A program made the translations under genes and the position numbers. A stretch of DNA of 64,000 bases from Tubiluchus corallicola (taxonomy: Eukaryota; Animalia; Priapulida), in the NCBI GenBank assembly GCA_030141605.1, contig JAQGDQ010000061.1:1-64000 (forward strand), written 5' to 3'. Positions 1 to 64,000 of this stretch are shown piece by piece. The notes under the pieces were generated by a model that was not told the DNA's origin, searched no databases, and worked only from the letters and a program-made list of their open reading frames with translations. Each line of letters begins with the position of its first letter. The first letter of the stretch is position 1.

Positions 1-269
1 TTGCATAGCAAAATCGTCCATGAGTTGGCAATTAAGTCTTTTTTACTTATTCACATATCCTGAATCTATATTTCATGAGGATCATTATGGTACAAAGCTC
101 ATCACTCTATGTTATTTCTAAGCTGAGATAATCCACATTGAATTTGAGGTGCATGTTATGCACTGAAAAAAATGATCTTGAGAAAATTGCTGTTAAAGTT
201 AGCTATTGGTTTTTGTCACATTTCTAAAAAACACTTAGCAACCGTATGAAAGTGGGGTTGCTAGGGACT

Positions 270-530
270 TTACAAGAGCACATTGGAGTTATGTTTAAAT
301 CCCGTAGATGGCTGTTCCTGACTAAGATCTGGGCTTGCCAACAGAAAAAATCCGAAGCAAAATGAGTGCTTCCATGAGCTACTATCGGTGTTTGAATATA
401 TAAGTTTTTTACAATTGCAGTACTAGTTTTTAGCCAGAGAAGTAGGATCGGAGCTATAAAAATAAACTTTAGTATTTTTTTAACGTTTTCCTGATAATTT
501 GATGCTAGAATATAAAAGTCCAATGTCTTT
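270..530 (-). mobile_element. Interspersed repeat family A, copy 1 (unclassified non-autonomous element)
   Basis: Reverse complement of the sequence at 52640-52870 and 32895-33075; shared blocks include AAACTCCGATAGCAGCTCGTGGAAGCA and CATCTACTGGATTTAAACATAAC. Ends not resolved. Confidence 0.65.
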
Positions 531-788
531 AGTGTTTGTTTTAATGAAAAAAACAAAAAATTGACAGTTGACCAAATATTTGGTGCATTCTACTTTGAAG
601 CATCATGACATAGTTTTAACTAGTCCAACTAACAGACGGTTTTGGTTTGCAAGCACACATATAACTATCCATAAGGATAAATTCTTTGTGTTTTACTTTT
701 GTAGAAGATGGCAGTAGAAATGCTTATTTTGTTGATGCTTAACAAGACGTTTATTAAACCAAAATATACCTTAGATATTTCTTTACAG

Positions 789-3700
789 GTGATTTCCGGA
801 TGATGATTGGTGAGGACAAGAATAAAATTCAGAACATTGTTAACCCCAATGTTCATCACTTCCGATCACTGTATGAAGAGATCTTAAATAACATGCAGCA
901 CGTTCACTGGGAAAAGTCAACTGGCTTCTTTGAGGTGATTTAATAGTTTTTGTAGCAGATAGCTGCACAAAATACTGTGTTGTAGCTGATTGCAGGTGTT
1001 CTTTAATAAGTTTGGCTCTAAGTAAACCAGAGTTAATCACTCAGTGTCTGTCCTTGCTAATAACTTCCAATGTTGAATAGTAATGGTGAAGCCAGAACTT
1101 TGTTAATTAGAATAGCTGCCAAGGATAATGCTCTAAGAGAAGACACCCATTGTTTTCTGTTCATCCCATAGTTATGAGGTTGCATATGTTATTAGTACAC
1201 TCGTAAACAGTCCAGCCGCCCAACAGAGTAAGTAGTTATAGAATTATCAGTTCTGCTTGTCTGACTGTCTACTGCCATTGTTTTCATCTGGTGTAGCTTT
1301 TATATCTAGGAAGTTAATTCCTCGTGAAGTTATAGGACTTGGTTCGAGCTCAGAGCTGTAAATTTTTAATCAGCTGCTGCAGATCGGAATTTTTATGTAA
1401 TTTTTTAAAGATTCGTGTATAACAACTCGTGCTGCAATCTGCCGGCACAACTAAATGAGTTACGGACTGATTAGCAAGGTATGAGATAACAACTATCACA
1501 TTTTGAGCTGTTTTTTCATAGACATTAGGTATAATAAGTGAAAGTTACAATCTGTGTCAAATGCAGAAAATACATTTTCAACATTTTCGATTAGACAACT
1601 TTATTAATACCCTATAAGTCTATATGATTGTGGCTGTACGTGTTTTTCACACAGATTTTTTTATGATTTTAAGTGAAAATTGCAATTTGTGTCAATGAAC
1701 AAAATACAGCACTGTAGTCACAATGTGTCTGTGCTCCTCTACTGAAGTTCAAATGTTGAACTGGAAAAAGCTTAACTTGCAACTTGTGCTTTGCTGTTCT
1801 GCTATAGTTATATAGTTATATTTGCAAGTAATGTTAACATTATCCACTAAATTAAATACTCACATGTGATTTTTCATAAAGAATTTTTGTGACAATTTAA
1901 ATACTGTGTTGCATTGGTGTTATTGAATTATGTGTATTTTATATCTCATGCAAAATTTGCAAGCTTAAGTTGCTATTAACAGAAATCTTCATTCCAAAAT
2001 CATACTGTATAATTAATTAACTGAATCATTATTTAGTTGTCATGTTTATTTTTAGAAATCAAATAACAATAATTTTACACTCATATGTGTGAGCTTGGAG
2101 CCTTCGACTCTAGATTCTTACCATAATTGTCTGATTTTAAGAGCCTGAGCTCATTAAAAAGCAATGAAACCGAGTTCTTATAGCCAGTTTTCCAATTACA
2201 AGTGTATGTGAAATTATTTGACATTTGCTATTTTCTTTGCAGCAAGACAACAGTCCAAGTTGTTGTTACCACCATCTTAGTCTGTTGCCTAAATCCTTGC
2301 AGTTTTTCATCTGGAAGCATCGAAATAAAGATGGTCGTCATAGGGACCTGGAAGAGAGCTTGCTTTCTGTTGCACATGATTTTGAATGTAGTTATATTGT
2401 AGCAAATGGTAAGACTTGTTTTAGTTGTTCAATTAAACATGTAATCATCTATTTTCTACAGCTGTGATTCTTGGTTGACTGGCAATCTTAAACCGATAAA
2501 TGTGATGTACAATTCTGTGATTAAAGCATTGCTTGGCGTCAGGAAGACAACCGCGAATGACTTATGTTTAGTCGAGCTAGGATTACCTTCTGCCAAAGCG
2601 TACGTTCAAAACGTGCAATCAAAGTTCTTTAGACGGATAATCGAATCGAGAGCCAACGAGCCCGACGACCCATTTTCAATCGTATGGAATTTGTGCTCGG
2701 AAGCAAACACACCATGTGTACAATATGTGAAAGCTATCCTTCGTAAAATGAATATTATCTCTGACGACCTCGAGAACACAAAACAACATATCAGGGATTC
2801 CGAAAGAACTAAACTGTGCACCTGTCTCTATCTGAATCCCGAACTATCTGTCAGTGCAATGTATAGCGTTAAAGTAAATGAGCTCTATAGGATTAAAACA
2901 TCTCGGTTACGCCTCTCCTCACATAACCTGGCTATTGAGACTGGAAGATGGGCAAGGATAAAAAGAGAGGACAGGCTATGCTCCTGTTCTGGCTTAAACA
3001 TTCAAACAGAAGAGCATGTTATCTGTTTTTGTCCACTTACTAATCACCTTCGTGAAGATAACACTGAACTGAGCTTCAACGATTTGCATGAATTTTTTAA
3101 TGGAAACCCAAAGTCATATTGTGAATTTGTAAATAACTGTTTAGCGATTTTTGGACAGTAATGATCATGTTAGACGATAATAAGTGTGTAGTGAGAAGTT
3201 GTAAATAATTCTTCAGTTATTTTTTGACAGTAATGATCATGTTATATGATCAAAAGTCCTTTTTTTGTAGTGATCTATGGACTGAACTAAAGTATCATGT
3301 TCGACTATCTCGTAATCAGTCAATAAACATATATATATATATATAAATTAGAAACATATTAAAGTTCCACAAACCATAGTGCAAAAATTAATGCATGAAG
3401 CTTGATTTGTTAGACTTTTTCATTGACTTGTCCTGAACATACTAGCCCATTCTATGCAAGAGACTACTTTTTTGTATACAGTAATTTTGTTTATTTTAAA
3501 TTTATTGCATACATTTAAAAATACATAGCTTTATACAAAAAAATTAAAATGCGGCTATACTATACAACTACAATACGAACAACTAAAATATTTACACGTT
3601 TTCATACATACGCACCCAGATACAAAACATAAATACACAAGATAGGTCATTAAAAAACAGTACACAGAAAAACACTCAGTAAAACAGGATTAACCTTTTA

Positions 3701-6027
3701 AACAAGAACAAATCACATCTAAACTTTTAGGGTTTAGTTGATAGTAATAATTGCATATAATATGTCCTAACTTATAAATGTAAACAATAATCAGTTGGGT
3801 TATGTGCGGCATAAGTCTGCTCTTATGCTGAACTTTAACCCTTTTACTACAGAAGGCGGTAGACTGATGCCCAAACTTAGTGCTAAGCACAGTCACCCAG
3901 GTCTGTTTATTTTACTCTACGACCATGTAAAGCATTGTAGAAAAGTGTAGCAGCCTTGGGATTGGGGTTGCTTTGCAACAAATAATGCTATCCAGCCAAT
4001 AAGCATCTGAAGCCAGGTGCATTCCACAAAATTTTCAACATGTTATTGTGTTATTTTTTCAGGTGTGAGACAAATTGTGAGGCATTCCAGTGTCACGCAA
4101 AGTGTGAAGGGAATTTTCACTGCAGGTTTTATTATAAGCTATTTTAGTACTATTTTTCTTTTGTCAATTTGGTGCAATCTTGCATGTTCTTTTTTGTGAT
4201 GGGAGTTGCTTGTGCACATCGTGTGATTGTTTGGATGTTTTTGAAGTCCTAAATTACTCAAGATAATCTGGTATTTATTTTTATTTTTACTATTTTGTAA
4301 TGTTAGAATTAGTAGTGTGGTGACTCAGGACAGAATTTTTACCTCTCAGCTGTCAGACTATGTGACAACAATGTTGAAAAGTTTTGCCGCCAAGGACACC
4401 TTTCCACAACCTGAATGTTCAGGGTGAACAATTCTCATTAAGTAAACTAACACTAGAACTACGTAGTCTTCCACTTATCAATCTAGAAGCACCATTGAAT
4501 CAAAAATTACCCAAAATCGTCAAATTCGGGAACCTACCGAAAATTTACAAATTCGGGTACCTAACTACATACCCATCTTTTTACTTGCCTACTTACCTGC
4601 TTACTTGTGTAGAGGAGTAAACCTTCCAAATCAGGAGTGGACCCCCGAAGACAGACCAGTGCAGCATGCTCACTGACTCTGGCAGCTCCTGCAGCCAACC
4701 TGGTGCCAAACGTATCGCTCCGCTTTCCTTTGGACTACACCAGGGAGGAAGAGAGGGGGTTCCTGTTGTCTGGGCAACTCAGGATCTCCATACACCTTGC
4801 CCAGGCCTATGCCCTGGAGAGGCCACTCCAGTGGTTCAAGGATCGAACTGCTCAACCACAGTCGACGCTGCAGCTCCATCAATGTGATCAATAACTGACT
4901 CTCTTGGCGCACACCCCATTGTCTTCCGAGACAGAAGGATGCCAACAACTTACCTGCTTATATACCAACTTACCTACCAACCTACCTACCCAACTGTGTG
5001 TTGCCTACCTAGCTACCTATGTACATTATGTAATGTACGTACCTACCATCCAACTTACCTACCTACCTATGGATACCTACCTACCAACCTACTTACTTAT
5101 CTAGCAAACTTCCGACATACGTACATACATACCTATGGCCATAGTTACATAATTGCCTGCTAAATCTTGGTAGGTAAGCTAGGCAGGTAGATAGGTGGGT
5201 GTTTAATGAATAGAATGGCAGGCGAATGGGTAGATAAGTATATACATATATATGTAAATAGGTAAGTAGCTTAATAAGTAGGTAGCTGTGCATATATGCT
5301 TTTATTTATAAAGTCATTAGGCAGGCAGGCAGGTAAGTAGGTAGTAGATAGGTTAATAAATATATGGGTAAGCAAATGTGCAGGTAAGTAGGTAGGTAGA
5401 ACTATATTGTTGCTTAACAGCAGTGCTTACTGTAAGTGACTGTGTACTGTCTTCTTGCATATTGTGGTTAGCTGTGTTGGGTCATTTTTAACCCATTGGT
5501 GTTTAGAGGCAGTGATACACAAAAATACAGAAAAATAATAATAAGAAAACAATTGTTAGGCCACTAAAATTTAAAAAACTCGGAGTACAGTATGTTAATT
5601 TCTGATATTGTTATATATGAATATAAATGTTATATATACTAGAATTTCAAAATGAGTCAGAAATGACCAGTCATAGTTCTAGTGTTGAAAGTCAGTTTTA
5701 TCACTGCGAGAGCAACTGTGATGCACATACAATTTAAAATTGAGCAATTCACAAAACAAAGCTTAAATTTTGAATTGCACATGTGCAAAGATAGGTTATC
5801 TCATTGTCTGGAGTGTAAAGCACTTGCATTACATTATTTTTGCACATTTTATGATTTTTCCACAAAATATTTTTACGACTGTTCTGAGTGATTAATGTCG
5901 TGCATATTAGGTTTGCAGAATTTTGTGCATTGCTTACATTGTTTCTTTATTTTTAGGAATGTACAAGTCATTCAAGTACAGTGCAAAGAAGTTAAAGAAA
6001 ATGTTCAAGAGCATGACAAGGCGATGA
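789..6027 (+). CDS. TAMM41: TAMM41-like mitochondrial phosphatidate cytidylyltransferase (CDP-DAG synthase), last 4 coding exons; 5' part lies outside the window
   Basis: GT-AG exons 789-934, 2243-2408, 4063-4125 and 5957-6027 join in phase (TGA at 6025-6027). They give GDFRMMIGEDKNKIQNIVNPNVHHFRSLYEEIL...QDNSP...LLPKSLQ...RDLEESLLSVAHD...GVRQIVRHSSVTQSVKGIFTAGMYKSFKYSAKKLKKMFK, matching the Tam41/Mmp37 C-terminal motifs (GDFRM..GED..K..NIV, SS..QS.KGIFTAG..KS..YS..KL.KM). Confidence 0.92.
2441..3345 (+). mobile_element. 5'-truncated non-LTR retrotransposon (LINE): RT C-terminus plus zinc-knuckle region, inside a TAMM41 intron
   Basis: An open frame reads IFYSCDSW...KALLGVRKTT...LVELG...RLRLSSHNLAIETGRW...RLCSC....EEHVICFCP to TAA at 3161, typical of LINE ORF2 C-termini of the L2/CR1/RTE-X type. 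The 3' UTR has a ~55-bp internal duplication, AATAAA at ~3322 and an (AT)n tail. Confidence 0.85.
4540..5400. repeat. Degenerate (TACC)n / (GGTA)n inverted microsatellite block containing a GC-rich retroelement-like fragment (~4590-4945, minus strand)
   Basis: TACC/TACT-rich runs at 4550-4610 and 4950-5140, followed by complementary GGTA/AGTA runs at 5165-5400. The minus-strand insert ends in CTACACAAGTAAGCAGGTAAGTAGG, resembling an RTE-type LINE/SINE tail. Confidence 0.65.
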
Positions 6028-6709
6028 CGTCAGGAAAGACAACTTAAAAGCTCCAGCCGTTTTTGCGATTGAATCAAATAATGCATAATAGAAATGTGGT
6101 AGGCATTTGTGTTAATGGTTCGTGTTTTAGTTGTCATATGATTGTTCTTATGACAAAGCTGCAAATTAGGGATAAATTATGCATTGCACTGTACTAAAAC
6201 CTCAAAAATTACTTATCTTATGTATTAATAGTAAAAGGCTGAAAATTTTTGATAAGAAACTAATTGACATGGTGACTAGCTGATGTTTTTATTTTGACCA
6301 GCTTTAGACTGAAGAGGTAAATTTGTTTTTGTCTGTATACTATACATCTTGTTGTCTAAATGTGTAGATCATATAGGCTTCAATTGCTAAAGCTGAAGCA
6401 GCAAACTGTGTGTTTTAGAATGATTTATTCATGTTAGCTTTTATTGCACTACTATTTATTTTCTCACAGAAGTGTTGTACATATAAGCTCATTCAATTCT
6501 GTCGTTTAAGTTTGACGACACTTCCTCTTGAATGCTGCTTTCTCTTATTATGAAATGTTCAAACATGCAATTGCTAACGTTTCATGCCTAACCATTGTGA
6601 ATGTGCCAAAAAGTTATCTGAGCTTTGGCTAATTTTTGAAACGAAATATTGTGTCAGCTTGCTTGCTATTGTTTTCATTTTCGTGTTATCTTACACAGTT
6701 TTGGTTATA

Positions 6710-7712
6710 CAGTAGGCGCCGCTTAATGGACTCACGGTTAATAGACTTAATCGGTTAATTGACTGAAAAACGCCTGGTACGGGCCGCTTCTATCTCAATG
6801 TACATAAAAACTGTCGGTAAATTGATTCAAATAACTCCGCATAGTTGACTCAATATTTTTGCTTCACGTGCTTCAATAAGACACTTTCATGTGACTGATA
6901 AACTTTTATGACTTTTATATCATCTTTGTTCACTTTTGTCCTATAATATACATAGAAACAATCATGTTAAGCATCGTTATTTTTAGTAAGCAGGAACGTT
7001 TAAGTTATGCTAATAGGCTAGCCTAGTGGTTTGCTTTGACCGCCCGTCCATTGTAATTAACCTCGTTACCCAGGAATTTCTCGAAGCTAAACATTTAATC
7101 ACTTGCTTAGCGGTTCGCTTTTGAAGCCCCGACAATCTTTGCCAGAAATCAGTTGGAATCAGTTAGATGTTGCCGTTATGCCAGGGATGCAGGTACAATA
7201 CAGAAAGTACGTCACAATAGCAAGCTGGGAGCTTAGGCGAAACTACAGATGAAGCTACCCGAGAGGAAACACGGACACCACCAACAGTTTTAGTACAAAC
7301 ACTAAGTATTTTACGAGAATTTATGCATCACGCAACAACAGATTTTCAACATTTTTATCATTATGTGAACCAACTTCTTTGCGATAAAATGAAGCAGCCG
7401 ACTTTGAAGGAATTTTTGTACTTTTGCAAAGAAACAGACTTGTGTGATTTAGAAAAGTAAAAGTTTTTAATTTATTGCTAATTCACTTATATAAATTAAC
7501 ATTTTAAAATATTTTTTCTATTTTTTAACTGCACAAAGGAATTTAGGCATTACTGCGTTTCTAAAATTCATTAAAGACCTTTGCAGTGCATGGTAAGCTG
7601 GTGACTCATACTTCTGTACCAGTAATAGTACACCCATCGGTTAATAGGTAATTCGGTTAATTGGGTCAAAATGCTTTGGTCCCAAAGTGAGTCTATTAAG
7701 CCGTGCCTACTG
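6710..7712 (+). mobile_element. pogo/Tigger-type (Tc1/mariner) non-autonomous DNA transposon
   Basis: TA|CAGTAGGCGCCGCTTAAT ... ATTAAGCCGTGCCTACTG|TA gives TIRs with TA target duplication. An internal remnant KMKQPTLKEFL (~7387-7419) resembles the PIP-box C-terminus of pogo transposases. Confidence 0.85.
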
Positions 7713-9310
7713 TAATTAACATTTTTGATAAGTAGTATAGATTAATTAGTATTTTTGCTTATTTCTGCAGGAATAAAAGTGAAACTATGTAGTTATAACA
7801 AACGTAATTATGGAAAGTCTAATCCAGATTTTTTTAGTGAAGTTAAGCAATTTGTGCATGAAAGTACAGAAACTCGTAAGTCATATTGTAACTTAATGCT
7901 GTTTTCATACATGTATTGCAATACTTATAATACACCACTAAAAGCTGAGTATTTATTAATTATGGTAAAACAATAATGTTTAATTATCTCCAAATTATCC
8001 GAATTGGCTCTTTATATTTTACTTGTAATGGTTAGAGAAAACGTCAATTAACTTTTCATTATTTAAAATAATGATTTAGGGCCTAACCAAGCAAGTATAC
8101 GGGACATTGAATTAAATTTGCAAAAAAATAAAAGTGGGCATGGAATCTACATCAATTAAGAAGCTTACAGCCAATACCTAGCTCTCCTATATAAAATGTG
8201 CTTTGTCTGACGCACTTCTTGCAGTGTCAACAGACGTGGCAGCATTGATGAGAGGTCTGAACGTAAAGCACAGCCTTGCCCACGTGTCGGTTAATGATGA
8301 CTAACATATCTCATATTTAACAGTGTAACAACGAAAGTTCATGCATTTCGACTAATAGTGTTGCAGTTTTTTCAAGATCTGCAACAGTGTTCACAAACGG
8401 AAATTAATGGGCAGAAGATATCTTAGTGGATTACATCACTTTTTTATATAATTATTATCAAAAAGTGGCACTGCTATCATATTGCATTGAATCACAGAAC
8501 TGCTGGCAAACATCAACCAAAATTACGAGACTATTAAGACAGATTTAATCAATGGACTAAATCAATGGTTAAATTTTTGTGACATCCAGGTCAAAGGTTG
8601 AGAGTACTTAAGTACAACAATCACGTGACATTTGTGTAAAGCAAAACCAACTACCACATCACTTCAGTAACTTCAGTTGTTTTATGTAGACTTTAGTTAA
8701 TCATGCATTAGTCTGTGTAGAATGATTTACTGCTTTGGTCTTGCTTGGGAACAAGAAAAAATGAACTAGATAGGTTCTAGCTAGCTGTTACTATTACAAT
8801 AGTTTAGGTGCGAGGCATTGTCAAGTGTGCACAAATGCATTATCTGGTACACTTAACTTTTGACTTTTCCAGAATTATCATCAATGACTGGAACTATGTA
8901 AAGGCTTATTTTGTAGCGGATTTTGTCGAACAGCTACCAGAATATAGACTAGTATGCTGTGGATCAAAACATGTTGAATTGTTGATGCAAAACACTGATG
9001 CAATCGAACAATGCAAGATAAAAAGAACTATAGTTAAAGAACTGAGAGTGAGCAATCAGAAGTGATTAGCTAAAGTAAGACCATTGAATTTATTGTGATA
9101 CATTATTAGCGCCTTCTTACTTGCTGGAGTTGCCGTTTTTGATGAAAAATCTGCTTCAGGCCTACTGTCTAGCGTTTATCAGCAATATTAATTGTCATTT
9201 TGTCAGACATTTTTTCAGTAGTGTGACGGTCTGTCATGGTCGTACGACGTGCACAATTTGCGTGCTGAAAATGACGGTGTTGCAGCAAAAATATATCCGT
9301 AGTAACAAAC

Positions 9311-12300
9311 ATGTCAGCGACCAGGATGCACTTTTTGAGTTGTGTCTCCTTATTTTATATCGTTTTTATAAATTTTGTATCATGTGTTTCTGAATTAGGT
9401 AAGTTAACATGAAAGTATGTTGTTTTATTTTGTCACATGCTTCTTTTTTGTCATCAAAAAGGTGGACTGCGACGTTTTACGTTTTATGTAATTATTATTA
9501 TCAAGTCTAATTAAATACGTAATTTATTTATTATCTTATTGCAATATATTCAATACAAGAATTACTGCCATTAGTTAATAAAAACAAATAAAATGATATA
9601 ATAATTAATATTTTATAAAAATTAATACAGTGTTGATTGGCCAAAGGGTGGCTAAACTAGCTCTAGTTGAGCTTACGTGCGAATGCATTTCTATTATTAA
9701 TGATGCAGGCTATTGATTTTTTTCCGATGAACTCAGATACAGAAAAATAATGGTTTGCGGTTTTAATTTTTTTCGTTATGAAGCTTTTTATTATTTATTT
9801 ACAGTTTCATAAATTCGCACAGCCCTGCAGGTAGTCTTGCACTTTTAAATGAAAACTGGACCCCATCTTAAAGCATATAATTTTATTAAAATAGTCTATC
9901 TTTATATTTTTCAAGAGTGACTTACGTGAGAGAATTATTATTACAGAATGGTAATTTTGCATTTGCGTGGCTAGTTCTTCACCCTTACATGCTTTTTGCC
10001 ATTCGCTAGTAGGATGGGCAATAGCACCTACATCTCTGAAACGTATTACACAAAAGTAGGTACAATGTTCCCGGTTGAAATCTGTTCAGTTGTGTTGTAA
10101 TGCACACATTCAAGAGCTATGGCAAATCATAGGTTGAAAATTCAAATTTACAGCTATGCTCAAGCAAGTTTTTGTTTGTCACACCAAATGTTGTACAGTA
10201 CATTAATTTTTGCTTTTGCAAACACATGCAATTTGCTTGTGAAATGTTTGCATTGTTAAAAATTATGTTCAGTTGTGATGTCATCACTAGTTGGACTCAT
10301 CAGCTGTTAATTAAATAAAAAACCAATTAAATATTAATTTATTAAATAAAAAAATAAAAGTTAATTCAGTTTTTAACCTATTATTTAATTAACAATTACC
10401 AGAAACGCTTTGACATTATTATAGGTTTCAAATGTGTTTTAAATTTACCATACTTCAAAATGGGGTAGGATGTGAAAGACCTGTTTTCCTTTACATGACA
10501 CAAAGTTGTTACACACTGATAATATATTACGATGTGTAATTCATAAGTCCGTACTAGGATAGTATACCACTTATACTTGTGAATTAATTAATTAACACAC
10601 AAATTATACGGTAAAGGTAGCCAACAATTTTTACCTGTAATTTTTTAGGAAACATTTGTCAGACTAAAACTCTGAGATAATTATTAGTTGAGCTATTTTG
10701 TTTTTCTCATTAAACCATTTGTTAAGGTACCTTGTAAAAAGCAGTTTATCAATGGTAAAAGAAAGATTTTTTTGTTTTTTCACTTAAAATGTGAATATAG
10801 TAGTCAGTACAACACTAGCAAAAATTAAGTCACCGCATATATTAGATTATATATAAAATCTTGCTGGTGGAGGAATGGTGGTAAATTACGTTCGGCTATT
10901 CATTATCACTTGTAGCACAAATAGCTGTTTAATGGCATTTGTTGCTTGTATATAATAACTTTGTGTAAATAAGACTTTTGCAACACTTTTTATATGATAA
11001 AACATAAGAGTTTTTATATCACTTGTAAAGTTTTGATACTTTACAAGCTGCATGTAAACAAGTATGTAAACAATGGATGAAACTAAATAAACCTAAGTGT
11101 TAAACAGTGTGGGGAAAAGGAACAACTGCAATGTCTTGTGCTCCCTTTTATGAATATCAGATTTATAATTATACACATTTTATGACCTGGCTATGAAGTG
11201 TTTTATCCTTTCGTTCATTTATGGCATTTTGACCCCTTATTCTTACTTTTTCTTGCAGTTGCAAAACATGAAATAAAGAATTCGAGTAATTTTAATAACA
11301 CTTCCAGACATATGTTCAGTTTGATAAAAATTAACGTAAGCTAGCAGAATTGCAAAATTACAATAAATTACAACCCTCATCAGTGTTCATAAAGTTGATT
11401 TATTAGACATCTGGAATGTAGCACAAAAAATGCTTTTCATCCTGCTGTGTGTGATCCTTCCTTTAGTGTTTAGCAATTATTCAGCTGCAATGGAGGCAGT
11501 ATTACTCAAACGATCGACAGTGTTTCTCACTTATGTGGTACTTTACTGTGCTGTAGTTTCTTTTTAGGAAACGTAACAGTATGCAGAATTCTTTTAACTT
11601 TAATCATGGATATATCCAAAATGCCAAATACACTAGTGCCGCTGTAGACTGAAGGGGTACATTAGCAATTGCGACGTGGCTCATTCCAGCAATTTATTTA
11701 AATGACATGCTATTGTATTGGTTTTTGCGGCTATGCTGTGATGTAAACAAAACTAATTGAATCCGGCCGTGCCAATTTTTGTATCCCATTCTTACGTTTT
11801 ATTTTTAACTCACAAAACTAGAGTCATAAGTTTATACATAATCGCTTGTTTGCACTTCCTGATCAACAAACGACTTGGTCAATGTGACTTAACAATTTCC
11901 TTCCTGATCAACAAGTAACTTGGTCAACCATGGTTCAACAATTTCCTGTGTGCAGGAAACTGTTTCTATACCAGTATATGTGCATGCACAAGCATATAAA
12001 GATGTTACTTTGGCCCAAATTCATGCCTTTCTTCGCATTTCCATTGCAACAAGTTTGGGTGCAAAGCCTGATAATTATGTGTTCATTTCATCACGACATC
12101 ATGAAACCTTATTTTACTCCATAAAATCTTTCAGCATGTGACAATAAATATTCAATAGCATCTATATCTTAGTGAGAAGGCATTTCAAATAAGTGATAAC
12201 AAAACTCTATAATTGTTCAGTGCTTAAGTAGTGAGCACTATAAGGATGTAGATACCTGAAAAATTTCCTTTGTAGGTACTTATTATGTTGTACTTTAAGT

Positions 12301-15300
12301 TTTCGTGTATTAGTTGCCTGTCTGACATGTAAAAGGATTCTAAGTAGTTGTAACATTCGGGTCACGAAATTCTTTGCTAGCCCAACTGGGCCTCGAACTT
12401 GGGTCGGGCAACTTAAGTCAAGATGGATTGCTGAATGGGTCGGTGACGCCAAATGTTAAAGAGCAGCAATATTTGTTTTAATTCTAAGGCAGTTACAAGC
12501 ACAGGAGGGGTCGGTCCGTCCTAAAGTACAAAGAATGGGCCAATGGTGATGCAGTGTGAACGGAAATAGTGAACACAACAAAGTATAAATAAACAAACTG
12601 TTTGCCATGGGTTTAACATTTTAATTGGCATAATTAATTAATCAATCCAAAACAATAAACAAAAACTTACAACTTGCACTAGAACAACGGGGTACCCCTC
12701 ATTTAACATCAGTCTGCTAGCGTTTGAGTCTGCTTAGCGGGACGTCTCCCGTAAAGTTCCGGGGTTCACGCACTTAGGTGGCTGGAATCACTTTGCTAAC
12801 AGCCTCGCCGGCAACGGCAGCTGCACCAATGTTCCACTCGCTTGACTGGCTTAACAAGACTAGCATACGATGACAGACCACCGAGATTCTCCTGACATCC
12901 TCTCCTCCTAATGAGTCAGGTACCAGGCTTTCAGAATATATTAGAAGTCTACTTCTTGTGCCGTTTTGGTTGAAAACTCCACCATCATGGAAACATGCGC
13001 ATCACAGAAAAATGTCATTTGCCAAATATCAGACGTATGGCTCACATTCTGTCTATTCAAGATAAATGACTGGTAGTGTGAGCAATTCAATTCACGTAGT
13101 TATTGCAAGTCATGAAGTTGATTATAAAAGTATCCGAAGCGACGTCTTGTCGGCCAACGCCCAGACAAAGACAAAATCAACTGGCCTTTTAGCTGAGTCG
13201 GCCATTTAACCACTATCTCCTTAACCTCGTGGAATAATCTGCACCTCTCAAGTCATACCTGTCGTGTCCCAGTTAATCATCCAATCACAGCGGTACTATA
13301 GGTATGAGATCATGAAGCCAGAATTCGGTCCAAAAGTTGAACTGCAACATTTCTTTGTTGAACTCCCAATAGGTGGGGCCACCAGTTTATAACGTTTACC
13401 AAATTCGGTTAATTAGTTATTAATGACAGGTTCAATACAATACATTCAGATATAGCTAATAGTTCTTTCAAATGCCACGTAAACATATTATTACAGTTAA
13501 ATGGCTATTCGTTTTAATCTGCTAAATACGACAGTGACAGTAGTCATGAAATAGAAGCTGTTAGTACAGCAGGGGTGTGCAAATTATCTGACTAGCCGGG
13601 CCACTAAACATTCCCGCAATTCCTGCGGGCCACAGGCAGTTTAATCAAGGAGCCAAGTACAGAAAGGCCTAATAACGATTTTTTTGCATCCGACCTGCGT
13701 ACATCATTACTACTACACTCAAGAAACTATTTTAGAAGTTATTAAAATTTATATTACAAACCATATATTTCTACTTTGAGGACAGATAGTGGTAATTTCA
13801 TTGATACAGTCTGAGTAGTACAGTGACATTAAGCTATAACCGCCTTGTAAGGGTTAATGGCATCCGATCTAGTAGAAAAAACTACCCGCACTATCTTTGG
13901 GATCGTGGCACGGACTTCAGCTGGATACACTCAATTAATCGCCCAGGCTGCACTTTCATTAGATTGATAAATCTCTTCGGGGGCCGCACAAATTCTCTCG
14001 GCAGGCCGCAATTTGCACACCCCTGACTTAGAGACTGAATAACCGAGTGACTTATTGTCTGCGTTTGACAAGTTTAATGGTTTTCCACTCCCTGATAAAC
14101 AAGAAAATCTTGTTTGTCGGAGTGCCCATTTTGCAAATGATTTGAATGGAGAGAGTGAGATTATAAAACTAAAAACAAATAGTTAGAGCTCATTACTTGA
14201 TTTTTATAGTTATGTTTTCTGTGTTATCAGGTGTACAATATAGTCATAGTGCCGTACCATTATCAAGCAATGTTGACGTCATTCGAACAAAAAGACAAAC
14301 ACAGAACAATTCGAACAAGCCAAAACTCTTCGTCGAGATGGCCCTGCAGAACTTCACTCCAATAAACACTACAAATGAGACAGATTTCATAGTGACCGTA
14401 AGTGCTCTGATAAGTGTAAACGATTAGACATGTGTGCAATTTGCTCAAAATGAACATATTGTGAGTACAGTTTTGACTGGAGCAGAATTTCTGTCTTTTA
14501 TCTCTTCATTAAAGTACCCCTCACTTCAGGCATTTGCTGTCGAAAAAGTACATTTATCACTCGAGCATAAGTTTTCAGGTGTCTGTAATTCTTAATAAAG
14601 TGGCACATTATTAAATCAAACTGTTCCATTCGTCTGCTGTTTATACAAAAGAAATTTTTTGTTTTTTATGAAGTATGACCGTCCAACTGTTGTCTAGTAG
14701 TCATCGTCAGGTAATGAGTGATTACTTCGTGATCACTGCTAGAGAGTAATTCAAATGTTGTTTTTAATAAAAAAGTTTAAAAATTGTCTTTATTGTTGCA
14801 TATATAAATTTATGTTATTGTTCTTGGTATCACAAATCTGTTGACTTTAAGCTGCTGTTCTTCATTGTATTACATTGTGGCATAAAAGTAAAATGCTGAG
14901 CGAATGAAGTCCTCAGCTTAATTAGTAAAACGGCTGTGTTCTATTAGGTAGTTATACTGTAATTGTTTCTTTCTCTTTTCAGAATAATCACGAATACTAT
15001 AATGTTTCCTATAATCTACACGAAGAGTACTACCTGCAAAACTGGATAGATCTGAACCTAAAAAATGCCAGCATCCATGAAGTCCTGTCCAATTCACACA
15101 AGATGGCATCGGTAATGTTTTTGCTAGATGATTTGTTTTGTGAATTCCCTAATGCTTCTTTATCTTAGCAGCCTAGCAGTAAGGTGCAGTACTTACTAAA
15201 TACTGTAATTTTTGCACTGAAGCTTTCTGTCCATTGTATAGTGTCTCGCCCTTCATACAAGAACAAATTCTGCAGAAATAATAAATCAGGGGTCAAGTAA

Positions 15301-18300
15301 GCTTTGGACAATCCCAAATGTCATTACCATATAAGCGCAAATAAAGTTTGAAGGTATGTTATTCAAAAACGTAAGAATGTGAAAGTTTCACTAACAAGAA
15401 TGTAACAAGGTTCATTCATCGTTGTTGATAAAAACGTATTATGCTTTCACCAGAAATTTGTTGAAGTAATTGACATTTATGTCTAAATATGCTCTCGTCT
15501 GTATTGTAAATTTTTGAAAAGAAAATTGCAAATGCAACATGGGTAAAACATAAGACAGTACTCCTCGAAATTGAATTACGTTATATTTCAATAAAGGTAA
15601 ATCTCTTACTTGAACATTGTTGCAAAATAAGATGCAAAGGTAGTGAAGGAAATAACATATTATTTATTATTCATATTTGTTATAGTTAGATGTAACTGGC
15701 TAATTTATTGAAACAAACTTTTGTTGAAAACAATTAAGCATGATTAGTAAGTAATGGCGGTTTAACAGAAAAATGCAAATATATTGTCTGATGGATTTTA
15801 ATATTTCTTTCTCCATCACACGCCAAAATACATTAATAGCTTAGTGATGATAAAACTAGATTACCACACACAGACCATAGGCTGAGTCCCTCTTGTTCCC
15901 TGGTCTCCGGTCAGGCATTCCCAGAAATAAATACATATTTGTACATGTTAGTGGTGGTTTACACGGACACACTGTCATTTGTTCAGTTAGATCACAGACT
16001 GATCCTTCCTTCGGGTACGGAGAACAAAACCCTGGAAAGTGGTCATAATTGTCGTAAATGGACATTTAATTATACTTTTCTATTCATAGCTGCCCTTAGT
16101 TACAATTAAAATATGCTCATTAAATGGATCTACATTGTTTGTTGGGATTTCTTTTGTTCTGATGCATCAGACTCAATGCTGCGTCTATGTTTTTGTGAAA
16201 AATCGGAGCCATGACAACAGCAGCAAGCACTTCGCATGATATTCTAAGAAAAATCATTAAATTTATAAGAAATGAGCCAATAGGACATAGTGAAATCAAA
16301 CACATTAGTGTTTCCCCTCTAGTTTAAAGACATTTCTAAAATTCTTATCGTTTACTGAACATACAATACCTTGCAATAGGAATGTCAAACGAAATACATT
16401 TGTCGATGTGATAACGACACGGTATGATATTTTTCAAAGATACGATAACGATTATCTATTTTTTAGACGATACTATAAATTACTTGAAAACAGTAAAAAC
16501 GATACTGAACTAACTATAAAAACTTTGACAAAGAGAATTTGTGAGAAAGCAACAAATGACTGCCGTTATGTTTTTTCCTTTTATCAAAGTTCTTGTTGTT
16601 AAGTAAAAATCTAGAGCCTAGATCAAGTTTGTCAGACTTGGGTGAACATTTTTAACCATTTGTCAAACACTATCCTGTTACTTACTGCGTCCCCCTTTTG
16701 TATGCTGTAGGCAGCATTCGTCTTCCCTGCACTCACTGTGACTGAGACATGAGGTCTGATCATAATGCGAGGATCGAACGTGTGTTTGTTGCAGCCTGTG
16801 GATGTAGTCACGGGCATGCGCAAGTCCATAGCCTCTATGGGCTGCTGCATCCTGTAAAAGTAACCGTATACGTTGTCATTGAATTGGTACATACTTTCAA
16901 TCAGTGAGACTTGCAGTATCTCTGAGATTGGCACTGAAAGATAATTCATGAAAGCCAGTCTATTAGACCATTTTCCCTCACATAAGTCCATTGTAATGTA
17001 TCTGTCTATATTGGTTGTAAGCTATCACTTCTAGTTTTAACCATCAAAAACATTGAAGAATTTCTATTCTTTTTGGTTGATATGGTGTTCACTTCTTATA
17101 ACATTATTGCAAAAGGACAAGTTCCAGACCATTTGATGTAAAAGTGAACGTGAAACGTGAAACCCAGGTGTCTTCTTGCCTCTGGCAGGTTCGAAGGATG
17201 GCCAATTACTTTTCACTTTTTGGGTATCAAAATCAATTTATCAAAAAAGGCAAGAAATTTTAAAAAAGATCAAGATAATTTTCAGGTGCTGTTTGGCTTC
17301 CTTAATAGCTTTCAGCAGTATGCCTTTTATTCTACAAGTATGACAATAAGGATGCTTCCGCAACATGTCGCTGCATTTTGCTTTATTTTAATTTGATTTT
17401 TGTCCTTTGTGACTTTAAATTCGAAAAAAGAAGACAAGCCTAATGAAAGTATACTGCATTTAGAAAAGCCCACACTAAAAAGCCTCAGATGATCCTAAGA
17501 TCGACCATGCATCTTATGCGTCTTGCAGATGTCTACGCCAAGATGAGACAAATCAGAAGCTATAATCTTAGACTTAGCTGCCTGTGAATAATAATTTTTG
17601 GTTGTCTTAGCTGATGTATGATTTTATTTTGCGCTATTAGTTGAAATCATCTACAAGAATTTTATTTTTAATTTAGTTTTTGCTGTGAGAAATTGGATTT
17701 CATTTGGAATGTCTACCAACAATAATTCAGACTACACTCTTTATTCTTATTAGCATTAGTTATTTTGTAAATTCTAACATTGGTGCAATAAGTATAAATT
17801 GCATTATCTTGCATCTGAATTCATTGACTCTGTATACTTACATGTAATGTAACTGCAAAACAGGCAACTGCAAGTAGAACCATCAAGACGTCTGTCTTCA
17901 TCGTGTTTTATCAATTTATTCTCCGCTTTATCCACCACTCCACTCAAGCGGATTTCTGGCTGGTGACAGCTATCTGCTGGCGCAAAAGTAAACAAAACAA
18001 TCAATGGCTATGATTCACTTTCCCTTAAAACTGAAAACTGTTGAACTTTTCAATGACGTGCCCTCCTTAAGCTCTCCGTGCCATATTAAATTGCAGGGGT
18101 CCAGATGTCCAGTACAAATGTTATTTAACACCGTATTTCATACACTAAGCAGGCAAATGAAAAGTTATTAAATTCTGTGTTTTTTAAATGATGAAAACTT
18201 TTTAGCTGCTAAAGTTTTTGCTTTTTGAATTCTTGGTTATTTTCCCTTCTTCCAGTTCCTCACCTGTTTTGTTTCTTCACGTGGTCTTTTGAGTAATGGG

Positions 18301-21300
18301 GTGACTGTTGACGTGCAAGAATGCACTTGTGTGCACAAATTTCTGCTTGAAATATGCTTGTGTTAATGTCAGTGAAATCATCATCTTAATATGTGGAAAA
18401 TAATGATTCACCAGGATTCTGGTTGTAATCAAACATAAAGAGAAATTGTTATTTTATAGGTTAACTCAAATGTAGATTTAGGTAATTCAAATATGTCTTG
18501 TTAACTCAAATGTAGACTTAGATAGTTCAAATGTGTTAACAATGGTTTTCAAGAAATCTTAAGCATTTTTGGTAAGTCAAATGTAGACACATGTCAAGTC
18601 AAATGTGACATTGGTATCTCAAATGTGGATAGGTGGTAAAGTTTAAGGATGTAAAATTTAATCTCCTTTAATCTCAATTTAATAATTGCTGCTTAAATAA
18701 ACAATGTTATAGGTTCACTAATATTCTGTAAACTTTACATACCACTGGAACTGTTAGAGAAAACAATACATTCTTAAAATAAACAATGTTTCTTGAGAGA
18801 AACTAATTCATTAATGCAGTGCTAATGCATTACTTAAAAAACTAATTAGTGATTCACTATTCATTGGGAAGTGGGAACCGATTTATTCTTTTCTGCCGAC
18901 ATTTTTTGTAAAACATTGACAAATAAAATGTAGAATTCTATGTCTACATTTGACTTACTTAAGTCGCATTTGAGTTACCAAAACACATTCAAAATTCCTA
19001 TGTCTACATTTGACTTACCTAAGTCACATTTGAACTTTCCTGTGTCTACATTTGACGTGTAAAACCTATAGTGAGTAATCATCTACTTGCCTACGCTGTA
19101 ACCATTTCCAAAATTTATGCATTACATTCATTTTTGAGTACAATTTATAATTTTTCATAGTTGTCCTTAAAAGTTGTAAAAGAAGTAATCAATCAGGTCT
19201 TCCTGCATGCTTTCTGTATGTCTGTTTTGTCCTTCTGAATTATATGAAATCCAAATACTAAAGTTATACAGGGTAGTACTTGACTTTCACTTGATAATGA
19301 TTAAATATTGAAGTCAGTTTGTGCTTAATAACAGATGTTATATTTGCTATTGAAAGTATTATAATTAATAATGCCTTTCTTTGATTTCAGACAGTACCTT
19401 TGAATTTCGAATTTCCATTTTATGGATTTATCATGAAAAATATTACTATAGCAACTGGAGGTTGGTGAAAATGCTTAATTTTTGCTTAATTTGCTTGTAT
19501 ACAGCTTAATTTTACCAGTTATTTCCCCGGAATTCATCCAAGTTTGCAAATAACACTCTTTGAAGTGGGTAAGTGGGTGTAGAAGAAATTATTGAACTAT
19601 TAATGGTAAAATGGACTTCAATCACCGTGATTTTTCGGGATTGGTCACTTACCAGTTGACCGTGCACAGCCATCTATCCACTCTAAACAAGAAGTGTATG
19701 CGTTAGACCTTAGACGTTTTGTTTAAGGATGAGTATATACGTTGGAAAAAAGCTGGATGCCTCTGCTAGTTCGTAGGTTCATCTTGGAGGCCTAGATTTG
19801 ATAAGATGCCAGGCTCCTGTCTTGCCACAAACACCAGAGTAGAGTAGATAATGCTATTGAACGTGAAAAAACTGCTCGCAATTGCAATCATTTTTTTCAT
19901 TTCTTTTATATATAATGAGATAAAAGTTAAAGTTTTTTGTTTTGGTTTCAGGATTCCTGTTTATGGGAGAATTTCTTCACAGTTGGTTAGCATCTACACA
20001 GTACATTGCTCCACTTATGGGAAATTTTAATCCGCGGCTGAACAACGGCTCCTTCATTCGTTATTTCCAAGATGGTAAGTTTGGTTGTGTCATTTGACAA
20101 GGTCATGCAGACAGGGGCGTAGCCAGGGTCTAAAGTTAGGGGGAGCAAACACGTAAAAAGGCGCCATGAGGCATATCAAACAATTTTAATGCATTGATTA
20201 TGTATTTTAATTTTGTGCTTAAACTCAAAGCACAAGGAAGATATAGTTTTAAAGAAAGTACATAATTATTATTCTGGATTTGAAATTGAAATACAATAAA
20301 AAGTTTTACAGTAAATTCATAATTCTCAAAATGATACACTCATAAAAAATGTAAAGTCACTGAAACTTCAGTATAGACATCTGAACGTGTGGCTAAGACA
20401 CTTCTTTAGATTTAATGGCTCATTTTAGGTGGTTATTTTTCATAATGAGCCAGGCTCGCCATAAATATTGTATTGAAGTCCCGTTGGAAGTGCAAAACTT
20501 TTTCAAGAATTTCTAATTTAGTATTGCCTTTGAGCATTTCTATGATTCAGGTACAGCCTGTCATTGAGAGCCTCATGCAGCTTTGTAGTTTTTCATAGTA
20601 TATAAAATCTGTTTAAACTTGGTTTAGATTTAATCGTTTCAAGTAAAAAATATGAGGGTCATGCTTCTAAGTTTTAAAGTATTTCAATTTATTTAATTTG
20701 AAAAGATCTGTACGTATTTAGAAGAATATTAATTAAGAGTGATTGAAGCCCGCACAAAAAAATTGTCACACTAACCACATAATGGCAAGGCAAATATGGC
20801 TGCCAATCTGCATTGATACTTGGTTGTGAAAGTAATTTGTATATTAATTTGAAAATAAGAAATGTCGCAGTATTATGTTATGTGTTAAAGAAAAAACTGA
20901 TATGTTACTAGTGCATAAATTAAATTAACTAATTTTACTGTCTACATACTGTAAGCTGTAACTGTTCTTTGGGGAACTTTGTACAAAATCTGAGCTGCAG
21001 ATTTTGCACTTTGCATAAATTCTTTATTATATGGAGCAGTATGTTTTGTTTTTATTTACTTAGACAGTATGTTTGTTGTCGAATGGAAAGATGTGATATT
21101 GAACGATCAGCAAGATGTGGGAAACTTCACATTCCAGACACAGCTACTCGCAAATGGAGACATTAAATTTGTCTATAAATCAGTAAGTTTGCTGTCTTTA
21201 CTGCATCCCATTCTTACCAAATGTTATTTGCAGAAGTGAAAAAGCAATGAAGAAATGAATCATGACACATGTGCTGTTCTGAACTTTATAATACCTCATT

Positions 21301-24300
21301 CAGTGGTCAAAGCTGGGTATAAATTTTCCCATTTTGCAGTATGTAATAAAAGCTTCACTTTGTATGACAGACCTTTGTGAATATTATTGCTCACTTATTA
21401 TAACTACTACTTTCTTCTGTTGCTTATAGGTACCTATACCCATGGGTAATATGAGTGATACTCAGCACCCAGTGAAAATTGGTTTAGCTGATGCTTATTT
21501 CAAAGATGAACATAAATTTCATAGTAAGTTTTATGCTAGAAGTAACAAGTTGTGACAATCAGTATTTCTATGAATGTTATTGTCAGGGACTTAACTTTTT
21601 GTGTCAAGACACGCGTGAAATCACAAAGTTGTATTTTAAAGGTTGTTTCCATCAATGCGCACTGAAAAAAGTTGTGATGCTCCGCAGTGCTTATAAAATT
21701 AATTGTGAGTTTCTGTTTCAAAGAAAGTAGAAGATAAATTTTTCTGTTGTCGGGTTTTGTTCCATTTATTGTGAAAGCTGACCAGAGGTTAAAATTATTT
21801 TATAATGAGTAAAAGTGATATTTTGAAGGACTAGTGATGGTGATGGTGATGATCACGTCGACGATAAGTATTCAGCTGTAGTAATTTTAGCCAGTGTTTT
21901 TAAATCACTCTGCAGTATCAGACTGTCACTCGCATTTAATTTTGTTTTTCAGTCTTGCGACGGACAATTTACGAATATCACAATGTGAATCTCAACATGT
22001 CTCTTATTCGTAGCAGAATGACTGTAGAGTTACTAGCTACTTCAAGTAAGTTTGCTGTGTTAAGTTTCTCACTTTTTGATAAATCTATCGTCTGTCACTT
22101 AGAACCCAGAAACCAGGCTCTGAATTTTTAGAGCCAGAGTGTAAATTGTCACCATTCACCTATTCGAATTTTACATTTAGTGATTAATACGCATTACAAA
22201 GTATGATGCTTACATGAACAACTGCATTTCAGCATGCGTTAGCAGTCAAGATTGCACGTCTTGCGTACTGAAAAAGAATGCGCCATTTCCGTGCTTCTGG
22301 TGCGAGAAGCTGGGACATTGCTCAAGTGGATACGATCGTAAACGTCAACAATGGATTTCTGCAGGATGTCCAAAAACTGTATGTCTTTTAAGTAGCAATA
22401 AACATGATAAAAACATTCTTAGTTTTTTACCAGTTGCACTTAATTGGTTTTTTGATTAATTAACTTGTTAAATACTTACCTCTTGTGCTAATTAATTAAT
22501 GGTTTGTATTTGCTATTTTTGAGAATCCCCTGTTGACGTTGCTTCTATTGTTTGTCTGTTTTTGAATTGAATTGTATTGCGTGTAAGCTGTGATATTTCT
22601 TATATTTTATTGATGGTGAACTTATTATAGATATAGAAGTAATACTAAATGAATGTGAGTACATATTGTAATTGAGACAGCTAACGCTGAAAGCTTGCAT
22701 TTGAATATTGTATGATTTATACAATATTGATTTTCTGTTAAACTGATTTTGCCAAATTTATTGCATTTTGTTGTACTATGTCAGTTAATGAAGAGTTATG
22801 TTGTTATTATTGTAAAGCAATTTTTTGATATTTTTTAAATATATATTAGCTGATCTTGTCTAGCTGTGTGACTTGGTTACACTTGCAGTTTCAGGTGTTT
22901 TTAGGGAAGCAGGGTGTCGAAATTTGAATAGCTGATGTGAATACTCAGAATTATTTATTTGTTTTTTAGGTTATTGGACTGGAAAGCGGATGTGATGCAT
23001 TAGCTGGCGGAGGAAACATACCTCCCAGTCCGTCTGGAACTCCAGTGACTTCAACAGGAACACCTACAACACCTCAAACCCAAACAGCAACTACGGCTTC
23101 TACAGAACAGCAAACGACAACAAAAGGTACATTTTATTCCTTCTTTTGAGCTTTCCTGGTATTCGGCATTTACTTCCTATCAGGAGGTTCTGTGAGGGGA
23201 AACTATTTCTTGATTGACCGACCGACAGTTACTGGTAGTTTTTATATCAGATTTACACTGCATATGTCTATGCTATGACTGACTTTCGTACACACTGCAA
23301 AATGTATAGAATCTTTCATTTGTTTTGTACAAATCCTGAGTCCATACAAAGGTTTTTCACTTTCAAGTGCCAAAATTAAAACATGCATTTTTATGCCTTG
23401 TGTTTGGCATCCATTTTTGTTTGACAGTTAAAACAGTGGTCAAGAAAGCTGTTTACACTTCTATCTTGCATTCCTTGTGTGAGCCCAATGTAAATGCTAT
23501 TAATGGTACTGATTAGATTTGCATTGTGTATCAGGTAAAAATGCTTACATATTAACAAAGCATTTCTATAGTACGTTATTACACAATAAACCTTCAGTAT
23601 TGATGCTTGTGATCTGATGCTATTATGGACTAACATTGTCTAGTGAATAACGTTTCTTGCCAGTGCAGTAACGTCTGCCTCAACAATTGTTGTAGTGTAA
23701 CAAAAGCAAGTCTATGGGCCTGTTTTATATCCAGGATCTTTGTTTTAGGACTGTGACAAAATATTTGACTAAATGCAGCTCATTTGAACGAGTCATCATC
23801 CAAGACATCACGAAGTTGAAGTTTCCTATAAAAATGTTTCTAAGTTTGAAAGAAAGTTTTTTCAATGTTTCTGCATTTACTATTTTTTTTAAATTAGGTC
23901 TAACGTAACTTGCTAATTTAGATTCTAATTAGCAAGGCACTATGGGTTTGATTATGTATAAGGCTATAATTTTTTTGCAATTCTGGGATGTTAGTGTGTT
24001 TGTGATGCTGCGAATGGAGTCGGACGAAGAGGTAGCCAGTCTGTTTGTGACTGTGTCCCAATGTTATGTACCTGATAATGGAGTATTGTTTTAGCTAGTA
24101 AGATTGATCCAATGCTGGAAATATCTGTTGTGAACACCACCCAAAGTTGCTGTAAAAGGTGCAAGGCCTTGTAAATCAAGAAATTTCCCAAGTGCTTTTG
24201 GGTCTTTAGATAGGTTATTTCAAGATTTTGAGTCAGCAACTTGTTATTTCAGGTGTGACTAAGTCATCTTCTCCAACACCAACCGTCAGACCTTTTAGTA

Positions 24301-27268
24301 CCAGGGTTTTCACTGTGCCGTCTAAATCCACGACTAGTAGTAATTCTCCTGGATCCGCTATAAGTCCAACTGTAACTGCAGGAATGCATGCTGCTCACAC
24401 TTGTATGTCGAAATATTATTTTAAATTTTGTAATCATTTTTGTGAAAGACAAAAAGTTCTTTCTGTTTTTGTTTAGAACATCAGGTGACTAGAGTTGGCA
24501 GGCAAGTTTGACTGTAGTTCAACTGTGTCGTCTGATTGACTTTCTGACTAACTGTCAAAAAAGCTAAAAAATCTAAATACATTCAATATAGTGAAAGTAA
24601 TAAAAACTAATTTTTATATAGCAGAACTAAAAAGGTATACTGACACTTGTGCACATTTTTATCTATGTTAATCAGTCGCAATTTTTGTGAGATGTTGTAT
24701 TTCCTTTCTCTAAAATTCAAAATAAATCCATTTTGAAAAAGCTCTGATTACTCGATAATACTTGTTTAAATTGATTTGTAGAAAAGAGGATTTGATATGT
24801 TATAGTTGCACAAAAATAGTAAGTCATCCCTTCAGACTACCAGGCTGAGCTGTATTAAGGGCCTTAGCCCTGTTTATTTTGGAGTGGTGTAAATAATTTT
24901 TCATTATTTACAACTGTTGGAACAAAAACTAGGCCTACTTGCTGCAGTGAAAAAGAATTTTCTACCTGCATCTGGACCAATAGACAGTCAGCATAATAGT
25001 TAGGCCACCACTAATTATATATTGTAGCCTCAGTTTTTTCTGGAACACTCGGAGCAAATAACATTACCCATTGTTCATTTGATTTGAAGAATTTGAGTTT
25101 TTGAAAGTGTCCTGGATTACCAGTGATTAATTTATCATCACATATGCTAATACGTGTAAATTGCTTATTTAACAGCTAAGAACGACGGTGGAGGAATGAG
25201 CCCTGGTGGTATTGTTGCCATCATAATCATCTTAGTCATCGTGTTATCAGTTTGTGGCTGGCTGTACTACGCTTACAAATATCCAACGACTACATCGGGA
25301 CAACTACTTATCAAGGTAAAAATTTCTACTTTGCCTAAAATTGTTGTTAAAATTATACAGTAGGCACCGCTTAATAGAGACATATTGGAACGTAAGTGTT
25401 TTTACCGACTGAATCCATTAGTTGACGGGTGTAGTATTAGAAGTACAAGTGATCACTCTTCAGCTTAGTCAGTACTGCGAAATCTGTAAGGGCTTTAAAT
25501 ATTATGTTCTACTGTATTTTTCAAAATTAACTGTATGCTCTTAGTTGCTCTATGATATTTATGCTTGTAAAACTGCAAACACTACTGGCAGATTACTGCC
25601 GCTGCAATCAGTGGCATAACGGCAACAGTTAACTGATTAAACATTCTGTGAAAAGTAGAAAGCTTTTCAAAAACAAACCGCTTGACATGTGATTAAAAGT
25701 TTAGCTTCCATAGGTTCTTGGTTAATTGCATCAGGAGAGCGGCTGACAGATTCAAAGCAAAACCACTAGCTAGCGTATCAGCGCATGATAAAGCTAACTA
25801 GTTTCAAACAAAACAGTAGTGTTTGTACGTTTATTATAGTGCACGTAAGTGAAGTAAACATGACGTAAAAGTAGTAAAAGCTTTTTGACCATGCACAAGT
25901 GTCTTATTTTAAGCACCTATGAGTCAGTTATGCAGAGTTATTTGCAGTTTACAGCTGTCTACAGTTTTTATATACATTTCAATAGGAGCCTCCAGTACTA
26001 AATATTTTGGAGTCAGTTAGGCGACTGATTCTATTAATCATGAGTCTAATATACAATGCCTGCTTTGATTACATTTTGATACATTCCTTATGGGTTTGTT
26101 AAAAGGGACTAGAAAGCAAACCCTTGTATGAATTGTTTTTTAAACCTATAATTATTCAAAACATCGAGTTGAGTTAGGCTGTGTAACTCTACCCAAGTGG
26201 GACACCTAGTAGATGGCCAGGAGTAAGACTAATGATAGTGTAACATAGGTGAAATTTTTTACAAAATGTTAAAATAAAAAACATCTTATTTAACATAAAA
26301 AGGCTGTGTTTCTAAGTTAAATTATGCACAAACGAATATGAACTAGGAATTGTTGTAATTCGTCCTGGTACAGGAATTGTAGTTTATCGTCGAAAAGTAG
26401 TTAATGTTCCTCGTGCGTTGTTATCCGTTTTCAAATTTCATATAATGTAAATGATGTAAATCTAAGCTGCTAAATTTTGCTCAGTTGTACTTTTCTGAAC
26501 GGGCTAGTTTGATGTGAAGTAGTTAGGTCACTGAAATAAGACAATTGTTAACTGTACTAAGTGTTCGGAATTGGGATGTTAAGCAAAATACATTTGGAGA
26601 TATGATACAATACGATGCTGAATGTGTGGTTAGTTACTGTGCAAATTGCAACACCTTGTTTTTTGCAAGTCGTTCCCAATTAATGTATAAATACATGAAT
26701 TTATGACAAAGTTCTTTTCTTTGTTTAGTCATAAAATAATATAAATATGTGAACTGTGACAGATAAATATGATACAAGAGCTACTATATCATAATATGTT
26801 TGTTTATGCAAACTGCACTGTTGACACGTAACTCGAAAACTGCCTGTAAAAATACAGCTCGTGGCATTCACGTGTCAGTAAAGCGTTTGAAGACAGCTGC
26901 TATTGCAAGAAGAAAGAACAAGGATATTCAAACACCTTATAAATAACTCTTTTTTCATTTTTTTGCATAATTGAAAAAACAAAGTGAAATGATTTTATAA
27001 ATGTGAACGATAAGCAACAATACGCAGTAGAGTTGATATGATAACGATATGTCTAGAATAATAATATGATAATCAATAAAAATTGATACATATTTTTATC
27101 GTTCACATCCCTAGTTCAGCATAAAAGAAAATGAATTATTGATTGAATATTGGTTGCGATCTTCTTGTCGCAATTGTTGATGCATGCTTTGTGTTCCAGT
27201 ACCGACCTGGTTGGAAAGGCAGAAATGCAGCTGATAATACTCGCTACACGATGGCTCTCCACATGTGA
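9311..27268 (+). CDS. PLXDC: Plexin domain-containing protein (PLXDC1/2, TEM7-like type I membrane receptor), 13 coding exons, ~514 aa
   Basis: Exons 9311-9398, 14231-14397, 14983-15111, 19391-19460, 19952-20074, 21064-21182, 21430-21523, 21953-22045, 22233-22378, 22970-23126, 24253-24402, 25176-25315 and 27200-27268 are all GT-AG and phase compatible. The protein has a signal peptide (MSATRMHFLSCVSLFYIVFINFVSC), furin site RTKR, a NIDO-like region (FEFPFYG..ITIATGGFLFMG..TQYIAPLMGNF..HPVKIGLADAY..RTIYEYH), a PSI domain (C..C..C.WC...CSSGYDR.RQ.W...GC), a Ser/Thr stalk, a TM helix (GIVAIIIILVIVLSVCGWLYY) and a short tail. The exon 11 donor is the least certain. Confidence 0.92.
12440..13490 (-). 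mobile_element. LTR retrotransposon (Gypsy-like) remnant: degenerate pol 3' end, PPT, 444-bp LTR, PBS
   Basis: On the minus strand: RYDLR motif (~13245-13260), PPT AGGAGGAGAGGA (12909-12898), LTR TGTCAGG...ATTAAA...TTTAACA (12897-12454), then TT plus TGGCGTCACCGACC (PBS-like). Confidence 0.6.
13570..14025. mobile_element. hAT (Charlie-like) MITE
   Basis: 16-bp TIR CAGGGGTGTGCAAATT ... AATTTGCACACCCCTG with GCGGGCC subterminal motifs. An 8-bp TSD is not preserved. Confidence 0.8.
15856..17901 (-). CDS. Secreted 10-Cys prokineticin/astakine (colipase-fold)-like peptide, 133 aa, nested antisense in PLXDC intron 3
   Basis: Exons 17901-17842, 16851-16686 and 16031-15856 (GTAAGT donors, CAG acceptors, phases 0 and 1) translate to MKTDVLMVLLAVACFAVTLHDAAAHRGYGLAHARDYIHRLQQTHVRSSHYDQTSCLSHSECREDECCLQHTKGGRRFCSPYPKEGSVCDLTEQMTVCPCKPPLTCTNMYLFLGMPDRRPGNKRDSAYGLCVVI*. 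This is a signal peptide plus C-x5-C-x4-CC-x10-C-x9-C-x8-CPC-x5-C-x24-C. Confidence 0.88.
16377..16510 (+). mobile_element. Left-end fragment of a hAT-Ac-like MITE (similar to 26571-27113)
   Basis: TAGGAATGTCAAACGAAATACATTTG followed by ACGATA/CGATAC subterminal repeats. No right end found. Confidence 0.45.
18455..19073. mobile_element. Foldback-type element with arrays of inverted TCAAATGT(A/G)GA subrepeats
   Basis: About 7 TCAAATGT-type units on + (18466-18630) are mirrored by about 6 ACATTTGA-type units (18940-19056). Termini are TATAGGTT...AACCTATAGTG; the right end reads CACTATAGG on the minus strand, which is CACTA-like. Confidence 0.7.
25358..26066 (-). mobile_element. Second, more degenerate copy of the pogo/Tigger-type family seen at 6710-7712
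   Basis: Starts TA|CAGTAGGCACCGCTTAATAG, and internal blocks (GGCATAACGGCAACA, GAGTCAGTTATGCAGAGTTATTTG) are reverse complements of copy 1. The far end is decayed. Confidence 0.7.
26571..27113. mobile_element. hAT-Ac-like MITE
   Basis: TTGGGATGT ... ACATCCCTA termini, GATA/ACGAT subterminal repeats, and near-identical 8-bp flanks GTTCGGAA / GTTCAGCA. Confidence 0.65.
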
Positions 27269-29886
27269 TTGATAACTCATGGTGCTGTAAGATTTTGTTA
27301 GCATTTTAAGTAATTAATATGGAGACAAATCGCAACGACAGTTTTTGCTCTTAGATTTATTATTTTCTTAATGCCATGTGATAGTAATTAATATTTGCAA
27401 ATTTTTGTACTATTTTTAAAACATTGCAAGCCTTTTAGCAGCAGTTAGCTTTTTATTTTGCTGTATTATTTACTAATAAACGATGCTTTATTTTTGATAC
27501 TATGTACCCGTTCAAAAAGTAATATTATTAAATACTTGTCTTTTTATCAGTAGAGCTTATGAAGAAAACTTGGTTATGTGGCTAAAATACCTAAAATCAA
27601 AATGTAGTTAAATTTCTTTTTTTCGATTCCCTATTGTTTATTTTGTAGTTATGTATTATATTGTTCCTGTAATTGTTAATATTTACAAAAGCCAAAATAT
27701 CAGCAATGATTGTCCAGATAATCATTTGCATCTGATTGCATGTTTCCGCACGGTGCTTCGTCCATGTGTAAAATGGAAAATCTTAACATATCAAACGTAT
27801 ATTTTCCTATGTGAACATTTGTTGTTCTTAGAAATGTAGCTTGTTGGTGATGAGTTGTAATTTTACATTTATGATCCCACTGAGCCATAATTACAGGGTG
27901 ACAGTATTAGTATTTTAAACTTTACTTCCTTTGATATTATTTTATGCTGCCTAATTGGTTTTGATGTATGACATTTTATCAAATTACATCTAAACATACT
28001 AAGCATACATCATAGTACTTGTACTTTTTATTGTTGTTTATAAACAATCTTCTCTGCATAATATTTCTTAAAAACGTAATAGCTCATTGATGTTTTCCCA
28101 TTCAGATAACAATGATACTCTATATGCTTGAGCTGTTAATAAGCACTTGATTTGCATTGTTTAAATTATTTAATTACATTCTATGTATTGTACTTGCCAG
28201 TATTGCTTTATTGTGCATTTGTTGTATTTAATAGCATTGTTTATATTGGTTTACTATGCCTTAGTCTGCTTTAATCTGAGGCTTGTGTAGTACTTTAAGA
28301 GCCTTCTCGATATTAATTTATCGTATGTTTTGCATGAAAGAGCACCATTTGCTAATTTACAATCTGTGCTTTATACTTGGGAGTACTGGACATTTATTGT
28401 AATGACTGCATAGACAATGCACTAATTTAGACACAGGCTTACAAGTAGGTAACTGCCACATGTAAGCAAAATACGAGCGAAACTGTGTACCTTGGACAAT
28501 ATTTATTTCGTAATAACTCTATTTAGTCATTCCAGTAAATTTGTAATAGGTAATCCCTCTGTAACACTGTCAGTTTGATATGTTGCATTGGATTTTGAAG
28601 TACTTCCTTTGTAAAACTGCATATCTCCTACCTGGAGAATTGCAATTTTTGCTCTTTCTTCATATCAACAGCATAAGTTCGTTGTTTGTGAGGAATCTCT
28701 TGCAAGCGTTTTTTTCCTTTATTATTGTTTTTATTAACACTAGATAACACTAAAGTTGTAATTTTGTAACATTAAAGTTGCGGAAATTTAGTGTTAATTG
28801 AGAATCTCTTTAAAAATGTAAATTTAGGCGCTCCTGTTCTTTTAGCTTGTAGTTTTCCATGTTTAAATATTCTTCCACTTATTTTTGCAACTGCATTTGG
28901 CTACACATACAAGAGCTTGGATCAGAAAGACAGATTGCTACAAGTTTTCCTCTGATTGTAACTTTGCATTTAATGCAGTAGTTTTTATCTATCTCTTCTA
29001 TTTGCACTAGAATCTACCTGTATAAAATTTTCTAAATTCTCATATTTTTAGGACATTTGTGAATGAAATTTGTGTTGTCCCATGTTGTATAAGTTCCTGA
29101 GGATATCAGGTAAAAATTTTATTTTTCAACATTTGCCGAAAAGGTATAATGAAAGTTAGGTCAGTTTTTATTATGAAGACTTCAGTGCTGCAAAAAGTTG
29201 CTATTAAATGTTATGAGGTGTGGCATCTGTTAGAGTACATTAGTAATTTAGTACACACTACACATGAAATATTACTTCCAGAGTAAATTATAATTTCATG
29301 GCAATCTTCTGCAGTTTTTTAGTTTCGTTATTGGAAAGAAAAAGTTATGCCACTGGTGCCACGTATCATAATGCTATGCCTAAAGATAACTCAAAAATTG
29401 CAAAGCTAGCTCGACTGAGTTGATTAGTATATTAATTAGTGATTACTAGATAGTTTTCTTGACTAGTTATCTGATAACGGTATGTAAATATTGTAATTTT
29501 AGTTGTGTTAAGATGTCATATATTGATTACATTCCATCTTGTTAACTTCTTCGATTTGCTGATTTTGTTATGAAGACAAGTAATTTGATAGTTCCTTATG
29601 GTCAATGATTGGGCAATGCAAATAGCTAGATCATCTTGTTTTTGCAATGCTGGATGGTTTGAATAGTGTGAATGTAACTTAGTATCTGTAATGAGAGACT
29701 TATGCTATTTGAATTGGTGAAATTCTGTTCTATGGAGCCAAGTCACATAAAATTGAAAAAGTACTTAGTTTTATGGGTATATTGTGCTGACACTAAAACC
29801 ACATTTGCTATTTATTGTGAAACATTACAAGTTTCAACTTTTACAGAAACTAAAACTAATTCCCCTTAAAATTGATTTTACGTTAA

Positions 29887-30327
29887 GAGGCCATCCACAT
29901 ATAACGATATCAAGTTTTCGGCAGATTTCGAGGACATACCTACCCTGAGTTATAATGGCTTTATCATATGACCTGCCACCTACCCTACCCCTTATATTGA
30001 TATCGACATCACACCAATGTTACTTTTTGTACTAGGCAGTGTCCAAATTCACAATTAGTATGTATCAGGGGAAAGTTACAGTGTGTTATTTTCTAACTGT
30101 GATTGTGATAGAGGAAGTTTATCACCGTGAACCAAGATTTCGCGGAACAATTGTTAAAAATGGCAGGCCGCTGTAATCAGCACAAAATGGTTGCGCCTTT
30201 TCTAGCATCGTCGCTGCAAGTACGCACTTCCGAAAAGAGTGTGAAGTCAGACTTGCATTATAATGGCATTATCATGTCTCCAGCCACCTACCTATCCTAA
30301 ACTTTATATCTTTATGAGGATGGCCCC
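29887..30327. mobile_element. PIF/Harbinger-type MITE
   Basis: TAA|GAGGCCATCCACATATAACGATAT ... ATATCTTTATGAGGATGGCCCC|TGA gives imperfect TIRs with 3-bp TNA flanks. There is an internal repeat of TTATAATGGC.TTATCAT...CCACCTACC. Confidence 0.7.
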
Positions 30328-31000
30328 TGAGCTTGTGAAAGAAAACGTTTGTAAAATATTTAAAATAACTGACATGTTTGTACAGTAAAGTGGTGAATGG
30401 TTAAAGCAGTGGCACTTAAGTAGTCCCTCATATGGTTAAGTTCATAAAACTAAATAAAAACTATTTTAAATCAGCTTAAACGTTCAAAAGCCAACAGGCC
30501 TTCAGTATAATCGAGTAAGATGTAATAAGCATAATAAACTTATAATGGTGTGGGCTTAACAAAGTTCAGTGTGTTTGACACTACTGCACAATGTGCAAGG
30601 AAATATATATTTTAACAATATTGTAGATAAGTATTCTTAACAGTCAGAAGCCATAAAATGAATTATACATTTTAATTAACGTTTGATTATGTTATTGTTT
30701 GTAGAGACGTTACAAAATAATTTAGTTTATTTATGATGGAAATTTGCCAAGCTTGAGTTCTATAATAATAAAAAATTGCAATTTGTATTTTTAACAATTG
30801 GTATGTTTTGCTTTTGTTGACAGTGAATGTTAGTTCAATAAACAGCAAGTTCATACAACTATTTACTTGAAAGCATGAGTAACTCAGATGCACTTATGGT
30901 TTACAGCTCATTGTATGTAAAGTAAATTTAATAGATATTTGCAATGATTGAGCAAACTGAGTAAAAATATAGTATTAAATCTAAATGCAATAATTCTTCA

Positions 31001-32194
31001 TCAGCTACAGACTTTCTTGTGTTCATAGCCAACTGCACTGGAAATGTCACGAAAGCCATCTCTTTTCAGCAAGTTGACTAATTCTTTCTTAATTGTCTCT
31101 GCCACTGGTGGCCCTTGGTATGCAAAAGCAGTGTATAATTGAATTAATGAAGCACCAGCTAGAATCTTCTCGTATGCGTCAGTTCCAGAGGCTACACCAC
31201 CAACACCAATAATTGGAATTTTACCCTCTGTCAGTTTGTACATGTCTCGTATTACCTGTGTTGATAGAGATTTTAACGGTTCTCCACTTAAACCACCAAT
31301 TTCATTCTTTTCAGGACTTTTTAATGACGACGGTCGAGTAACTGTGGTATTCGATATTATGAGTCCATCGACTCCGCTATCACGTTTCATAACAACTTCT
31401 GCAATATCCTTTTTGTCACTTTCTGTCAAGTCCGGAGCTATTTTTATCAATATTGGGGGCTTTCTTGTAGAGTTCAAATTATCTCGTTCCTTAGTAACAG
31501 CTTTTAACAGTTCTTGTAGTTGATTGCGCCTCTGCATTGATCTTAATCCTGGTGTGTTTGGACTAGATATATTAATCACCAAGTAGTTTGCAATTGTGCC
31601 AAATTTTCGTACACCTTTTACGTAATCATTTATAGGATCTACTGCTGTCTTGTTCTTTCCAAGATTTACACCAACTATTCCTTTCCTCTTAGAAGGTGAG
31701 ACTAACCTATATTTCAATCGAGAATAAACTGCTTCATGTCCATCACTGTTAAAACCATATCGATTGATAATCGCATTGTCGTTGTTTAGTCTAAATACGC
31801 GAGGTTTTGGATTGCCAGGCTGTGGGAGAGGTGTAATACTTCCAACTTCTACAAAGCCAAAACCAATCCCAATCATAGCATCGACTGCTTCGCCGTGTTT
31901 ATCGAATCCAGCTGCTAATCCGATGGGATTATCAAACTGCTGATCAAAAACTGTGCATTTCATTTCTTCAAAATGGTTCTGCTTAATTAGCGGCATTAAG
32001 CCACGTTTTGCCAGTTTAATAGCCCAAATATGTGCACTTTCAGGATCACAAATCTTTTGACCAAGTGGCATAATGACGTTTTTGTAAAACTTTGGATGAC
32101 CACTGACAGTAAGGCCTGTCCAGAATAGTACAGTTCCACTCGCCAAAACAACTGCGCCCTGCTTAATTTTCGCGGCATTTGAAATAACTGACAT
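31001..32194 (-). CDS. DHODH: Dihydroorotate dehydrogenase (quinone), class 2, mitochondrial; 397-aa single-exon ORF with a possible upstream in-frame exon at 32527-32407
   Basis: Contains an N-terminal TM helix, DPESAH, NPIGLAAGFDKHGE, GFGFVEVGSITPLPQPGNPKPRVFRL, INRYGFNS, VGVNLGKNK, catalytic NISSPNTPGLR, KIAPDL, NTT, GGLSG, IIGVGGV and GASLIQLYTA. Met at 32194 aligns with the start of animal DHODHs. Confidence 0.97.
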   Translation of the reverse strand: MSVISNAAKIKQGAVVLASGTVLFWTGLTVSGHPKFYKNVIMPLGQKICDPESAHIWAIKLAKRGLMPLIKQNHFEEMKCTVFDQQFDNPIGLAAGFDKHGEAVDAMIGIGFGFVEVGSITPLPQPGNPKPRVFRLNNDNAIINRYGFNSDGHEAVYSRLKYRLVSPSKRKGIVGVNLGKNKTAVDPINDYVKGVRKFGTIANYLVINISSPNTPGLRSMQRRNQLQELLKAVTKERDNLNSTRKPPILIKIAPDLTESDKKDIAEVVMKRDSGVDGLIISNTTVTRPSSLKSPEKNEIGGLSGEPLKSLSTQVIRDMYKLTEGKIPIIGVGGVASGTDAYEKILAGASLIQLYTAFAYQGPPVAETIKKELVNLLKRDGFRDISSAVGYEHKKVCS

Positions 32195-32894
32195 GTCTGC
32201 TGAGCGTAAAAAAATAAAATGCACGATATATAGTTGTTTTCAAATATAAAGTTCTGCTCATGTGCTAAAACCGCTGAAGATCAACGCGCTATCTCAATTC
32301 ACTGAAGCACCAGTGCTAGCCTGTAATCGATTGGCGATCGCAAAGCGTCTCTAGCTCCATCTCGTGATGTAAACTATGACGAACGTGATTATATGTATGA
32401 ACTTACCCGAGACTCTGAATCTGCCCGTTTGCTTTTTCATCAATTTGTCATTTTCTTCATTTCGTTCCTTCTTGTAAACTGGAATTTCTCCTAAGATGTC
32501 AGTTTGCTCGCCATTTCGATTACGCATTGTAAAATAATTCCTCAGAATAAGAATAAGAAAATGTCGCGGGAGACAGCGGTGTAGGAGAAAGGGTAGCGAA
32601 GGACATTAAATCTACTACCCTTAATCCGACTCGTACTGATTCAATGAAACAGATTGATTAAAGCATAATGAAAGTCAAAAACAAAGCAATATTTTTGTAA
32701 GCAACGTTTTATGCTGTAAATTTCCTTTTACGTGTAACTGTTACGCACAGCTTGTAGCCATTAACAATGAATCCAAACAATGCACTACTAATAAACATCT
32801 TAACTCCAAATGATCGCAAATGTGGAGTTTGGAAATCTGGCGAGAAAATTAAAAAACTTGGAGATTTTTTAACACAAAGTAATTAGAAATATGC

Positions 32895-33075
32895 AATATG
32901 AAAATTTCATTTTATAATCCCTTACCTACTTCTTTGTCTAAAAACTGTAATTGTTGCAAAAAAACTTATACTTTCAAACTCAATTAGAAGCTCGTGGAAG
33001 CAGACATTTTACTTGCCATTCTTTCTGTTTTTAAGCCCAGCTCATCCTTTGCAAGAGCCATCTACTGGATTTAAT
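32895..33075 (+). mobile_element. Interspersed repeat family A, copy 2
   Basis: TTTTATAATCCC..ACCTACTTC...TTTCAAACTC...GCTCGTGGAAGCAG...CATCTACTGGATTTAA, matching 52690-52850. Confidence 0.65.
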
Positions 33076-33631
33076 CTGTTTTCTAAACCAACAATTCATT
33101 TTTGTTGTACTGATTCCTTGCTTATGACATGCCTTGTGGACTTAGTTTGAGTATCATTATCTGGAGAACTGGAGGGAGCCAAGTTTCCTTTTACTCTGGT
33201 GCCTAGAAATTCTCCTGGATTAATGGTATGATAATGTAACATGAAAACAGATTCAACAGATGTATTAATGCTGTTAATTCTATTTACTGCGAGAAAGCAA
33301 ATGTGTATCATGAGACTGTGAGAGGTCTAAAATATGGAAGACTTACCATAAAGTCATCACACCCTTAATGGTAAGAACAATATCACTGATACATTAAATT
33401 CCACAATAAATTTTTATTAAAAGGAACGTTTTTACCAGTTAATTAAAAATGCCTTTGTTGTTGGATTTTATGTATCCGGCCTTACCAATTTTTGGGTGTA
33501 ACAAGAAAAATATTTACTACTATTATTATTCATAATCACAAAAATTTGTAACAATCAATACTTTTATTTAAACTACTCGGCATACATCTGAACAACCGTC
33601 ACAAATTGGGTATTTTAATCATGCACCAATA

Positions 33632-36600
33632 CTACCGCTTCAACACATTAACGAAGGCATCACGTGGTATCTCGACATTTCCAATGCTTTTCATTCTTTT
33701 CTTGCCCTCTGTCTGTCGACGCAATAATTTCATTTTTCTTGTGACATCACCACCATACTATAAAGTAATATAAAAACGAATAAGCTGCTCAATAACAAAA
33801 AGTTGCAAAACAATCATGAGACCTATTAATGTTAAATTATTAAAGCCAACGTCACTTTCCCAAACAGTAGGCAGCTACAGAGTTAAATATTTCGTTCTGT
33901 AACTTTTTCTGCAATACTGTGAAAATGTTTATGTAATGCAAGTTTTTTGATGTACTACCATACTTTCCCATCTCAGCCGCCATACACTATATTATGCAAT
34001 ATTTTTAGGTTAGGATGAGGTTACTGTTTAGGCGTGTGCTTAGTGACCAAAGTTAAGCAATGCAGAGACTCGTAAGTGAATGACTGGGTAACCAATGGGT
34101 TCAATACTCGTTTTGGGTTGCTTTGCCAGCCTGGTGTTTGATTTTACAGGATTATGCTTATAAGTTCTGGTTCCCGTTACTTGATGGAAACCTGTCTAAA
34201 TCTTGCTAAATCACAGTGTGCAAAGTATCATACTGTCCAAACTGGGATAATAGTACAATGAGAAAATACACGCTGCCATCTGCAACTGCTGAATAAAATT
34301 AAAATTCTACACTCACATTTTGCACATATCCAGTGTTTCCAAGTTTGAGGTTATACACATGATGATATGACACAACTAATAAGTGCTTTTGTTACCAATA
34401 TTCTAGGATGCACATCTTAAAAAGGGTTAGCAGGGCGTCTCACAGAACCTGAATATAGTTGTTGCTGTAGTACATGACATTCTGCTTCGTAAAAAATGCT
34501 TTTAAATGACTTTCTTTAATCTTTATTCTTCGCTTGTAGCATAAACAACTGTACAAAATTAAGCACCATGCATGCCGCTTCAATCTGCCTTTGTACAGGA
34601 TACAAGCAATAACTGAATTGATTTAATAAAATACTCAAAGCTGGTACATTGATGTGACACAAGTTATTCTCCAATCATGCACAGCAAGTATGCATCACAC
34701 TTATTATTAAAGGTTAGATTATTCAGGGTAGCTCAGAAATTACAAATAAGTTCATTATTATACACGTATGGTGGAGCTTTAAAACTGTGAGTCATTCAAT
34801 GAATTCATACAAACAAATTGCTGAGTACTCTGTGTTTGAATGCCGATGTTAGTCTAAAACAGTAAGCAGGTGAATCTTTTCATCATGTTACGTTGTATTA
34901 CACACACAATCCTAGGCTGATGGTGTCCTGTTTTGAGGCTAAGAATAAGGAACCACTGTTTAAGGTTGTCAGTGTCACAATAAATAAAATAATCCCAGTT
35001 AGTATCACATATTCGTTTGTTTTATTATTTTTTATTCGCTATGGTCCTCTACGTTTTCGCACTGTTTAAATACAGTCAACCTCGGGTATAAGGTACTCGC
35101 TTTTATGGGACCACCAACACCGGCCCCGATTTTTCGTATTGTTTTTCCTATGTAAAAATCTTCGTATATAAGGTACTCGGATATAAGGGACTTTCGGTAA
35201 TAAGGGACGATATCTTCAGGTCCCGCGTAATAGAAACCCAGGTAAATTACCTCACATATAAGGGACCCTATGATCAAAGCGAAATTGATCGATTTTAAAC
35301 CTCAATTTTTCGCAAACTTAGCCTTCGAACAGCTCAGTTTCCGCGGTCACATACATCTCGCATCACTGAAGGAGCTTCCTACATACCGTTTGCACTGAAC
35401 GTGTAGCAATAATCCATAAAAATATGGAAAAAGTAAAAGTAAAGAAAAGTACAGGTCTAGATACACCCTCGGTCTGACTCAATTTTGGATATAAGGGAGG
35501 GTTTATTCCGGTCCCGAGGTGTCTCTTATATCCAAGGTTGACTGTATTCTCATTTATTATCTTATTTATCAATTTTCCTGTATAAGCAAACTGAACAAAG
35601 CAGAACACTCAGCACTATGCACTCGCCAGTCTTCAGCTGCGTGCCTGCTGTTGTAAGTACTGGACAAAAATCTTCAGGTTTAATCAGAAAGACTGCTAAA
35701 AATTTAAAGTTTTGCACAATTAAAAACTTAAGAAAGTTTTTACATCATGTGCTTATATTTTGAGAAGAGTGTGAAGTAGTTTGGTGACATTTGAAAGGCG
35801 GGATATTATAGTTATAAAGTTGTAATAATTTTGCCCACATTAAATTAGTGTTATGAATGAAAACTAGCTATAATTTACTTTGCAAAATCTGCAAATTGTT
35901 TTGTCTTGACTACTTGAAAAAGCTACATTATTTAGCTGTAAGTTACTGTCACAGCAAAATGTCATTCATTTAGATGAATCATAAACAGAAATGCAATCTT
36001 TTATCAGCTGTTAAAGATTATTCTGGAAGAATCACGTTTCAGAGAGTGAGCTGGTATCTGCTCTTCAAGCATCCAGTGTGAAGCCTATACCTGTACATTG
36101 AGGGAAATTCTCATTAACGTGAATTTATAAAATAACAATTTAGTATATCATGGGCAGTGCGTGTTATGGGCTACAAGTCTGGACCAATGTAAACACTACA
36201 ACACAAGTATAAATAAACACTTAAAACTTACAAGTTTAGCAGTGACATTTTTCTTTAGAGCTTTGACATTTTCACGCACAATTGGTTTGATCCCATCTCC
36301 TATGACAGCTTGTATGGACACTTCAAAGAGTTGTCGAGGTACTGCGTCACGAAGTTTCTCACATATCCGCCTCGCAATCAGCCGCGCACTTTCAGCGTGG
36401 ACGATGTGAGTCAGTTCCTCAACGTCTCTGCCATTTATCAGTATCCGTAACTGCAATATTCAAGTTAACTTTAGGGTAAGTTTCCACAAATGTATTACTT
36501 GCCCGAAAATTCTGCACGATTTGGCACAGAGAAGATATTTCTTTACACAGAGTAAGTACAAAAATAGTAATATACGTACCTTAAACTCGGTATAAAGGAA

Positions 36601-39600
36601 AACCGAGCCCAGTCTAAAACTGTAGGTCAAACAACATATTCTTTAAAATTTTGAAAGAGAACATACTATTCTTATAAAAAATGATTTACGTGAAATAATT
36701 ATTACCACGCAAATGCAATTTTAAATTTGCGCAAGCTGTTCTTTGCTGTTACATGCATTTTGCCATCCATTAGTTAGATGGGCACTAGCACCTGCATTAG
36801 AAATACATTGGATAAAAAGAAATACTGTACCTCTCAGTTCAGAGGTGTTAGTTTGTGAGACAGTGCACAAGTTCGACAGCTCATGCGAGAGCACAGCGGT
36901 AAATTTGAAATTTGAATTTTTATCTTGAAACTTGCCGAGTTTTAGCATATTTCCCTGAATCTCTTACAGTAGCACTGTACTTCAGTCTTCGTTTTTTTCG
37001 CAAACATGTTTTTCGCATGGAATGTTTGTGCTGTTAAAAATTGTGTTCATTTGTGATGTCGTCAATAGTTATTAGGTTAACATACAGCATAAATACCTTA
37101 ACTAAGTTAGCCTGTTGGTAACCATCATCCTCATAGTCGAAACTGCAATTACAATAAATTTATATATAGATAACGACGATATCGAAGTAACGAAAACCTA
37201 ACAAAGTATACCATAACGAAAGTCTAGAAACCCCTAACAACCAGATTTAAAACAACAAAAATCTGAATCTGGATTAGCATGATGTTCAATAACGTTATAA
37301 AAATGAAAATGTTGCGGCGAAATTCTTGATCTAGAGCTGTTGACCTTAAGGTCCATTCACACGTTACTCTAAACTACACGAAATGAAATGGATAAACTAA
37401 ATTTAAATTCACTATAAAATTATACTTATTTTAAACTGGATGTGCAGCATCGTCTGACCTGAAAATCTTGCAAGGGCTATACAGATAAACATACATGTCT
37501 ATTTGTTATTGTAAGTAAAATTATCTCTACCTGGCATATCCAGATGTCATAGTTTTCAGTTCATCGTAGAAGTCAATAATGACTTCACTTAATGGCATAG
37601 AAAATTTAACCATGACACGCTTGTTGTCAATGTATGAGAATGAAGTTTGCTCTCCTCTTCGTTCCTGTAAAAAGAAAGCAAACAATTTTACTTAGATTTG
37701 ATTAAATTTCGTTTTTCGCCGTACTTATTTCGCAAAATGAATGAATATACATGCACGCCGTCTCTGTTTTTATTTGTTGTTGATTATAAATGATAAGACT
37801 AAAGGGCTATCTAATTTGCCAATTGGCCCAAATAACCCTAAAATAAATTCAGTATTATCACTATTAAGGACTGTTGTACCTTTTTTACACCTAGGCAAAG
37901 AGGAATGCAAGCTGTCATTCCTGCACGCCTAAATGAGTTAAACAGTACTTTTACGGGTGAGGTAATTAGCTGAATGATCATTGTGTATGCTCCATCTGCT
38001 GTGGCTTTTTGTTACTTCAAGTTATTTATCTCAATGACAAATACCTATCCAAACATGCAAAACCAAGCAATTGCAAAATTTAAGTGTAGAAATCACACAA
38101 CCAAGGATGCTTTTTATAAGAATTAAAGTGTAAAACCATTTAATTTAATTGAAAATATAAGAGATATTTTCTTACCATACAAGCTGATGAGACTACATTA
38201 ATATGATCCGCTGGACACAAAATAGTGCCAGAAACCATTGGCTCATACTTTTCAACAATGATAGATTCGTCCGGATACTAAAAATATATATAAAAATTAA
38301 GAAACCAATTGCATTGCACTGTATTTTAAATAGGGAAGCTGAATGTAATTGAAAATAATCTTTAAAAGAGATGGATAGCAAAAAGTAACAGAAATATAAA
38401 ACTGTGATGTACACAGAAAGAAGCATACACTGCAATTCTGTGCTTTACACCATTAGTCACACTACTATCAAGCTAGAACAAGCAATTAATACAAACACTT
38501 GCTCCATCAGCTGGTAACAATTAAGTTCCTATAAATTCTCAAAAAATGGTGGATAAAGTGATTTAAGCAGTCAATAACTAAAAAATAAACTTTTAAAAAA
38601 CACCCCAATCTATTCCCAAAAAGGAAAATATTGCAATGTTAAAAATTCTTCTAATAAATTAAGGCTACTGAAGTAAACTTACCTCACAAGGATTGACTAT
38701 AGTAATTATTTCACTCCCATGTTTCTTTATGTTTTTTTCTCCTTTAATTTTAACTGAAAAAAATAAAGAGATATTGTAGACTTTGTAATGACAGACATTG
38801 TAATTGTAACTACAAACCAAAAATCATTGACAGGTACTACATATTTAATGCATAAAATCCCTCAACTATATTTTTAAGAATTCTGCTACATTTACTAAAG
38901 CACAGCTACACAGAGCATAGAGTAGTTATAAATATGTACGGATAAAAGGTATGTACACCTATATTAATTACATTTGTTTTTGAAGACCAAACTCAATGTT
39001 TGGTACCAAAAAAGTGCTTCAACTCAACTTTTAAACATTTTCCTTGACTTTCTGGTAATGCTAAAAAACATATTACTTTAATGCAACAGCTTTGCAAGTA
39101 AATAATAATTTTATTTCCACTTCTAAAAACATCATAGTTACAGAATTGATAAAATTGAGTAAAAAGGAACAGTGAAGTAAAAGAGTAAATTGTATATACA
39201 TAAAAATAATTTCCATACATTTATAAGGTACACTAGGTGCAGTGACTATCACAGACGTGCTGTATTCCTGTTCAAGTCTTTGGTTAAAAACGTCCATGTG
39301 TAACAATCCCAGAAAGCCTATGCGAAAACCTTGACCCAGGGCTGGACTGCAACAAATCAATAATTAATTAAATATCATCAACCAGTACTTAATGACTAAC
39401 TACTTAAAAAGAAAATTGTTACTCTAACTGAATACACTGCAAGTTTAGCTGCTATGTGCTGTGACAAAGTTACAAATTATAAAGCAAACGCCTATACGTG
39501 TTGGACAGAACTTTATTTTACTACTGCTAAATCCGTTTATCATCACAGGTGCTACTGATTAATAGGCAACTGGATAGCTGAATTTCAAGTAATAATTTCA

Positions 39601-42600
39601 ATAAGAAACTTATATAGCCATAAATTATATCACACTACAAGTGCAAATGTTCAACTGAAAATAGAAGGCAGATGTAACAATCCTCAGAATTAAACAAAAT
39701 TGTTTCAATGTATTTTCACTTGTAAATTTCTGAGCTAATTAGTCCATGAAATCTACATAAAAACACCAAAATAGATGGGAGTCTAGGTTTTTTCGCACTA
39801 TGTCGTTTTTAAGAATCACATGTAAACGTATTATAGGTTTTATACATATATACAGTAATACCTCCGTTGTCGACCGTCTCCGTACTCGTACAAATCGGTT
39901 TTCAACCAGAAATTGTCTCTGCTCTCGACCAACCACCAAACACGTGATGAACACATGTGCGCAGAGCCAAACATAACCGACCGCGCCCGAGAGTAGCCAC
40001 GCACAACATTTGAATCACCTAACATCGCTAAGTGTTTTCTCCGCTTTTTTCATGCAGGAATAATTATGTTTTTCTTTCTAAGTAATTCTATTATGTTTTT
40101 GTTATCAATTATATCATATCTACTATTTAGATATTTGCATTATTATATTTCGTTTTAGTAATACTTTACAGTTCATTTGGTGCTTGAGAACGGGTTATTT
40201 GCTTTTACATTATAGCTTATGGGAATAAATGATTCGGTACTCAACCAAATCGGTTTTCAAACACTTTTTAGGAACGAATTATGGTCAAAAACAGAGATAC
40301 TACTGTAAATATATATATTTACACAACACATGCAAAAACTTCAATCTATGAGCTACGGGAGTTCATAATATATACAATTTCCACTAGAAAAGGTCACAGT
40401 TAAACACAACCAATAGAGAATTAAAATTTCTACTTAGCAAACACAAAGTAAAAGGAGCTAGGGCATTTCCCCATCTAACTTCAAAGTTATGGATATAATA
40501 AATTAACTATAAGTAAGTCAGCAAATGGTATGTGTCTTTAGGGTGTGCAAAAAACTACAAATTCATTTAATAATACAATCATTAAATTTAAAAAACAATA
40601 AAATACATAATTCTGCAAAATAGCTTTCTTACCTGCTATCCATCGTCATAGTTACACTAGAATCATTTAGAGTGAGCCGAGATATGGCACTACGTAAAGT
40701 TGGAAATTCTGTTTGGTCTATTGGATACATGCCAGCAAACACCTAAACAGAAATCAAAAAACCTTCATAGATAAACAGGTAAAAGAATTTATAGAATAAT
40801 AGTCAGTACATATGTAATAAATGAATAGAAAAGTATATGATGGTTAAGTAATTTCCAAGCTGTAAGTATGTAATGTTCAATTACATTTTGTCATATTAAT
40901 GTAAGACTGTTGTCATTTAATAATGAACAAATGAGAAATGAGAAATCTCTCATCACATGACAGTACACTACAGTAAGTTCTCAGTAATGTAATGAAGCAT
41001 ACTGCTGTCAACTAAGAGCTGATGGAAATTAGTTATATCTCTAATTAAATCTAACAGGACACGGACTTTTAGAATCAAATCGTCACTTATCAGGCAGCAA
41101 GCCTCACTGTCTGTACAATAGAAAAGCACAATAGAAAATTTGATAACTTATAGCCATTGCTTGAAATTGGTACCTTCTCCTACCATAGGTTTTGCTGGTT
41201 TGAATCCAGGTAGTACATCAACAGAGGCACCATGACTATAGAACGTGTCTCCAATTCTGGCTTCTGCCGTGTTTTTCATTGAGGCCATGACAAATCCAAC
41301 TTGACCAGCATACCTATAGAAATTGTACTGAATTACATTTTGATAAAAATGTTCAACTATCTTAAGGTAAGCTGCATGAGGACACGAACACGAAATTAAC
41401 GTAAACAAATTTTAGTGTTTTAGCTTCCAAGCTTATTACCTTATAATTTAATTCTTATAATGAAACACTACACTAATGAAAGGATAAAATCTAAGCCTAA
41501 CAACACTGTACAACTTGAGTTCACAGATCCTCCAACCATCAGCATCATCAAAAACAATCTAAGGGCAATTAAACAAAGCAACAAAAATTGTTATTATAAC
41601 TAGGAAAGACCTACAACATACTTTTGAAGGTCACAACTGTGTAAAACCTGTACCATCACACAAGATAGTATTAGGTTTACTGACCAATTATTAATAATGC
41701 AGAATTATTCCGTGTCTTGTGTGTGCAGAAATTAACTGATGATGTGACAAGCACCATGTAAGTGTTCTGTACTGTTGTACTAGTAAGAAATTGGAATGCT
41801 GAATTATGCTATCTGCATTTGTTCTAGCAATGGTCTTTTTTTAAAAAAAATTACCTTTTTTCTTTTGATGGTATGTTGCTTTTTTAAGTTACTCAAAATA
41901 ATTTTGGGAAAACAATTTTTTCTGGCAGTTGTTTGTGCATAAACACTGCCAAAACCAGAGTTGAAAGTGATGGTTTTTCTTCCTACTTCTTTTAATAAAT
42001 ACTTCTACTTCTTTTAATAACTTTTAATAAAATAGTAAACACGCAATGAACAATGGGAAACCCGTGTAAACTTTTTGATACATTCCACTACCCACGTGGT
42101 GTTAAATAGTTGAGAAATTAGGGGAAAATAGGCAAATATATATTTTAAAAGAGTTACAGGCTAGGAAAACACTGTGCAAGAATTTCTGGTGTGATTCACC
42201 CTTCCATTTAGTACTGTTGCTTAGCAGTGGTCACTAACACACATCATACTGCATTTTTACATGTAAATGTTAATCATTTTAATGTTTTGTTTCATATGTT
42301 ATTTTAAAATGTTAGGCACAATAACTTACAAAGCTGATACTGTTTCTTCATTTGGTCGGAGAATACCCAAATGCTGCACTTCGTAGCTCTTTTTAGAGTG
42401 TGCCGAGGTGAATTTCTCTCCGGTCCTCAATGTACCGTCGATGATTGCAATGTTTGCTACCACACCCCGATATCGATCAAACCAGGAATCAAATACCAAT
42501 GCCCTAAATGGTTTGTGGGGGTCTGATGTTGACCTTCGTGAAACAGAAATGCAAAATTAATCATATGATTGTTCAAGTTCCCAAAGGCAGCAGGCCATAC

Positions 42601-45085
42601 TAAACACAGCTCTTAAACATTTTTCATAATCAAAAATTCTAGCACAGGCTTTTTAAGCCAGGCATAAAAATAATTATTCCTGAGGCTTTTTAATTTTTAA
42701 AAAACGTGGATACTATGCATTTTACAAAAAAACTGCATCTCTGAAATTTAAATATAAACTTCAAGCAATTTCTACACCAGGAACAGCTTATATTTCAAAA
42801 CATTCTTACTGACATTAGTACTTGTAGTCTGTAAGACCTAACAATCAAGAAATGCAGACAGAAACTGTCCTAAGCTCTAGGATATCATACTAACCTAAAA
42901 GATATGTGATGTAAAAGCTATTTAAGAATCAAGAAATATTTTCAGCTTAAAAAGCACAAGAAAACCCTCCACTTAGACTTGTGTCGGCATTAACGCTGTA
43001 TAAAACAAGTAAATTTAAACTCCCGCAATACCGTTAGAAGCAGCCATTTTAACGACTAGTTATTTGAAACAAGTTAAAATAACATTGTGTAAAGTTTGAA
43101 AAAATAATCAGGGCTTTCGTAGCACACATGTCACTAACTATATAAAATTTAGAACTACTGTATCTTGTCAATAAGATTAAAAATACATTTTTGGTTAGTG
43201 AGTGGGGCACACTGGATGGTGAGTCAGTGACATTTTACCAATTGGATGAAAGCATTTCAAATAATTTTCTTCTCTAGTTACATAAGTCTTTCAAGCAGGT
43301 ACACTAAATCCTAAGCAATATAATTTTGCGTGGAAAGTTTTTTGATACATAGTTTAGCATTTATTTTTCTTCCCCTGATTTACTTTGTGCGCAGCTGAGG
43401 TCACGTAATGGCGTAGTAGGGAAATGGCGGGAAATTTAAAATGAAAACAAATTAAAAATCCATTTAACAGGACTACAATATATGCATAAAATTGCTATAA
43501 AATAATATAATTTTTTAAGGCGATTTTTCTGAAACATACTTCAGGTACCCCTTTTTTGTCCTTTAACAGATAATCTACAAGTTGTTCTATCCAGTAATTA
43601 ATTAAAATTTAACCAATCAAACAACAGGAAAAACAGAAATTTATAAACCTCATTCTACTATCGCACAGGATTACTGCAATGACAAACATACATACGGAGG
43701 AGGCACTCTGTCAATAATCGCATGCAACAGCTCAGTCACGCCAGTTCCTGTTTTTCCAGATACTTCCAACACATCTTCAGGTGAAATGTCAAAGACTTTC
43801 TGCATCTGCAAACGACAGTTTTCTGGATCTGCATTCTTCAGGTCAATCTTGCTCAGCACTGGTACAATGAAAATGTTTGACTCGAATGCCAGGAAAAAAT
43901 TAGCAACCGTCTGAGCTTGTATACCCTAAACAAAATGAAACCGTAGAAGGATACTCAACAGCTTAAAAACATTGGCCGCAACGTATATTTTTAATGCGTA
44001 TTTTGCACTACATTCTAGGTTGCACATTCTGACTTTCTTCAAAGAATTAAGATTAGCAAACTTCCAAAGCATTCATTTGATGAATCAAATTTCAATATAA
44101 AACCAAGCCATGTTCGTATTCCAAGCCACATTTAGTTCAATAGAATAAAAAGTGATACCTGCCTGATTAGCATCAACTAACAACACTGCACCTTGACAAG
44201 CCTTCATCGACCTTGAAACTTCATAGTTAAAATCGACATGGCCCTAAATAAAGTTTCAAGGAATTGGAAAGAAACTTACACAGCAAAGTCTTCAATAAAT
44301 TATTATTAAAGTGATTTAGTCATCCACAAAATATTTTTGTCCCTTTTCGGCCTACAAAAGGAGCTTCACATTATCTTCTATGTTGAGAAATGTGAATTCC
44401 AACAGTTAAAAAGCTAATAAGGCTTGAACTAATGAAGAATGCACAGAGTTAGTAGATTAATCAAATTGTCTTGGCAATTTATCATTGTTGTTTGTAAGAA
44501 GTCTTATGATTCTTATATCTAAATACGAGACGTATAGAAAAGCTGACTGTAAGGACTGTTGTTTATTACGACATTGGTGTCAGTTACAGCAATAAATGTA
44601 ACGTAACATGTACACAATAACTGCATGTCATTTAGTCTCTAAAACTTTTGTGTCTACTAAAAGTCGAGAAATAACATTGAGAGATTCGGCTTTACTTACC
44701 GGGGTATCTATTAAATTCAACAAGTACATTTTTCCTTTGTATTTATAAAACAATGAAGCAGTCTGAGCCTTAACAGTTATCCCCCGCTCACGTTCAACCT
44801 GCAACTTGTCCAGCACTTGTTTATTTTCGTCAGATATATTTATAGCACCTATAATCATAGAAAAAAAAGATCAGATGACCAATGAATAAATGATAGATAC
44901 AAATAGATCTCTTACACTTAAAATATTAAGTTGTGTTTGAAGAAGCCACACTTGCCTTGGTATAATATTCTTTAACTAAATAAAGAAAACTCAAACAGAA
45001 TGCGAGCAGTATGCTGGCATACACACACACCCTCAGCCTCATGCATATACACAAAAAAGCCATCATTACACACACATGCACGCGT

Positions 45086-45144
<59 letters not shown>

Positions 45145-46963
45145 ATATTTAATTAACAATTGCATATACAATTGCAAGGCACAAGTATGTTTGCAATCCA
45201 CTATTTTTAGTGCTTGTCATTAATATTGAGCAGTTGAAACTGAATGTGTGGTTGAATGTCATAGATAAATTACAGCTCAAAAACTGTGAGAAATTGGGCA
45301 AACAACCAAACTTGAGAAATTTAGTGTACTATAAATGGAATCGATTTTACTGGATACTTGACAAGCTCAGTAAGTCCCTGATTAAACTGATTGGCGAGCA
45401 GGAAAAAGTTATTCAAAAATCGGGCAATCAAATCTGGGTAACGTACATTAATAAATGAAGGCAGATTTATACAGGCAGCCACTGCATTTAATGGGCGTTT
45501 GAATCAGTTGTTCAGTGAGTGAGTATGAGTCAAGAAGCCCAATAATCCAGTGAACATGACACTGCAGTGCAAAAATGCCAAAGGAAAAACTTAACACAAA
45601 AATAAACTTAAATTAGACAGCTAAAGAGACACCAGGCAAAATTAACTCACTAAAGCTTAAGTATTCTGTGATCCACGGACACTTTGCTTATTCACTATAC
45701 TTGAATTATGTCAACTAAGCTATGAATTACATCATTTTCAATGTACATAGTAACTCGTTATAAGACACCCTTCTTGCCAAACCCACAATAAACTCACAAT
45801 AAACTACTGATTGTTATATAGTTTTTCATCTCTCTTAGTATGTCACATATTAATATATCAGGCCACGTGATCCATGCCCGTATCTCTTTTCTAATTGTAT
45901 CCCAATGTAAAAAGCAAAAAAGTGTAATGCAAGTGCACATTTGTGTGAACAATACGAACTTCATACCCGTAATTTCTAACAATCGGTCAGCAAGCGTACT
46001 TTTCCCATGATCAACATGTGCTATGATACAAAAATTTCTGATGTTTTCTACAGGAAATACAGACATGTCCTCTTCAGTCTGAAAAAAGCAATATATCACC
46101 TGATGCATTAGGATGATGCAGTGTAATGAACATCTGCAGCAATTCACAATTGACATCTGTAACTTTAATTCAACCAGATTCTGTGTTAACTGCATTAATA
46201 AACACCATTATAGAAAAGGTAACAAAAGTAACAATAATTTTGGTACCACCAAGATACTATATCTACAGTGTAACTTACTGCACGAGCATTAGGGTTACCA
46301 TTTGCATATGTAATAGATAATTTAGCTACCTTTTGAGAAAACGTTGCGTAAGTACATGCGGTAAGTGTTTGCCGTTTGTTCTGAAACCTGCAAACAATGT
46401 ATGAAAATGACTAGACACATACATAGTAATACTTTTTTGTTTAACAATGATATATAGGTGAAGAAAGGCAAACACTCTTGAAAAACATTCCTAAAAGTTG
46501 ACAGTAATTTTGTTATATCAAGCAGTATTATTGATTTTGCCTTATATCAGTTTTAACCATTGAAACATATGTTCCCATATTCGTTTATTTAATTAACATC
46601 GCTTTTTGCTGGGTGTGGTCAAATGAAAACTTGGAATTAATTTGTTTTTCACCTGTTATTAGCACAATATAACATTAACAATAATGCATAAAAGTAAAAT
46701 ATAACATTATAATTAATTTTAAAGAGTTATATACAAGTGAAGAGGTGGTTATATTGCTATATTAAAATCATATGAAACTAACAAATAGAAAGTAATTACC
46801 TGAAAAACTTTGCTTTCCTCGCAGGATCCAAATTGCAGACAAATGATCTCCCATTCACAGCTAGTGACTGTTGCGTGGAACTACTGGTCAAGCATTTTAA
46901 CATATGACACGGACATTGCTGCGTTTTCCTCCAAAAATTTCTCACAATTTTCTGAAGTGACAT
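33632..46963 (-). CDS. GUF1: GUF1 (mitochondrial LepA/EF4 translation factor GTPase), 16 coding exons, ~687 aa
   Basis: Exons 46963-46800, 46387-46330, 46078-45967, 44848-44700, 44243-44163, 43925-43696, 42533-42330, 41313-41184, 40742-40633, 39346-39219, 38753-38683, 38277-38176, 37664-37531, 37142-37097, 36450-36232 and 33757-33632 join in phase. Motifs: [105 protein letters not shown]. The basic N-terminus fits a transit peptide. Confidence 0.96.
35073..35544. mobile_element. Tigger/pogo-type MITE
   Basis: TA|CAGTCAACCTCGGGTATAAG ... CTTATATCCAAGGTTGACTG|TA, with repeated GGATATAAGG subterminal motifs. Confidence 0.85.
39853..40305. mobile_element. Tigger/pogo-type MITE (different family)
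   Basis: TA|CAGTAATACCTCCGTT ... AACAGAGATACTACTG|TA, with AAATCGGTTTTCAA repeated near both ends. Confidence 0.8.
43035..43350 (+). mobile_element. Interspersed repeat family B, copy 1
   Basis: Collinear with 59678-60010 (GCAGCCATTTT..TTTGAAACAAGTT.AAATAACATTG..GGTGAGTCAGT..TCTAGTTACATAAGTCTT). Confidence 0.7.
45068..45142. repeat. (CA)n microsatellite
   Basis: Perfect CA run at ~45089-45142 with an imperfect CA/CG flank. Confidence 0.95.
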
Positions 46964-49945
46964 AATTATGAATCTTTAGCAACACATGATTGATTATTCA
47001 AATACAGTATCTTTAAAATAAAAAGTTTCAACACAGCCCCGTACCAGCCGCATGTCTCATGCAAACTGTTTGCCGGTCTATCATTAATGAGCAGACTTGT
47101 GCGTTTCTATGATTTTCGATTTGGTTATTCTATACGACCTGGCTTTTATCTGTCGCCGTTTACAATATTAATAGCAATAAATGGAGTTATTACCATTACA
47201 TAGAAGTTATCATTTAGTAATTTAGTAATTGGGCGATTACGGTAATTGGGATTAGAAGGTTTATTATTTGAGTGAAAGTTATACTGAACAGCAGAAGGAA
47301 ATTAATTGCTTTTCAATATGTCTTTATAGAAAATTGTTAGAAATTAAATGACCTCAGAGCATAGCCATTATATAATGATCTGCATGACGTAACAAAGGAG
47401 GACGCGTTGAGCAAACACCAAAAAACTGTATTGTTTGAAAATAGTGTACAGAAATCGCAGCTAAACCGTGCTGGTACGCTTTAATGATAAGGAAAATGCA
47501 TATCTGGTATTTAGTAGGGGTATGCATTCTCTACCAGAAAGCGAATTCGAATCGAACCGGATTTGTGACTTTCGAATTCGAATTGAGATCGAAAGATTTT
47601 CGAACAAGTTTTCGAACCACCAGCAAAAATTAGTCTTACAAAGATCATGCATATCACTAGATTTTGTTCCGCAATAAAACGACTAGTAATTTCTTTAAAA
47701 TTGTGTGCAGAAATCACAGCTAAATTATGCTAACTGCATGATGTTTCAATTGTTTTAGTGATAAGGAACATGTGTGATTGAAATGCTGAATTATTCGAAT
47801 CAATAGTTTTGGATTCAAATCGAGTTCGAACTAAAAAAACACGTTCGAATCGAATGCTCACCCCTAGTATTTAGTAATAAGGTCGTAAATATTAGGCCTT
47901 GCAACATCTAAGTATTTTGTGCTTCGCTTCTTTTGTTGTGTCATTACCCATTTGACTGATATCTTGGCCATTATCAAAGAGTGATTTCTTGCAGATCGGT
48001 GTCCATGTGTAAAGCAGCAAATGGCTTGGAATCTTTTTAGTTTCATTTTTCTTACCATAGGAAAATATATTTGATTTCTTGCACAATTTCTCTTGAGTTC
48101 CCCTTCCATGAGCTTTATTTTTCAGTGTCGTTTGCAAAGCAGTGACTTCAGCGTGTCTACTATATATTTGGAATACAATATCAGTGACGACATTTCAATA
48201 CAAGTAGTCCAATATGTTTGGCTACAGCGGTTTCAGCTAATCATCATCCATTTCATTTTGTAATTCGTTTTCTATATTTACCTGTTTGCCCTGGTAATAA
48301 ATTGTGCAGTGAACCAATATTAGCTTTGAAATCATCACAAATCATCAGGGTTTCTGCACTTATTGGCACAAAAAATGAATGGATTCACTCAGTTTCTTTA
48401 TGTTATTTGTTTTCACATATGCGATGATTTCTTCTCTTGTAAATGCGCTGCTGGCGCTAAATGGGTAAGTTCTTTGACGTGTTGGATTAATTTTATGACG
48501 TGTAAATTGGTAACTTACATTAGTTCGTAAGCTGTGTAAAAAAACTACTTCGTTTGCGGAGAAACGGAAATCAGTGTTTACTAACCACGAAGGTGAGAAG
48601 AAAGTTTTATTTTAAAGTAACGTTTTGTTCGCTTTGTGGTTGAAAATGAAGTTTTAGTTTTATAATTAGCATCGATATAGCCTAGTAGTAGTAGCATTAT
48701 CACGTACCGCCTCACTGTATTCGCCTGTGAATTACCTTGCGATGCACCGTCTCGTGGTACATGGCGCTGGAGTACATAGCGAGGTGCTATGTGGTACCAG
48801 AGAATATGCCGAGGCAGTACACAGCGAGTTGGCGTGAAGCCCAAGCTGTCAAGTTGAGGTTGACCGGTATTAGAATAATAAGATGGCAGTGCTGGGTTAT
48901 GTCGAGTAAGCACGAATGTCCCACGTGGTAATGTGATTTCGAAGATGGAATTTGAAGGCTCTGGAAGCTCAAAAATGAACATATTTTGGTAAAATGCCCA
49001 ATCTTCGTTTGTGTGAGTGACATTGACACCATCTTTTAAAAAAATATTATTTTTTAATTATGAGATTATTGCATTTACGTCAGTGTGCAGATAAAGGATG
49101 CATTTTTCTATTGGGGCAATAGTTTCAGCGACATTGTTGATTTGGGTAATCTGGGAATGCATTAAAAAACGAACCACCTAAACTGCAATCTGCCCATACG
49201 GGGAACATTGTCCTTTATCATGTAATGAAGAAGATTAGTGAAATTGGTGAATATTATGCACTTGCAATAAAACAAAACATAATGCTATTACAATAAGTGT
49301 ATATTTGTATATTTTCCTCTTTTCTCAGTGTCTTGCAGCCCACACTGGAATGTACATTGTATGTATTTGTGCAAACAAAACTGAACTGAATTGAATTGGA
49401 ATAGTGAGGTTGAAATTGACAAGAGAAAATGACTTGAGATATATATGTATTTTTTACACATATTGATGATAATATAGTAGGTTCAGCTTCTTCTGGAGTA
49501 GCTTGTGTTGCGCTCTGTATAATGTTAATCGTTAATCTTTCAACAAATTTTGACATTCCGTGTTTCAACTGGTAAACAAAAGCTGTAAACATTCGTTGGC
49601 TGACCTTTACGCCGACAATGCATGTGCTCAGTGAAAACGCTGGGTAGTTTCCATCAAATGCGAAGAATCTTCCATGTCGCTAGCTCTCCCCATGTCAAGT
49701 ATTCAGCTAACATGGCATTTTTACATTTCAGTCTAGCCTGTATACGTATTGTGAATCATTTAATTTGCCATTTTCGCATGTTTAATGGCTTTGACCACAC
49801 CTATAGTTCCACTCCCTAGTGCATTATTGTGCTTTTGACGAAGTTTTGCCTACTTTTATTTATAGTTACACAAAACGGCTATTCGAAGGCTTTGTGACAC
49901 TGACGCATTGTATAAGCACTAACCATAGGGGGTGTAGAAGGTAAA
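46964..49945. promoter_or_regulatory. Divergent (head-to-head) GUF1/CAD promoter region
   Basis: Start codons point away from each other, 2.98 kb apart. The region holds an E-box CCACGTGG (48921-48928), TGACGT/TTACGTCA motifs (~47385, 48475, 48496, 49075), a donor-like GG|GTAAGT (~48464) and an acceptor-like TTTTATTTATAG (49865) upstream of CAD. Motif function is unproven. Confidence 0.5.
47515..47866. mobile_element. hAT-type MITE with perfect 8-bp TSD in the GUF1/CAD intergenic region
   Basis: GTATTTAG|TAGGGGTATGCATTC ... GAATGCTCACCCCTA|GTATTTAG, with many TTCGAA subterminal repeats. Confidence 0.88.
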
Positions 49946-52900
49946 ATGACTAGAGCACGCTTGATTTTGGAAGATGGAAGCTCATATGAGGGTACTTCAT
50001 TCGGGGCTGAAATTAGTATTCCTGGAGAAGTCGGTAAGTGATTAAAACGTGAATATTAGATTCTTACATACAATAGTTGTTATTATAAGTAAGTTTTGCT
50101 GTCTATAGATAAATGGCTAAATGCATAACTTCTAGTTTTAATTCACATTTGTAATCAGAACACATTCCGACATTCACACACGTATATGTGTGTGTGTATG
50201 TATATATGTATACACCTCAGTATGATGTTCATATGCATACTTATACATACATATATATGTATACGAAAGCAAATACAAGCACAGTGCAGTATATATATAT
50301 ACTTATGTATATGTATATACATATGTATATACTTACATATGTATATATATATACATATTGCTGCACTGTGCTTGTATTTGCTTTCGTTTTATTGCAGGCA
50401 TGATCTCATCTGTATTTATTATGATTTTTGACCATTATAAGCAGTGTATATTTAGAACATTAATGTCGATTGCGGGATTTATGTACTTGTAAGTACAGTG
50501 AACTCTAGCTATAGTGTACTTTAGACTTAATATACTATTTGTATTGCAACGGACAAGCATGGAAGTTACCAAACTGGAACCTTGGGTTACCCTATGATAT
50601 TCAGTAAACATACATTGCAAGATGTTTCACTCGTTTTCTGTCGTTTTTATTAAAAATTAGTTCGGTATGCAGTATTAAGATGTAGGTTTATAGCAGCATT
50701 AAACTGAATATAATGTGTAAATACAATAAAAGTAAAGATGATAAAGTGACTGAGCATCAAGACATAACGTCAGCCTACACGAAAAACAGTGGAAAAAATT
50801 ATACGTATCACAAAGTCTGTAAAACAGTCTAAAATCAATTATGACAAAGAATTTGGTATTACTACTTATCACAGTCAACTATATAATCTGATGCAGTATG
50901 TTACTGTTATGGCGATTAGCAAATGTGGTTTATTGCATGCACACCGGTAATCCAAACTCACAAAGAAGATTGAACTATCATCATCTATTTAACTCGTTAT
51001 ATACTAGCCTCGAATACAGTGCACTCGATTATTGCATATTGCAGATTTTTTAAAGGTCGTTTTGACTGCATTACTTTGCATTTTCAAGTTTTCATTGCCT
51101 TTTGTATTCAACTTTACCAGTATTTTTTCTATTTTTTTATAATTAAATTTAACCCGTCATTCCTGGTGTTGCAATAACGCACCGACAATACCATGTCATT
51201 TTGTCTACTAGCTGTATAAGAACAACGAGTCATTCAGCAGCTTGGCACTCAGTTGTTTCACATATGTATAGTGGTAGTGCACTGCTGAGATGTTTCTTCA
51301 AGTGTTGAATCCTATTGCAGTTGCTGTGCAGCAAAAATTTTGTACAAGAGACAAAAAGAAATTTTGCACGAAATTGACTGGCTTTTTTGAATCTCACTGA
51401 TCTTACCGAGCATGCCTCGTAAATTTACCACAATTTAATAAGAAACGTGCATTGTATTGAAATTGCACTTTTATAAAATACTTTTCATTGAATTCGAGTG
51501 TACTGCAAAGAAATTGATACTTGATAGCATCTTGTGAAAGTACTTTACATCCTCTACGAAGTCACATATTGTACATGATCTTTTAGTAATACTTGTCCAT
51601 CTAGTAGTCATATACATATGACTAGCTGTGTATACTTATAGAGTAACTCGATTATACTTTTTTCTGGATTCCAAGGTAGGTTTGTTTTAGTGATGCTATG
51701 CTGTATTTTAACATTTCGTAATGCTTCATTTCTACAGTAAAATCACACATTTCTTGTAAAATACAGATTAGTCATGTTTATTATAGTAGATATACGTTCA
51801 TGTAAATACATGATAAAGATCATATAAACATAGTGGGCGTATTACTGCATATTCTTTTGTTATCTGATTATCTGCATATTCTTTTGTTATCTGATGAACT
51901 CCCACCCTCCTCCCAATAACTTCATTGTAAGCTATAACGAGCATATATTAGTGAGCTAGTGGCAGTTCACATAAATTCACCACGTTATTTACATAGCAAC
52001 ATTTTAGCTATTGTGTTATTACATAAATGCATACAAACTTTTGCATATTAATTTCTGGTCTAGAGTTTTGTTATCTGTTTTACCATTTTAAAAAATATAT
52101 TTCAGTAAGAATTTTGACAGAAGAATACATTATGGTCTTTGCATAACAAAGTGTTATTGTTAAGTATTTCTTATGCTTTTTCCAGTCTTTCAGACGGGTA
52201 TGGTTGGGTATGTCGAATCACTTACAGACCCTTCTTACTGTCGGCAAATTCTTGTGCTTACGTACCCTCTCATTGGAAATTACGGTGTGCCTGACAAAGA
52301 TGTCGATAAATACGGCTTAATGAAATGGTTTGAATCTTCTCGGATTTGGGCAGCCGGGCTGATTGTTGGAGATTACACAGAGGCTTATTCTCATTGGAGT
52401 GCTGTGAAATCTTTAGCTGAGTGGCTTAAAGAAAATAACATTCCTGCAATATATGGTACGTAATTACTTTTCCATTTTATCGGGCTATGGAATTTTATTG
52501 TAGCTGCAGTCTTACTTTCTTCTATTTGAATTTTTGGGCTTCATAACCTGCTAGAAATATTTAATATGTGTGCTTGCAAACCAGAACTGTCCATAAGTCG
52601 GATAGCTAAAACCATGTTGTGATGCTTCAAACTAGAATGCACCAAAAATTTGATCAAATTTCAAGAAAATGTTCAAAAAATACTAAAAATTTAATTTTAT
52701 AATCCCGTACCCACTTCACTGGCTAGAAACTAGTATTGCAATTGTAAAAAAACTTGTATTTTCAAACTCCGATAGCAGCTCGTGGAAGCAGTCGTTTTGC
52801 TTCGGGATTTTCTGCTGCAAAGCTCAGAAAGAGACATCTACTGGATTTAAACATAACTTCAACGTGTTCTTGCAGTTCAGTTTATGCGGTTGCTAAGAGT

Positions 52901-55900
52901 TTTGTAGAAACGCGACAAAAGACATTGGCCAACGTTGACAGCAAATTTCTCAAGATTATGTTTTTCACTGCATACAGTGCACCTCAACTTCAACGTAAAA
53001 TATCTCAGCTTAGAAATAACGTAGAGTGATGAGCTTGGTATCGAAACAATCCTCATGAAATGGGGATTCAGGGATGTTTTTGCTATACAAGCACACATAA
53101 ATACATGTGCTACGAGTTAGTTAGTAGTTTGCTAAACTGAAAACGGTGATGCGAGTTAGATTTAATTATGCAAATGATCAAATTGGTATTTGTTACTTTA
53201 GCAAAGTATGTTAAAATAATATTTTGCTTTAACTATGCCGACATTGCATATTTTATATGCTGTTTTGAGTAGCTGAATCACTGACTTGCAGAAAACATTG
53301 CATCTTGCAGTTAATATGCAAGAAGTACAACCAATTTGTTTTTAGATAAAATTGTAATAGTTACTATTTTACTAGGTATTGACACAAGAGCACTAACTAA
53401 AAAGATCAGAAAATGTGGCACAATGCTTGGCAAGATCATCACTGATGGAACTGACCCTAGTCTCATTGCTTTTGATGATCCTAATAAACGTTTACTAGTT
53501 AATGAAGTTTCTATAAAAGTAGGTACAGTATTGCATTCTGCCAGACATGTGATGCAGTACATATAGGGCAAGAATTTTTGTTTGTTGTTTTGTGATGAGT
53601 TGAGAAAACAGAGTTGTGCCTTGTGTTGAGAGAATTGTCATCAGTAGATCTTAAGGTATGTGTGATTCTGTGGTGGGTGACAGATAGATTTGAGAGCTTA
53701 TATATGGCTCAGTAGAAAGTCAGTAAACAAACATTTTTGTGATCAGCAGAATTATAATGGAAACGCAAGGATGAATCTTATACTGGGAGTTAGTACCGTT
53801 TACTTTCCTTTATCAACTACTAAATAAAAATGTAAAAAATTACTTTCAGCAAGACCATAATAGGTCTGAGTTATTGAACTGTATACAATGTTATAATGTT
53901 AAGAGTTTATTTGTTTGCAGTTTATATTATTTCCATTTTGTTTCCACTTAAATATAATTTCAGGCTCCTATTGTGTATAACACTGATGGAGATGTAAAAA
54001 TAACAGCAGTTGACTGCGGGATTAAATACAATCAGATACGTTGTTTGACTGATCGTGGAGCATGTGTTACTGTTGTTCCTTGGAATTATCCCTTGCAAAG
54101 TACAGGTGAAGTTCATTGTGTTTTTAACTTTTTAACATTTTGTGACTTGTAGTACTCCAGATTTCTTATAGGCAAGATACTTTTGATTAAAAGTAATTTC
54201 TCAAAGTACACAGAAATTCAAACTTCTCATTAAATTCTCATGTCTACTTTTTAAAGTATTGTAATTTCTAAAGAATGTCTTATGTTTTAAGCTTTTTATA
54301 AGTGGCGTAGGTTAGGAAGTGTTTTGTTTTTATAGATTATGATGGACTTTTCTTAAGCAATGGCCCTGGCAACCCGGCAATGTGTAAGGAAGTAATAGCG
54401 CATCTTATGACGCTTATTGCTGAAGAAAAGTGTAAGCCCATATTTGGTATCTGTCTTGGACACCAGTTGCTGTCATTGGCTGCAGGAGCAGACACATGCA
54501 AAATGAAGTAAATGTCAATTAATTATAATCTTAATATTATCTTAATAATATATTGAAAAGGGGGAAATGTGAAAAGTTGGAGCACAGCATGGATTTGAAC
54601 CACAGAACTTCTCCTTACAAGGCAGATGATCACTAGACACCTCATTCTCCAGTGACTGTGAAAGTCCAAAGTTTATTCCTTATATTCCATTGGCCAACCA
54701 ATTCAGCATTTCCAATGTTAGACAACCCAAGCTAGAGTGATTCTAACTAATAAGATCATTTTTGCACAAATTTGCTGTCACAATCGCTATTAAATGCAGT
54801 AGTCATGGCATCTGCCTTGTAAACAGAAAGTCCTTGGTTCAAATTCAGGCTGTGTTCCATCTTTTATGTATTATCTGTTCTTAAAGTTTGGTTTCAAATT
54901 GAATTAATCATAAATTTGTACCATCACGAATTGTTAATATTTATGCCGCCTGTTTCACATTCGTGTTGTTGTTTTTTGTAGTGTTGACCATTCAGGGAGC
55001 GGTGTAGTGCATATTAAATTTGTTATTACTTTAAATAATAAACGTTTTTGAACTGTGATTCAAACATATTAATTTTCAAAGGTATGGTAATCGAGGCCAC
55101 AACCAACCGTGCACTCACCATGGCACCGATCGCTGTTTCATCACCATGCAGAATCACGGCTTTGCTGTTCAGCCCGCATCCCTGTCAGATGCTTGGATGC
55201 CGTTGTTTACCAATGCAAATGATGGCAGTAATGAAGGCATTATTCATCGAACAAAGCCATTTTTCAGGTACGTTTCAGTGAGGCTTAAATTATTTACTGG
55301 ATGGCTACTTATTGGTATAACAAATTCAGTGGCGTTTTGTGGGGTGTGCGGACCGGGCAGGGCAGCCAATACTTTCTTTACTAACGCCGGCAACAAAACG
55401 CTTCTGTTTCCATCTAATCGCTCATGTAATTTACTTTTATTGCAGACACGTTCAGGAATTTTATATTTTTTTGCTCATATACTTACCTAGTACCTTTATA
55501 TAGGAGCGTATTTTTTAGTTTAAAATGTAGAACACGATAATTATTATAACATTGTTGTTTTGGCGAAGGCGTAGTCATGTTTGTCCACACCTAATTCTCG
55601 ACATTTCTCATGAGACTGGTGTTTCGTGATCTTCTTGATTTGATTGCAAACTTTGGTTTATATGAATAAATATCTTTCATATATGTGTGTGTTTGTAATA
55701 GTCCAAGGTGTGTTACGTTTAAGGAAGGAGGAGCTAATTTGGCTACAGTACAGGGCGGTCAAACCCTTCACTACGCCACTGTAGAAATTGTACATTTCTT
55801 TGGAAAAGTAGCGTTTTATGCCTTGTTTTTCTTGTCTGGTTACTGTTTGGTGTTGATGCTTCTTTTTTTTCAGTGTACAATTTCATCCAGAGCATATGGC

Positions 55901-58900
55901 AGGTCCCAGAGATCTGGAGAACTTATTCACTGTTTTCATTACAAGTGTTCGTCAATGGAAGAGTGGAAAAACAGAGTAAGAGTTTTACCTTTGTACTGCT
56001 CTTAGTCATTCCCATTAAGAAGTTAGCTTTAAGTTATATTAATGAGAATTTTAAAAGTTTACATTCATTTGTACATTTTTGGTTATGATTTCAAGATGTT
56101 GCTGTTGATTGAATAATGTGGTGTAGTGCTTAGTACTTTTTTGAATGACTTTGCTGTGACTAGTCTGTCCAGATCTGTTTAAGGCTTCACTTCAGCTAGC
56201 TTGACTGTGTGTGTTAATATAAAGCTCGATTATAACAACAGGCTTTGTTTTGACTAGTACTGGATGCTCTTTTTTGTTTTACAAGCAAGTTAATAGGTTT
56301 TTAATGAATTCACCTAATGTACCATCTTATGTGTATGTTTGTATTGATAATTAATGCAGTGTAATTAATTACGTTGTAGTTTCACAATGCCAGATGTGAT
56401 AACACGAGAGTTGAAGTCAAAATGCCAGATGGAGCAACCTCGTGAGAAGCCAAAGAAAATCTTGATCTTAGGATCGGGTGGCTTGTCAATTGGTCAAGCT
56501 GGGGAATTTGACTACTCTGGCTCTCAGGTATGGAGATTTTTTGTGGGGGTTAGTAGTTGGGTTTTTGTGCAAATTGGCTTTATTGCTATTCTATAGCAAT
56601 AACGAAGTTCTCTTGGCAGAGTAGCGTTTTGAAAACCCACAGCTTTTCGTTGAGTTTTTAGAGATCTTTTATTAACAAAAATGATTTTGTGTTATTTTTG
56701 TTTTTAAATTTTGTATTTTGAGCTATCAATAATTTTACTTTTTCGGCTTATGTACATCTTTTGTAAAAGAAAAATGACTACCTTAGTCGGCCTAAACTGA
56801 AGCTGCTTGAACATTGTATTACATTTCTATTATGTAACTGTCTCAATTATTTTACGTCCCTTATATTTCATTTTGCAAAAAATGACGTACTTATGTACAA
56901 AATGTTTAAAAATTCCTGCTGTTAATAGTGAGCCCCTTTATTATCTAACTGATGCAGTTAGTACAATTTCAGGCTCTTAAAGCACTAAGGGAGGAACACA
57001 TAGAAACTGTACTTATCAACTCCAACATTGCTACTGTCCAGACTTCAAAAGGGATGTCAGATAAGACGTACTTCTTACCTATAACTCCAGAATACGTGAA
57101 GAAGGTATTATATATCATATTCTATTCTGATTCTTTGCAAATGAGACTATACTGGTATAATGTAGTGGAACTGATGCATATCTATATATGGAATACATTG
57201 TGATACAGATTGTTTTAACTGTTCAGGCATTTAATACTTTGTGTTTTATAAGTTAGAATATGATTTTCAACTAAAGGTGTACTAAACTCAAAACACAGAG
57301 TACATAAGAATGTATTTTCTGAATATAACTTCTAGTGTGCAGTGGAAACATTAGATTTTCCTAATGAAAATTAACAAAATTTATCATATAGTCGGTTGTT
57401 TATAAAACGGATATTGTTTTAGTTGAAAAATTTCAAAACTTTAATTTTACGTATTCGGACTTTTTGCACTTTTGCATTTTTGTCGGAAGTAACAGTTCAG
57501 TATAGTTATGCTTGTGTAATTAAATAAATTAAGAACATCTTTTTATTAGGTTATACGTCATGAAAGGCCAGATGGAATTTTACTGACCTTTGGAGGTCAA
57601 ACAGCACTGAATTGTGGTGTTCAACTGTTTGAGGAAGGGATATTTTCAAAGTTTAATGTTTGTGTTCTTGGTACACCTATTCAGTCTATAATTAACTCTG
57701 AAGACAGGAAAATTTTTGCTGAGAAAATGGAGGAAATAAAAGAACAGGTGGCTCCCTCAATAGCTGCACATTCAATTGCTGAGGTACCTTTAATGTTTTT
57801 TCTCTTTTTAATGTATGAAATTTTTTGCTGAAAATCAATATTTGAATTTGCGACTTTTTTGTTTTTACTATTTCTTAAGTAGTTTTTTAGTCTGAAGGTG
57901 GTGTCTGTCTGTTTTCTGTTTTCCTTCTGGTAAGCCATCCAGGACCAAAGTTTAGATATTTGTCCCAGATAGCGAGTAAACCATTGATAAGTCTTGTAAC
58001 TACAGATTGCACATGTATGCAGCTAATCTTCTCATGTCTGGGAGGCTGTAACGTTTCAGTCTATTTTTGGCTGACTATTTTTCCTAGTGCGTTTAGTAGC
58101 ATAACGTCAGATATGTCTTAGTGCTGTGAATTGTCTTTGCTAACAAAAATTGTCGCATGTTATTTGAACAAATGAATCGAAGTAAAGGACAAAATGGTAA
58201 AAGTTGGATAAAGTTGTCAAATGGCTGTTTTTGTGAGTGAAGCTGATTACGATCTTGTTTTTTGTACCAGAATGCAATTTCAATACCAGTTTTTGCATCT
58301 CTCCCCGCTAAGTGGAAACTTTACTTGACACGTGTTTTCACACTTCACATAAAAAAATCACCATGTACTGTATAAATTTTAGGCAACCGAAGCAGCTGCT
58401 AAATTGGGCTACCCGGTTATGATTCGGGCTGCTTTTGCTCTTGGTGGCCTTGGTTCTGGATTTGCTGACAATGAAGACCAACTTTTAGCTTTAGCACACA
58501 CAGCATTCGCTCACACTAATCAGGTATGTTGTTCACTGAAGTTTTCTTTTTTTAGAGTCTGCCTAAACTGGGAACATGAACAGAATTCAAATTGTGTAAT
58601 AAGAAACTAGTTTAATTCCAACATTTTTTATGCTTAGGTTTTGGTAGATAAATCTCTGAGAGGGTGGAAAGAAGTTGAATATGAAGTCGTGCGTGATGCT
58701 TACGATAATTGTATTACGGTAAGAATTCTTTTTCTATGTTACAGTTTTTTGAAATGTTAACATACAATAATAGAAATTTGATTATAACTCAGTTGATGTA
58801 ATTGTTATGATTGTAAGAAATTATTTTTTGTGCAATTTAAATGTAGTTGTTCTCAGACTTTGCATGGAAACCATTTTCCAAATTTTTGAACAAGATTTTT

Positions 58901-61900
58901 GCGTGGCATCTTAGCAAGTATTTTAAAACTGACTGGAAAAATCTCTTCTTGTGATCTTAGAAAATAAAAAGCATTCACTTTTAAGTTTTATATAATATTA
59001 GGTGTGTTTTTTTAGCAGTCTTACCATTTTTACTTGAATATTATAATGTTTTTTCATAGCTTTCATATTTGTATAGAAATGTATTACTTGAATCAGAATT
59101 TCGATAATTTAGTTATGCATTACTCAAACTAATAAATTACAAATTGTAATGAGTCATAATTAAATACATTATACCATCATTTATAAAACATTTTCAAATA
59201 TTTTCAGGTTTGCAACATGGAGAATGTTGATCCGCTTGGTATACACACAGGTGAGTCGATTGTCGTTGCACCTAGCCAGACGCTCACAAACATCGAGTAC
59301 AACATGCTGCGCTTGACGGCTATCAAAGTCGTGCGCCACCTGGGTGTAGTAGGTGAATGTAACATTCAGTATGCATTGGATCCTGATTCACATCAGGTAA
59401 ACTGAAATAAATACTATTATTTTTGGATTTTCCTTAGTTTCACATGTGCATGTTAGCTTGAAAAACTAGATAAAATGTATCTAAAATTGCATGTATATAT
59501 GTATGTATGTATTTCAGTAACAGGTTTACTTAAACCACAAGATAATACTCTTCATAAATAAAACATAAAAAAAAATCTTCTTGAAATTTTGTGTCGCTTA
59601 TGTGCTGTTTTACTGCACACAGAGTTTGAATTAGCAGCAATGCAGTAAATTTAAACTTCAACGATGACTGTTAAGTGCAGCCATTTTGACTGTAGGCCGT
59701 TTGAAACAAGTTGAAATAACATTGCGTAAAATTTGCAAAAATAATCAGAGCCTTCATAGCGCATACTTTGCTAACTAAGCAAAAGTGTAAATTGTATCTT
59801 GTTGATACGTTTAAAAAGTTTGATAGGTTTAAAAATACGTTTTTTGGTGTGTGATTGGTGCACACTGGGAAGGTGAGTCAGTCATATTTTACCAGTCGGG
59901 CAAACATTTTAAGTGATTAAGAATTCACTTTTCTAGTTACATAAGTCTTTTAAGCAGGTAAGCATATTGCAAAATAATATAACTTTGCATGTAAGTTTTT
60001 TCAGGACACATTTTAAAATTGCCTTTCCTTCCCCATTAACGTAAATGTTTGCACCAGTGCTTGGTTCATTTTCAAGAACAACTTTCTAAGATGAGCCACT
60101 GAACTGGCAGAAGTGCCTAGCACATGTAGCGGTGTATGTACTTCCTGTATATACCATAAGTACCTTTATAATAAGATCTAACAAATTTACGCCATGTTCA
60201 GACTGGAGAATTTTCTTGCTATGAAACTTGCTAGTTTCTCCCCAAGAAAATTGTTTGTGTTCATGTCAGAGAGCAAAACCTGCTTGTAACAGTGTTCAGA
60301 CTGGGGAGAAATTATTCTCAATAGGTTTCTGAGAGAAAAGTGTCGAAAGTAACTCGTTCTGCTGTTCACACTAGTGAGTAAGTTCACCTTGTAGTAATTG
60401 TTCAAGAAAAACAGTTACAACCCGACAGTGACTCGCAAAGCAGGTTGTACCAGCAAGTTTGCTCTCAGCGAGAAACTCTCCATCCTGAACGAGGCGCAAC
60501 ATTTATCCGAACGTTGTCAAATTAACATTTTATTTTATCTCCATTGTTTAGTTTTGTTTCAGTAATTTTTATGTTTGTTAACTTACCATCCCTTTTAGTT
60601 TAGTATGTTTAATTAATCAAAAATAATTTTTCTTTTTGTAGTACTATATCATAGAAGTGAATGCAAGATTGTCCCGCAGTTCGGCACTTGCCAGTAAGGC
60701 AACTGGCTACCCATTAGCCTACATTGCTGCAAAGTTGGCACTTGGCATTCCATTACCAGTTCTGCACAATTCTGTGACGGGCTCGACAACAGCGTGCTTT
60801 GAGCCAAGCTTAGATTACTGTGTGGTGAAAATTCCAAGATGGGACCTAAGCAAATTCACTCGAGTTAGCACAAAGGTCGACTTTTCTTTTTTCTTTAAAT
60901 TTTATTCATTTTTATTTGTCTATAGATTTTGAGAACTTCTCAGAAAATATATTTGGTCCCCTGCAACTTCCTGTTTTTTTTCTTTCTGAATAATATTATG
61001 CTCTTAATGGAATATAGAATAGGATAAAAAAATATATTTATTATATTATATTATATCTGTATATTAAAAATAAAATACACAGAAACTATTAAAAATCCGG
61101 CAGATTACTGTACATTAAACCAAGATTATGTAGAAATCAAATAATAATAATAACGCAGATTAAAACTTAAATACATAAAAAGCATGATACATACATGCTA
61201 CTTCCATTATGCTAATATAAAAGCAAAATCACAAAAAAAAAATACACAGAAACTATTAAAAATCTGGCAGATTACTATACATTAAACCGGCAGATTACTA
61301 TCCATTAAACCGACAGATTACTATACATTAAACCAAGATTATGTAGAAATTAAATAATAATAACGCAGATTAAAACTTCTATGTAGTTTAAATCATTGAC
61401 TAATATCACACACAACAAAGCACTAATTAAGAAAGTACGAATGAAGATAAAAACTACCTATGTTCATATATTGTAAACTGCTAGTAATGTGACTTAAAAA
61501 ATAATGTAAAAATTGTAGAATTAAAAGATAGTGAATAGATAAAAAAGCATAAACAATTAGCGATGAAAATGTATAAACATTATGGATAAGATCAAATTTG
61601 TACAGTAAAGCTAAGACATAGTATAAACCTATAAGAAAAACTAAAAGGTAATCTAAAATCAAATATATGGTATTTTAAACCGCAATTGTAATCTTAAAAA
61701 ATTTATGGGATATATCTAAATTTGTTAATAATTTATTTATAACTAAGGTGACAGCTGTCTGTAAAGATTGGGGAAAATATGTGTTTTTATTTTGTCTCTT
61801 AAGTTTCTCTTGTTCAAATTCTGGATTGTTCAGTGTTTGATAAAAACAGTGAATAGAATAGTATTCCAGCAAGTTGATTATTTGTTAAGCGCTTTTGTAT

Positions 61901-63859
61901 TTTTAGTTAACCTTCATATATTTCTCATATTTATTCGCTTGCCCAATATTGGCTCTTAATGTTTCAGTTATTGTTACAGTAGAAATTTTACTATACAACT
62001 ATATCGTAATTTGTCGATGGAAGGAAAAATTAAGAACAGTTCATGTTTTTATAGTCACATTGTATACTTTATCTAATTTTGCCTATTAAGGACCATTTCT
62101 TTAGCAACCTTAAGTTGGAAGCATGCCAATACATACTGTATTAATGTTGTGCGCTTGTTTACTTTGACTTTTTTGACTGTTTAAACATTAGGGAAAATGT
62201 ATGTGTGACATTTACTGCATTTATTGGTAGAATGCAAACGACCTGAGTGCATCTTCCTGTTATTAAGATTAGTAATCTGTGCTGTTAATAAACAACATCA
62301 CAAACAACCTGTGTATGTGTACTAAATGTACAACCTGTAAACATTGTAGCTTTAAAACAAAAATATAATTATTTGAGTGTTTTTCCATCTCAATGCCTAT
62401 AAGCGAAGGATTGAATCCACCTCAGCATTACTTACATAACTGTGCTTTTTATTGTTAGTGTGTGAATATTTATGTTTTTTTCTTATTTAGATTGGCAGTA
62501 GTATGAAAAGTGTTGGAGAAGTTATGGCGGTAGGCCGTAAATTTGAGGAAGCCATGCAAAAGGCACTTCGGATGGTCGATGAAAGTAACCTTGGATTCGA
62601 CCCGCACAAGAAATCTGTGTGTGAAAATGTATGTTATGAGAAGTGGCGTAGAAAGTGTTTTTTGTAAAAAAATGTAACTAAATCTTGTGTAGAAACTCTT
62701 CCATTTACTTGAAAAGTTTTTTTAGTTTAGCTGTTTAATTTTGCATGACGTGAAATTGTCAAAAATGCAAATTGATTTTGTGTTTGACGTGAACGTCTTT
62801 TTCTTTAAGGATACGCATTTTTAATGTGTTGTTTTGCATTGTTTCATATGGAACAAATTGCTTCAAACAACAATTGCTGTATGAAGTAACAAGGAATGTT
62901 AGGCTGGCCACAAAAAATGTTTGTTTTATGTCTTACCTCATGAGCTCAAAAGATGTCAATAGGGAGGAAGGAAGTTTTTTCAAAAAAAAATTAAAGTTTT
63001 GTGAATGTTTAAAGCTGAATCGTGGAATATATGAAATCAGTTGAAATCAAAGTTTGTTTATTTCCCACTGGTTAGCAGTAATATTTTAAATTTTTTCCAT
63101 GCACATAACGCGTTTTTTTAGTTTCATATTACTAAATTATCGTATAATCATCGATGATTGTATAGTCTCTTTTTTGTATCGTGAACGTATGTTTTGATAA
63201 TTATTGTATCAGAGGCAACAGTACTCGTCCGTTAATGAACCGATTTGACGGAAAATTCTATACTTTTTAGCCTCCAGTACAATAAGCATCATACAAACAG
63301 CAACCATGGCCGAGAGTTAGCCGTGGAAAAACATAGCTGCATTCCCCGAAAGAACAATGTTATAATGATTATTGCATTTTATGTTTTAAATTTAAAAAAA
63401 TACGCTTTTATATGACAGCGTCAAATAAGTATATGAACATACAAAAAAATTATAAAATTCCCCGTCCAGTGTGGAGTAAAAAAAAATATTACCAAGGCGA
63501 TTAGACGGAAACAGAAGTATTTTTATTGTCGGCCTTTGTTGGTGTTTGTCGATATAATATGATTAGTTTAAATATGTAGACTTTAGCACTGTCAAGATTA
63601 TACCATGCTTGAGTTGCTCTTAAAGAAATGTTCAGCTTATTTTATCACTTGCTTATAAAAGTTTTGTGTTCCAAAGGAGTTAAAAGAGCCGACCGACAAG
63701 AGAATATTTGTAGTTGCTGCTGCTCTCATGGCTGGCTACAGCGTCAACAAGCTGTACGATTTGACCAAAATTGACCGTTGGTTTCTCTACAAATTTGAGA
63801 ACATCATTCGCTGTTACAGACAGTTGGAAAACTTAAAGGGACAGGATCTTCAAAGAGAG
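49946..63859 (+). CDS. CAD: CAD / glutamine-dependent carbamoyl-phosphate synthetase II: GATase domain and first part of the CPS large subunit; 16 exons, 3' end beyond the window
   Basis: Exons 49946-50033, 52186-52455, 53376-53518, 53964-54105, 54336-54507, 55082-55267, 55874-55975, 56380-56527, 56973-57104, 57550-57783, 58383-58523, 58638-58718, 59208-59396, 60642-60875, 62491-62628 and 63677-63859 join in phase. Motifs: [47 protein letters not shown] (catalytic Cys), [85 protein letters not shown]. An in-frame stop just upstream of the ATG and no transit peptide favour cytosolic CAD over CPS1/CPSIII. DHOase and ATCase domains are not in the window. Confidence 0.93.
50170..50360. repeat. 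Compound (TA/TG/CA)n low-complexity microsatellite in CAD intron 1
   Basis: Runs of TATATG/TACA units; these explain the spurious ORFs 50186-50431 and 50188-50403. Confidence 0.85.
52640..52870 (+). mobile_element. Interspersed repeat family A, copy 3
   Basis: Matches 32895-33075 and the reverse complement of 270-530. Confidence 0.65.
54574..54865. pseudogene. Inverted pair of tRNA-Thr(UGU)-like pseudogenes / SINE heads
   Basis: The + copy (54795-54859) has anticodon arm TCTGC-CTTGTAA-ACAGA, T-arm GGTTCAAAT and ends CTGTGTTCCA. The - copy (54645-54578) has TCTGCCTTGTAAGGAGA..GGTTCAAATCC..CTGTGCTCCA. Acceptor stems do not pair. Confidence 0.6.
59678..60010 (+). mobile_element. Interspersed repeat family B, copy 2
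   Basis: Collinear with 43035-43350. Confidence 0.7.
60190..60496. mobile_element. PIF/Harbinger-type MITE
   Basis: TIRs CGCCATGTTCAGACTGGAGAATTTTCT ... AGAAACTCTCCATCCTGAACGAGGCG, with internal GTTCAGACT/GTTCACACT repeats. Confidence 0.7.
61072..61378. repeat. Tandem duplication (~170-bp period) with a 23-bp unit expanded from 1x to 3x in the second copy
   Basis: AAAATACACAGAAACTATTAAAAATC(C/T)GGCAGATTACT..ACATTAAACCAAGATTATGTAGAAAT..TAACGCAGATTAAAACTT occurs twice. The unit CCGGCAGATTACTATACATTAAA is present three times at 61264-61333. Confidence 0.85.
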
Positions 63860-64000
63860 GTTTTGAAAAACTTTATCTTTTTTGTACAACATATCTATTT
63901 TATTGTTTTTTATGTAGTTTAGTATTACAAAAATTTGTGATATTTTGTGGGAATACCTGCAAATTAGCAAGATCAGTATTGTTCTGTAACAAATATAAAA

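What the first reader, a model, noticed from the sequence alone, without database searches (positions are those of the whole stretch)
31001..63859. CAD and DHODH physically clustered: a candidate de novo pyrimidine gene cluster in an animal
Seen: DHODH (ATG 32194, minus) and CAD (ATG 49946, plus) are 17.8 kb apart, separated only by GUF1. GUF1 and DHODH are both transcribed away from CAD across one 3-kb divergent region. Established: CAD catalyses steps 1-3 and DHODH step 4 of UMP synthesis; in human they are unlinked (CAD chr2, DHODH chr16, UMPS chr3); pyr clusters are known from bacteria and trypanosomatids rather than animals. Inference: this may be a selected, co-regulated metabolic mini-cluster, possibly built by relocating DHODH next to CAD.
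Basis: partly seen in the sequence, partly recalled or inferred. Interest (0 to 1): 0.8.

Follow-up and report, generated by a model that had tools for sequence, protein, structure and literature searches.

The report
Pyrimidine genes as likely chance neighbours
In a priapulid worm, the gene for step 4 of pyrimidine synthesis (DHODH) has no coding introns and lies 18 kb from a gene predicted to be CAD (steps 1-3), a linkage not seen in other animals checked; it is likely a chance result of gene relocation rather than a co-regulated cluster.

Summary
The genes are real. DHODH (31001-32194, minus) is one intact 397-codon frame. GUF1 (16 exons, minus) and the first 860 codons of a CAD-type gene (16 exons, plus) splice cleanly with canonical sites. 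CAD's DHOase and ATCase exons would lie beyond the window and were not seen. The DHODH tree places the animal with Priapulus (100/99).

The linkage is derived: CAD and DHODH share a contig in 0 of 22 other animal species (19 chromosome-scale). In Priapulus, DHODH and its neighbour here, PLXDC, are on different scaffolds; Priapulus CAD was not found, so the decisive test is open.

Co-regulation has no support. DHODH starts 14.7 kb from GUF1's start, behind GUF1's poly(A) signals, and has its own CpG peak. Its upstream DNA shares no excess words with CAD's. No UMPS was recognised in the window, and the 3-kb gap may hold another gene.

One specified pair this close is rare (about 2 in 10,000), but 0.07-0.27 such pairs per genome are expected over an assumed 500-1,000 enzyme pairs. 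Best reading: relocated, intron-stripped DHODH, incidentally near CAD.

The parts
31001..32194 (-). DHODH (class 2, mitochondrial type), coding region without introns, 397 aa plus stop
   Evidence: family motifs present; groups with Priapulus DHODH 100/99; contigs of X1 and X2 cover parts
32201..32600 (-). CpG-rich stretch upstream of DHODH, predicted own promoter/5' region; strong donor after 32407, weak acceptor before 32199 (predicted 5' intron)
   Evidence: 22 CpG in 400 nt against a window median of 6; only a high-copy repeat at 35001 has more; donor 10.4 bits, acceptor under 4 bits. No transcript evidence.
33418..33568 (-). two AATAAA signals behind the GUF1 stop, predicted GUF1 3' end
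   Evidence: not shown by reads
33632..46903 (-). GUF1 (mitochondrial LepA/EF4), 16 exons, 667 aa
   Evidence: last intron joined in an X2 contig
46904..49945 (.). 3,043-nt divergent gap between GUF1 and CAD; holds a high-copy repeat near 47430-47830 and CpG-rich stretches at about 47200-47900 and 48400-49100
48736..49032 (-). exon-like 297-nt piece of a possible unrecognised gene or pseudogene inside the gap
   Evidence: acceptor 6.0, donor 8.2 bits; lies in a 157-codon frame, longest of 47 intron-null frames 101 codons; no Pfam, PDB or Atlas hit; model pLDDT 40.6
49946..63859 (+). CAD-type gene, first 16 exons (glutaminase and CPS-A, 860 aa); runs off the window
   Evidence: 64-72% identical to 127 full-length CADs, starts at their residue 1, VFQTG motif, GICLGHQ cysteine kept
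14986..27265 (+). PLXDC (plexin domain-containing) gene, tail-to-tail neighbour of DHODH; used as synteny marker
   Evidence: eight stretches match Priapulus XP_014675133.1; range is that of the tblastn matches

Best explanation
An intron-free DHODH gene lies two genes from a predicted CAD gene in a priapulid genome, likely because a reverse-transcribed copy or a later rearrangement placed it among housekeeping genes, and it is likely run from its own promoter with the nearness to CAD incidental. Shown: three intact genes, no coding introns in DHODH, no linkage in 22 other animals. Inferred: RNA-mediated intron loss, relocation of DHODH rather than of CAD, separate promoters, absence of selection on the linkage. 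The proteins would work as in any animal (established knowledge; PMC6022934 passage): cytosolic CAD makes dihydroorotate and DHODH oxidises it to orotate, which needs no linkage.
For: CAD and DHODH on different contigs in 22 of 22 species present in both hit lists, 19 with both contigs over 10 Mb; for 8 of the 22 both accessions were checked and belong to one RefSeq series. DHODH has 0 coding introns against 30 in 4.6 kb of neighbouring coding DNA (expected 7.8, Poisson P 4 x 10^-4). CpG peak directly upstream of DHODH; GUF1 poly(A) signals in between. Shared 8-, 9- and 10-mers between DHODH and CAD upstream DNA are at background (80, 26, 8 against means 88.0, 27.8, 7.7; P 0.65, 0.59, 0.50). 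Priapulus DHODH (548,136-bp scaffold) and PLXDC (104,824-bp scaffold) are apart. The other neighbours (TAMM41, PLXDC, GUF1) are not pyrimidine genes. Expected chance pairs per genome 0.07-0.27 for an assumed 500-1,000 consecutive-enzyme pairs, 0.4-1.3 if housekeeping genes cluster.
Against: For this pathway alone the prior chance is only 4-8 x 10^-4 per genome, and the pair is exactly steps 1-3 and step 4. The number of enzyme pairs in the multiple-testing sum is my assumption. Priapulus CAD and GUF1 were not retrieved (absent from the 120 rows listed in each), so conservation in priapulids is untested, and the Priapulus assembly is fragmented enough for a scaffold break to hide linkage. No poly(A) relic was seen behind DHODH, and intron loss in place would look the same as retroposition. 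No expression data. Word counts would miss a shared distal enhancer.
Confidence: 0.68

Rival explanations
1. Selected mini-cluster: DHODH moved next to CAD in the priapulid lineage and the linkage is kept because both genes share a regulatory domain, coordinating steps 1-4 of UMP synthesis.
For: Low per-pathway chance; derived linkage; precedents for linked nucleotide-synthesis genes: PPAT-PAICS, 70 bp apart and conserved (PMC2871058 Table 2), and the trypanosomatid pyr cluster (PMC5803862 passage); new neighbourhoods can become constrained (PMC13508932 passages).
Against: Not head-to-head; 17.8 kb and at least one unrelated gene between; no shared upstream words or listed motifs; UMPS not recognised in the window (ORF list; no dedicated UMPS search); DHODH-PLXDC linkage not seen in Priapulus.
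Confidence: 0.2
2. GUF1-DHODH is one transcription unit (operon-like or read-through), so the divergent CAD/GUF1 promoter would drive DHODH as well.
For: Same strand, 1,438 nt stop-to-start; an AG-ending pyrimidine-rich stretch lies 5 nt before the DHODH ATG; both products are predicted mitochondrial.
Against: Two AATAAA signals end GUF1, a repeat lies in the gap, and a CpG peak and a strong cis donor precede DHODH. No contig joins the two genes (the run is sparse, so this is no proof). One search listed no paper on spliced leaders in priapulids (2 chaetognath papers, listing only).
Confidence: 0.07
3. The plus-strand gene is not a full CAD (a CPS III, or a truncated copy), or the linkage is an assembly join.
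For: DHOase and ATCase exons are outside the window; invertebrates also have CPS III (PMC6022934 passage); no listed contig spans the region; no genome was held.
Against: No transit peptide: the start aligns with residue 1 of CADs (median offset 2 over 127), while exon 2 starts at residue 72 in human CPS1 against 30 here; VFQTG as in 126 of 127 CADs, VFNTG in CPS1. Three intact genes with no N and even composition.
Confidence: 0.05

Closest known systems
PPAT-PAICS (GPAT/AIRC) divergent pair of de novo purine synthesis (PMC2871058, Table 2 and reference list seen)
   Same: Two genes of one nucleotide-synthesis pathway close together in an animal genome, on opposite strands and pointing apart.
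   Different: PPAT-PAICS are 70 bp apart on one bidirectional promoter and conserved across species; here 17.8 kb, a 13-kb gene between, and no conservation found.
Trypanosomatid pyr cluster, pyr1-pyr3-pyr6/5-pyr2-pyr4 (PMC5803862, section 4 passage)
   Same: Pyrimidine steps 1-4 linked in a eukaryote.
   Different: All six activities, separate genes, conserved among trypanosomatids, with a soluble DHODH of bacterial origin (PMC7052976 passage). Here a fused CAD, a class 2 DHODH, no UMPS recognised, one species.
Relocated intron-free housekeeping genes (retrogenes that replace the parent; general knowledge, recalled)
   Same: Intact coding frame without introns among intron-rich neighbours, new chromosomal setting, predicted 5' exon.
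   Different: No poly(A) relic seen; the parent locus and whether a second DHODH copy exists could not be checked.
Dictyostelium pyr1-3 and pyr4 (recalled as neighbours; from no call)
   Same: Would be the same CAD plus DHODH pairing in a eukaryote.
   Different: Unverified: one search listed one paper, and its passages do not mention it. A lead only.

Membership tests
CAD (CPS II-DHOase-ATCase) | Glutaminase fused to CPS, catalytic cysteine kept | tested here: met
   One open frame across glutaminase and CPS-A; GICLGHQ at 252, QFHPE at 336
CAD (CPS II-DHOase-ATCase) | No mitochondrial transit peptide; closer to CAD than to CPS1 | tested here: met
   Start offset median 2 against 127 full-length CADs, 64-72% identity, VFQTG in 126 of 127; CPS1 has VFNTG and about 42 more N-terminal residues. 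No CPS III sequence was compared.
CAD (CPS II-DHOase-ATCase) | DHOase and ATCase domains in the same gene | not testable with these tools
   Window ends in PF02787; no genome held
Class 2 DHODH | DHO_dh domain with N-terminal membrane/quinone extension and conserved family motifs | tested here: met
   PF01180 79-376; aligns end to end with named animal DHODHs, 122 invariant columns; 8 of 8 recalled motifs found
Selected metabolic gene cluster or pair (PPAT-PAICS or pyr type) | Genes of consecutive steps physically close | tested here: met
   17,752 nt ATG to ATG
Selected metabolic gene cluster or pair (PPAT-PAICS or pyr type) | Linkage conserved across distant animals | tested here: not met
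   0 of 22 species share a contig: molluscs, one nemertean, two sharks; no ecdysozoan among them
Selected metabolic gene cluster or pair (PPAT-PAICS or pyr type) | Linkage conserved within the lineage (priapulids) | tested here: inconclusive
   Priapulus CAD not retrieved; DHODH and PLXDC on different scaffolds of a fragmented assembly
Selected metabolic gene cluster or pair (PPAT-PAICS or pyr type) | Shared promoter or shared cis-elements | tested here: not met
   Not head-to-head; shared k-mers at background; no E-box, E2F, DRE, NRF1, ETS or GC box (recalled motifs) in either 800-nt upstream region. Sequence test only.
Selected metabolic gene cluster or pair (PPAT-PAICS or pyr type) | Co-expression above neighbour background | not testable with these tools
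   Only contigs of two runs were available
Retrogene | Coding introns absent | tested here: met
   0 against 7.8 expected
Retrogene | Poly(A) relic, target-site duplication, or intron-bearing parent elsewhere | tested here: inconclusive
   No A-run seen by eye in 410 nt behind the stop; duplications not searched; parent locus not searchable

The most novel reading that the evidence does not exclude
Priapulids assembled a pyrimidine mini-cluster from scratch: a reverse-transcribed DHODH was placed beside CAD, from a different ancestral chromosome, and the linkage has been kept across priapulid evolution because steps 1-4 of UMP synthesis share one regulatory domain. It would be the first CAD-DHODH linkage in an animal that my searches could find.
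Probability: 0.18. Interest if true: 0.62.

Novelty: new member of a known kind. Interest (0 to 1): 0.27.

Why it matters
As it stands: a tidy case of a housekeeping gene that lost its introns and changed neighbourhood in a little-studied phylum, and a warning that same-pathway neighbours turn up by chance in large scans. If a second, distant priapulid shows the same trio, it would be a rare datable example of an animal building a metabolic gene pair anew, comparable to PPAT-PAICS, and one look-up in a better assembly decides it.

Tried and rejected
Own-genome search for UMPS, the rest of CAD or a second DHODH: no genome held. Priapulus CAD: exon query reached only proteins up to 2,000 aa; the profile search listed 120 of 7,442 hits without it. 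Priapulus GUF1 was not searched. Metagenome scan with DHODH: 145 pattern matches, none confirmed. Sequencing runs: no RNA holder listed; X1 covers introns and may be the source sample, X2 gave 14 laid records; missing cover is not used as evidence. Text search for accession numbers next to Priapulus DHODH: 0 papers. Literature for a CAD-DHODH linkage in animals: 7 listed; 1; 0; 5; 4; none showed one in its listing, and passages read in PMC7052976, PMC6245113, PMC10167481 and PMC6022934 did not either; subscription papers are not covered. The stable-pair tables of PMC13508932 were too large to read and could bear on the claim. Frames in the 3-kb gap: no usable Pfam, PDB or Atlas hit; the single-sequence model was too poor for a fold search; recalled resemblances to fasciclin and deaminase motifs got no support and were dropped. 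The sigma-70 scan does not apply to an animal and was ignored. My first hand-read CAD exon list was off by a few bases and was replaced. A tunicate origin was considered and rejected.
Full report
Observation. The window is AT-rich animal DNA without N; no genome was held. DHODH is a single frame, 32194 to 31001 on the minus strand, 397 residues, matching PF01180 and aligning end to end with named animal DHODHs. GUF1 has 16 exons from 46903 to 33632 and 667 residues; one contig of run X2, whose RNA nature is a guess, joins its last two exons. The plus-strand gene from 49946 has 16 exons and 860 open codons with canonical splice sites.

Is it CAD? It begins where CADs begin (median offset 2 residues against 127 full-length proteins), is 64-72% identical to them, carries VFQTG like 126 of 127, and keeps the glutaminase cysteine. 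Human CPS1 has VFNTG and about 42 more residues in front. The window stops in the CPS oligomerisation domain, so DHOase and ATCase were not seen and no CPS III was compared. CAD is very likely, not shown in full.

Which animal? The best named DHODH hit is Priapulus caudatus at 60%, and a 38-row tree groups the window's protein with Priapulus and three unnamed proteins at 100/99. The best PLXDC match among 133 representatives is also Priapulus. Earlier notes on this genome had pointed the same way.

Is the linkage ancient? No synteny tool covers animals here, so I compared the contig lengths recorded for each protein. Twenty-two species had both a CAD and a DHODH with a contig length: 19 molluscs, one nemertean and two sharks. 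None shares a contig, and in 19 both contigs exceed 10 Mb. For 8 of the 22 both accessions were checked and fall in one RefSeq series thousands of numbers apart; the other 14 could mix assemblies. Species present in only one list, or without a contig length, were left out. The linkage is therefore derived relative to these groups; no other ecdysozoan was in the comparison.

Is it kept in priapulids? Priapulus CAD was not among the 120 rows listed or, and GUF1 was not searched. As a proxy I used DHODH's other neighbour. Priapulus DHODH lies on a 548,136-bp scaffold and PLXDC on a 104,824-bp scaffold. That is weak evidence of local reshuffling, since the assembly is fragmented, and it does not test CAD.

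How it got there. CAD and GUF1 carry 30 introns in 4.6 kb of coding DNA; at that rate DHODH would have about 7.8 and has none (Poisson P 4 x 10^-4). Several spiralian DHODHs have long and short isoforms that differ by an internal stretch of about 30 residues, and the priapulid-clade proteins match the short form. This fits copying through mRNA, either into a new site or over the old gene in place. No poly(A) relic was visible. A note on an intron-free CEP290 elsewhere in this genome suggests retrocopying occurs here; I did not test it. That DHODH moved, rather than CAD or a larger block, is inference.

Regulation. GUF1 is followed by AATAAA at 33568 and 33418 and a repeat. The 400 nt at 32201-32600 hold 22 CpG against a median of 6, exceeded only by a high-copy repeat, and there is a strong donor at 32407, although the matching acceptor scores weakly and a relative's protein reads through it. 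DHODH therefore likely has its own 5' end. Upstream DNA of DHODH and CAD shares 80, 26 and 8 words of 8, 9 and 10 letters against background means of 88.0, 27.8 and 7.7. This cannot exclude a shared distal enhancer. The 3-kb gap itself contains an exon-like piece on the minus strand (49032-48736) within a 157-codon frame, longer than any of 47 frames in 21.4 kb of introns (maximum 101), with four more strong donors nearby. It has no database match, so 'separated only by GUF1' is uncertain.

Chance. One named pair lies within two genes with probability 1.3-2.7 x 10^-4 for 30,000-15,000 genes, and 4-8 x 10^-4 for the three UMP-pathway pairs. But a scan would flag any two consecutive enzymes: with an assumed 500-1,000 such pairs, 0.07-0.27 are expected per genome, and 0.4-1.3 if housekeeping genes share neighbourhoods. 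The window is such a neighbourhood: TAMM41, DHODH, GUF1 and CAD.

Comparison. PPAT-PAICS is the animal precedent: 70 bp apart, divergent and conserved (PMC2871058, Table 2 passage). The trypanosomatid cluster holds all six activities and is conserved (PMC5803862, one passage). In C. elegans only three same-pathway pairs share an operon although pathway genes are co-expressed (PMC10167481, passages), so co-regulation does not need linkage. New neighbourhoods can arise by chromosome mixing and persist neutrally or by constraint (PMC13508932, passages; its tables could not be read). I found no report of CAD-DHODH linkage in an animal.

Verdict. The genes and the distance are real and the arrangement is derived. 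Nothing tested supports co-regulation or selection, and the one decisive comparison, a second priapulid, could not be made. Incidental neighbourhood 0.68; selected pair 0.20; GUF1-DHODH unit 0.07; not CAD or misassembly 0.05. Interest 0.27.

Noticed in passing
window 49032-48056, minus strand: Exon-like 297-nt piece, an in-frame 63-nt piece at 48581-48519 and five strong donors inside the GUF1-CAD gap: possible unrecognised gene, pseudogene or non-coding transcript head-to-head with CAD.
   Followed up: partly
window 32527-32407, minus strand: An upstream ATG in the predicted DHODH 5' exon is in frame after splicing and would add 42 charged residues before the conserved start (439 aa); could be an alternative, differently targeted form or untranslated.
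   Followed up: partly
window 1-6030, plus strand: 3' part of TAMM41 (PF09139), a third gene for a mitochondrial protein in the window beside DHODH and GUF1.
   Followed up: partly
window 17021-16638, minus strand: 128-codon frame inside a PLXDC intron on the opposite strand, protein-like, no Pfam hit.
   Followed up: partly
window 7221-12138, plus strand: Several 76-85-codon frames between TAMM41 and PLXDC that may be exons of an unrecognised gene; no Pfam hit for the three scanned.
   Followed up: partly
window 2445-3158, plus strand: 238-codon frame in a TAMM41 intron that looks like the end of a LINE-type element (recalled resemblance; no Pfam hit).
   Followed up: no
window 35000-35600, 36800-37070, 43000-43560, 47430-47830: High-copy repeats, with summed contig depth in the thousands in run X1.
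   Followed up: no
P0009/P0025, P0011/P0041, P0010/P0037 (alignment A2): Mollusc and nemertean DHODHs have long isoforms with a related insert of about 30 residues at one site; the five priapulid-clade proteins lack it.
   Followed up: partly
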